Shown here piece after piece: positions 1 to 64,000 of a stretch of 64,000 nt of DNA. The translations under genes were made by a program, and so were the position numbers. A model generated the notes under the pieces. The model saw only the letters and a program-made list of their open reading frames with translations, made no database searches and was not told where the DNA came from. The first letter of the stretch is position 1. Each line of letters opens with the position of its first letter. This DNA is from Lepidodermella squamata (taxonomy: Eukaryota > Animalia > Gastrotricha), in assembly GCA_047495785.1 (NCBI GenBank), contig JBLDXI010000015.1:2232001-2296000 (forward strand), read 5' to 3'.

Positions 1-3000
1 CATGAGCTCTGAGAACATGCCGAATGCATTCACACAAGCACTAGAAGCTGCGTCCATATCGTTAGGGTCGATCGAATCGTCTGCGGACAGTTGCTCCAGT
101 ACCTTAACAGCAGGTTCGAAAGCAGCAAGTATTGCTTGCTGAAACCAATCACAAAGTATTTGAAAATTCGAGTATTAGAAATACTCACTCTGAAAACGAT
201 TGAAACTGCCTGTTCACGAACACTTTGCAACAATCCCAGGAGCGAGCAGTAGCTTTTTGCCGAGTTCGCGCTCTTGTTCGAAGCTCCAACTGTTTTAATC
301 CATTCAGCGATTGATCGGCGCATCTAACAAAATTCAGTGATGGGGCAAATAACATCTCTTAAATGTAGGAACCTCTCGAAGTGATGAAATCTCATATTGG
401 TACCGCTGGAAGTCTTTGTCGATGTACTGTTTTTCTTCTTCACGAATAGAATCACTAACAGACTGGTTATCTGAAATAAAAATGATTTAATGGCCACGTA
501 AAAGGTCTGCCAGCATCTCCATACTTATCAAATCCCAATCTCCAGTATATGGTTCTTGTAGATCGAAGCCATTTATAGCGATAACCATCGGAATCAAGTT
601 AGACACAAGCAGGTCTGGGCTCAGTTTAGTTGCATATCCAGCAATTGTTTCGACTTGAGCCTCAAGTACCGGTAAGTCACGAACTGGTAAGATTTTCAAG
701 CCTGAAAAATCGATATAGGCAACCGCATCCACACTATCATAGCAGTAAGTTCGGATGATCAGGGAATAATTTTGCGATTCCAGCCCTGACGGAAGGACTG
801 TTTGATTCAAGAAGGCTGTAGTTTGAGGCACTGGTGTCAAATAAATTGGGTCGCAAGTCGGGCATTGATACGCCACAAATGTGAACTTTTTCAGAACCAA
901 GTCTTCTTGATCGCTGAAACCACTGCACCTGATATCAAAATTAGTTGTCAGGGCATAACCTTCTTTTGGAGAAACGCGACAAGATGCCGCAGTAGCATTC
1001 GGTGGACTGTCGATATACATCACTGCCATCGATCGACCAACCCTAGTGCCGCCAGACATTTTGGCCTCTGATACAACGACAAATGCCCGCCGATATTGCT
1101 TCGGCCCGAAGGCGTTAGGGTCGAAGGTTATGTCCGGCCCCGATTTTCCGGTCGATGTCAAAAGGGTCCAATTTGCCAATGTTTCAAGCGAAGCTGCGTC
1201 TCTATCTTCGTCGTAGAAAGATGAAGCAATGAACTCCAAATAGAAGACCTCGGGCGCACCATCAGGGATAGGAATAAACAACCAATTATAGCGGTATATT
1301 CTACCAATAATTTTGTTGTCTATGGTTCGCCGAAATGCCATCCTAGCCGCCGGATTCATCAAACAGCCAACGCGATAATTTGTCCCGCAATTCGCGAGAG
1401 GAATTACACCACCAGAAGGCGGTTCTCCTTTCTCAAGTCGAACGCTTTGAACAGCATAGCTCATTCTTTTCGTTAATCGATCGAAAACAATTGCGAGCAT
1501 GTTGAAGGTTTCGTTTTCAAACATATATGACGTAGTTAAAGCAACAGTTCCATCTGCCTTTGTGTAGTAAGCAGTTATGTTGTAGGTCTTCGGCTTGCCG
1601 TCTTCATCCTTGAATGTCAACGAACGAATAAAACGCGGCAGGTTTATTGATGGGGCCAGTTCTTTCACAGGATACGGGAAACTCGGATCGTCCTTCGAAT
1701 GCCAGCCCTGATAAAAACAACCGGGTAAGTTCTTTCCCATTTTCTCCTCTTCGGCATCCTTTGCGGGACATGCAGTTGGCTTCCATTGTTGAGGATTATT
1801 GACAAAGCTGTCCGCCTGAGCATAAGTCTGAAATTGCGGCCAATTGCCTTCACAGGACCTCTTGCAGTAGAGATGAACCTCGAGCGGTGTGCTCAGTTCG
1901 TCAGGATCATAACTGTTCTTGCGAGCATTTACCAAATGAATTTGACCGGACCCGAAAATTCCATCAACATATGGCGGCATAGGGTTGAACTTTGCCACCA
2001 AAGGTGTTCGACGGACCTCTGTCACGAATTGAACGATAGTTGCCATGTCCTCTTGTTCCGGCATGTCAAGGGCGAGAGTGAAACGATAAAAACCAATCAA
2101 AAGTGTGCGCTTCTCGTAAGACAGCGAAAAGTCGCGAATTTGGGATTTGCCTTTTACCTCAGTGAACTGGTTGAGTCTGAGATTTTTTGGTACCATGGCC
2201 AGGGTTACATTGTTCCATGGCCCATCTTCCGACGCTGAGAACTCAACAGTCCAGTTTTGAGTGAGAGTGAGCGTATCAGTGCAGTTCAGTTTTCCCGTGG
2301 CAAAAATATCCAATGGTTGACTTCGGAAAACATATTGTATCTGCGGAACATTAGCTATTGGTTCAGTACATGGCCCATTTGTGATTTTCACGCGTTTTTT
2401 CAACGTATTTGGATGGGTTTCCCAATCAACGTTGTCGACAACATTCCGTATGCTCGCTTGGACTTTGAAGGAGCCCTTCTTTGTGTAATTAGCGAAAATC
2501 GTTACTTTGTTGTTTTTCAGATCTTCGCCCGATATTTGCTTAAGGGTGGCTAAAAGATTGCGCTCATAGAACATAGTGCACGTATACTCGGAGCCAAATA
2601 GCGCCTGCTGTCCTCCGATAACACGATCTGAACCGTAATCGACGAAGACGCAAGCTGAACAATTAGTGTTTATGCCAAAAACTTATAGCAAATATTTTAG
2701 GGTACTTACGATCAGTAGCGAGTTGATCCGAGACAATCTCGATTTTGAGCAGATTGTTGCGTATTTCAGGGCTGTATTCCATTAGCTCAGGGTTGATAGT
2801 CCGGTCTTGAACGAAGAATGGAGCTTCCGCAGCGACGCTATCGAACGGGCTGCTCAAGTTCATGCTAGCTGTCATTCCACAGCTTTCGAGGTATTGACCA
2901 CATCTCGTGACTGTTTTGAATTTGTGGGTCGTATTTAGCGCAGTCGGCTCAAAGTCCACGGGACAGTCAGATTGCAGCCCATCGCCAAAGACCCAACATA

Positions 3001-6000
3001 CTTGAAACAAGGCACCGGAGGGAGCATTCGAGTAGAGCATGACCTCGGTATTGCTAGGTAAGTAATTCTTAGATTTTCCCAAGGGCTGATACCAAGGAGA
3101 TGTCTCATTATCGCGGAACTTGAAATACAGAGCGAGGTTTGTCGGTACCATGAAGTAGATCGGCATCAACTTTCGATACGTCTTCCGAGAGATCGAATTG
3201 GCCATGTCGATTTTGATTTGGAACACATCAGACGAGTAGTAAATATGGCTAAACTGTCTGCATGCCCTGAGAGACCCTTGTGTAATGGATGCAAGGCTGT
3301 CATCGCAATCAAAAATCGGGAAATCAGTAACAGAATCATCGCCGAAGTACAGCTGAGCTCGAATATCGCTTGCTACAGGTTCGGATGTATTTGACCATAT
3401 GGTCAATACTACAGGATTCGTCGCGAAGCTACCACTACCAGACGGTATGAGCTGCCCGTACTTTGGCGAGGTGGTCAGGACAAATGCAAACTCGGTGATG
3501 CCATACTCCACCTTTATTTTTTGATCCAGCGCGACTGGGCCAGCCTTACTGATGCTATTCTCAGCGTACACAAGCGGTTGGTACATCCCTGGCTTACGGA
3601 AATTGACGATAGTGTTAACTGTTGTTTGATTAGAAACATTGATAAAGCCAGTATCAGTCGCATTATAGACGATTCGGTACCGCCAAGGTACACCATAGTC
3701 AATGCTGGCGCTAACATTAGTATCGTCTCCAACAGCGAGGTAAACCGGGCCAAGGTTAGTAAACTTCAAGCCTTCGAGAATTTCAGCAAACTCGACATAA
3801 TAAGTTTGTGAAAAATTGTAGATGGTAACGTTGTTGGTGATGGTAAGCACTATCGGGTAGATACCAGCTTTATTCCACGACTTGGTCAGGGTGGTCAAAT
3901 TAGCATTGAAGTCTCCTGAATTCGGAACGGTCGCTGAAAATGAATCCTCGATAACCGCGCCGTCCCAGAAAAAGACTTGATACTCCGGATGGGCTGGGTA
4001 TTTCGGGTAGTCGACAGCTGGACCGTTATAGTTGAGGACGATCTGAGCAACAGCTGCTCCATTCTTCGGCAGCGGGTTAGGATAAGAAACAAATAAGTTG
4101 AAATTTTTCGCAGGATTCTCGACGCCGACAGATATTGAAGTCGACTTGCTGCTCACGTTATTCGCCATAGTAAAATCGACTCTGTATGCCCCGATTAGGT
4201 CCCACGTGTATTGAAGGTCGGAGTACGTGTCATTGACTGAGAAGTAACTGAAATACTTCGAAGTCGAAGTCGTCCCTTTCGAAGATTGGAAAGTTGCAGT
4301 CAGCAGACAGCGGCTGCAATTTGAAGCTGACACAACAAATTGAACAGGTTGGTTCCTCAGCGTGCCGTATTCCTTAGTTTGGTTCGAGGTGACAGTCAAA
4401 CTTGTGATGGGCGTCTCAACGTAAATGTATTGCTCAACGGTAATAGGATCAGAGACAATGTTGGACACTGTGATTGCGACTTTTTGATTGCCCTGAGCCC
4501 CATCAATCCCTACAAGGATTCCTGGAACCAAAAATGAGGTGTTTCTAGCAACGATATCATAGCTGATCTGCAAGGGAATGTCATTGAAGGACGCGTTCAT
4601 CCAGGCGTAGGAACCATCCGTGTATTTTGCCGTAGCGGAGATGTTTTGGCCACTTGCGATGACAGACGGTACACTCAGCGATAGGCCAGCAACCGGTTTT
4701 TGCACTAGAGTTGAGACAGAGCTGTAAACTGATGAGCGCCATTGAATTTGGGTTGAATAGATCCCCTCAGCAAGGTACCCGTTTAGAGGTGCTTGACTGA
4801 CCCCTAGAATCGGCTGGCAACCAGAAAGCTCAATCTGATAGGTCGGCTGGGTGACCCATGATTTTGGGACGACTCGAATCTTACGAGCGATCAGGTATCG
4901 AGGGAAACGAACCGTGGCCACACCATCGGCATCGTAAACTATTGCGAATGATGTCAGCCCGGGAAAACAATCAGTCAAAGGATCTGTAAGCCCACTAGAG
5001 CAATCAAATGCCACCGAAGTCACGTAACCACTTGATCTGGAATAATTCGATATCGTGAAACTGTGGAGCGCAAGCATGTAGGAAAACTCAATGGTAAGAT
5101 ATTCCGATGGAGAGGATGGTTTAAAGCCGCCTCCGTTTCGGCCCAAAATTATACTTTCCGGCTGGTATGATGTGTTATTTCCGGTAAAAATCGTCTCAGA
5201 AGCGAATGTCTCCAGAATGTTGCTCCAACAATGGGTAGAACTGGATCCATCGTTAACAAAAACATCAGCACTCCCGTTTGACGCCATCAACCCAGCTGAA
5301 AACTGGTCAATCATATCTGAATATAGCGTGCACCGATCGCCGCGATATTCGAATGTGTTGCAGGGTTTCGGTTCCGAGCTTGTCAAGCATGCCAAGGCAC
5401 AGTCGTCAGGTGTCAACGTTGATGGCTTCTGGCAAATGGTTTGCATCGGCTGGGACGTTGCTGATATTGAGGACCACTGATCCGTAGTTGCAGTTAGCAT
5501 TACGCGAGCGTTCTGGCTGTTCGAAGGCTGACTCGGGTTGTAGACTGATCGACCTGCTACATCCTTCAAAGTTTGACCGGTTTTAACAAACTGTCCGAGA
5601 GCGATTGGAGAAGAGGATGACACAAGTTGCCGTAGAACAACCGCTTCGGAAGATGAGCTGATTGATACCGGGAATCCGCCTAAAAGTTGGCAGTAGGACG
5701 ATGCGACGTCCGGCTGAGAGAGACCGGTCGTCGGCGCATCGATCTCACTCGATTTGAAACAGGAGCCACCCCATATAGTCCACCCTATCGGGCATTTAGC
5801 AGCGGGGGCTTGACAAATGTAGGGTAAAGTCTGCGAGCAGGGCAGAACTTTCAAGCCGCCTTCAGCGAAAATCGCCAAACATCCTGACCCGCTTAGATTC
5901 GGGATGTAACCAGGTGCCCATTCGAAATAGGGCGACTTGCTGATTGGTGGTAATCCCGTTGTTAAATCACTCGGAAGAGCCACTTTCCCATTAGAGATCA

Positions 6001-9000
6001 CAAAACCCGTCCACACACCTACTGCTGGCCCGTTCCACTGCAAACGAGTATAGAGCATGGACTTGGCAAGTCTCCATTCCTCTCGAGTAGACGGGGCAAT
6101 TAATGAACCACCGAACGAACTCAAGCAAAGACTAGCTGATTGCTGGTTCGTGGAAGTAACTGTAACATTAGGTTGCGAGTAGCAAGTACCATTCCGGCGG
6201 AGCATGGTCGACAGAGGGCAAGATCCGGCGAAAGTTCTTCCGTAAACTGTATCAGCTGGGTTTTTGGCGCAGATAAACGGCAGCTGGGATGTAGCAGCAG
6301 TGACAATCCAAGAGGCAGAAGCAGAAACTAATTGGGCCCCGCTTATGGCTGGAGCAGCAAGGGGAGTTGAACCAGAGCCAACCCAGGCCGCAAACGTGGC
6401 TAACTTGCCAGAACCATCAAGGTTTAGCCAGCTGTTCGACGATCCACCAGTAGCAAGCCCAAACCATGCCCCGTCGATTCCCGCAGTTCTAAAAAGTTAA
6501 GTTTTAATTAATAAGGTACGATAGAACCGCGAAACTAACCGAGTGAGATTCGAGAGAAAATCGTTGATTCCAGCGCTAGTTATCGCAGCCAGAGAGCCAC
6601 CAAAGGCGGAAGTGCAATACTGACTTGCAGCGTCCAGTGCTATTGATGCATTAATCAACCTGTAGCACATTCCGCTGTTCAACGACCAGTCCGTGGGGCA
6701 TGCAAGTGGAATCGCCCCGATTCGATTGAACCTTCGACTAGCAATTCGACTGAAAAATCGTGATGGTTTTGTATCTGCAAGGTAGGGTCGCTCGCAAATC
6801 GCCGCGAGTTGGGTGGTGCATGGCGTGTCAACCAACGCCCCTGATGATGCATCCAACGCGAGGCAACTCGATGATCCAGCTGTAGCCGATCCGAGACGGT
6901 AGATATTCCCAGAAGAATCAGCTGAGAGTGAACCATTCCCTCGCCACGTCGCAACATGGTATCGGACTGAAGCGGCGGTTTTCGCCAGGTTTGCAATGAC
7001 AGCCAATGAGGAGGCGTCTTTCAGTGATGCAAGAGAAGCTCCGTTTAATTTGCACTGTTGAGCAGCTGAATCAAAGTTGTAAGACCAAGTCGGAAAGGCC
7101 CGAAAGCAACTGCCCCCATACGCAGTCCAGTTCCCGCCATCATTTCCGCATAGTTTGTAGTCTAAAGTTAAACCCATTGGAAAAATGAAAAGACAATACT
7201 TATTTGTTTCTCACTTGACGATGGCATCTGGCAGACGTATGGAAGCTTTTTCGAACACAAATTGGCTTGAAGCTTTATTGACGGTAGTAGAAGAGATACG
7301 CAATCGTAATTAGCCGCTGACCCGGTAAGATCGTCAAGCTGCTGAATAGCAGGGTCTTCATTTAGCTCTGTAACCCAAAAGTTTCCAGCATTTCTCAGAC
7401 GAGACAATCCAGTCCAGATCTCGGAAACGCCTCCGCCGACGAAAGATGAAATGGACTGCCACGTTGCAGCTTTTGCGGGAAAAGCTAAGGTAGCGCCCAG
7501 GGCTGCGCATTGATATTGCGCCTCTCCATACGTCACGACCTTCGGCATGTAAAGAACACATAAGCCATTTCCGAGCAATGTCCAGCCCGGCAAGCATGTG
7601 CCTCCCTTCAGTATTTCATCACCAGTTCGAATCATGAACGCCGTAACATTCGGATCGTTGTAGTTGATCGTCAAATTCTTCGGGGCAACTAAAAACAGAT
7701 AGTTAATTTGGCATAAGAATAAACCGCTGAAACTTGCCATTCGAAGTGGCTGAGGCGTAAGAGTATACAGTGATAGTCTGGTTTTGACCGGGTATAATCG
7801 CGGGCGGATTTTGGAGCTGAAGTTGAACGTTGTTGATCGGATTATAAACGGTGACGGCGAACTTAAAGTCAGAAGTTTAGCCTTACTCGGATTTTACTGA
7901 ATGAACTCACATCAAAAGTGAAATCACCAAGATCGTTCCAGACTCGAACTTTGCCGCTGTAATCCCCCGCATCTGGAAAGAAGCGAGTTATCGGGTTCGT
8001 ATTATTGGCCGGGTCCCAATATAGCGCTTGCAGGGGATCGCTGCCCCATGCGATCTCATAGTTGCAGCCACAATTAAACTTCCGGGTGAGGTATATTATT
8101 ACAGGCATTTGTGCATAAGCGACTCCACTCGGAGGAACAAACGTAGGTTTCTGACAAGGAGCTGTAATTCTGATAATTTGAGTAATAGCCAACACATTAT
8201 CAGGGAAAGAGGCGTCCGCTGCTGTGGCGTAGAAGGGCACATTTCCGCAAGTACCTTGCCAATTGATAGCCATAACAAAGTTCACGGAATGTACAGCAAA
8301 AGCCCGAATCATCGGGATGAAGTCGTGAGCCTATCAGGCTTATTAGTAATTAGTAGTTCGAAAATAAAACTTCAACTTACTGTAGTCTGACTGGGCACGA
8401 TAATGTCAGCTGAAGTGAAACTCGTTTTCGAGCTGTTTACGCTGAACGAGTTAATGTTGCTTTGAACATATTTCAATACTCCATTTTCATTCAAGTTTGA
8501 AACCCATCGAATGGCCATGATGCTTCCCTCTGGAAACTCTGCTACATCAACTGATCGTATGTAGTAAATCTGTGGACCAGTTCCAGGAAAGTTTATCCCG
8601 TATTCCGTAACAAATTGGTATTGAATAGGAGCCTGTGGGCCTTTGAAGTAATTTTTGATTGGGGCTATCCAGATCCTTGGGTTCTGTACCGAACAGCATC
8701 CATTTCCAAAATTGCAAACTTTATAGCCGTTTGGACACGTCAAGGCATTGTAAGGAGCTTGCTTTGCGCAGACAGTGGTATTGCTTATACAGCTGTAACT
8801 TTTCATGCAGAAAACAGTGCCAGAAACAGGGCAAAGTGGGGCCCAGAACTGAACGAAAATCTTGCCTCCAACACTCATACTTGAAAGATTTTTTCAATGA
8901 GAGCATATGAATCTTGCAAAATTCCAACTCACTCTGCCTCTATGGCATAAACGCTGGCGAATGATTGCAACGGGAAATTGGATAACAGGAAAATCCTGTT

Positions 9001-12000
9001 TCTGGCGGTCGTAGTGTTGCTGATCAAGCTAACTGGGCTTCCCGAGCTGTTTGTATATGGCGTGATGATTCCGTATTCTTTCCTCTCCGCTGTAAAGTAC
9101 AGTGGGCAATTAAATCCCACATAATTATGATTTTTCTTGAAGTAACATACCAACTAATTTTGTTTTGTATTGACGCCGCTCTGGTCCGAGTGGTCCGTAA
9201 GTAGTGTTGACCGTCAAGTTAGAACCTCCAACGAATCGCAGGAGGCATTTGACAGTTTGGCCAGCTGGACTGTAATTCGGGCAGCTTGCGAGAGTAATCG
9301 ATTTCGTCCTCGTTTCAAGCTGTAGAAATCTCGTAGTAGTCGTCTCACGTCCCTCAGCATCCGTAGCTACCAAGACCAGCTTCTGACCGCCGATAATCCT
9401 TGGGGTGTAGATGAATGAGCTTGACTTCTTGATTACCAATGGCTCCCCGTATGGTACAGCCAGTCTTGAAAATCCTACTTTGTAAACATAGAGCCGATAG
9501 ATGACTCCCATGCCTGCATCTCGGAACGTGTCGATGAAGTACGGCATAAATTGTCCAGCTCGGACGTTGTCAGGCCAACGCTCAGATCCATTGATCAAAT
9601 CTGCTGATAAGCTGTACTTAAGGCACATGGCAGTCACAAAGCTGGTCGGTATGATTCTGATGTAGCGAGCAACAATGTTAGTTTCAAAATTATGCGTGAT
9701 ATCCGAGGATGACGCGGTCAAGATGGGCATAACTACTGAAGTTGGCGTTGCTGAAGTTATTCGGACTAGCGCAGCACTTCCATTCTGAGCTGTCGTATTC
9801 GACCAAGTGTAAGTTGCCCAATTAACGCCATCCCAGCTATACTGTACCTGGTAGGTTGTAACGTAAGAACTAGAGGAGGAGCATCCAGTTAGACGGACAG
9901 ATGTGAAGGAAACTTGGTAACCGTAGTCGACTTGAATAAACTCGGTGCCGTTGTTCGTGCTTCGTCCACACCAGCATGTGCCCGATGTAGTGGGCTGGGC
10001 ATCAACTGGGCTGGTCACGGGGGCAGGAGAAGTTATGTACGCACCAGTGATGGCCCCGGATCCGGTCTTTAGCGCGTACATTGAGAAATCAGGATCGAAC
10101 TCGCAGACGAATGCAAAGAGGTGAAAGCAATGAGTTACCCTCCACTGAAACAGGGACTTAGCATCCGAGTAGACGCATGGCGTAGCGAAATCAGACTTCT
10201 GCAAATCAACATCCATTGCGAAGAAACTTGATTGAAATTCTGTAACATTAGTGCCATCAGTATTTGACCAAATAGGACCGAAATCAGTCATCTTCATTCC
10301 AATCCAGAAGCCATTATAACTGAGGTAAATGTAATGATCACGCGTTGCCTTAAAATGTCAATGCCCTTACTTGAGCGATGTAAGATTTCTTAACAGCTGC
10401 AGTTGGGCGAAATTTTCTATCGTAGCCAGATGGCCATTTTTGCTGCCCGGATAATTGTTACAGTAAACCTCAGCATCGTCAAAGGTCTTTGGCTCGTCAA
10501 CGTGCACGAAACAGCTTTTGAATATAAGCTGAGCATAGGGTGGACAAACTGTAGAAAAATAGTATAATCTTAGTTTGTAATGCAGAAAAATTAAAGGAAC
10601 TACCATCAATAGATGGCGAAAGTATCTTGCAGAGTCCAAGAGGGGCGCTAAACCCGGAATCAACCGATGTGTTTGTGCTAGTCCACAGCTGCCAGTCAGA
10701 GCCATCTCCTCGTTTCAACATTCCAACAGTCCCAGAAGCATAACTTGCTAGATTCATAGCGCCACCGAAAAATCCTACAGACAGCTGCCCATCATGTCTG
10801 CTACATGTCGGGTCAGTGAAAGTTCCAGCAACGCAGCCGATCCAGTAACGTGAAGAAATTCTAATATTATCAAATGATACAGTCGTCATCTTTATTGCAT
10901 ACTTTGAACTCACCCCATGATCTCAGGAATTCGATTTTCCGTTGGCCCATCAGGGTAAAATAGAGCGGCCTGGTTTCCGCTAAGAGCGCAAGTTGCCGTC
11001 GCGGCACTGTAAGTCGCTGTGCCTTGACTTTTGAAACAGTACTGAAACAAGGGTGGAAACTGCTCCCATCCAGCAGGACAGCCCAAAGGTATTATCCGGG
11101 TAATCATCAGCTGGTTGACCTGTCTCGTCGCTGCTGAGTTGTAAAATGACATGAATTTTGAACTCGTTGCTCCTCCTTCTTCCATATTGTTCTTGACCGC
11201 CGGAATAGGGCACATACCAGCCTGGTGAATAATGGCTCCTGGCATCGAATCCAGACAGCGGCAAAGATAGCCGCGCTGAATAGCAGCGAATCTTGTGTTT
11301 GAAGAAGAGCAATATCTCCGACACTTGGTTCCAGACATAGCTTGGCGATCTCCCATTGCCTTCAATGTGTGAAGATTCAGATCTTTAGTGGCGAAACAGC
11401 CGATATAATCAGGGTGACCACACCATTTCATTGCCTGTTGAGTTTCAGCTGGGTTCAACCCTCTGTCATACACCTGAAAACACTGCATCATGCCCACAAA
11501 TGGGGTTTTGGTTTTTGCAAAACCCAAGGGTAGTAATGGATTTATTCCGATCGTTAGCGAGCCCGCTGCGAATGCTGTAGTAGGTAAGGGAGCCTCGGTC
11601 GATACTGGCAACAGTGGTTTGCCGTCATAAGAAAGAAACAAACTGTCGGCCCAAACGTCGTAATGATAACCATGGGTGTGCCATTCGAACGGTTTAGTTG
11701 GCGCCTGGTATCTCGAAGTGCCCATTGCTAATCTACTCTCAATCGACGCAGCTGCCACAGAACCATTTGCGTAACCACCTGTCAAAGCTCCCTGCCAATT
11801 AGCTGATCGTGCGGATGTGAAGCCGTAATCCATTCCAAATGAGTAGTTCGAATGATAAGCATTATATAGAATTGTAATGCTTTTGGTATTAATATTTGTT
11901 TGCAATCGGGCGGTCTTGCCATCAGCCTGTAGCAGTCAATTTTGAAATCAGACTGATGGCTATGTAAAACTTACTATGAAGTATTGGCTATCTCGACCGT

Positions 12001-15000
12001 AAAACTGGAAGGCGGACAGGGGTCGGCCATCTGGACCAGTACCGAAATCAGCATCCATATAAATCGCATGTGGAATTTTTGCCGAATTGTCGCCTTCAGT
12101 CATGGCAGACATAGACCATAGAGCTATTGGCTCTCGATGGTGACCTAAAGTAAAATGACAGTAGCAGAACGGTGAAGAATACCAAAGAATAGCGAAAGAA
12201 TACCAACGATCAGCGCGTCAACTTTTCCTGAAAGAACTTTATCGCAGTCAGCTTGAATGTCATCCAAGTTGAGAAATGGGTTGTTGATGATAACGAGGCC
12301 TGAAAGAGCCGAATTTGGCGTTGAAGCATTTTAAAAAACAATTTAGCACATACAAGACATTCGAAAGGTTGATTCATTGACCGGCGGTGCCATGTCAAGG
12401 CCGAGATAAACTCCTCCGGACATGCAATAATTGTTTGAATTTACTGCGCTGTTCACTTCGCAAGCAAGATCGCCATCAAAATAGACTTTGAGGTTCGCCG
12501 TATTTGATCCAATTGTTCTCACAACGCTCGAAACAAAAACCCAGCTATTTGGCGCATTCCTTAATAAATAAAACAAGTTAGTATTGCTTCCGCACCGAGT
12601 GAAAATTGAGATTTGGCGCGTGACTTCGCCCGTTCAAGTAAATTGATAATCATCTTGAATAATTGGGAAGAAAGTACCGACTTTTTGCACCTGCACGTGC
12701 ATTGTGATGCTTTGCTGAGGTTGGATGTCCACTAATTTCTAATATCTAAATACATGCCCGGAAATTCGAAATGGATGCCCGCCCCAACGGCTAGAACTTC
12801 TCAGAAGAATGGATCCATATCCCTCGAATCCTAACTTTGAAAATGAACAGTATATAAGAGAAAGTGGCCCGAAGAATTGCTAAATTGTGCTCGAAAAGTT
12901 TTGCAGTCTCCAACAGGATGTATATCTATTATTTGAATATAGGCATGTAGGATAGTTGACTCACGGGATATCGCATGCAATCAAAACTGCGACTTGGAGC
13001 TGTAATCAGAGAACAGTTACCGTACACTGCGATAGACAGAAAATGAAGTACTTACCGCCCCCGACACCAAACGGGAAATTCTCACAATTACTTGATTTCC
13101 CTGTTGATGCAAACCAATGGTAGTCAAACCACCTAAGCCATCCGAAGCTGGTGAAGTGGAGAAGAACCTTTTATCATCTGCAGTGGGTCCTCTAAATATC
13201 AAGTTGAACATAGTTTACTGGAATCACTTAGCAGAATCAAACGTGTAATAGAAGTAGAATGCGATGGTCTGTCCTATAGATGACATGTATGAGCACAAGT
13301 ACCCTCGGTCGTAAATCGATTTTGCGGCGAAAACGCCCGAGCCGAGTGCGCTATTTCCCTGATACGTGAAAGCTTACTTAAAATAGCTGTATGTATTACG
13401 ACAAAGAAAACCCACGTCTTTGTTGAGTTCAATGCCAGCCCGAAGTCCGTTCGGCCGCAGTTCAACAGCTCCATTAGCTCGATTTTTCGGCCCATTCACG
13501 TAATTCCACCGTTGGTATTGCGGATTGGATGATGTTCCGACGTTAACCGGCGAACCGTGAAATTCGTGGCCCGAAATGTCGTAGGTAAGAAAGCGAGCAT
13601 TTAAGGGCCAGAACAGTACTAAATCGTTGGGTGCGCTGAACAACGATGAATCTACAGCGAGTTCGAGCACAAAAATATTTAGCAAAATGGTAGTTTCAGG
13701 ATAACGATCTTACATTTCCCGTAGTAGAAGTCCAATGTATTGCGGCACATTTTAATGACAGGAGTGTTCACATCGGTGAACTCTGGTGCTCTAAGGGCGA
13801 CGTCATACATTGCAAAACAAGCTAATTTCCCGGTAAATGTCTGAAAATATCCAAGTTAATAAAATGTATTTAATGCAAAATCACGCCGTTACATAATTCC
13901 CGGCTTGACCGAATCTAATACCCGATGATGCAACGATTGGGAAAGGGGCTGCCACCGAAGCCACAACGGTATTTCCCTTCTCACTGCTGACGGACATATA
14001 GAATTCGTTATTCCAGCGATTGTACTTTATAGCTGCTCTGACCCAGATATTGCAAAGAATGCCAGCTGCTTCGAGGGTCAATGCTCTGTAAAATGAGCCC
14101 GATGGACTCATCATGTGGAAAACCAATCTGTCACAGTTTTCGATGTAGGCTCGGGTGCTCGACTGAGAATGAAAATATGCCGAAATTATCAAAATTGTTA
14201 CATTCAGTAATATGTGTGAATTATGTACATTTCAATACTCAAGTCTTCTATTTTAAAGGGTTCATAAATGAGAATAATAAACTTACATCAGATCCAGTTT
14301 GCAGATCATAATGTGAAAATAAGCCATGGTACTCGTTGCCACTGGTTGGTTTTTGTGACGTAGTATTATAGCTTGCTTTCGCATAAAACCAGAAAACATA
14401 GGTGAATGAGCTATTCGACCCTAGAGTATTGTAATATTCCCCGGATGAAATGGGTGCTGTATTCGAAAGCCCATCAACCGAAAGAAATAGGGACGCCGAA
14501 TAGGGCAAACCAGTCGGACCTGTGCCCGAGGCGACCCGTGTTGGAGTGAAACGAGTATGGCCCCGGCCTGAAATATCTCGAAACATCAAATCACGACCCA
14601 TTGGCCAAAACCCGCGCAGGTCAGCTGGCCTGTATAGCATATTATTTGGGCCACCATAAGTAGGTGTAGCATCGGAAAGTTGTTTGCAGAACGATGTCAA
14701 CACTTCGAGATCAGCGATGTTGGTAAGTAAGTTGGTTGCGTAGATATATAGGCAAAAGAAGTTTCCTTTCAGTTGCGTGCTTGTAGGATTAACCAAAGCA
14801 TCTTTTTTCAATGCAAAAGGACTCGAGATCTTGGCTTGCCCAATTTCAAAACCATTCATCATTGGTATGTCATAATTTGCTCCAAGCATTCGACTGCCGC
14901 AGGTTGAGTCGCCCGCCATCACTGTCAAATTTCCACTTGGGTAATCAAAAAATATCCCCATTCGGAAAGTGGATGGACGCCGAGCTCCACTGGGATAGCA

Positions 15001-17714
15001 GTTTGGATAAGAAACCCACGTGTCGTTTTGAACGAAGTTAACAACCACGGTTGCGTTAGCGGTATACCAGACGATCATTCCTTGGTAACTATCCCATCCG
15101 AAGTATACTATCATTGGTCCGACAGTATCAGTTGAGCTGGGTTTTGGATAACTACGATAAACAAAGAAAACCATCGAGAACGATGAACGGTACAGGCTCG
15201 TCGACAGGCGATCGTGAACTTCATTATATGTGAAACCCTTGCCGCTCATTACAGTCCGCTTTAACCAAGAGTTCGCCTTCCAAAGCGCAGATCCCGAGGA
15301 TCTAAAAATCTTTCCTGTCCCTTCCGCGCCACTGTAGTATTCGAAAAACGGCCAAAATCCGACGAAGTCATACGGTCTTGGCAGCTTTGTCGGCAGTCCT
15401 TGAAAAGAGCCTGCTCTGCTATTTCATCCGAATAAATGGCAATAAAATTTACGTTGCGCAATGGTCTCGTCCATATATGTTTCCATCGCGGTCGCGTTGT
15501 AAAAACCGTCAGCCTCATGCAACCATTGGCCACTCACATTTGTAGGGACAGTTGTCATCAGCATGAAACTGAACAATTAATGCATCAGTCACAGGAATAA
15601 TGTTTTTCTATTTTCTATTTACTCACCCAGCTATGGCTCCATCCCAAGTTTCGCCAGTCGTGGGGTTTTGGCCGAAAATTATCCCGAACTGTGAGGATGG
15701 CACTGGAAACAGACTTGCACCAGTTTCATTACAAGTTTTGAAGCCGACAATTATGGAGAAGATACCACCATTATTAATGAAAACACCTGAAACATTAAGA
15801 TTTAATTATCAGTTTAAACTTAAACAATCAGGATCTGTTCATCATCTTAAATCAGTGGTGCGCAAACTATTGATCCGTTCCAACCCATGGTTCCAAATAT
15901 TTCAAATCACGATACAAGGTTTATGAAATCTCTTCGTTCTATCAACTTGAAAGCGGCAAAGACAAAGTGGGAAACTCGTGGCTCTATCCTCTATCTATCT
16001 CGAGGGTGAACAAACCCCGAAAAAATAGCATGATAGCCATCAAGCAGAATTTCGATAGTTACAAATTTCAGCCATATACCTACAAACAAAGATTACCCCT
16101 TTAAGCTGGCTATTAGATCTATCGATTCCTCAAAAAAGATGTTGAAGCTGCTTGCTTTCTCGCCCTCTATCAAAAACCAAATCGTTGACTGCACAAGCCT
16201 CGACCGGCCGCATGCAGCCGGAAAATCCGAGTTTGCGCACCACCGTCCCAAATAAACATATTTTCCAACGCGCGGCTCTTATTGAAGTCGGAAAGTAACC
16301 GAGAATTTCGACCATTGGCATGAGCCAAAAATTAACGTAAAAAAGCTATGACGTACTCAAGAAGCCTTCAAAAAATGAAGTGAGTAAACTTACTTATTCG
16401 ATTCCACGCATCCGGCTTGACGCAAGATGCTGCGACTGTTTTAAGAACAGTGCCGGTATCATACTTCAGGTAGGCTGTCATGGTCACTTTTCCGTCATAC
16501 TCATAGGTACTACCTCGAAGATCCGACGACGTAGAGTAGGGCTGCAGGTAGCTGTAAACTACGCCGGGCTTGTTTAGTTTTGCGTACATCCAAAAGCGAA
16601 ACGCCCATGGTACTTGGCCTCGAAGGTTATTCACCCACTTTGACGCCGTGTCGTTGATCATAATTCTCGAGTTCATAAGATGTGGGTGAAATTTAACAGC
16701 TGTCCCAGGTACTCCGGTGGGTCCGGCAATCAGCGACACATTTGAAACCGACGTGAACAGAGGATCATTCAGCGTCAGTAGCGATAGTATTTTTGTACCA
16801 CTGGTCTCGCGCGAGACATCTCGCAAGCCGTACAACCGATTCGTGGCCCAAGCGAACCCAGTCGAAGACAGCATTGAGTCGTCGTTGCCAGATGGGTATA
16901 TAACTAATTTTCAAGACAAGTTTTGAGAATTGAGGAATTGAATCGCTTACGGCTTCATACCGAAAAGCCAAAAAACCCAAAACCCCAATTCATACCCAAA
17001 AGTACTAATCAACTGTGTGGGGTTCTCTGAACATCTAAAATTGCTGTTACATTTATTTCTTTCAACATACCGTATCTGCAGTAGCTTGGAAACTCAGTTG
17101 TGCAATTCGTATAGCCATATGTTGATATCTTAGTATCCCAAAACGCACATCTTCCTGGGAAAGTACCAGTCGATGGTAAAGCGGCAACTATAAGCAAAAC
17201 CAATGATTAAAGCTCCGCTATCGTATAGCTTTTCGATTGGGACTTACTAGGAGTTATCCAACCCGGAACCGGAGGCGACCCCAGCAATGCCTGCGAATCG
17301 TCAAAATAGTCCCAACCAGGCCGAGCTGTGCTGTAGTATATACCAACCCATCTTGGGCCAGGTCCCGCCGATCTGCAAAAATCAAATGATTATGCAGATG
17401 CAAATTTTCAGGATTGAAATGTTTATATTCACTCTGAGTTCAAATTCGGAAACGGATCGCCGCGATAAGTTGCCAACATGCCACCTGGAGCCATGTTTTT
17501 ACAAGCTTCATGGGCATTTGACCAACTCAAGGGCGTCGGATTGATTTTGAAGCAAGAATTCCAGCTGAAAAGCCATCCAACTGGGCAATGTCCTACAATA
17601 AACCTATGGTTAATATTTCGAGGATTTCATTTGAAAATGCTACTTACGGTAGGCGTAGGCAGCTGGTACCAAGAAGACCCAAAGAAAGGTCACGGCTATT
17701 ATCTTCAGCCGCAT
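1..17714 (-). CDS. Giant multi-exon polycystin-1/REJ-like cell-surface protein, 3'-incomplete (SP, CTL, 5x LamG-like, WSC, 2x CTL, F5/8C, PKD, 5x CTL, PAN, F5/8C, PKD repeats, REJ)
   Basis: Exon 1 (17714-17648) encodes signal peptide MRLKIIAVTFLWVFLVPAAYAY followed by GTAAGT. The minus-strand ORFs are joined by short GT-AG introns. CTL motifs: CPxGW...WxGL...C...LPYVCQ. F5/8C: FIQVD...YVTTYQVQYS...IVARYIRIIP. WSC: YIGCF...CRRYC...CRC. PKD: WxFGDG, YFGDD, WNKAGIYPIVLTITN. REJ: SYDPD, PPNATAASCRVSPKEGYALTTNFDIRCSGFSDQED, LPSG. GPS and TM regions are not in the window. Confidence 0.88.
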
Positions 17715-20608
17715 AACTTTCAAGCTATCAGCACGAGGACGAAACCTATGTTATCAGCTGATTTTTATCCGAGAGTGAATAACTTAGAATTCATCTACCA
17801 GGAAAAAAACGATGAAATCTATTTTTCAAACAATGTTCAGCCCCTGAAACTTGGGAGGCAGAAATTTATAGCAGGCCTGACCTTTAATCTAAACCAACAA
17901 ATATGAGCCCATGTCACAAAAATGGCATATATTTCTCCATAATATACAAGATCCGGGTGTTTGTCATATTTTATTTCAAAAATGTCTTGACCTTGAAAAT
18001 GGTGTTGATGATTTCGAAACGAATCTTGCTCGGATAACAATTTTACCCGCAATTTTACCTAATGATGTTCCTGGTGGGCCCGTTTTGTGAACTGACTAGG
18101 CAATTTTTTCGAGACAATAATTTTGTAATAGAAAATATCTTGTGTGCGTGAACGAGTGAGATCGGACCTCGGCAGCTGTGTGTGCCATCGATTGGCTACC
18201 ATCGACTTGATTGGCATGTTGCCGTGAAATGTCACAAACATCACGTGGCTTCGACTTTGCGCTTGGAAACGGCGAGAAACTTCTCGCGACAACGCTCTGG
18301 CGTGCTCGTCGATTCGCGAATGAAAGCGCCTGGAAACCATTACTTAATAATCTGATAGCGGCTGTTTCTGCAAGGAAGAAAAAAAATGCGTCTCAAACAC
18401 GAACTAGCTAAAAATGATTTTGTAAATTTTACTTCTGGAAATTATCGCGGGATCAAAAACCGAATTTTTTCTTGTCACTGAACAGTGGTATGCGGTTACA
18501 GAATTTGTTCCGCGGCATAATGACGACGGGATTGAATCTAGAAAAAAACTCGAAGCAATACAAAATAGAACCATACGAACCATATACATTATTACCGTCA
18601 AATTTGCTGAATTAAATCGCGCATTTTAAAATAACAACTAAGCTAAATTCTGAAAAATACACGTTCTCATGTTACCTCGTGTTAGTCCTCTCCGGAACCT
18701 CCTTCGCTGTTACGAGAAATATTTTGGAATTGTTTTAGTCGGCCTGAACCGTTTTTCGGACACTTTTTCAAGATTTTCATTATTGATCATCATAATTCCA
18801 AGTAGATCGGCGATCGAGAGGTTACAACCACACTGAAAATTAGCTAAGAAGTTCCTTGGCCAAGTTACAAAATTGAAAAAAAACATGTCACAGCACACTT
18901 ACCCGATTTTTCCAACATTTTTTTCGAATTTCAACTAACTTTTTTAGAATTGAATTTGCTTAGAGTAAATGGGAAATCGGAGAAGTCTGAAGAATCCAAA
19001 CAACGTTTTCCGTGAATTGGCATTGAACGTTAAAGGCAGAGCTTCCAACACCTAACCCTTGGCGACCCCAAAATCAAAATTCTTACCAGGCTGCGATCCC
19101 TGGCAAATTTTTCAATTTTTTGCTCATTTTTCAGGATGTGAATAATAGGTAGATTCTCAAAATTCCGAAATTCTGCGTCCAAGCTATAAAATATTATCCA
19201 ATTACATACAGTTCTTCAACCTTTCCATGAATCGTGAATCTTCATGGATTTTTGTCGGTTTTCAGTCGAATAAAGTGGGAATAAAATGCTAACGCCATTT
19301 TTTGAAGATTTTTCCTTAAAAATTGAACCAAATCTTTTCACTTTTCAAGTTTAATTAAAATCGTCAACGACGCTGAAAAATTATATATTATAATTTAAGG
19401 CAGCTGAAGTCGGAAAAAGTAAACTTGGATTATAGCAGATTCTTAATTTCGATCGCTCATGCTGCAAATTCGCGCAACACCGCGCTCAGAACGACAACCA
19501 ATAGGACGAGCATGCGCGTGGTACAAACCTGGCGCGGGCTTGAAAAGGCGCTCAATCAATGCGCAACTTTAATAATTAATGACCGCAGAAATCAATTTTT
19601 GCTGGAATAAAATTTGTAATGAAGATTGGAATGACGACAAACTGAGTTCATTAGCCATTTTCATGGCGTTTTCTAATAACGGTTACCACGAGCATTTTTG
19701 ACTACACGACTATGCGGCACATACAGCTTGTTCCATAGGTAACGCAAGGAAAGAAAATAAACGGAAAAGAGAAAGTCTAAAATGAGAGGCCAAGTCACAT
19801 TTCATGGACAGAAAATTTTTAAGAAAAATAAAAAAATCGCAAAAGTAGTAATCAATTATGTCGGCGCTTATTAATGGGATTAAAAACGTCCGGAGAAATT
19901 TGCTTCTCCAGGGGATAATACCGAAAATTACCAAATCAGTTACCATCGGAGTTTTTCGGGTTTTCTCCGGTAAATTTTTACTCTGTTCGTTTAAATCGCG
20001 GATAAAAGATGAAATATTCTCTCGGTATGTTTAATTTTATATAATTATTGGATTTTCCTGCCTAAAGTAGCCAAATTGAAAACAGTTACGCAACTTCTGG
20101 AACACGCTGTATATTGCGCAAAACGCCCGATTGATTCAGTTTATTATGCTCAACATCTTCATTAGCGTACACACGTTTTTTAATATGCAAATTACGAAGG
20201 TAGATGGAAATCGCGCTTATTTTATAGGCGGAGAACGCGGAGATTAAGAAAGATAGTAACCGTCCTGCTCAAACTATTGCGCGTTCTTTTACGCTTCCTG
20301 CCCTGATCCGTTTAACGGGCACTGCCCAATATTCCGGCCCTGCCCTGTATTTCGATCCTGTCGTCTTAATCGGTATGTAAGGTAATATCATTGTGACCTT
20401 TAATAATTTTCGCTAATGACGTTATTTCGCGGTCATGGGACCTATTAGTCACGTTCGATAATTTCTTGTAAGCAATTTTTTCATTTATTGGAGTAGTTTA
20501 CGATTTTTATCATTTACCAGCATCTTTCATCTTTATTTTCTACCTCTGTTTCGCGAGACAAATGTAGCGAAAAGGGCGCAATTCCAGGCTTGGAGGAATG
20601 ATTCCAGG

Positions 20609-20986
20609 CGGGTCCCCTACAGAGCAGCAGGCTTCAAAGCAGGATAAACTCAAAAAGCGGTGCAAACGCCACGCAACAATAAACCGAATTAATTACGATA
20701 AAATTCGGCGTAGTTTTCTGAATATGAACTCATCATAACTTTAGTAGTCCGGCTTATGAATTTTGAAAAAATTTCGAAAAACGACTTTTTCGACCAAAGT
20801 GAGGTCTGTGTTACATTACGGAGTTTTGATGACTTATGTTCCTCAATTTTTGGTGTGAAAAGCTAGAATAGCTGACCATCATGTTAGTCCATTGGTTGAA
20901 AATCAGAGGCTAAGCCTGAGCGCCTGCTGAGAGGACTGTTTAGTGCGTTTTCCCTGCTTTGAAGCCTGCTGCTCTGTGGGGGACCC
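20609..20986. repeat. Inverted repeat pair (~35 bp arms), probable MITE remnant
   Basis: GGGTCCCCTACAGAGCAGCAGGCTTCAAAGCAGG at ~20610 pairs with CCTGCTTTGAAGCCTGCTGCTCTGTGGGGGACCC at ~20953-20986. Confidence 0.7.
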
Positions 20987-22077
20987 TTCCAGGCCCCCTA
21001 TTTTTTTCTGCGCGCGCTCTCCTATTGGCTGGTTCCACGCCCTGTTGCGCAATCGGTGCGCGCGCACAAGTAAAAGCCATAGTTGTTTCAAAGCTAAAAC
21101 AAAGGCAACATCTTTTACATCAATTTTGTTTGTGTTTTATAGCGCACCAATTTTTACGAGCGCGCGCTAATTACCGTGCTTCTTTCACTGCGACCGATTT
21201 CAACACCCTTTATTGTGAAGAAAATCACCTCCGTAATTGGGAAAAGAAATATTGTATAGTTCCAGTTTCGAGCTCTGTTTATTTTTCAATTTTTAAGCCA
21301 CATACTTCTTTCATTTTTCCACTTGGAAAAAAAAATCTATAAGAAATAATAATAGGTACCTATCCTCATTACTGCGCCAAATTCGCTCGACCCTATAAAT
21401 ATTCGCGCGACAATTGAAATTAATCGCTATTCTTTGCGAATATTTGCGCATGAAGTGAATTTGGCGTACTCACGCGACCTTTCAAATTCAATCCCAAATT
21501 GCGGCCATGCGTTGCTGTTCACATCTAATTCGATTTATGATGAATATCACCGAGAATGAGTTTCCGCGTCTCGAGTCTCGAGCGCCGCGAAGCGTGTTGT
21601 TACAACAATAAAACCTCGCTGCGACACGCAATAATAGCCCGCATCCTCCTGCAGTGCTTTACCTCGCGCGCGCCCCGTCGTGCTGCGCGTCCAGGCCCCA
21701 AACTCACGTTTTCGCCGCATGTAGTTCCGATTTCAAGTGGCACGTGACATATTATGTAGCAGCCACTTGGCATCGCGTGCGTTTACTTCGGCTTCTGTAA
21801 TTATTCATTAATCGGCAGATGTATTATAATTACCGCCACACCCTCGGCGGCCAGGTTTACTATTCAGTTTATCTCATTAGTTTTCTTTAATCGAGCCCCT
21901 TGAATATTTTGAATAGTTTTTCTAGAGAGAGCGGTATTTTTCTCATATATTGAATATTTTCAGAGATTTCATTTCGCGGCATTAATTTTCATTAATAATT
22001 AAATTTGCATTTTAATTACCTTTCTACCGAGTTTTTACTGAATGCGTGAAATTTTTCAATTTTTTCAAATTAGGATT

Positions 22078-23855
22078 ATGGCGGAAATTGAATTAAAATC
22101 AGAGTGCCAGTGTCCCGAGCTGTTGGAGTTGGTCGAAATCAGTGTACCCGAATATTTAATCGTCGCCATTCAAGCGTATCCACCTGAACAAAAAGTCCTA
22201 ACCGCTCTGGTCGACTACGCCCGCGAATCGCGGTCGCTCATTTCGAGCCTTTACGAATCGGTCTCCGCCTTGAAAAATCACTGCGCTAAAATCGCGGCTC
22301 AGAATGTCGACGATGGCAAAACCGATGATCTGAAGCAGCAACTGGCTAATCTCGGCGCTATGTTTGTCGCCTCTCGGTCGAAGCTGACGGACGCTGAGAG
22401 TGAAATTAACCGGCTACGAGGCGAAATTGAAGAGCTGAAGAAATCGAGAATCAACGCTGAAAAATGCGAGGCTGAGAAAGAGGCGAAACTGCTGGAAACA
22501 ATCTCGCAGCTGACTAAACTGCTGGCCGCTCAGCCGCCGGCTTCTAAACCTGACATCAATTCAAAAGCTGACCGCGACTACAAACGTGACTACGAGCAAG
22601 AAAAGGCGCAGTTTTTCAAGTTTCAGAAAGAAGCGAAAAATTATCAGCAGTTTTTGAAGGACGAATGCAAAAAGGCGACGGAGGAATGTGAGCTGTTGAA
22701 GAAGGAACTAGCGAGTCGTCGACCAAGTTCGGTCTTGCGAAAAGGCGAAATTCATCTTGACATCGACTGCATCGCCTCAGTAAAACGGAAACGATCCCTG
22801 GACAACAATCAACATTTGTCTTGCCCTGGTAATTAATTTTTAGAATTTTAGAAAATTTCAGAAAATTTGCAGAATGGCTTATTATATTATCTCGATCCCA
22901 TGTTACAAATAATGTATAATTTTTTAATGTTTTTTCGCCAGGTGACTCCTTGGTCGAATCGACTAATTCAAAACTGCCAGCCGCCGCTAGTCTTTCTAGT
23001 CCGCTATTCTGTGAGGTAAATTAATCCGTTAATTATTTCCGCTAAGCATAGGGAGGATTATCCGCCTCCTTGGCGTCAAATTGGGCAAGGGTGACATTCT
23101 AGGATAGGTGCGGCGATTATTCGCGCGCGGCGATTCAGTGCTGAAATTGGGATGTATTATCGACGATTATTCGCGTTAGCTAATTAAAGGTGCGACCTTA
23201 AAACTGTAATTTGTAATTTATAATTTTTTAAGCGCTAAATTTAGCGATTTTTTTCTGATTTGTGCAGCGATTTAAAAAAAACGAAACTTTTTACCCAAAT
23301 AATTTCGTGTAAACTCAGCAATTGTGTGGTTAGAAGCCGAGCAATAATTATTAATGGGCAATAATTTAATCATATTTCTGGAAATTTCAAGTTTCACTGA
23401 AAATTTTCGTCCGCCCGCTCTGAAAGCACGACTCAGCGTGAATGACCTGCACTGTGGATTTGCCTCAAAGCAAGTGACCACTTTTTCATAGATCTGCATT
23501 AATATATTTTGTCAGAATTTGCGGAAATAGGTACTTGAATCCACTAGCGCTTTAATTTGTATTAAATTAATTTAAAAAAAAATTAGATAATCCAGTAATA
23601 TTTATTTTCCAATTCGAATTTTTACATGTCATTTTTACGCAGGCGTGTTCGACGACAAAGAAACTGGTGCGCCGTGTTTGCGATGAGCTGGAACAGACCC
23701 GTCACGTGATCAATGTCCGGCTAAAATCAATTTCTCAAAGCAACTGTTCATCGCAACGCCATCCCGCTAATAATTCGGGCGACGAGCTGCCTTTTCTCAG
23801 GCAAGTCGCCCAACTTGTCTCAGCAGCATCGAAAAATCTCCGGGCTATCGCCTGA
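22078..23855 (+). CDS. Family A coiled-coil protein, paralogue 1 (exons 22078-22828, 22942-23015, 23643-23855)
   Basis: ATG follows an AG acceptor. GT-AG junctions keep frame into the 23667 ORF. Heptad-rich body, KRKRS basic patch, terminal DELPFLRQV helix. Confidence 0.75.
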
Positions 23856-24358
23856 CATAGTCAGCGTTGTCCCTTAATTCCACCCCCAACGTACGGTTTT
23901 ATCGAGAAATCAATCAGCCAAGCTTTAATTGTATACTGTATATCTGATCATTTTTCAACAACATAATATCGTGTTCGTTTTTTGTTTACTCGCAATACAC
24001 GCGAGTATTATAATATTTTGCGCGGCGAAAAACGAGAGATGATGAATAAAACATGACAACTGAGCAAACTACAAGCTCAAATGATCGATTTTTCTTGTTT
24101 TAAAGTGAAAAAATAAGCTGTTATTGGGCACCTACATAACGCAGTTTCTTGCTTCATGCTCACGGCTGTAAATTTCACACACCTTGATGATCAATTTTTT
24201 CCCTCATTATTTACACTATTATAAGGTGGCAAAGGAGCTTGCCCTATCTCGTAGAAGAACACAGCAATTTTCATCACGAAGCCGAGTCTTATGCGTCTAA
24301 ACTTTGTATTTTTTTCTGCAACTCCATTGTCTTTTAAAAGCCTAGTTTATCTACAATA

Positions 24359-24622
24359 ATGAGTGGCGAGTTTATGGCCTTGAACCCTTGTGATTATGAC
24401 GTCGAACAAGCGGCCCGGTACCTGACTGAAATTGTCATAATAGGCGCGCTGAAAATATGCCTAGCCGAGGATCTAGTCATGCGGAACGGCTCGAGCAAAA
24501 GCAGCTCCGAAAAGCAATCTCTTGTCGGCTTGGCTAAGCGAAAATTGAAAATATTGGACGAGTGTAGCGCGCCATTAGACGATGAGACATACATGTCGCC
24601 TAAAAAACTTATGAGAAGTTGA
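24359..24622 (+). CDS. Small 87-aa orphan ORF with an amphipathic AKAP-like helix and basic patches
   Basis: ATG-initiated ORF with GC higher than its flanks. Contains DVEQAARYLTEIVIIGAL, KRKLK and SPKK; AATAAA lies downstream (~24687). Confidence 0.45.
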   Translation: MSGEFMALNPCDYDVEQAARYLTEIVIIGALKICLAEDLVMRNGSSKSSSEKQSLVGLAKRKLKILDECSAPLDDETYMSPKKLMRS

Positions 24623-25266
24623 TAAATGAACCGCCGATATATCAGCTCTTCGCCTCTATCAGCTATGCTCATTCGTATGGTTAGAAAATAAAATCTGACT
24701 TCTAATCTTGATACTACCATGATTGATAATTGTGGTCGAATTCGAGTTTCGCTAATTTTGGCTGAGATTGCTCGTGATTTCATTGCTCATCATTGCGAAA
24801 CATTTCCATGATCGGTAACCGCGAACAAAAAGTGGCTCCAGCTCGAGCCCAATGCGCGGCTTTCTTCTAAGTTATTTTCCCGATAACAAAATTTCCGCGA
24901 AAAGAGTCATTTTTGATTACTAAATTTTACAGAGGCCGATTTCGCTGCGAAACTCCATTCTCTTTATCAAGTTCATCTATACGAAATTTTGAATTTGAAA
25001 AATTCAAAAATTCAACCCAAAAATTAGAGTGAAAGGGAACGGGAATCGTCTGAAGCCGGAAGTTGTGTGTATTTTAAGTTGCTCCTGCAGAGGCTTCTGC
25101 TCATTTTCGGTGGTCGTTTGCTCTAGAAAGATTTAATTTTTGATATTTTTTCTTAAATTTTCTTAAATTTTCAGCTCAATTGAAAGAAAAATAGTTAATT
25201 TCATCTTTTGTACAATTCATTCGCAATATAGTTTAGTATAGGAGTGCTACGTCGCGGAAAATAAAA

Positions 25267-25422
25267 TACCGTATTGTTCCTACCTAGCAGCCCGGGTTGC
25301 TAAAATTTCAACCTCGAAATTTGGAAGATTTCAAAAAATAATTGTGGATGTTTTCGAACCGACTTGACCCCTCAACCTTGGGCTACACTATTAGTGGATG
25401 GGCTACTATTGGAACAAACCGG
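25267..25422. mobile_element. Degenerate short MITE, Tc1/mariner-pogo-like (CCGTA-type end)
   Basis: Left end TACCGTATTGTTCCTACCTAGCAGCCC pairs imperfectly with right end GGGCTACTATTGGAACAAACCGG. Confidence 0.45.
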
Positions 25423-26648
25423 GCAAATTCGATAAACAGCGGAATCTTAACAGAAAAAATCTTTGCATTCCAGCTCGATGGCGGAATTGATAACGGGCAG
25501 AAGAGAAATTAGAGGGGAACAATTGATAATTGCGGAAGGGCTATAGCGGAAATCCCCCGCGAACTATGCGTCTACGATGTATTTCCGCTGACTGCTTTCC
25601 CTGCTTCATGTTTCAAGAGTCATTTCAATAGGAATTACGCCAAAAAACTGAGCAATTTTAATGAGTGACTCGGATCCACTGAACTATCGCTAGTAATACT
25701 GTTGTATTTGTTGATTATTAGAAAAAAATTGTACAACATTTCAAGTTCAAAACCCAAGTCTTGTGTAGTGCGAAGCCGGGTTCATAGGGGTGATTCAAAT
25801 TAGTGCGTTAACTCAAAAAGAGCCTGTTTGTTTTTTTGTAATATACAAGACGGAACGTGTAGTACTATACAAACCCGCCGTCAAATTTCGCCCAAGACAC
25901 GTATTCCAACACTCACTGCTCACGTGGTGAATCTCATACTGCCAAAAAAATTACAACGGCTGCATTATTACTATCAGTGGCGCATCGCGTGAAAAACAAA
26001 GCCACTAATAATAAACTGCAGTAGTTAAAAGCTTGTCTGCAGGTAGATAAATGCGGTTCTAGCCGGACACTTTTTTGTTCACCTGAACACAACGATGACA
26101 CATACACATAGGGCTTAAAATGACGGTTGAAGGAACACGCTTAGCTTGCTCATCACTTAAATTTTATGAATGGCGCCATGCGCTTGCGGCGGCACTTATA
26201 ATGCAAAATAATTACATTATAGGTATGAACCAAACGAACACGTAGACACTAACACGAGAGCATCTTCATCAAAACAAAAGAACCCTTATGATAAATGTTT
26301 GAAAAATAAATGCCGTCCTGTCAAGAAATACAGGGTTGTCATTATGCTGGGTTAATCGATTTTCGCACCGAAAATAAAATCGTAAATTTTTAAAAAAAAT
26401 TCGCTATTAACCCCTTATAAACCAACGATTTATTAATAATTTTCTGAAAATTATTGGAATTTTTATGTAATTTTTTAATATTAATTTAAAAATTTGAACT
26501 ACTTTGTCAAGTTTTGCTTCGAAATTCTTTTGTACACATTCGCATTACGAATTGAGTTCGGTCACTCTATTTCTCATCCTCTCAACATTAATGTTTAGTT
26601 TGAATTTTATTTAATGTGAACTTTTAATTAGAAATTGTGTTACAAAAA

Positions 26649-27919
26649 ATGGACGATCCAAACCGCACCTGCTCGTCGCCCCTGTTAGTTATCGACGAAA
26701 GCAGCAACGACTCCACATTTGTCCCAAATAATAAGCCAGATATTGCTACTCAACGGCTGGAAAATTTGTTGAAGCAACATGACATTCAACCACAGGCGGC
26801 GGTTGTTCTACGCCAAGCCTGCGCGAAATCGCAATCGATTCTCGTCGCCCTTGTTCAACTCGGAAATTCATTTAAAACACGGGAGGATATGTTAACCCAC
26901 CAACTTAACGCGGCTAAGGAAGCTAAAGCGAACCGTGATCGAGAGGTGGCTCAGCTGGCTATGGAAATTACCAGCCTAAAATCGCAGGAAAAATCTGCGG
27001 AAAATTCAGAAGATGGCGAGCCTTCGCCCATCGAGCGCGAACTTGGTTCAGCTCGCATGACCGCTGTTCGTTACGAGCAGGAATGTGAGACTCTCCGGCA
27101 TAGGATAACTTTCCTAGAAACTCGAGTAATCGAAATTATCGAGAAAAGCCGGAGAGCGATTGCGCATGTCAAGTCGAGCTTCGAAACCAAGCTTGTGGCG
27201 GAACAAGCGAAGGTGATCGAGCTTGAGAAGAAATTAGAGACGCAGCCAAAAGTCGTCGATACTCGTGGTTTGGAGGTGCAAGTTAAATCACTGGAGGAAG
27301 CATTGGAAATTGAAAGGAAAAACCTCCGAACAGCCTATGAATGCAACTGCAAATTATTCGCTGATTTCCGGGTTCGAATCGAGGAGAAGTCGAAAGACCT
27401 CGAGGAGGCTCGCCAGCAGTTATCTTCTGAAAGGAACCGCGCTGAATTACTTGCGAGCCAAGTTCAGCAGCGGGAGGCTGAGCTGTCGACGTTGAAAATA
27501 GACTTCGAAATGAATGTATTGAAAGCGAGGTTTGAACGTGCCTCGGAACAGCAGCAGAAGGAAATGTCACGGCGGCGAAAACTACAAATGTCAAGCGTCA
27601 GCAGTGAAGCGAGTGAATCACCTGACTTACTGGCGCGGCCAAATTCTAAAATTGCTCGCATTATTCTCGGAGAGGGCTCAGGATTACCCCCACCATCAGT
27701 ATCAGGTTAGAATTGATAACTAAATTTTCTGAATTTTTTTGAATATTTTCAAATTAAAATTTTTAAATTATTTTTAAATTATTAAAAATGTTTTTGGAAT
27801 TTAATGTCTAATTTTAATATAGGAATTCTTTTTATTTAATTTTCTAAAAAATTATTTTTATACTTTCAGGCGTTGATTTTCTGGATTTTCTTGGTTCGCC
27901 GATGCCGAAAGGACTTTGA
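26649..27919 (+). CDS. Family A coiled-coil protein, paralogue 2 (exons 26649-27705, 27870-27919)
   Basis: Long heptad ORF. N-domain LENLLKQHDIQPQAAVVL...ILVALVQLG...REDMLTHQL; RRRK patch; phase-1 intron to a short terminal exon. Confidence 0.75.
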
Positions 27920-29514
27920 TCAGTTTTCAAGTATCGAAAATTACCGGTTACACCGAAGAATCAATGGAACAAATCCAAACATACCTATACTATAACAAGA
28001 AATAACTCTCAAAACTCATTGTTGGATGTATTTCTCGAACTAGGAAAACTTATCGATAAAAATCCGGAATACTTATTGATTTACGTCTAGAACTCTCTCA
28101 GCTCACTATTTCGAGAAATACTACTACAAGCGAAATTGTTTTCAATGGATTCGCTACAATTTTTCTGCAGCGAATTAGCGGATTTTTAGACAAAAACCGC
28201 CGATTCGATCTGCGCGTCTTGAAGCTTTTGCTTCAATTCCTACTGTGACCGCGAGTTTAGCACTGGCCGCAACTTGGACATTCTGAATGACCCGAGCCTT
28301 TCACTTATTATTGTTGCCTCTTTTTCGGCGTGCGCGTTCTTTAAAGATTATTTTTCACAAATGATTGTTTCGAACTCGACGACTTCCACCTTCATTTTTC
28401 TTTTACTGTTCCTCATTAATTGCTTCACGAATTAATTACTCATATAGTTATACTTCTTTATGTGGTGGAATGTCCTGCGAGTTTGATGACTTTCATTCTG
28501 TGAATTTTGAGCCTTTAATTAACGCGCAATTTTCTTCTGCGGCCATTACTAAACAAAATTTCGTCCCTTCAACACCCGGATGTGATTTAAAACTCGATTA
28601 AAAAAATATCTTCTGATGCCGGCATCGTTAAAAATGGATTGTTATTCGTTGCGATGTAGGCGTCTCGATCACATTTTCAACTTTTGGGGGTGTTGAAGGG
28701 GAAAAATTCGAGAATCAATCACTCGTATCATCTTTCGAAAATCGCGGAAATCATTTGTAGCGGATGCGTTGTTCTTTTTCTACCGGCTACTTTTTTGTTG
28801 CTTTGTTTTGATTTCTAACTCTTAGTCCTCCTGTTTGATACACAGTCTCGTTAAGTTTGATTGATAAAAATGTGGAAATTCCTTCTTTACATTGATTTGG
28901 CTGAGGAAAGTCGCCAGATTTAATTATACGCTAAATTAAAACTTCACAAAAAAAGAAAAAATCCTTGAAAACCAATTTTCGAATACGAAAACGATCAATG
29001 TCGTGACTATGAATTCGCTGCTGTTACTATGTAGCTTTATGTGCCTCATTTAATTGATTATTTATTTAATTATTTGTGGAATTATATGTGAATATCCAGG
29101 TTTCGGTCCAGTTATAAAGAGCGCGAAATTCGATTCGCTTTCTTCATACTGCACTTTGTTGTTCATTTATTCGCTTCGACTTTCTTACTCACGACATGAA
29201 TTTATTAATGAAATAAAAAGATTTGAATGTAATCGCGCTTGTTTTATGAATGAAATAAAGCGCGGCGTGACCTAGATCAAATTGGCACACGACCCCGGCC
29301 GGTCGCAATAAAATTACAACCAGCCAACGAACGGACTGACCTCGCCATAAATCGATGATGATGCCATCAAAACAACACGCTGGATTACAGAGCACGTGTT
29401 TTTTCATTGTTACCAGATGTCGCAAAATGGTTTTTTCGAACGCATTTTAAAACTCCAGCTTAAAGTTTCGTGCACACAATTTATTTTTTCAATTTTGATT
29501 TTATTTCATTTTAG

Positions 29515-32500
29515 ATGCAATTAGCCAAATTTTACCCGCCGGCCTATCGTACGAAAGCGGTTCTTCCCGACCCTGGGCCTGATTTTGACTGGAATTATTT
29601 AGAATTAGCTCTACTCGACCTTGGCTTTCCCGTCGCTGTTTTCGACGGATTTCGCAGCCACTGGCCTGGCAACGAATGCGTTGATGGCGTTGTTATGTAC
29701 GCTGAAGAAGTTTTATTCCGCGAAAAATTTATTAACGATCAGCTAAATCAGCTAAAGGCCGAGGCGGAAAATTCGGCTAATTTTATAAAAAATCAAACTG
29801 TGCCCATCGCCGATTTTACGCGGCTTAAAGGCGATTTCGACGCCATTTCAACTCAATTACAAGAAAAATCTCGTTTATTAGACGAGCAAAAAGCCAGAAA
29901 TCAAGAGTTAGACCTGCGTATAGTTGCTGAGATTGAAAAATCACAAAAACTCGAGCAGGAGAAGGCTGAATTGGCGGTTAAATTCAATTCTACAGCCTCG
30001 ATGGAAACTCTCGAGACCGAAATCGAAACTTTACGCCAGGAATTGGAAATCGAACGAGCCGCTATCGATCAGTTGTCACGCGAAAAAGATGCTGAACGAG
30101 CCAATTTTATGGCTCAGCTGTCGAAGATGGAACAGGATTTGAAGGCCGCGGAAATGCATCACAAGGCTTCTTTACTTGAATTACAAGGCCGTTTGAGTGA
30201 ATCGCAACGCCGAGAACTGGCGATGAGTGAGAAACAACAGCGGGATCGGAAGAATTTTGTTGGCTGGAAGCAGCTGAAGTACGAGCCGACGAAAACGCGG
30301 CTCGAGGCGATGGAGAAGCAGCTGAAGGCGTTGGAGGCTGAACATCGCCGGCTGCTTGAAGATTCTGCGAATTTTCGTGTTATGGCGAACGTCGTTGTCG
30401 AATCGAAAGAGGTCCAAACGCAGCCTGAATGGTTGGAAGACGGCGAGTCGCCATCGAAAAAACGCCGCGTTGACGAAGGTGAGTTAATTTATTTCATAAA
30501 TGTTTCTTACCACGTGGGAAATTAATCGCAATTTTTAATCGAGAAATTCGCATTTTCGAATTTTATTTTTTTTTGTAATTTTGGCGATTCCCTGCTTTCT
30601 AAGCGGTACAGCGGTACAGCGGTACATAGAATGTAGTCGATTTTAAACTTTCACGCAGTTTCGTAGGCCGATTTCTAACAATATGAGAACAATTGAGAAA
30701 AATCATTGATGTGTCCCTTTCATCTTAGCAAATTGCTGTCCTGAAAATGAATAAATTTTGAATGTTTCGTGCCATTTGGAAATAGTATCTTTTCACCAGC
30801 TGAGCCTAATTCAGATAAATAATTTGGGGGTGTAGAATCTGCAGAAATGGGAAGCGTTGCTGCCGGAAAATGTAAAGCATTTTCAAAAGAATTTCAGAAC
30901 AAAAAAGACAGCATATTCGTCTTTCGTCAGATAAAGCTCTCTATGCTCGTGCGTGGCTGATTTCTGGTACAATTTGATTTAATATTTAATTCGGTTTAAG
31001 TAACATCGGGAAAATCCAGCATTCCTGCCGGTAAGTAACGCAGATTCCACACTCGTGAAAGAATTTTCCAAAAATCGAATGGAACTTCACAACTGTCATG
31101 GGTTTTAGCAGTGTTTTTTGTTTCAGAGCGCTCGGTTGTTTTATTTGATTTTTCTTGGCTGGTAACTTCCGTCAAATTTCAAAAAGTCGGGTGTTGCTTT
31201 GGGAAATTTGTGATGAATTTCAGCAAATCTATCGATCGAAGCGAGACATTATTCTGGATTTAAACAGATCTTAAATTTAATCGGCATGAAATAATTTAAC
31301 CAATCGCTGTATTCGTTCTAATTTGCGGGACCTGGCGGCCGTCCTCTCCTTGGTCGATTCGAAGTTCCGGCAATGCGAAGAGGCCTAAACTCAAGGATGT
31401 TCCTAGCTTGATGAACCTATTCGATAGATTAATCATCACCGAAGAATAAAAACATCGTTGAACTTTCTTTGCGCGTCTACGACTGCTTATAAGAGAACGC
31501 TGAAGAAAATCAGCAAAATTCGACTGATTTTTGTTGAGTAATTCCTTCGCGATAGCGTTCTGTTCATCCTCATCAAAGTCAGTAAGAAAACATTTTAGCG
31601 GGCAGAGCTGGTCGTGGAACTCCTATTTCCTTGAAAATCGTTGTAAGCTTGGTCTTATTCAGAAAAGGCGAAATTGGAAAAATATCATTGCAATTTTAAA
31701 TGTTCCACCTGGCGACAAGCGACAAATGATGATACGCGTAGACCTTACCGCTGTGGGCCGATGACGGGCCAGAAAAGGTCCGAATGTCTACGTAAAATGA
31801 TCAAACATGAGGAGAAAAAACTTGTAAGTTGACCAAAAATGAGTTGCAGGTTTTTTTCGTCGAATATCCACTTCGGCCGCGTCTTTTTCCCGCCTTGAGA
31901 TTTCCTGGCTCTTGGCCGCTAATTGTTTGTGAGGTTAACGTTTCGACGCTAGAGAAAATTCAGAACAGGCCTTAGGCGTAGACGCCAGCGTCAGGATGCA
32001 GGGTTACAGGGTTTCAGTACTTGATTACGTAGTCAAGTTTTGCCCAAAAATATGACCTGCAATTATCTGAAAAATGATAATAATTCCTCAACAAACAGCG
32101 CTTCAATGGTTCAACATTCGACCATGCGATCTAGGTTTTCTTTTTGCTCAATATTGAAATTTGCTTGTTTTTTGCTCCCACTATGAGTCCCACTTTCCAT
32201 AAATTGAAATTACAGAATTTTTCAACTAAAACTTACTTACTTATTGGTTCCAAGCGAGTTGGCTGCTTTAAATACCAGAAATTTAAATTGAAAATGAATT
32301 TCAAAAATGATAAGAAAATACTCTGGAAATTGCAAAAAATCATTTTCAATTCGGTTTTTCAATTGATCTATCGTCAGCCATTCTTGCTAACATATTCCTC
32401 GCATAGTTTTAATCGGAAATTGTTCCTAATCGGGATTTCATAGCTGAGCTCTGTAAGTTTAAACAATTTTCAAATAATGCTGGAGCCAGGATTGTCATGC

Positions 32501-34881
32501 CGTCTCCACAAGTCATGATTAAATCTACTTTTCTTTCATAACATGGCCGTATATTTTTTTCTTGTATTTTAGGTGCCGAAGATGGCGGCGAAGGCTTGAC
32601 GAAACACGAGGCTGAGCAATTAAATCAGCAAATTCAATACTGGGCATCCATGTTCAAGCCGCTGCAGGAGCAAAACGATAAAATGAAAGAGGTATGAAGT
32701 TTTCCTGTTGAAAATGTAAAATTTATCCCATACAAATAACTGAGCTTAATCGAATTTAATAATTGATTGCTCGCCTTTTCGAATCTTTTAAAAGCCGTTA
32801 TCGCTATTTGAGAAGTTTGAAAAATTGCCGAAGTGAAATGTAGCCGTCGAACTTATTCACGTTCTCGAACGCGTCGAAAGCGTCGGAACCATCGAAATAT
32901 TAAATTTTTTTATTTTAAATTAAACGCATCGGAAAATTCATCGAATTATTTATTCTTATTGTCCGATGTTTGAAGACATTATGTTCCATGAAATCAGTCA
33001 TGCGTGATGAGTCGAAAATCAAAAACTAATTAAGTCGCCCTGCCGGCCGCGACAAACCGCTGTCCCTTTTCCAAGGCTGACTTGTAGTCGACCACGTCCA
33101 CGGCCCCAACCAGTTGTAAGAGTGGTTTCAGGAGCCTGTTGAATCAATTCCAGCACTCGACCGAGGGTTGCCTGAAATGAGGTGGCATAAACTTCCTTAA
33201 ACTTCGAAAAACTTATTATGCTCTGCCGTTCCCATTGCTTGCAACTGCGAGTAAAATGTAAAATGAGGTGGAATTTTCGGGTTTTCGATCCGCCAATAAA
33301 AAACTTATGGCCACCGTGGGTCACCTTGTGTATGGCATCGTTTTGAACATTCATTGCAACGACCAGAAGATTAAGGGGCTGCTGTCCAAAACGGCTTCTT
33401 ATCCTTTTCTGCCGTTGTTTCGTCGACTTCTTAGTGGACGAAGTAGGATTGCTTATCATCGACAGGCTTCTGTGTTCGAGATTCACCCCAGGCGCGACGA
33501 TCAGTGGTTCTGATAGAGCTTGAAAGTGAGTCAGACCTATTCAGTTGCTATTCGAAGTTTTCGCTTCAACTGCCGTTTCAATTTGGCGATTCGCCTCGTT
33601 ATAGTCTTGGAATGGTCTTAACGAGTCCTGATATATACTCGGGCGAATCTTGCACATGTCGCCTCACCTCGATTGTTTTAAACACCTGTCGACTGGCTAG
33701 GATGCTTATGAGCGCCGCCACACAATTGAATGAACCAATTGACATGGGATTTCGCTGGTCTGAGCGCCCTGAGCACGCTAGTAGTAACTGATTTTCGTTA
33801 TATTCTGGAAGCGGAAGCTCTTCGTGATTCTGAAAATGGAATTTGTTAGTGAAACATTTGGGGTCTAATAGCTCTTTATCGACCTTTTCGAAACTTGAAC
33901 CACAAACCGAACCGGGATTAAACAGGGAATACTCATACTCATACTCATTTTATTGCAAATTGTTTCTCAACAGTTTAAAAACAGTTGGTTTTACCCAGCC
34001 TGTCGGGCTGCGTGAACGAAAATCGGGGTTTGCGAGGCCTAACGTTTATAATTGTTAGCTCACTTAATCACTTTCCACGCTCTTTCGAACCGTGATTTAC
34101 CATTAGCGAACTTACATTTAGTGTTTATTTATTGCGATTTGTTCAATTTTAGAAATACGATCGTTTCACTCGGCTGTTCAAAGAAAAACTGGCTTCGCTT
34201 GAAAACTCCCTGGTGGAGCATCTCGAAGTGCTAGCCGAGCCGTTTCACATTCAAATGGAGAGGTCTTTCTTGCGAAGCTTCATTCGTACGATCATCGATA
34301 TCAAGGAGGAACTTGCCTGCGGGGTGGCACCCGCCGGCGCCCTGGCAGGATGCTTTGACATCGCACCCGTTCGGGAAACAACCCCGGCCAGCGTGCCGTC
34401 AGTTTCGACGATCGCATCAACGAGTTGTCAAGGATCGGCGCCAATGTCACGCCAATTTTCTCAAATGGAGACGTCGACACCACTGAAGCAGCCGAATAGT
34501 GCCGCAGAACCTGGTGACCGGAGCGGGGCGGAGACGCCACAGAGTGGGTGCAAGTCAGTGTTTGGCGGTCGGGTGTCAAAGCCGGACTTTTTCGACCCGA
34601 GGCTCCCGAGGCAACCAGCAGCGGCTCGAGATGTGAAAACGTTTGCGAACAAGCGGCGGACCCATCGCGGTCGTAAGCAATTCGGGCAGAATTACCAGGC
34701 AAACAAGGCGCTGAGACCTGGTAACAATTATTATCAACAACGGGATCACGGCGGCCGGGGGTTTGGAGGCCCAGGTACGTCTTATCGGGGCCATCAGGGT
34801 CGGCCGCATCGATCTTCGACGCCTCCGTTTCGGCATCGGAGTGTGGATTCAAAACACGAGCCTTTGCATTCAAAGAAATGA
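29515..34881 (+). CDS. Family A coiled-coil protein, paralogue 3 (exons 29515-30478, 32573-32691, 34152-34881)
   Basis: Junctions GAAG|GTGAGT, TTTAG|GTGCC...GAG|GTATGA and TTTAG|AAATAC join in frame with the 34213 ORF. SPSKKRRV NLS-like motif, ERSFLRSFI helix, Arg/Gly-rich tail. Confidence 0.75.
30603..30626. repeat. (GCGGTACA)x3 tandem repeat in intron
   Basis: Read directly from the sequence. Confidence 0.85.
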
Positions 34882-36469
34882 CTATGAAATCCTAGCTGAC
34901 TGTGAACTTTTATTTTTGTGCGCGAAGTGAAAAATTTATTTCTTCTGAGGTACATCATTCGTTTGTAATAAAGTGATAGGAAAAAGCACTGTTTTGTTTT
35001 GGATTAGGCGAACGATTTCTTGATTTCTTGAAGTGAGAATGGAATTAAGGAATCGGTGTTGAGGAATGGAATTAACGGTGTTGAGGGCAGAAATCGAGTT
35101 ATTGCCCGAAACACAAGTTTAGGATTCCTGTTCCCACATTGTTGGTTATTTTCTGAATGAAAACCCAATTTTCCAATGGAAATCTGGATAAAATGCCCAA
35201 ACACTCATACCCACGGTGTCTGACTAAATTAATTTTGTTGAAATTAAAAAATCAATCTTAAAAAATCGTTTAACAAATTATTTTTGTTTCATTCCTTTTT
35301 AAATCAATTTTAGCACTGAATTCTTTTTTGGTGGAAACCACGCACGGCATCGGCGATTTAATCCTCGGAAACGCAGTCGATTCTAACCAAATGGATATGG
35401 CTGTTGCAGTCTGAGCGACACCAATCAGCTCGTGAAAACCGAAATGCTCAAGATATCGAGCTGCTATAGGAAAAGCCCGAATTTCCTCTTGCGGCTGATA
35501 AGATTCCAGTGTTCAATCCGACGGCGATGACGGCGATGACTTTGAAGGCGTTGCTGAATAACTGCAACAATACATCGAAGAATTGTGGCTTGAGACAATT
35601 AGCACAGTGCAAATTTCCAGGAAACGAATCGCCGACTATGCTATTCAGCGAGTTTCGGTGGAAAATCTCTATGCGAAGCGACGGCATTGGCATTGTTGGG
35701 CTGTGATCCTGTTAAGCCTGAAGAACCGGTTTGAATCACGCTAGTTTCACGGTCGACGCCAGTTGTCAAGTAATTTACTGCACGGTGATGTCACATCCAG
35801 AACTGACTATTGTTTATAAGCTCTCCACAGTATTATTGTTCAATAAAAATGATTTTTGTTGAAATGCTTTCTTTGGTTCAAATTTTTGCTTTGCTAGTCC
35901 AATCCCAATATGGAGTCTGGTTCGCCCAGTAATTCAGTGAATTGGATTTTAACCGAAATTAAAAATAAAAGATCCACCTTAAAACGCGTGAGCGGGCGGA
36001 ATCACCGGGCGGAAACACCGGGCGGAATCACATTTTCCATTGAAGCAAAAAATAACCAACCATGTGGGAATGCACTTTTCTGAAGTCTCGAGTAGCCTAT
36101 AGCTCGCTGCGGTGGTGGGTAGCGAATGTACCGTGCGTATGTGCCGGTAATGGAGCTCGAAAGTTACAGCCCGGTGGAGCACCTTTTGAAAACTGATGTT
36201 GCACGTTATAAATAGTTATTAAGCTGAATAACATGCCTAGGAGAGACGATTCAATCCGTGGAGATGGTGACGGACATAAAAATACTTCAGGTAACACCTC
36301 ATGCTGAAAGCCGAAAGCATGCAAAAGACTATGGCGAATCAAAATAACGAAAATTACGACGTGTACAGTAATTGAGGGAGTTTGCGTTTTACAAAATAGC
36401 CTATTTTAGCAGTAAATCTCAGAGTGAGCACACATTTACGGGTTTCTTAGTTGGAACTTAGTTGAAAGC

Positions 36470-36558
36470 TACCTTTTATTACTTGGAGCGCGAACTTGGA
36501 AAAAAATTCTGGTTTTCTGGGAAAGTTCGCTCCAAGTATCAAAATGTATCAAAAGGTA
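36470..36558. repeat. ~90 bp fold-back element (mini-MITE or hairpin)
   Basis: TACCTTTT...TACTTGGAGCG(CG)AACTT pairs with AAGTTCGCTCCAAGTA...AAAAGGTA. Confidence 0.6.
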
Positions 36559-37381
36559 TCAAATTTCGCTTGACGAATCTACTTTCCTGAATTAGCCGTT
36601 CAATTTAACTTTCTTCAAAGCAGTTGCCATGATTTTTTCCGAACGCAAAAACTCACTCCCTAAGTTTTGATCGGTTCCTCCATTATCAAAATTATGAACA
36701 AAATATCACCGTGTTCCTCTCGAGGAGACCTGGCTGATAGCATTCGGTTCTTTGCAATACGGCCATTTATAGCAAAGAAACCGACGCAGTTTTTTTGATT
36801 TCTTCGCTTTGCTGTCCTCTACGAAATTGAGTAGTCAGCAGACCACCAGGCGCCCATGGCGATAACCCACTTTTCTCGTGAATAGTCAGTCTATAGTCTA
36901 TACTGATATTTCTGTCTTTGTTTGAAACTAAAAATATCTGGCACGCGCTTGAGCTAATTTTAGCTCCAGACTTGAGATCAAATAAACAAAGACAGAAAGT
37001 ATAACGCGGGCACACTCGAATATTGTAATACGTTTTCAAACATTACATGCCTCAGGTTGATTAATATGCATGCAACTTGGACGACCAAGTTTTTGAGGAT
37101 ACTTAGCAAAATACTTTCGTTTTTGGGTTTTGGGTTCATCTTAACTTGGTACTGATTCACTTCGCTCTGATCTGTCATTTTTGACATAAGAACGCTGTCC
37201 TGTTTTCAAGACCGTGCGTTACCGCATTCTCTCCACAGCGCTTTTCAAAGGCCCTAAAAATAGCTCGGATGAAACTAGGATAGTTTGGAAATAGATTTAT
37301 CTCGCGCCTAGCGCGAGCGCGCAACTTTAACAAACATCAACCGCGCGGTTCATTTGGTTTTGTAATTGCGTTTATTTTTCG

Positions 37382-38940
37382 ATAGGTTGCCAATTGCTGC
37401 ATGCCAAAACACTTAGCGTAGGGCCGAAGCGGAAAATGTCTTGAGTAGAAAAGAAGATCGAGTATCATTATGTAAAGGATTACGGAATGCATTAAAGATC
37501 TCTCCACCGTGGCAAGGCAATTGACGTCTGATTTAAATTGAACATAGTCATTTAAAATTTAAGAAGGCGTGATTTGATAGCCCGCCGACAGCCAGATGAT
37601 TTCGTTATGAACAGTCCTTCCCTTTCTGCCGTGAGCCGTAATGCTAAGATAATCGAATGTTATTGCAAAAATCAGTCATCAAACATCAATGCGAACAACT
37701 AAGCGCTGAAACGCCCAGGAAACTGCTTTTGTATTTTTATTATCTTACCTATATATTAATCTCTGATTGCTAGACGTGGAAGTGAAAAGCCAACAATTTC
37801 GACGATATAACAGCAGAACACAATTGTAATGCCCTGTCGTGAGCACATGAGAATGCTGAGGCAACTGCATTTTTAACCAAACTCGATTGGCTAGACCTTG
37901 AGAGCAAAAAGGTTCATTAAATGATATCAATGCAAAGGTAGTACCAGCCACTATTGAAACCATTCCCACGCCCAATGATAGATCAGATAAGCCTGGCTTA
38001 TTTCATGCAGTAGTTTATTTCGATTTCATTCATTTTTCTTTTCCTGTTTTAATATCGCCGCTATCTTCGATCCATCAGCATTCCTTATTAGAGATTTCCG
38101 TTAATGCAAAGGTGACATTCATTTTTTATTGCTCTTTTACCCAATTTGCCCCAGTACCGTCATTTTATGGCACCTCGTTTAGTTCAATTTGACTAAATAA
38201 TCGTAGTATTTTCTTATCGGGCTTGAAGTTGACTTGGGCCAAAGTTCGTGTTTATTTATATCCGGCATTTATTGTTATTGAACTCTCAAATTCGGACACA
38301 TGTTCCTAATAAATGAAATAAACAATAACATTTCTCAAAGCGGACGTAGAAGTGATAAATAAGAGAAATCTTTAATATTTTTCTGGGCAGCAGACTACAA
38401 TCGCAAAAATAAATACATTGTTGGCTGGCTCTTTGGCGACACGCGACTAGCTCCTTGCGCCATTCAAATTCTGTCGCTATGAAGTTGTTTCATTTTTTCT
38501 TTGTTGCTTGCCAATATCAAACGACGAAGCATTGGCTGATACAATTGAAGTTTTTATTCCGAAAAAGATGCTGTCAGTAGGCTAAATAATATCTTAAGGA
38601 TTTCATAACGCTGCGTGCCCTTGTGTTTGCCGAAAAGTCTTCCTGGCCAGCTTCAAATGGCTAGCTTCCAGTGCAAGAGATCACGACACACCGTTACCAA
38701 TAACCAAAACTCATGATATTTATGGTATGTTTTCAACAATTTTAGGATGAAGTCACCATGTCTATGGTCTCACCATGTCTATTCTGACTGATATTCGCAC
38801 ATTGCTAGCGACATCGCAGAACGTTTCATTTAACGGTAAAGTCTTTTCGATAATTTTTTGCCGATGCCAAAGATTATGCCACGCATTTTTCAATAATTCC
38901 ATAACCATGGGGCTTTTTGAGTGGTTTTTAACCAGTCAAT
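37382..38940. repeat. Copy 1 of a diverged non-coding tandem duplication
   Basis: Colinear blocks shared with 39388-40955: ATAGGTTGCCAATTGCTGCAT, GCCGAAGCGGAAAA, GTGTTTATTTATATCCGGCAT, CTTTGGCGACACGCGA, GCTTCCAGTGCAAG, TCGCACATTGCTAGCG, GGTAAAGTCTTTTCG, TAACCATGGGGC. Confidence 0.85.
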
Positions 38941-39010
38941 AGGGTTAGAACGCGGTAAACCTTCATGGAATTCTCCTTATGCTCCTTCCGCATAATTCCC
39001 CGTTTCCGTT

Positions 39011-39088
39011 CTTTACTACCAAATTTTTCTATCAATCTTTACTACCAAATTTTTCTATCAATCTTTACTACCAAATTTTTCTATCAAT
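39011..39088. repeat. Perfect 26-bp minisatellite x3 (CTTTACTACCAAATTTTTCTATCAAT)
   Basis: Read directly from the sequence. Confidence 0.95.
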
Positions 39089-39387
39089 ATTTAATTTGAC
39101 TTCTTTAAAATGATGATAATTGTTGAGGTATAAGTTCGTGAGCTGAAGACTCTCGTGTGACGGCATTAGACTGGCGCAGTCTAGCGTCTAGCCGACATTC
39201 TAAGCCTCAACATTTTGTATTTTGTAACATCGGGAGGCTGGGAATTTCAAATAGCTTTGTGCCCGTTAAGTCTCAAGTCCCACTTCCAAGGTCATCCCGC
39301 CCCTATCCTTATATGAGGTGTGTTCCCGGTCTCCCAGCTTTTTCTCCCAATGGCGCATTTCTCCGGTAATTTCTCCCAACCGCTGCA

Positions 39388-40955
39388 TAGGTTGCCAATT
39401 GCTGCATTTCAAAAACACTTAGTGTATGGCCGAAGCGGAAAACGTCCAGAGTGCCCGCCGACAGGCATCTGATTTCTCTATCGTACGACTCAGTTCCATG
39501 ACGTCACAAATAAGCCTAATACAGTAGAAGCTGTATAATCCGAACCCCAGCAATGCGGACAGCGGGCTAGTCCGGAAGATGTTAGGGCGACTGACAGAGT
39601 TTACGTTATAACATGCGGACATCGCACTCGTTAAGGCGGACAGCTTCTTAACGCGGACGCGTGCTAATACGGCCAGTTTTCTAGCTACAGTCGCACTGTC
39701 CACATGGGTATTTTAGGCTCTTTAATGCGGACACCGCGGACGCCCTTCAACTCCATGTCTCCGAGTGGGTTATGGATATTGTCACTAATCTTCGCTTACT
39801 TAGCCTCAAGTTGCAAATTATGCGTAAAAACCACTCAAGTCTAATTAAAGAGCGCGCTACTTAGAAAAGCAAACAGTACCTGCGCGTAAAAGGGGGCCTA
39901 ATCCTGTCCGCTGAGGCCGTTTCAAGGGGCGCCTCGGATTATTCGGTATCAATATTCGGGATGTAGTCTGTCAAGAACAATCCGAGGATCGTCCTTAGCC
40001 GACGCATGAGTATAACATCAAGTCTATTTTCTTGTTGGGTAGTTGAAACAACCACTTTTTCACTATTTACTTCATCATTACGTTGGGCTCCTCAAAGTAC
40101 GATCGAATGGCTTATCAAAGTGGTTGTTTTGGACATCTCCAACGGTATTTTCTTAATCGCGTGCGTCCACGGCTCGAATTAGTCCGTATGGACCAAAGTT
40201 TGTGTTTATTTATATCCGGCATAACGTTTTTTGTAGAACTCTCAAATTTGGACACATGTTCGTTCAAAATGAAATAAGTTTTCTTAATAAACAATATTTC
40301 TCAAAACGGACTAAGAAATGATAAATAATAGAGATCTTTAGTATTATTCTGGGCAGAAGACTGCAATTGAGAAAATAAAAACATTCCAAGCTGTTTGCGG
40401 GGGTTCTTTGCGGCGACACGCGATTAGCCCAGTGCGCCATTAAAAATCTGTCGCAATGCAAAAGCTTTTTCAATTATTTTTTCATTTGTCAGCGTCAAAT
40501 TTTTAAATGATGAAGCATGGGCATATGCAATTAAAAGTTTCATAGCGAAAAGATGCTGTAAGCGCTATCAATAGGTTCAACAATATCATTACGATTATAT
40601 GGCGCGGGCCCCCTTTGCGTCCGCCAAAACGTCTTCCTGCCCAAGCTCAAGTGGCATGCTTCCAGTGCAAGCGACCAAGACACCGTTCCGAAAACTCATG
40701 CTACTTCTGGTATGTTTTCAGAATTTTAGAATGAAGTTATAGAATCTATTATCTATACAAGCAAGGCTGCCGGTCTTGCCAGCGAAATTAGATCTATCCA
40801 TACGAACTCTGTACGCACAAAGTGATAATCGCACATTGCTAGCGGTTATAACGTTCCAATTGATGGTAAAGTCTTTTCGCTACTATTTTGCCAATATTTT
40901 TTTCGGCCCGCATTCCGTAACCATGGGGCGTTTTTCGAGACTGGTTTTCACCAGT
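39388..40955. repeat. Copy 2 of the non-coding tandem duplication
   Basis: Same blocks as copy 1, offset by about 2.0 kb. Confidence 0.85.
39510..39930. mobile_element. Degraded pogo/Tigger-like non-autonomous element
   Basis: Begins TA-CAGTAGAAGCTGTATAATCCGAAC. Six GCGGAC subterminal motifs, with an inverted GTCCGC near 39905. Absent from copy 1 of the duplication. Confidence 0.45.
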
Positions 40956-42128
40956 CGATCTAGTCTGGTGAAATCAGAGAGGTGGCTTAATTTGCATATT
41001 GCGATTTCTGTGTAATGTTCAAATTTCCGTCCTCCATTTTCATATTTTTCGATTTACATTCCATTTAAGGTATCTAAATTACAACTAATAATAATAATAA
41101 TAGTTTCTGCTTCAATAGGTCTGCTGTTTAAAAACGGACCTTATTGTTTCTGATGCGTCACGCACATAGGGTGACTACGCACTAATAAATGCACCAGCAC
41201 AATCGACTTTTTCGAAATTCTGATCTAGCTTCAACAAGATTCAACTACCTAATCTTGTCCAGAGTTTGATCAAACCCTAACTAATCCATTGTCTTTTTTA
41301 CAGTTTAGCTCTCCGATTTTTCTAAAAACGGTTGAATGGCTCTTAAATAAGTAAATAACTAGCTAAAAAGGGCCCTTCATATACGGCATGTCTCAAATAG
41401 TTTGTCTCCTTTTTCCACATAAGGGGCATCCATAAAGAAGGTCACGCTGAAAAGCGCAATTTCCCGACCTCCCGCCAAAGTTGACGCCTACTGCTTTCGC
41501 GTCACATTCTGGGGTCTCCCCTTTCCTTATATCGCGGGGCGGGCGGTGGGCGACAGAACATAGATCTGTGCCATGCTAAATCAATGAATTATACGGCTTA
41601 GTAACGCGATTATCATCGATAACCCGTGCTTTATCTGTTACATATCGCCACAAGAATCCGAATGAATAACTGTTGACGCGTGAAATGGCTCAGGGTGAAA
41701 ATTACGCGGCGGTCAAAATCAGGCAGAAGTCGGATAATCCTAATGAGCTTGATGAATGAGAAAGTTCAACCCTTCCGTTATAAAAAAAATTACAACTACA
41801 AAAAATCATCGCACGGCGCACTTTTAGCCATTGAATGAACGAAAATCATAATCAGTTGCGTACGCTTCTCGCACCACAATACAAACCAAATTTGCAATGA
41901 CTATAAAAAGTCATAAAAAATTCGTAATTTTGCGCTATTAGACACCCTGATCGCGAGCCAATATCCGGAAGTGATCAGAATACGAATACATTTATCCTTT
42001 CACGACTCATGCTGAGTGCAGGATCTTCTTATACCTGTGGTGAATCTCTTACGCCTCGACCAAAAAGATGCCTCCGAAATTATCACTATAGCGCAAAGGG
42101 TGATTTAAATTTGTAACCTTAGACCTTA

Positions 42129-43338
42129 ATGGATTTAAAAAAAGGTTTCGATACAAAACGCTCAGCTGAATTCGCTCATGTGATGGAATGCGACTTGTTA
42201 GAACTCGGATATCCGTCGATTGTCTCTTCCATTCTATCAAATTCTCCCGGCCTCGATTTGATCAGCAATCGCTATCAAATAGCCGCGGCCCTAAAGGACT
42301 ACGGCCAAGATGCTTTGTCTCGTGAGCAGAATCTTGCCAATATGGTTGTCAAGCTGAAATCAGAGCTGGAAGCTTGCCCGAAACCGACGGATGATCAGTT
42401 GATTGTCTCAAAGGACGAGCTCGAGCGGCTGAAAATAGACAGCTCCTTAGCAATCGACCTCCAAGAGCAACTGAAATGCAAAGCCGCGGAAATATTGAAG
42501 AATGAAGAAAATCACAAAGAGCAATTAAGCTCAATGGCTAACGAAATCGATTCATTAAAGGCCGAAATAGAGAGGCTGGTGACGAATGAGGCTTGCTTTG
42601 GTTCGACACTGTCCAAATTGGAGGAAGAACTCGCTAAAAGCCGGCGAATCGCTAAGATCTTGAGGCGTGATCTGTTTGACGAGCGGTTGAAAACGTCGAA
42701 ACTTGAACGAGAAACAGCTGATGTTCATCATCAACAATTACAAATTCCGAAAAATGAATCAGTCACTCTGCCCATGAAGATGGATTCCCCCGTGGAGATT
42801 CAACTCGAGGAGCAGAAGGCGAGCGCTCACCGTCTGGCGAATATGCTGCAGGAAAGGGACTTGACAATTGCCGACTTGCAGGAAAAGTTGGAAAAAAGCG
42901 GTAAAGAACTGAAGCAACTTATTGAAATTCAACGCATTCCCAGCTTGCTGCCCGATAATTCACAATCAAATGTAAGCTAAAACTAATAAACATATAGAGA
43001 ACTGAGCACTATTTCCGTACAACTACTTGTAATTTTTCTTTTTTCTATAGGGTGACTCCAAGGAGATCGTTGATGCATTACTGCAGCGTTTGAAGGATAG
43101 GCTGCGTCAGCTCGAAGACCCATTCCCGCTGCGAGCTTACGCTGCTGAGCGGTCGTTTGTGAAAGAATTGATCGAATCTATCAATGAATCGAAAACCCGA
43201 TTGAACATCAATAATACCGACCTTCTATCCTATTCCAGCAGCCTGAAGACGGCGCTTCCTCGCAGGTATCGGAAAAATAATCGCTTTTCGCTTTATCCTT
43301 ATCAGATAAACTGCGGCCGCGCTATCTTCAATATGTGA
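42129..43338 (+). CDS. Family A coiled-coil protein, paralogue 4 (exons 42129-42971, 43051-43338)
   Basis: AAT|GTAAGC...TATAG|GGT joins in frame with the 43090 ORF. N-domain MECDLLELGYPSIV...ALKDYGQDALSREQNL; ERSFVKELI helix; basic tail RRYRKNNR. Confidence 0.8.
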
Positions 43339-45070
43339 GTAAATAAAACACGTGTGAGGATTGAGAAAAATCTTAGCCTTGGCTTCACATTTGCTCATCA
43401 TATTTTACTTCTCTCAACAGGTTGTTTTCTCTTTCAGCTATAGAATGCCATATGCCGGCTTTGTTGTTAAAATCGATAGTAGCCGCAATAACATTTTATA
43501 ATATTTTATTTATTTATTCCAGTTATTCATTCCCACCGAACGATGATAAACCCTGTTTGACCCTTCACCAACGCTGCATGTGTTATTTATAATGTATACT
43601 GAGCGGAAGGCGATTTATAGAAGAAGCATCCACACTATGGCCACTATTGATATACGCATGTGCGCGCGCTTATTCCCGCGGTCAGGCGATTTTATAACAT
43701 TATTTCTATTATTACAGCGTATAGCTATAGATTCTCTTAGCGCTGCTGCCCAAACCGCGCCTGGTAATTTGATATTTCATTCCGCGTTTTTTTTACAGAG
43801 CGGCATAAAAATGTAAAACATACGATCGCATTGAGAACTTTTTTATTCTGCAAAAATCGATTTAATCTTGCTGAATTAGCGCGCGTAAATCGATGGCTTG
43901 CGAGCATTCTAATAGGCGCTGTTATTTCTGCAAGAATACTCATTATATGAAATGCCGGCCAAAAACACGTTTTTTCTGTATCAATGGTAAGTCCGAAAAC
44001 CATAAAGCGTATAAAATAATTTCGACATCTACATCGACTTGCACATCGGCTTATGCAATACATTTTCCGCTTTCTCGTATTAGCTCGTATTAAAGATTTT
44101 ACATATTATCAATGTTTGACATTGTTGTATTTCAAAATTTAATTATTCTAGGTACAATCTAATTCCCTGCTATCTGAGCGCATATCAAATGTCCACTTAA
44201 TTCTGCTATTTCACTAAAATATTTTACTTTTTCTCTGTATGAGAAACGCCGACAGGTCGAATAATGCATAATCGAGTGCTTGTAATTGCGACCGGAGGAG
44301 AAATAAGCAAACTCACTACCATATTTCGGCCAAGGCCTGAAAAATCGTCACATATTTTGTTATTCGAAGTGCCTTCCCACTCTCACGATCATTACTTTTT
44401 AAACTCCATCTGAATATTTGATTTCATTAAACATTCACTCATTACTCATATTCGGCCTATATATATCGCAGAAAATTTATGAAGAAGAAATGTCAGCAAT
44501 ATCGTGCACAATGAGAGAACATGAACCTCAACAGTTATGCCTTTTGACATGAATTTGCGGCCTTACTACAACAAACAACCGCACGCAAAAGGCCTAATAT
44601 AGCCAGGTAAATTAATTGCACACATGCAATATATACCTCTCATTTACAAGTTATATCATGTGAAGCGGCTATAAAACGACGCGGCTTCTATTCAACCACA
44701 CACCGATGCATACAACAGTTTGCGATTGATGAGTGCAGCCCGGGGTCATGCTGCAAGCTATTTCATATGCCGCGAGTGCGTTTTGAGCCGCTCGCGCTAA
44801 TGAATTCGCTTATATACTACATCAAGCCGCAAAATGCGGAGGCGAATTTGGCAACGGCAGCGTCGTAATAACTTGAAAGCGCCGTAAACATAACCAATAC
44901 AGCGGCGGGAGGCTGCAAACCCCGTGAAACAATACGGTAAAAACAGAAGGCTGCAAACCCTACGTCGATGTGAACGCAGAGTCTATATAAGCCTCGAAAA
45001 ACAGGCTTGCCGCTGCCATTCGTGCGCATGCTTGCTAATACGAAAGAAGCATCACGCTATTCATCTCACC

Positions 45071-45778
45071 ATGGCGCAGTCACGATCCCCACAACGCTCG
45101 AGCCTATCTACCGAGGAGCGGCTACGCATTGAGCTTAACGAAGTCACAGAAGAGCTCAAGGCCGCTGAACGCAAATTCATCCAACACGTAGATCCATTGA
45201 GCAGACTTCAACGAGAGCAAGCTGCCCAAATTTCGAGCCTGAAAAATGCGGTGGGGCAATTGGACGACATCAATCGCCGCCAGAGCGACAGAATCAAGAC
45301 GCTGGAAGCAGCTTTACTGCGGGCGGTTTGCAATCGCGAGAATACATCAACGCAATGCACTGATTCTCCTGCCGCAGTCATAAAACTGGCTCTGGAAAAG
45401 GAAGTCCTGCAGTCAAAGCTTGGAGAAATCGAGCGATATCTCATCAAAAAATTGCTCGAAGCTGAGAAAACCTCTGAAATAACCGATCCTTACCTGAAGA
45501 AATGGCGCGAGAAAAAGGGATCATACGTCAAGCCGAAAAGTGAACCGGTCGAGCCGTTGAACCAACATGAACCTGGAAACAACACACCGGCGAAAGGCTG
45601 TTTAAAGCGAAAAGGTGAGTTTAACAAAGACGAGCCATCAACTAGCAAACGAGCCACCGTCTCCACCTCAACGGAATCAGTGGAACAAAGGCGCTCAGAA
45701 ATTCCGCGAAAAACCAGAAGCCAAATTCAGACCCTTCGATCCGAGAAAAATGGATGGAAATGGCTGCCATCGAAATAA
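45071..45778 (+). CDS. Single-exon coiled-coil protein with a basic disordered C-terminus (orphan)
   Basis: ACCATGG start context within the 284-aa ORF. Heptads in the N-terminal half; KRK...KR patch. Confidence 0.65.
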   Translation: MAQSRSPQRSSLSTEERLRIELNEVTEELKAAERKFIQHVDPLSRLQREQAAQISSLKNAVGQLDDINRRQSDRIKTLEAALLRAVCNRENTSTQCTDSPAAVIKLALEKEVLQSKLGEIERYLIKKLLEAEKTSEITDPYLKKWREKKGSYVKPKSEPVEPLNQHEPGNNTPAKGCLKRKGEFNKDEPSTSKRATVSTSTESVEQRRSEIPRKTRSQIQTLRSEKNGWKWLPSK

Positions 45779-48700
45779 CAGAACAAGACCAGATTTACAA
45801 GGCACCGTGGTGCCATAAATAGACCTGAAATAGGTCTATCAAACATGATTCTCACCAGTGAAACCCTAAACCGTTAAGGGAAAAAGACTTGATGTATTTC
45901 GCACCTATTTTATCTTGTGCCAAGTCGCAATACCTTGCCTTTTGCATGTATCTTGTGTTTCTACCGAGATGTTGTTTGTAAAAAAGTATGTGCTCAATTG
46001 TTTCTCTCATTATTAGGATCTTTCTGTTATGAATTATAATTATTTGCGACTTTTCCTGTTCGTCTTGATATCTATCGTGAGTTTTCTTTTCTTGGCCGCG
46101 TGAATTAGAATAAATGCCTCCTTCAACAGGATCCGAGTCCATCATCTGACCGAACAGCCAGGAGACAGCAGAATATCCGATTGAGAAATTCAAGGGCCCG
46201 GCTTGCGCGTTTGATTCGTTTGATTCATTGCGAATCATTCGCGCAACCACCCTTGTATGGTCAATCTGCTGATCAAACGAACCACTGCACTGTCCAGCAA
46301 CGCAAGTTCTTACCTAAATGCACGCTAGTTATGCAGTGTTACGCATGGCCCACTCGAAGATAATCAGAGCTGATCGCTGATTTTGATGAAACAAAATTTC
46401 ATCCATTTCCGAGTCACACTATCACGTTCGGAAAGGGGGAGGATTACGTTGCAGCACATTCCTTTGAATTTCATTGACAGCCGAAAAACATGAGGAGCCG
46501 TACCTGTGAAACATTTTCGAGAGAGAACCGATATTTCTGCTTCCGATTGTTTTTCAAGTGTTGAGATTTCGTGAGAGTTCGGAGTTTGATTGAATGGATT
46601 TGAACTCATCGAATCGAAGCGGAACATCATTGATCTTCGGGTGCACGCATGAGATGCATGGGTTTTTCCTGAAACAGCTTATAATGTCAGCTTTGTACTA
46701 GCAGCCTATATCAGCAAATAACATCAGTTTTAGTTTCAATATTTTAAATGGATTTTTATTTTGGATTGGAATACTGTTATGTAAACTTCACAGCCCGTAA
46801 ACTCACAATATGAGATATCCTTTCGATTTGATGAGTTTGATATTAACTCATGTTAATATTTAGAGTTTCCGAATGTTGATGATGGTTGACAGCCTAATTT
46901 TTATTTTGGTGTGTATTGTCGGATTTTCGTGTTTCAGCCGGTTGTTGCGTTGGGTAATATTGATACCAAATTGTCGGACGGTTCGAGAAAGAGTAATTCA
47001 GAAGTTTCCTCATCTCTCCTAACAGGAACCGTCAATATTCAAGGAAATTCAAGAGGCATTAGAACCAGCAAAAAACAACTAAATAATTTGCCTACCTGGC
47101 CTTTAAGCCGATGATGAATTAGCATACCAAAGAGAATTATTTCCATGGTCTCGTAGGCTGGCAATGATGGTCTCATAACGGAGATTTACGAGTTACAATT
47201 TACATAATATTAAAACTATAGCTAATTCACAACCCATCACTGCTCTGCTTTGTAACTGATTTTGTATTGATGAATCGCGGTTTTATTCCTGTTCGAAATC
47301 ATGTGACGCCCGGGAACCAGCACGTGTTTACATAAACACGCGTCTCCACCTTTAGTTAGGCTATATGGTAAACATAACTTACAATTTGAATACAAAATTG
47401 TTGAAACTATTCGCCGACACGATTTGGTGTTTTCTGCTTATTTCCGCTCATTTCGCTGTACGAGCTTGATGAAAGAGCCACCCTTCTACTGAAGCACATG
47501 TTTCCAATTAGAGTAACTTACTTTATTATTTCGCCGTGTTTTCTTGTAACTCCTAATGGTCTGCGGACGTGGCCGTTGATGAAATGCGTGTTCATTATGT
47601 TGTTCTGATTTAGGCTTACCCACTGGTTTTAAGTTCCCGCCACTAGCTAGTGCTGCCTTATTCAAATTTATCAGACCACTACTGTTGTTTAATCCAAATC
47701 CCGCGCTTAAATCAGACGAACGCGCGCTATCGCACGTTCGTTGAGTGTTACACTGCGTTACGCCGCGCGCACTTGAATTCCACCTCAATAATACGGCTCA
47801 AGTGCGAATTGTTACGCGCGCACGCCATCGCGCGCAAATCGCGGCGCTCTGAGTGAGCCTCCATGCTGTGCCACTAGCGCCACATCTTCAACCCTGTATT
47901 ACCACATTTCCATGTAGATGGGCATCAGTCTCACATGACGCGATATGTGACACTAACAACGAGGTCGGTAGTTTACATCCTCAATGCATCAAATTTTAGC
48001 ATACAGAAATGTAATTTTGATATAGATAATTCTAAAGAAAATCCTTTTAAAATGTAAGTCAGCAATACCCGCATAGATTTTAATTTTAATTCGACGCCTT
48101 TATATTATATCAGACTTTGACCCAAAATGCGTTCTATGTTGTTCGCGCGCGGCCTAAAATAAAGAGTAGCTCTAGTCAAATATAGTGTTAATTACATCCA
48201 GGTTGCTTCTATTTCGAGGGCAACAGCGAATTTTTCCTTGAGGCTATGCCTGATATTATTGTATTCATAAGTGCATTATGTTCACTTTTGGCTTGTTATT
48301 TTATTACCAAGACGCGCAATAAAACCGCGACACCTTATATATCATGACTTGGTCATTAATCCTGAGTACGTTCTGTTGACTATTTTTTATGTTCGTAACC
48401 AAATGACACTACAGTCGCTTGTAGCCATTTTCCTTCTCTTTTAAAAAATAAACGCTGCGTTCGAGAAATGATTCACCTGGAAAACAACAACAAATTCTGC
48501 GTGGTTTCGCCACCTGGTCTTCAGCCAATTTTCGATGTGTTTTCTCAACAAAGCTTATTCACGATTTTTCACCTCGGGCGAAAGCGGTTGAAAGTCGCCG
48601 TGAAATTACTGTGTATGTCAAAATGATTTTCTTTCGAAATTTGTTATTTCTTGTACTTACTAATCCTACTAATCTACAAACGAAAATTCTAATTTCAAAT

Positions 48701-48932
48701 GCAACATCTGGCGAGTGTTTCGTGTTTTCGACCTGTGTTATGCAGTCATTTCTGACAAACAAAAATAGGTCAGCAATTCTGCGCTTGTTATCAACTTTGT
48801 CAAGATTAGATAGTTTTACGTCAGCGTTCAAAGACCTTCTCGATCTATGTCGTTTTTACTTTTGACTTTCATCTTCACTCATTTGTTGAAATGATTTCTT
48901 CGTTTTCGTAGGGTTATTATGACTTCTGGTTG

Positions 48933-51418
48933 ATGCATGGTAATCACCACAACAGCGCAGGCTCCGGGTCTCGGCACGGGCTGCCAGCCGGCGACCTTTC
49001 TTCGTCTTCAGCCACCAACAGTGTGGAAACACGCGTCCGCAAACTGATTGAAAACACCTTACGCGAATGTCACGCTCCGGAAGTTTTGCTGGAGGCGATG
49101 GCCAAGTTTTCCCCGCCTATAGATCTAGTCGAGGCAATCGGCATGTTTGCAGTGGAGCGGAACATGCTGGAGTCCGAGCTGCAAGATTTGATCGTGAAAA
49201 CCAAGTCCGAACGCGATGATTTGAAATCAGCGGTTGAGATGAAGTCAATGGTACCGCGGTCAGAGTATGAACGCGTTCTGGAGGAAAGGCGAATCGCAGA
49301 GGAGCGAGCTTCGACTTACGCTGAAGATATTGCTAATCGAAATGTGGAGGTTGAACGTTATCAGAAAGAAGTTGGCCAATTGAACGGCTTCATCCAACAG
49401 CACCTCGACGCGATCGATAGGATAGCTCGCGAGAAGCATGACTTGATCAAAGAAAACAACCACCTGAAGTCCCAAGTCACTACCCCTGCCGATCAGTCTC
49501 AACTTCCAAGAATTATTCAACTCGGCAATCAGCTTCAGGCGGCTCGAAAAGAGATTGCTGAGCTGACAAAAAACAACTCGGATTTAACCAAGCGCAATGA
49601 AGAGTTGGCAAGTCAAGTGGAAACTGCTCGAAAGGCTGATCAAACTCTTAGAATAAAAGAATTGGAGCTGAAGTTGTTCGACAAAGCGAAGGCTGGTGCT
49701 TTGCTCAGCCAAATGAACTCGGAAAAGCAGTCATTGATCGAAAGGCAAAACGATCAAATCGTCAATCTCCACAAAGAGCTCGATGCTCTGAAGCAATCGC
49801 AGAAGTCTTTAGCCCCGATGGCGGAGGTTGAGGCTCTCAAGCGAGAAGTCACGATGTTGAAACTTGAAAATGGTCAGAAGCTTGGCTTGATCGAGGAGAA
49901 GACGCGGCAAATCTCAGACCTAGAGTCAGAATTACGCGCGAAGAACGATGAGATAACCCGTGTTACGAATATGAACAAGGGCTCTGCAAAGCAAATATCC
50001 GAATCGCAAGCCGAATGCAAAAAGCTGAAGCAAGACTACGCTACGCTGAAGTCTAAATCTGAGGAGGAATTGGCAAGTCTTCAGCAGAAAAAGCAAGACC
50101 TGGCCGCTGCTGTTTCAAAAATCGAAAAGTTGGAGGAAGAAATCGTTCGATTGAAACGAGATGTCACAGTCCTCGATGCTGAGAAGACGCTAAACAAGAC
50201 GAAGTATGCGTCGGAAAAGCGAAGCTATGCTGACTACCACGCGAAAGCTTCGGGAAAAATTGAGTTCTTGAAAAAGGAGAACGATATGTTCAAGAAACAT
50301 ATAGAAGAATTGAAGGGGAAGCTTCGTAACTCTGGTAGCACGCCGAGTGACACTGCGGCCGGTGCAACCCCGATTATAGCAACTCCCGAGGAGCCTGTTT
50401 TCGAACAGCAAACACCCGAACATGACTCCTCGCCTAGTTCTTCCGCCAAGGTGCGAAGAATTTCAGGTAGATTTTCGTTATTTAATATTGTCAGACTCTT
50501 ATTGTGACTAATTTGAATTCAGCTCCCGTTGTGAGTTCCTTCTTGAGCCCTGAGAGCACCTCTGCTCCGAGTCTTCTTGACCCCGAGGAACTGGATCAAC
50601 TCAACAATACGTTGACGCAGCTTGTCGGGGTTAACAACTCTCAAAAGTTGGAAATCGAAAAACTGCGTAGCGAAATCGACCGGCTCAACGCTAGGCTTGA
50701 CGAATCGAACGATCTCACTGCTGAACGCGACAAGTTGAAAGAAGATCTTGCGAAGAAGACCGAAGAGGCGGATGTAGGAATTTCAATACTTCTTTTTACA
50801 CATTTTATTTTAATTTGTTATCAGACATTGTTGAAGCGAAAGCAAGAAATCGAGGACAAGTTGTTCAATTTGGAACGTCGTCTCGGTCAGCATATTATCA
50901 AACTGGAAAATACAAGGTCGTACCATGAATTCGATCTCTATCAAGAGCGCCGTTTCCTCGAAACTGTTCTTCGCGAGCTGAATATTGGCAGTATCGAAGA
51001 TGGTGAATGCATATCTTTGATTGACGAGGCTTCGAATAAGTACGACGGGTCAGTTTCTTTGGCTCAAAATCCGGTGAAGCCTGAAGCTGATAGTTTGCCC
51101 GGCCCTGAAATACCGAGACCGCCGAGCAGCGATAATTCTATGGAGTTGCCGAGTCATAACCCCTATTTGAGGCCTTGCATTTCTCCCGAGGTCGTACCTT
51201 CGCTCTATGATTCCCGCGATAATCGAGCTCGCGACGATTTGAGATCTGAAATTCGTACTTCAATGCATCCGCGCGGAACTGGTTTTCGCGGCAGACCTTT
51301 TCGCGCTCGCAGTCCGATGAGAGGTAGAGCTAGTCACGGATCTGGCCCGGTGTTCAGACCGAGAGGTGGCAGTCTGTATAAGCCCTACAACACGTACAGA
51401 CGAAACGAGAGGAACTGA
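48933..51418 (+). CDS. Family A coiled-coil protein, paralogue 5 (exons 48933-50466, 50523-50773, 50825-51418)
   Basis: About 400 aa of heptads. TCAG|GTAGAT...TTCAG|CT phase-1 intron, plus a 51-nt in-frame AT-rich intron at 50774-50824. ERRFLETVL helix; RG/RGG tail. Confidence 0.85.
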
Positions 51419-51831
51419 AATCTGGAGAATTCTTGAGGCTCATTGAGGCATCAATCTCGACACAGACGCTAAACACGGATTACGTGGATCTACGGACGCT
51501 GAAACAGAGTCACGTTTTCTAACATTTTTGCTCTATGCTACCTGTATAAATAGCTGCTTTTTATTGTTGAGCCTAGATGTGTTATGTATCTTGCCAGTCT
51601 CCTGTCATTGTATTATCAGCAGAGTACTGTTTTTAATCGAATCTTGCCGAAGAATTGTATTGATAGATTGCATGAATCAAACCGCGCGTGTCTGGTTTTC
51701 TATTATTTGCTTTGGAGTGCAAATAAAATGTCAATGTTAATTCGACCAAAGATTTATTATTGAAATGGGGCGAATCAAGCGGCCGAAACGACTTTCTTAA
51801 TGAGTTAGTTTATCAGCCTCACTCTCGATCT

Positions 51832-52104
51832 TCACTTTCGTGCCTCGTTTTCTGAACTGATCGATTCATTCCGAATTGCCACAGCCCACCTAACGTGCTT
51901 TGGCTTGGCCGGAGGGCGGTTGCGTTTCAGAGGAATCAAGCAGATCCATCTGTAGACGTATCCATCGTCGGAATCGCCATGCCCTATCTGAGTGGTGACA
52001 ACAACCATTGGCGTTGCTCTTCCAGCAAGTGAGTCGCCTTCAATTAACACGCCCTGTGTCACCATGGCCTGGACGGTACGGTCGTAGCAAGAAGTTCGAA
52101 CCAT
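51832..52104 (-). pseudogene. C-terminal fragment of a family B gene
   Basis: QGVLIEGD...MVVVTT...YVYRWICLIPL...PKHVRWAVAIR matches QGVLIDGD...MIVATT...YAARWIRLIPM...PREVKWALAMWK of the neighbouring gene. No upstream coding region is recognisable. Confidence 0.7.
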
Positions 52105-52412
52105 CTCGCCTCATAATAATGTACTCATGAATTTTTCTGTAAAAACGTAGAGCCAGACTGTAGTTTTCGAGTGTTTGACTCAATGGGCGGTCAAGCATCG
52201 GAGAACACAAGTTTTGAATCCAATAACTTGAAAGTTTAAGGTAGATTTTTTTAAACTTGCCAGTAAAACAAAAAACTAATGTCCATTAGGCGATATTATT
52301 ATGCCCTGTTCAAATATTCGTAAACTTTCGCTCGGCATTTTATTTAATTGGCGAACAAAAATGCGAGTCGTAATATCTTCGATGTGAAAAAATGATTCTT
52401 AGCAGCTACCAA

Positions 52413-53946
52413 TCAATATGTTGCCGCTGCTTCCTCTTCTGGCGATAACAGCGGTTTCCACATTGCAAGAGCCCATTTTACTTCACGAGGATCATCCAGG
52501 GTTACGTCTGGGTACTTTTCTTGGTATTTTAACATCGGAATCAGCCTGATCCAGCGAGCAGCGTATTCATTCTCGAAAATTACCGCTTTCGCCTCTGTTG
52601 TAGCAACAATCATTATTTGCGAGTTACCCACACTAGTATCACCATCGATTAGGACACCCTGCGATGCTACTATCATTATTCGCCCGTCTTCTAGCATCAT
52701 GACTTCAGTGGGCAGGTGCACTAATGCCCAATCAACTGGCGGTGGAGACTCTCCTGGCCCTCGTTTTTCAAAGGGCGACTTGCCATCTCGAGCCATTCGA
52801 ACAACAGCGCACCACACTGCACGAATCGTTCCAGGCAACTTGGTACTAATGCCGAAATATCGATTATTAGGCTGACTAGTAAAGTAATCTCTAATTTCAT
52901 CGAGAGCGTCATATTCCTGCTCAGCTACTTTCATAATTTTTGGGATTGCGTCTTTGAATATACCCAAGCAATAATTAGCAATCGCTGGTTGGTTCATAAC
53001 TAGCATTGGATGGGGCTTTGCAAACGGCCGTTCGAAATTGATGGAAAATTCAGGACCCACCATTCTTTTTCCCAGTAGAATTTTCAGGAGAATCGCTCGA
53101 TTGTTGAGATCTTCAAATGTTTGAACAGCCAGCCAGTGATCGTGCATCCAAACTGCTGCATCGTGGTCGTCACATACGTAATTATCTCGTTCAATAAAAT
53201 TTTGTAGAAACATTGCGTTCAGAGTTTTGCAGTATGTTTTCAACCGGAGTGAGGGCCAGTGTTGCGGTAATACGCCAACTTCGTATCTATTTAGATTAAG
53301 CGTCGTTTTTCTCAGGTAATAAGAATCATCTGCGTCAGCTTTAGTAATCGCCGGGTAGAGATGGCGCCGAGTTAGGCTCTCCGAGAGGAAACAATTAGTC
53401 AAAACAACTTCGCCAACGTATTCGTTCATCATTCGATAGAAGACCAGAGCTTGATCGAATGTGCCGAAAATTAGCGTGACTGTTTTTGCTCTTGAGCCGG
53501 CAGCAGGAGCACCAATAAAGCCTATGAACCCTGTTTTTGTGCGTGGGTCTTCCATTATTTCGATCAGAGTAGCATCATGTTCAAGGAAGAATCTCTGCGC
53601 CCATCGGTTTCGATTTTCAGAGTGGAAAACTTTGATACTGCGTGAATAAGTAGATGATCTGGTCCTATTGCTTGTTTTTATTGCTATTTCGTAGTGAACA
53701 GTTAACAGGGCATTGATTCTACCATCGTTGAGAAAAGTATCCTTCTCAGCAATTTTATACCCCATCAACTGAGCGCTTCCAACAGTCTAATTCAATATCT
53801 TCAGCTGATTCAGAATGAGACGAAAGAAATGATTAACCTACCCGTCTCTCCATGACACTAGGTGCCAAGGCTTGTAGTTCATCGAACGCCTTCTCGGAAG
53901 TAGCATGGAAACGATCTTGATAGGGCAGATTTACGTTGTTAGCCAT
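52413..53946 (-). CDS. Family B protein of unknown function, paralogue 1 (exons 53946-53842, 53786-52413)
   Basis: 105-nt exon 1, 55-nt GT-AG intron, then the long ORF. Shares many motifs with 61219-62822. Confidence 0.85.
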
Positions 53947-54331
53947 TGAGAGCCTCGAACCAGTCTTTCATGCCCTTCATAACCTATTTAGGCTGGAATT
54001 TTTATTCTCAGCTGGTGAAGATTTCGGAAGTCGTTAAAACGGACCATTGGGTCGCAACTATCGAAAAGTCCGTTCAGGAGCGGGTCATTGACGAAATATA
54101 AAGTGGAAGTCATTTTGCGGGGCATGTCAGGCAATTGAAGATATTTTAAAGCTTTTTATTCAAGCCCAAAACCGAATTACGAATGCTGGTTAAAATGTTA
54201 AACATTAAACCAGCAGCGCGATAACACCGCATAGTTCCGACAAAGTTTGTTATTATAGGTCTATAGCTCCACAATAATGGATAACTCAGCAACATGCTCA
54301 TCGTCCAATTCCAATATTATTTTTCTTTACA

Positions 54332-57300
54332 TCACAGGTCTGGTTCTTCCATGCGTTTGATGGTAATTGTCATCCGGGTAGCATCGGTAATTGTCACGCA
54401 GTGACCAGAGCGAGCCGACTGATTTCTTAATACTGTCACCAATGATGGGAATGTCAACTCCAAGCCAGCCATTTCCATGACAAGAAGAGGGCTCAGACGG
54501 TTTTCGGCTCCTATAATTATTCTTGGATACAGTTTGATAGACGCCTATCCATAAAACGTAAAAATACTCCAATAAATGTTTGATCATGCAATTTGTACCT
54601 TAGAAGTTGAGGATGCACTGTTTAACAATACTACTCTGCCATCAGGGAGTGAGTCAATACTAAATCTATCAGAGCAAGAGCCGACAAATTCAACGGAACT
54701 TTCTGCCGAGTTGCGAGCAGCGTTCGTCACGGTGAAAATCGTCTTATTCGAGCTAGTTGTCGAATAAAGGACGCCCCAGTTGCTCGCGATGTGCAGCTGA
54801 GCGTTCGATGGGACTTTGCAGAAGTGCTTTCGTTCGAAATTTGGTAACTTGTAAACCATTAATTTTTCAACTTTCATCGTAAAGAGCTCGTTGCTTTGGT
54901 CATTGAGCGCGAGGCCTTTAAATACTGTATACGTACTAATTTTCGCGGTAATCTTGAATTCGCGAATTGCCCAAAAATGACCATTTTCTATTTTCGCGAA
55001 ATTTTAAATTCGCGAGGGCGATCCTTGGATAATTGCGTAATAAAACAGTAATTTTCGCGAAAATCTTGAATTCGCGAGGATACAGCGATCTCGGTAAAAG
55101 TTATGTGCATTTCGCGTAACAACTACAGTTCGCGCGTGGCGATTACGTTGCGCGTGCACTCAATTCCGGCTCGCTGATTGGTTACCAATCAGGACTTGGC
55201 GCGCGCGCACTTGTATTCCTCACAAGCGCGCGCATCAGTTAACTTTTCTTAGTCCTGATTTTTAACAAGTTCTAGACCGCGCGCGCGGATTTCAAAGAAC
55301 TACTTCCAAACATCGCGTCGGTTTTCATACTACAAAATAATTCCAACAATTCGCTATCGAATAGATATAGGGTTCTCGCGTGAAAAAAATCATGAAAATA
55401 AGTTTTACGCGCACCTCAAAATTTGCGCACAGGATGAGAGCGCGCTCTCTCGCCTGAGAACGAAATTGAAGTCGCGCGTAAGATTTTCCCATTATTCTTT
55501 TCGCGAGAAACCTATATCTATTCGATAGAGAATTGTCTGAATTTTATCAGAGTATAAAAACCGCCAAAATAATCAGAAGTATCTTTCTGTCAATAGCGCG
55601 CACGGTCCAGAAATGATAATTTGAGTTTGCGTTTTCGCAAAAATCCACATTTACCCTCTGATTGCGCAATCTAAGGAGGGCCCGTAATTCTCGTAACTCG
55701 TGCGCATGTCGTTCCGGTTATGCGAGCAATAGCGGCTGGTTGCGAAATTGATAGCTGTGTAGAGAAGCGGAAAGTGCGAAGGCGCGCTTAATCGACTACT
55801 CGATCTACAATGGCGCACTAATTACGCGCGCGGCTCGATTGATAAACACTTGATGGACAATCGACCACCAGTTAAACGACAGTGATTTGATTGGCTTAGT
55901 CGTCTCAGCCAATCAGCGGCGCCTCGCAGCGGCATCCACTTTTAGCTCGCGCAGTTTGTCACGCTGCTAGGAAATGAGCATGATATGACCAACTAGCCTC
56001 GAACTTGCCTGGTGCCCAAGACCGCTTTTCAAATCGTTTACAATTACGTAATCTCTGCGAGCGATTTTCTTTCATGAGGGATTTTTTTTCGCGTGCGATT
56101 AATTTTCGCGAGGGATAAATTTTCGCGAATCTTGAATTCGCGAGCCGAGGTCGTCGCGAAATTTCGCGAAAATAAAATTACAGCGAAAATTTGTACGTAT
56201 ACAGTATGCCCTTATCGCTCGTTATAACAACCTTGGCTTCAACAACAGAACGAGACTTGTCGATGCAAAGACGAAGGATTCGTTGGCACATTTTATCTAA
56301 AACTACCAGCGTTCCATCCCCAAATGAGACTATGGGTCCAGATAATTGCAAAGGACCTCGAAAGTCAGGATCTTTTGTTGGAAGCGTGATAACTTTCTTA
56401 TTCCGAGTGTCCAAAACCTGAGGAAAAACCAGAATGAATGAAACGTGAAAGAAAAGCCACCAAATTTTCTCACCGCAATTTCTCCATTACTTGCTTCCGA
56501 AATAACAGCTAATCGATCTGCTGTGAAGTTAACAACTCCAATCGGAACAGCTGATAGTTTGAAACAGTGAAACACCTCGTTCATGTTACCACGACTCTCT
56601 CCGTCTGTAGTTTGATTGATCGCAGCAAAGTCCACAGAAGCAGCGCGGGCCGAAGCAAGGCTCGGTTTCTTAGGTATAACAGGTAACTTGAAATCGTGTT
56701 TTATCGTGCCCAGTGGGATGAGATTGAACGTTTTTGCTAAATTTGAAGGCAACGTAGCTTCGACCGCAAACTCAAGCCGCAAACTGGATTCAAAGCGTAC
56801 GGAATCTTGAAGCTTTAATCATTGAAAAGGGTGATGAAGAATGAGAGCATCTTATTGAAGAATTTACTTGTTTGTTTATATCGGTCGCTGATTTGTGCAT
56901 TATCGCCACATCTTTCAATTCAGTATTTAAAACGGACTTCATTAAAAACTCCGAAATCAAGTTGCGCAGCTCTGATTGGCATTGGGCTGTGCTGAAGGCT
57001 GATCGAAATCTCTCAAGCTTTTGTCTCTGGATTGTTTCCGCCTGCGTCTTCAAATTCTCTGCTTTCTCGCGGATAATGACGGTTGTTTCGTCGATCGCCA
57101 TTTTCACGACCTCGTCTACCTCTTTGCTGAATTTTTCCTCTTGTGCTCTCGCAAAGGCATCAGCCCTGTCCAGAGTGCCTTGGAAGTCTGAATCTCTAGG
57201 AGTAGGCCTTTCAATCTAAAATCATCGTATAAGCAAAAGGTATAAGTAAAAGGCGTAGAAAAGAAGATTATCAGAACATGCCCAATTTTTTTGCATTTTC

Positions 57301-57875
57301 GCGACTTCCTGCTTCATCATTTCCATGTGAACGAATTTGCAGCTACTGCAGAATGTTTGATCGCAATGGGGACAAGGTTCCTTTTCTGCAACCAGCACAA
57401 AATGGTTACAGCTTAGCATTTCTTGTTGTCCTTTCTCCATTCTCTCTTGTTCACGGCTTATCTCAACTACCTGTTGCGCGAATATATTTGTAGAAAATCC
57501 TGTTAAATTGAAGCAATCCGTATTCAGTGATTACGAAACTAAAGTTGAAAGTGAAAATCTTACCGTCAACACCATTCGCGTCCAAGAAACTAGGAACTCG
57601 GCAAATGGGACACTCTACTGCTTGGCCGATGGCTGCTGCGTTAATTGATGGTCTAGGTAAAGACTTCACTCTCAACTTTCGCATGCAGTCCAGGCATAGC
57701 AGATGTGGGCAAGAGGGGAACTGCTTTGGATTTCTGAAGTAGCTCAGGCAAACAGGGCATGTCAAGGTCTTGAAAAAAATAAACAGATTATTATTTCAGA
57801 ACTTATTAGATCTTTAAGTATTACGTGTTTGAAATTATGAGCAAGCTGAACATTTGCTCCATTTGAAGACGCCAT
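54332..57875 (-). pseudogene. TRIM-like RING/B-box/coiled-coil/beta-propeller (NHL-like) gene, one exon interrupted by a MITE
   Basis: RING CPVC..CPHLLCLDC..CPIC; B-box-like CPHCDQTFCSSCKFVH; helical region; beta-rich repeats (DGTLVVLD, DGRVVLLN). Removing 54925-56204 plus one TA restores the frame SDKGI-FKGLALNDQSNELFTMKVEK. Confidence 0.8.
54925..56204. mobile_element. 1280-bp non-autonomous DNA transposon with TA target-site duplication (IS630-Tc1-mariner-like)
   Basis: TA|CTGTATACGTACTAATTTTCGC ... GCGAAAATTTGTACGTATACAG|TA. Subterminal TTTTCGCG and ATCTTGAATTCGCGA repeats. No ORF. Confidence 0.92.
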
Positions 57876-58074
57876 GCTGCGACTGCAAAATAGTTTTTTA
57901 CGCAAGCACGTCGATAAAACTGCGTGTGAAATGTGAAAGCAAATCGCGCTGTGGTGTTTATATTGAATTTCCAAGAGGGGAAGAAGCATTCCTCCTTAAA
58001 TAATTGATAACATTAAAAATGATGTACCACGGTTTAACGATTACAGCTAAAGCGTCTTAGAATTGCCTCGGAGT

Positions 58075-58755
58075 TTATTTATTTATTTATTTATTTAGAA
58101 GCTATTACACCCAAAGAGGGAAGCTTGACAAAGTATAAGGAAAACAACATATAATTGCAGGACAGGATCACATTTAGGACAGGAAAGGTGTTGTAGAAGA
58201 AACAAAGTTATAGAATTAGGATTAGAAATACACGTCAATGTGTATATAATATAATAATGATAGGTAATAGTAAAAATCGCAACAGTAGTGTAATAAAACA
58301 AAACAGCAGCATTTCAGCAGTATAAAAATAAAGTGTCCATTTCAGGTCCATTTCAGTATCAGGAATTAAAGTATATAAATCACAACGAAGTGTATCAAAA
58401 TTAAATCAGAACAAAAATGATGATCACTGGGATAATTTAGCGGCATTCATTCCGTAGTAGTACTGGTAAACTACCTCGCGACAATTCTCGGCCGTTTCAG
58501 ATTGCTGTGCCTCAAGAGGAAGTTGGTTCCATAAATTGGGTCCTCGATAACTTAGACTCAAAGTACCGCGCAGAGAATCGTAAGTCGGTTTGAACATTGG
58601 TTCGAAGTTGCGCATGTCGTATTGGGTCGGTTCGTTCAGTTTGAATATTGCCTGCATCGCTGTTGGCGCTTGTCCGTTAACACATTTCCAGACGAAAGTC
58701 GCCAGATGAATCGCGTGCTTTTGGTGCACCGTTACCCATCCGAGGCGATGCCTCA
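58075..58755 (-). mobile_element. 5'-truncated CR1/L2-clade non-LTR retrotransposon
   Basis: ORF2 C-terminus LGWVTV...WKCVNGQAP...YDMR...SLSYRGPNLWNQLP, then an AT-rich 3'UTR and a (TAAA)n tail at 58075-58096. Confidence 0.8.
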
Positions 58756-58913
58756 CTTTGCTCACTCTTTGCACTTTGCTCACTTTACTCACTTTGCGCC
58801 ATATAGATTCTCTCAACTCGGGAAAAAGGACTGTACGTTATAGGTATTGACTTTTAGCGTTCTGACAGGTAATGTTGAAAGTTGAAAGTCATGCATGTTT
58901 TATTCGTTAATCC

Positions 58914-60593
58914 CTAGCACTTGGTATATACTATAAATTGACGCATTCTAAGATCTGAAGATGTCTGTTCATATTCTTGACTTCTCGCCAGACTTGGATC
59001 ATGAACCAGCAGTCCGTTGTCCTGCTCATACTTGAATTCATCTATCGACGGTGGGTGTCGATAATGAACTATACGAACCTCGTTGAATGGATCAGCCGTG
59101 AATGTCCGACCTCCATTGGTCACGTTGTGCACCGAAAAATATTCCACATTATCTATCCGTGCAATTATTTTGTACCTCCCTCTGGTGTAGGGATCCGGCG
59201 ACCTGAATTGCATGGCTTGAATACGCGAGTAGACTTCAAACATGTTAGATGCGTTAACTGTCGGGCAATTCAAGCCAGGGCGTTCGAAACCGAAGAACCA
59301 GCTGTAGAAAACCACCCCACCAATTGATTGATCACCGGAGTATTTTTGCTCAAGAAGTTCGTAAAGAGAGCCGAATTTAGGGTTCAGGAGCTGGAAAAAC
59401 TCGTCTGTATCGTGCAAGCCAACCCATTTAGCTCGACCCTTGTAACGGTGAATACAATCAACCTGAGGAAACAAAAGTAGACAAATTTAAGAACTGATAT
59501 CCAACCAGCCTACTTGTGCTGCCTTTTGAGCATACAATCCTCGAAATACGACGGGAGCGTCGAAATAGAAAGGAATCAGGGTTATGAAGTTCGGAATATC
59601 CAAGAACACTTTCAGCAGCTTTTCAAAATGCTCGATCGAATGCTCGTTGATGTAAATCAGAAAGTGTTCAAAACCTAACACTCGATTGTAGGTGATCCAC
59701 TCAACCAATCGGTCGAAATGATCATCAGCAACCAGAGTGCATGCAGCTAGTTTGATTTCTCTCGGTATGTGAAATGAACAGACTGAGAGATTTTGCCACA
59801 TAGTCTCTATCCGACCGCTTCCAACGTGAGTGTCGTATATCGTTGCCCTTCTTACATTTCGGTCGTCGAACTCGGGTAGCATATGGATAGGACACTTCAG
59901 GACAAGCGACCAAAGATGGGTGTCGCCATTTCTCCCAGTTTTTTCATCGACGGAACCTTTGATAGTCAAGCAATCAGCTGAGAAAAAGGTCGATAATTGA
60001 TCGTCAGTAAGTCCTATAAACACGTCGCAATGATAAATCCTCGAGTGGTTTTGGGGACTTACCTAAATATAAATTAATTTTCCACGAAGCGTCTTTCAGC
60101 CAGTAGTCGTAGTTGGAAATCTTCTCAATTCGTCCGTTAGACATGTCGACGTATTCCGTCATCATGATGACGTAAACCGATCTGTCCCTCACGAAAATAC
60201 TTGCAGGTAAAGGATAGGAACTGCCGGTTTGGAAGTACGCTGGGGCCAGTTTGTTGAATCTATCGTTGAATCTCAGCCGGCATCGGACAACTGGGCTTTC
60301 GCTTACATTTGGCGAACGTACTAAATTATCGTATAAATGCGTCCTTTGCCGATGAAGGTATTCCTTTAGCACCACATGATATCTTGCCATGTATTCGCGG
60401 TCGTTTGGAAGAAGGGTAAACGTCAAATATATGAGGATAATCGCAGGAACGACGAAATACGACAATTTGCATTGTATCCTCCTGTTTATAAAAGCTGGAA
60501 AATGAACTAATCTTAACAGAGAATATCAATAGATCTTGATGATTATTCACCCCATTTCAAACTGAATAATTTGCTGCGTAAATATCCAACCAT
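58914..60593 (-). CDS. Glycosyltransferase family 92 (DUF23)-like type II membrane protein, 4 exons
   Basis: N-terminal TM YFVVPAIILIYLTFTLL; LAACTLV...LVEWITYNRVLGFEHFLIY; DCIHRY...KWVGLHDTDEFF (DxD); KII...VH; IVHYR. Introns 60014-60062 and 59463-59513, plus one at ~60495-60550. Confidence 0.85.
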
Positions 60594-61218
60594 GCCGTCC
60601 ACCCTAGATAGGAAAAATGTTCGATAAAATGTGATGCTGTGATGCGCCTAATACTTTATAGACTTACTCCTTTGCCTGACCATAATTATTCTCAGCTCGC
60701 GCCGACATGAATAAGGTAAGAAGAAGTCTTTTATTTATGCGGCGTTTATTTATGCGCAAGGTCGAAAATCGAAATTATGGCTAGTTAACGATTTGTTATT
60801 TGCAGCCCGCCTTATAGCACGCACCGACAACAGGTGTGCGTAGATCGATATCTCAATACTGCGAAAGCTCAGCTATTGCGTGATGGCTTCATCCGGCACA
60901 TGTAAATATCGTCCTTCAATTTTTGATTAGGGACAGTCAACAACGTCTTGCATAATAAAAATGCAAGTTCGTAATAGCAGCCATTGATTAGGCTATCAAA
61001 GGAACTATCAAAGATTGTTCGAGGCCAGATTCCAGACTTCACTAACGTAGGAAATCATGGATGCTGGTATTTTAATGAGATCGATTAGGTTAAAACGAAT
61101 CATGAAAAGAAAATCAACAAATTGAAAAATCCACCTTAAATTTGGTTGTAACGAAAAGCGATTCCGTTTCGTTTCGATTTCACGATTTTGTTATTCAAAC
61201 TTGTTTCAAACTTGTTCA

Positions 61219-62822
61219 ATGGAGCCACAAACCAAAATCGCTGAGGTGCCGAATATGAAAAAGCAATTCGATGTATTACAGCAAGAAAGCTCGCCGAACA
61301 TTCAGTTTCATAATGCGCCTCGAGTTTGTTGCATCTTCTTACTTCTTTCTCAAGATTTTCTCATTTGTTTCATCAGCCGATCGCTGCTGCGCAGATCAAG
61401 GGCTTTCAAATCGATGATGACAAAGTTGTTAATGAGCGGAACGATGGCAGCATCCTGATAGTATCGGCTGAAGTCGAAGTATCCTTGAACCCGCGCAAAT
61501 ACTGGAGAAGCTTAACCTTGCGTAGTGTGAAGTTGCCCAAAAATGGACAACCAGTCGGCCCTGCTGATCTTTATGAAGAAAGCAATACACTCTACGCCCG
61601 CAGTTTCTTCATACTTGACACTCAAACTAAGGTTCGGATCAACCTTGTCAATCCCAAGCGCCCGCATGGTGTTGCCAAAATGCGCATCACGAGGTTGAGG
61701 CCTCGGGATGGTCACGCTGATTCCAAACAGCATTCAATCATCTTGTTGTTCGGCACTTTCGGACAAGCTGTTACTTTCTATCGCCAGATAAACGAGTACA
61801 TCGGCGAGGTTCTGGAGACGGAGTGTTTTGAAGATGTCTACCGAAATCTCGGACAGCGTCACTTACGTCCGACCTTGGCTTTTGTTGGATCTAGTAATCC
61901 CGACTATTACAGCCGAAACACCTGGCACCAAGCAGCAAGGCCTAGGGATGAAGAAAATTATGTTAGAAAAAATGTGGCAAATCCAGACAACTTTTCGATG
62001 CAATACGGGTCCAATCTGCTTGAGGTGTATAAGAAAAATTTCGAAGCTAAATTATGCGAGTCTCACAGCTCACCCATCTGGATGCATGACCACTGGCTCG
62101 GCGTTCGTTCTTTTGAATTTGCTAACAACGCTGCGATTTTACGAAATTTCGCCGACTCGCGCATTCTCAATCACTCAGAGGCATCTGTTCACTTCGAAAC
62201 GCCTTTCGCCGAGCCGCATCCGCTGTACCTAGCCAATATCGACCAGATTGAAACTTACGCCAAGCATGAATTGGATGCCATTGTCAGAAGAATAGCACAG
62301 ATTGCTGACGGGGAAATGGGATTCATCCGCAGACTCCAAGATTTTCTGTGGAAAAGAGAGGACGGCTTTTTTGGAGCTCCAGTGCGAGTTTGGCGCTCAA
62401 TGCAGGGCATCTGGTGCGCTGTCATTCGAATGCCTGAAAATCGCGACAGCCCTTTTGTGGAGCGCCATGGCCCTAACGGCTCATCTCCCGTTGATTGGGC
62501 CATGGTTGAGCTTCCAGCTGAACTGTTGAGCGACGAGGATGGGCGAGTTATGACATTGGCGACTTCAGGCATCCTTATCGATCCAGACACGTTTGAGGGA
62601 GCTCCGCAAACTATGCTGATAGCTACTACCGAAAAGCTGTGCTACCGGTTTGATAACGGCTTCATAGCGCGGTGGATTCGTCTCATTCCGATGCTCGATC
62701 ACGAGAAAGGAGCTAGTATGAAGGGTGAGGGTAAATTCCCTGATGATCCAAGCGCAGTAAAATGGGCATTGGCAATTTGGAAACCTGCTGAAAATGTATC
62801 GTCAACCACTGCAACTCTATAG
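61219..62822 (+). CDS. Family B protein of unknown function, paralogue 2 (exons 61219-61323, 61377-62822)
   Basis: 105-nt exon 1 and a 53-nt intron at the same position as in paralogue 1. Motifs FGTFxQA, NEYxGEV, WMHDHWL, VDWA, RWIRLIPML, VKWALA. Confidence 0.87.
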
Positions 62823-63141
62823 CAGAGTTGATGTTAAACGGCAAGATAATTCAGAAGAGCAAATGAATAAACTAACGTGTTTTTCCCGTGGTTAAATGGA
62901 AATATTTTTCACCTTAGAGTAGCGCCTAGAACATTCGACTTGTTTTTTTGTCCTTCAAGGTTAATGTATTTTGATTTCTATTGTTGTGTGAAAGCGCTTA
63001 TTCATTCGCAGTCGTGTTGTTGGTGGAAACACGCCAAACGTAGGCGTCGTTCACGCCGCAAAAACCAACGGCTTCTGAGGGTGGTATAAAAATCCTAAGC
63101 TGGCAGCTGCTTTTTCGCCATCATTTTTCTTTCCGTTTAAA

Positions 63142-64000
63142 ATGTCAGCCAAGCTCGTGATACCTTTGTTAGCATCTCTCGCGGCGGTCGCTCACGTAGA
63201 GGCAGCAATATACTGCTTCGAGGCTCCGTCTATCGACAATTCAGAATGTTACAAAGACAAGGAAAAAATCGATCCGGCAAATCCGAACTGGGTGTTCAAA
63301 TCAGGCGAATCCGTGGACTATGTTTGCCTGGCTGGGTTCAGACTTGTTGGAAATGCGAAAGTCACCTGTCAAGCGGATGGTACTTGGTCACCTAAGCCTT
63401 TGCCTCGCTGTGTTGCTGTTACTACAACAACAGCCCGAACAACAACCACAACAACAGCCCGAACTACAACGACTACGACTGCTCCGAGATGCCGCGGCCT
63501 TCCAACACTCGGCAATGGCGCCTGTCAAGTTGCTGGTGATGATGGCTCAGGAAGTTACGCTCGAGGGGCCGTTGCAACCTGTACATGCGGCGAAGGCTTC
63601 AGATTCGGCAGCGGCACTTCGACGACAGTGACTGTCACATGTAGTAATTCTGGAACTTGGCCAACTCCGACTGCTTGTAGTGCTATACCGGTATGCTCAG
63701 CATTCCCCTCCTTCACTGATGGAAGCTGTGCGAGATCTGACGGAAGATCTGGTCCGATGTATGTTGGTGTCTCTATAACTTGCACGTGCGTCAACGGTTT
63801 CAGCTCAAATGGAGCAGCTAACGGGGCGACTAGCCAAACGGCAACCTGCCAGTCCAAAGATTCATGGTCCGCTTTGAACAAATGCCAAGAAGTCCCGAAA
63901 GACTGTCCTAGTCCGCCGCAAATCGATGGAAGCGGCTGCTCGAACTGCCCAGCTGAAGGCGTTCCATCCACCGCTACTTATTCCCCAAATACCGTCGTTA
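63142..64000 (+). CDS. Secreted Sushi/CCP-domain protein with a Thr-rich linker, 3'-incomplete
   Basis: Open frame from the ATG to the window end (no stop, so missing from the ORF track). Signal peptide MSAKLVIPLLASLAAVAHVEA; VDYVCLAGFRLVGNAKVTCQADGTWSPKPLPRC; TTTTAR repeats at 63421-63480; further CCP-like repeats. Confidence 0.9.
   Translation, partial: MSAKLVIPLLASLAAVAHVEAAIYCFEAPSIDNSECYKDKEKIDPANPNWVFKSGESVDYVCLAGFRLVGNAKVTCQADGTWSPKPLPRCVAVTTTTARTTTTTTARTTTTTTAPRCRGLPTLGNGACQVAGDDGSGSYARGAVATCTCGEGFRFGSGTSTTVTVTCSNSGTWPTPTACSAIPVCSAFPSFTDGSCARSDGRSGPMYVGVSITCTCVNGFSSNGAANGATSQTATCQSKDSWSALNKCQEVPKDCPSPPQIDGSGCSNCPAEGVPSTATYSPNTVV

Follow-up and report, generated by a model that had tools for sequence, protein, structure and literature searches.

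Transverse-filament proteins of the synaptonemal complex (SYCP1, Zip1, C(3)G and SYP-1) follow a common plan: a short self-associating region at the N-terminus, a long rod in which two chains form a parallel coiled coil, and a basic tail with the potential to bind nucleic acid. Their sequences, like those of the gene family described here, are not conserved between phyla. This family, compared with them by architecture alone, resembles these proteins; however, one or a few genes encode them, not a tandem family with 26 or more members, they present no defined three-helix head, and many members of our family lack the basic tail. RIIa and Dpy-30 domains build a four-helix dimer core to which both chains contribute a helix-turn-helix, as is predicted here, and the pattern P-x-D-L-V-x-A-x-x-[YF] looks similar by eye. 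However, the profile-profile comparison is negative, Pfam models leave our family unmatched, the helix following the proline is ~7-9 residues shorter, and the family presents an extra N-terminal helix and a last helix that runs into a long coiled coil. UBA/CUE domains, the GA module and the protein A domain are up-down three-helix bundles of ~45-50 residues, as is predicted for the head, and CUE also closes helix 1 with a hydrophobic-Pro pair; but these small bundles show no sequence match to the family, whose predicted role is dimerization where a coiled coil begins rather than the ubiquitin binding of UBA/CUE. Finally, in the Cor1/Xlr/Slx and GOLGA6/8 families, co-oriented coiled-coil genes are arranged in lineage-restricted tandem arrays. 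Such arrays are young and their DNA is still similar, whereas the copies described here present no detectable DNA similarity and are under purifying selection, and the family has no Pfam Cor1 or golgin match.

We analyzed a 64,000-nt stretch of the genome of the gastrotrich Lepidodermella squamata (hereafter, the window). Five co-oriented ORFs, A1 to A5, were found on its forward strand (Table 1), each with a TAG acceptor 0-21 nt 5' of the ATG. Our results strongly support that all five are genuine protein-coding genes, each with its own start, and that they belong to a family numbering at least 26. All share a plan that is equally well supported: a three-helix head whose third helix continues unbroken into a long, alpha-helical, heptad-rich rod. 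We searched the intervals between A1 and A5 for additional head domains and found none.

Table 1. Positions of the A1-A5 features and of the open exon in the window; the gene models of A1-A4 are predictions.
Feature	Position	Strand	Description	Basis
A1	22078..22836	+	252 aa, apparently single coding exon; TAG acceptor 4 nt before ATG; ATTAAA at 23183	ORF, translation
A1 head	22111-22281	+	heptad rod after head	
A1 basic cluster SVKRKRSLD	22777-22803	+		
A2	26649..27710	+	353 aa; acceptor 17 nt before ATG	ORF, translation
A2 head, divergent	26745-26924	+	followed by long heptad rod	
A2 RRRK	27564-27587	+		
A3	29515..30525	+	336 aa as one exon; ATG immediately abutted by acceptor; AATAAA at 30750	ORF, translation
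A3 head	29587-29763	+		
A3 second motif VPIADFTRL	29800-29826	+		
A3 NLS-like SPSKKRRVDE	30448-30477	+		
Open exon	34171..34881	+		translation; C-motif alignment
C-motif of open exon	34216-34323	+		
RG-rich tail of open exon	34663-34806	+		
A4 ORF, left unspliced	42129-42980	+	stop at 42980, AATAAA at 42985	
A4 exon 1	42129..42971	+	281 aa	
A4 head	42171-42365	+	7-residue insertion inside	
A4 second motif VSKDELERL	42405-42431	+		
A4 predicted intron	42972..43050	+	79 nt, GTAAGC...CTATAG	splice-site and open-frame scan
A4 predicted exon 2	43051..43338	+	95 aa; C-motif at 43090-43206; AATAAA at 43342	
A5 ORF	48933-51418	+	poly(A) signal AATAAA at 51722	
A5 exon 1	48933..50466	+	511 codons + 1 nt; heptad rod ~380 residues	
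A5 head	49035-49211	+		
A5 second motif VPRSEYERV	49251-49277	+		
A5 intron	50467..50522	+	56 nt, GT..AG	removed in RNA; sequence and reading frame checked
A5 exon 2	50523..51418	+	more rod, then C-motif 50894-51007, disordered tail	
A5 exon 2 intron, predicted (probable)	50774-50824	+	51 nt, in-frame	
A5 RG-rich end	51266-51370	+		

The initial annotation had described the five genes as paralogs that share an N-terminal pattern and have no obvious similarity in DNA. The pattern strings that it quoted are all present, and comparing A1-A5 with one another by blastn returned nothing at E ≤ 0.01. At the protein level, pairwise identity is 11-27%, and A3-A4 is the sole significant BLASTP pair (1.5e-5), collinear from the N-terminus. 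Searching the genome with an HMM of the five N-domains, as had been proposed, did yield more paralogs: the five-sequence profile recovered five untrained ones (best new E = 5.9e-5) and a ten-sequence profile found 21. Untrained members were recovered genome-wide with E down to 1e-13, always at the N-terminus and with a rod after. When each gene was left out of the HMM in turn, A5 (3e-9), A1 (3.3e-6) and A3 (5e-5) were recovered, and A4 was weak (full E = 8.4; domain E = 0.037); A2 reached an E of only 0.19, yet was the top non-training segment among 2108. With the coiled coil cut off, Smith-Waterman scores relative to shuffles gave every gene a partner at z > 5 (A5-L013, 10.5; A1-L013, 8.5; A3-L020, 7.9; A2-L031, 6.6; A4-A3, 5.3). 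The partner of A2 is the paralog at C15:1794792, and the same two genes are grouped in the tree (support 89/84). These sequence comparisons support the description of the five as real, anciently diverged paralogs, with strong family membership for A5, A1 and A3 and a weak but positionally consistent one for A2 and A4.

The profile search identified at least 26 family members in this genome: at least 16 at 2.12-2.18 Mb of contig C15, the five of the window, three at 2.46-2.48 Mb of C15 and two dispersed copies. The clusters span ~350 kb of one contig. The "five-gene tandem array" of the initial annotation is therefore a true cluster, but merely one of those of a larger family. In most members a Met immediately precedes the head, with a TAG acceptor a short distance upstream. 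The proteins range over ~250-800 residues, and many cluster-I members (300-450 aa) consist of head and rod alone, without a basic tail. In the tree, the branches of the window members are long relative to the family (1.8-3.0 changes per site; median 0.85).

The head comprises ~50 N-terminal residues that lead straight into the rod. AlphaFold2, run on a 23-member alignment, returned a pLDDT of 94.1 with helices at 2-19, 24-33 and 37-78, and a pLDDT of 90.6 for the head alone; the head is thus confidently predicted to be a three-helix bundle. For A5 residues 27-156, ESMFold2 gave homodimers with ipSAE of 0.60, 0.58 and 0.60 in three runs (best of three controls, 0.00). These values express the model's own confidence; the calibration of the test is poor for eukaryotic proteins that lack solved relatives, and any heptad sequence tends to be modeled as parallel. 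In calibration, this mark was passed by 21/30 solved one-chain pairs and 0/23 solved single chains of microbes, and by 17/29 pairs and 0/30 single chains of eukaryotes. At least 91% of contacts agreed between the A5 runs and the partner pLDDT was at least 84. The modeled dimer is predicted to be parallel and in register (contacts 43:43, 57:57, 64:64 and 71:71), with the conserved head residues at the interface (helix 2 to partner helix 3 contacts 26:43, 30:39 and 29:39). If family members generally pair in this way, helix 2 of each head would pack against helix 3 of its partner, so that the conserved hydrophobics (L-P..L...I ... LV.AL..[YF]) would make up the four-helix core of the dimer, capping the coiled coil and nucleating it, whose interface helix 1 would lie outside of and be available for other contacts.

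The coiled coil attributed to all five genes was recovered as an E/K/L/Q-rich, Pro/Gly-poor stretch of heptads following the head, which covers 54-71% of each first exon according to a heuristic made for this analysis rather than a published predictor. A second motif, V-x-x-x-[DE]-[FLY]-x-R-[LV], lies ~25 residues past the head and was found in register in A3, A4 and A5, matching the count of three in the initial annotation, as well as in the paralog C15:2477103. Basic clusters follow the rods of A1-A3 (KRKR, RRRK and SPSKKRRVDE), and RG clusters are present in A5 and in the open exon. Outside the window, C15:2477103 ends with KRPRGRPRK; its AT_hook match (PF02178; 11.9 bits versus a cut-off of 17.4) is the sole Pfam family reported for this paralog, and A1-A5 have no AT-hook-like motif. 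Clusters of K/R are frequent in coiled-coil proteins. Tails of these three kinds, whether basic, RG-rich or AT-hook-like, hint that the proteins may be scaffolds for nucleic acid or of the nucleus, and the "nuclear" label of the initial annotation would rest on such motifs.

The claim that the N-terminal domain is unrecognized held: no relative of the family was found outside this genome in Pfam, PDB sequences, PDB folds or the ESM Atlas. A library of 1.84 billion protein representatives also returned no relative; this is weak evidence, since the library lacks this genome's own proteins, which were not returned either, and gastrotrichs seem to be unsampled there. Within the libraries searched, relatives were found in this genome only. 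Among the 23 heads, no Pfam family recurs even at E ≤ 10. RIIa (PF02197) matches neither the five ORFs nor the 23 heads, and its five genome-wide hits are all at other loci. The same is true genome-wide of Dpy-30 (PF05186; six loci elsewhere, none in the family) and of CUE (PF02845) and UBA (PF00627), with three and nine loci genome-wide, none in the family clusters, and no match among the 23 heads at E ≤ 10. No HLH profile matched, and helix 1 is not preceded by the basic region expected of a bHLH-leucine zipper. The intermediate filament family (PF00038) has no match in A1-A5. The search for Cor1/Xlr/SYCP3 (PF04803) or another named coiled-coil family among the Pfam profiles gave mostly scattered coiled-coil matches under threshold, and none to Cor1. 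DivIC narrowly passed its cut-off in A5 (29.6 versus 28.9 bits), which we took as coiled-coil noise: the family is bacterial and the match lies inside the rod.

Transcription and splicing were shown for A5, with expression from both haplotypes. This evidence comes from A5 and one unlabeled run (X1), whose RNA-type contigs span 48955-51726 with uncovered flanks; an X1 contig carries the joint of the 56-nt intron, which is missing from the DNA run X2. Between the A5 haplotypes there are an in-frame 6-nt indel and 39 listed coding differences, 29 synonymous and 9-10 non-synonymous (pN/pS ~0.1). The youngest pair of paralogs (2162352 and 2164762) presents a dN/dS of 0.35, and 0.19 in the head. Both A5 and this pair are thus under purifying selection. 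The family had been described as old and fast-evolving; it is old and diverged, but the dN/dS analysis proposed to examine its evolution indicates constraint and gave no sign of rapid change at present. This argues against a role in genetic conflict, without excluding it.

The explanation that we favor overall, a family of dimeric head-capped rods acting as scaffolds or tethers, is tentative, with somewhat less than an even chance of being right. Its functional part, in which long dimeric scaffolds hold nucleic acid or nuclear partners by their tails while the heads set the pairing, is possible but rather doubtful on the evidence of sequence; heads may join rods head to head, and the many paralogs would supply rods differing in length and tail. 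Decidedly unlikely is the more specific proposal that ~30 paralogs, pairing through a new dimeric head domain in possibly mixed combinations and joined head to head, build a gastrotrich-specific nuclear or RNA-protein lattice. Its nucleic-acid-tethering rods would come in a graded series of lengths and end in RGG or AT-hook motifs, and the lattice could replace a synaptonemal or chromatin scaffold or serve as a germ-granule matrix. About as plausible as the functional part is a cytoplasmic structural role in the fibers of the ciliated ventral epidermis, ciliary rootlets, pharynx or adhesive tubes, where the head would drive filament assembly and the basic patches would be incidental. Coiled-coil families that have expanded in tandem often belong to the cytoskeleton, the tailless cluster-I members fit this role, and two cluster-I members present a sub-threshold PF00038 rod (21-25 bits). 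However, those matches are far under the cut-off of 40, the end motifs of intermediate filaments did not turn up, the rows of the fold search were tied with dozens of unrelated helical proteins, and the RG, AT-hook-like and NLS-like tails of several members better suit a nuclear or RNA-protein role. Germline, meiotic or genetic-conflict genes (synaptonemal-complex-like, germ-granule, or an amplified driver-and-suppressor family like Slx/Sly and Xlr) would owe their extreme divergence to recurrent adaptive change. The transverse-filament architecture, the tandem amplification, the long window branches and the C-terminal RG-rich tails, similar to those of some germ-granule scaffolds, are consistent with this origin, but selection is purifying wherever measurable and tighter still in the head, no Cor1/Xlr or other meiotic Pfam family matches, and families of 26 genes are not normal for synaptonemal-complex proteins; we consider it unlikely.

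It is very unlikely that the head is a highly divergent form of a known helical module (UBA/CUE, RIIa/Dpy-30 docking or helix-loop-helix zipper). The hydrophobic-Pro pair ending helix 1 recalls MFP in CUE, and 'PP.DLV.A...[FY]A.ER' resembles by eye the RIIa sequence 'PPDLVEFAVEYF', but aligning the family profile (A3) with this genome's RIIa alignment gave an hhalign probability of 0.2%, and the RIIa, CUE, UBA and Dpy-30 models that miss the family recover canonical genes here. Chance resemblance among unrelated coiled-coil genes would agree with the low pairwise identity and with the leave-one-out results of A2 and A4, which failed or barely passed. Against it stand the recovery of untrained members, the masked z-scores of 5-10, the confident AlphaFold model obtained from the family alignment and the second motif in register; for A1, A3 and A5 this reading is effectively refuted, and overall it is extremely improbable.

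To our knowledge, very little molecular work has been done on gastrotrichs. Because several tandem arrays lie on one contig and the head is absent from the searched libraries, this constrained, expressed family of ~30 genes likely underlies some conspicuous part of gastrotrich cell biology. The head may represent a new dimerization module, predicted to nucleate a parallel coiled coil; since it is small and confidently modeled, it constitutes an easy structural and biophysical target. So far this is an orphan coiled-coil family, of the kind that newly sequenced phyla regularly yield, and its value hinges on localization and on orthologs in other gastrotrichs.

A C-terminal motif, 'PF....ER.F[LV]', is common to A4, A5 and the open exon at 34171-34881, and its profile matched only A4 exon 2, A5 exon 2 and this exon genome-wide. 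The open exon has no Pfam match and no head domain upstream; it would belong either to A3, as a remote 3' exon, or to a sixth gene, as its tail.

The initial annotation proposed that five co-oriented genes of the window, A1 to A5, share an N-terminal domain followed by a coiled coil, and every N-terminal string that it quoted is present in the five ORFs. We found the shared domain, a head of ~50 residues preceding a heptad-rich rod, to be real based on profile searches, leave-one-out HMMs and comparisons with the coiled coils masked. No DNA similarity was detected among A1–A5 by blastn, and the sole significant BLASTP pair was A3–A4 (1.5e-5). After removal of the coiled coils, each of the five N-terminal domains still had a partner with z > 5 relative to shuffled sequences. 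When leave-one-out HMMs were run on the complete set of 2108 open segments in the window, they recovered A5 (E = 3e-9), A1 (3.3e-6) and A3 (5e-5). A2 yielded an E-value of 0.19, yet it was the top non-training segment of the 2108, and A4 gave a weak signal only. The motif V-[PSH]-x-x-[DE]-[YFL]-x-R-[VL] was further found in register, ~25 residues past the head, in A3, A4, A5 and the paralogue at C15:2477103 (C15 being the contig of the window, which occupies C15:2232001-2296000). We found no further heads in the intergenic DNA between A1 and A5. One co-oriented coiled-coil ORF inside the cluster (45071-45778; 235 aa) presented neither a head nor any resemblance to family members, and has a TATATAAG box upstream.

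We then searched the 121-Mb assembly (151 contigs) for additional members. The profile built from the five N-termini identified five further loci, with a best new E-value of 5.9e-5 across the whole genome, and each of these was the start of an ORF continuing as a coiled coil. The resulting ten-sequence profile identified 21 loci, and more members were added by local HMM scans of part of the surrounding C15 DNA. Profile searches assigned the upstream C15 arrays, including the array that we term cluster I, to the same family as the window genes. The five genes described as an array are indeed related, and they form one cluster of a family that is bigger than proposed, with at least 26 genes genome-wide, a lower bound covering half of a 380-kb region. 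The tree of the N-terminal domains was poorly resolved (one of 20 inner branches well supported), with the longest branches leading to window members. This family is old and very diverged.

Coordinates of the family members and associated features (positions in the window unless a contig is named)
Feature	Coordinates	Strand	Basis or remark
A1 ORF	22042-22836	+	translation
A2 ORF	26637-27710	+	translation
A3 ORF	29515-30525	+	translation
A4 ORF	42129-42980	+	translation
A4 predicted intron, 79 nt	42972-43050	+	prediction
A5 ORF	48930-50507, continuing in 50504-51418	+	translation
Acceptor regions of A1–A5	22033-22077, 26605-26648, 29470-29514, 42085-42128, 48888-48932		
Open exon with C-motif and RG-rich tail	34171-34881		own AATAAA at 34967
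Chain of long ORFs (C-type lectin/PKD/REJ/F5/8-C/WSC)	487-11905	-	domain matches
Cluster I, at least 16 members	C15 2,124,513-2,183,295	+	profile/HMM
Window members, 5	A1–A5	+	profile/HMM
Downstream members, 3	C15 2,461,336-2,477,103	-	profile/HMM
Single dispersed copies, 2	C3:2546699 and C15:1794792		profile/HMM

A pyrimidine-rich TAG acceptor precedes the ATG by 0-21 nt in each of A1–A5, which supports five separately started genes carrying the shared domain at their extreme N-terminus. The same pattern was observed family-wide: across the window and the loci L013–L032, an unpaired pyrimidine-rich TAG acceptor lies 0-35 nt upstream of the ATG of each family gene, and these unpaired acceptors would represent a spliced-leader-type signature. 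Because the genes of cluster I are spaced by only ~200-300 nt, they may form operons. A1, A2 and A3 may each consist of a single coding exon. The leader of A5 contains a 4-codon uORF (ATG ACT TCT GGT TGA; 48920-48934) overlapping the main ATG at 48933.

The structure of A5 was analyzed with two sequencing runs mapped to its region. The contigs of run X1 cover just 48955-51726, and in one contig precisely 56 nt (GT..AG; 50467-50522) are missing, which joins both A5 ORFs in frame; X1 behaves as RNA. In run X2, the 5.5 kb are covered throughout and the 56-nt joint is absent, so this run represents DNA. An AATAAA at 51722 is consistent with the end of the X1 RNA contigs. A second in-frame intron of 51 nt (50774-50824) is likely, as predicted from its splice sites and the hydrophobic "translation" of the segment. 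A5 therefore encodes ~790-810 residues. The second exon of A4 is predicted to span 95 codons. No recognizable head or rod exon was found upstream of the open exon at 34171-34881, which is either spliced to A3 over ~3.6 kb or the remnant of a sixth gene. This exon and the second exons of A4 and A5 share the motif PF....ER.F[LV] (C-motif). A profile of these three sequences returned only its own three instances genome-wide, so the C-motif is a feature of a local subgroup rather than of the family. No match was obtained by phmmer with the A5 tail.

The AlphaFold2 model of A5 residues 27-105, based on an alignment of 23 members, reached a pLDDT of 94 and presents helices at positions 2-19, 24-33 and 37-78, the last of which runs into the rod. 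The 53-residue head alone was predicted as a compact three-helix bundle (pLDDT 90.6). Based on a heptad heuristic, 54-71% of each first exon is coiled-coil-like. The homodimer prediction for A5 27-156 scored 0.60, 0.58 and 0.60 in three runs, whereas none of three controls exceeded 0.00; the runs share at least 91% of their contacts, and the partner pLDDT is at least 84. In calibration on microbial proteins, 21 of 30 solved pairs and none of 23 solved single chains attained the homodimer mark. For eukaryotes the figures were 17 of 29 pairs and none of 30 single chains, but just one of the seven lacking an older solved relative. In the predicted dimer, the chains run parallel in register with helix 2 of one packing on helix 3 of the other, and the interface takes in the conserved hydrophobic positions L26, M30, L39, A42, I43 and F46 (model numbering). 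This model supports a putative role of the head as a dimerization cap, and an assembly-level mechanism is plausible for the family.

The head is a new small domain of an orphan family. Nothing was returned by a word-based search for proteins similar to residues 20-140 of A5, or by a metagenome scan with A5 alone. A profile search yielded no credible relative among 1.84 billion representatives; this library lacks this genome's own proteins and probably those of other gastrotrichs, making the search weak on the latter. Four matches in this library (E = 5e-6 to 6e-4) were judged spurious; they are all repeat proteins of the multi-stretch type, with ankyrin repeats, repeats of bacteria or a tandem repeat of 51 residues ("GLPPQLQALID...AYLDRE"). 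Among PDB sequences, the profile matched just designed or short coiled-coil noise. ESM Atlas features were all below 0.9 with generic coiled-coil names, and its shape search returned bacterial helical proteins and nothing specific. Foldseek and VIA-align found no specific match to the 79- and 53-residue models. Pfam detected nothing specific in the five ORFs and nine paralogues, and no family recurred among 23 heads; the one above-threshold match overall was a bacterial family in the A5 rod, barely over the cut-off. Among known small helical modules, an RIIa-like head (suggested by "PP.DLV.A..YF") was ruled out by hhalign and direct tests, and CUE (suggested by a hydrophobic-Pro pattern), UBA and Dpy-30 heads by genome-wide Pfam searches. 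The family is solid and new, but lineage-specific coiled-coil families are of the kind that every poorly sampled phylum yields.

The C-terminal sequences provide some indication of function. Basic stretches stand just after the rod in A1–A3 (respectively, KRKR, RRRK and SPSKKRRVDE), and RG-rich stretches end both A5 and the 34171-34881 exon. The C15:2477103 gene ends in KRPRGRPRK, which is AT-hook-like although under the Pfam cut-off; KKRGRKRK closes its first exon, and its C-terminal exon (L007:564-878, minus strand, about C15:2476100-2476450) ends in GKRPRGRPRKNK, a putative HMGA-type AT-hook motif. Together with the C-motif, these tails weakly point to a nucleic-acid or nuclear scaffold. 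It is almost as probable that the role is cytoskeletal alone, since many members of cluster I are devoid of a basic or RG-rich tail.

The genes had also been described as fast-evolving, but they appear constrained wherever this was measured. In the region 47000-52500, both X1 and X2 contain a second haplotype diverging by ~2-3% from the window sequence, and both A5 haplotypes occur among the X1 RNA contigs. The 39 coding differences listed for A5 comprise 29 synonymous and 9-10 non-synonymous changes, in a sample of 40 of the 149 haplotype differences. This corresponds to a pN/pS of about 0.1 for the listed differences (ratio of non-synonymous to synonymous sites ~3.5:1), and the sole listed coding indel is in frame (6 nt; deletion at 49644). 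For the youngest pair of paralogues (2162352/2164762; dS = 0.38), dN/dS was estimated at 0.35 (head, 0.19; rod, 0.38). The high allelic divergence between the A5 haplotypes would be consistent with clonality or parthenogenesis.

The "family B" ORFs at 52413-53768 (minus strand) and 61326-62822 (plus strand) presented no Pfam match. Other window ORFs near the family carry REJ, PKD, C-type lectin, WSC, F5/8-C and GT92 domains, which indicates an animal genome. The chain of long ORFs on the minus strand resembles a polycystin-1/sea-urchin-REJ-like receptor gene with unusually long exons.
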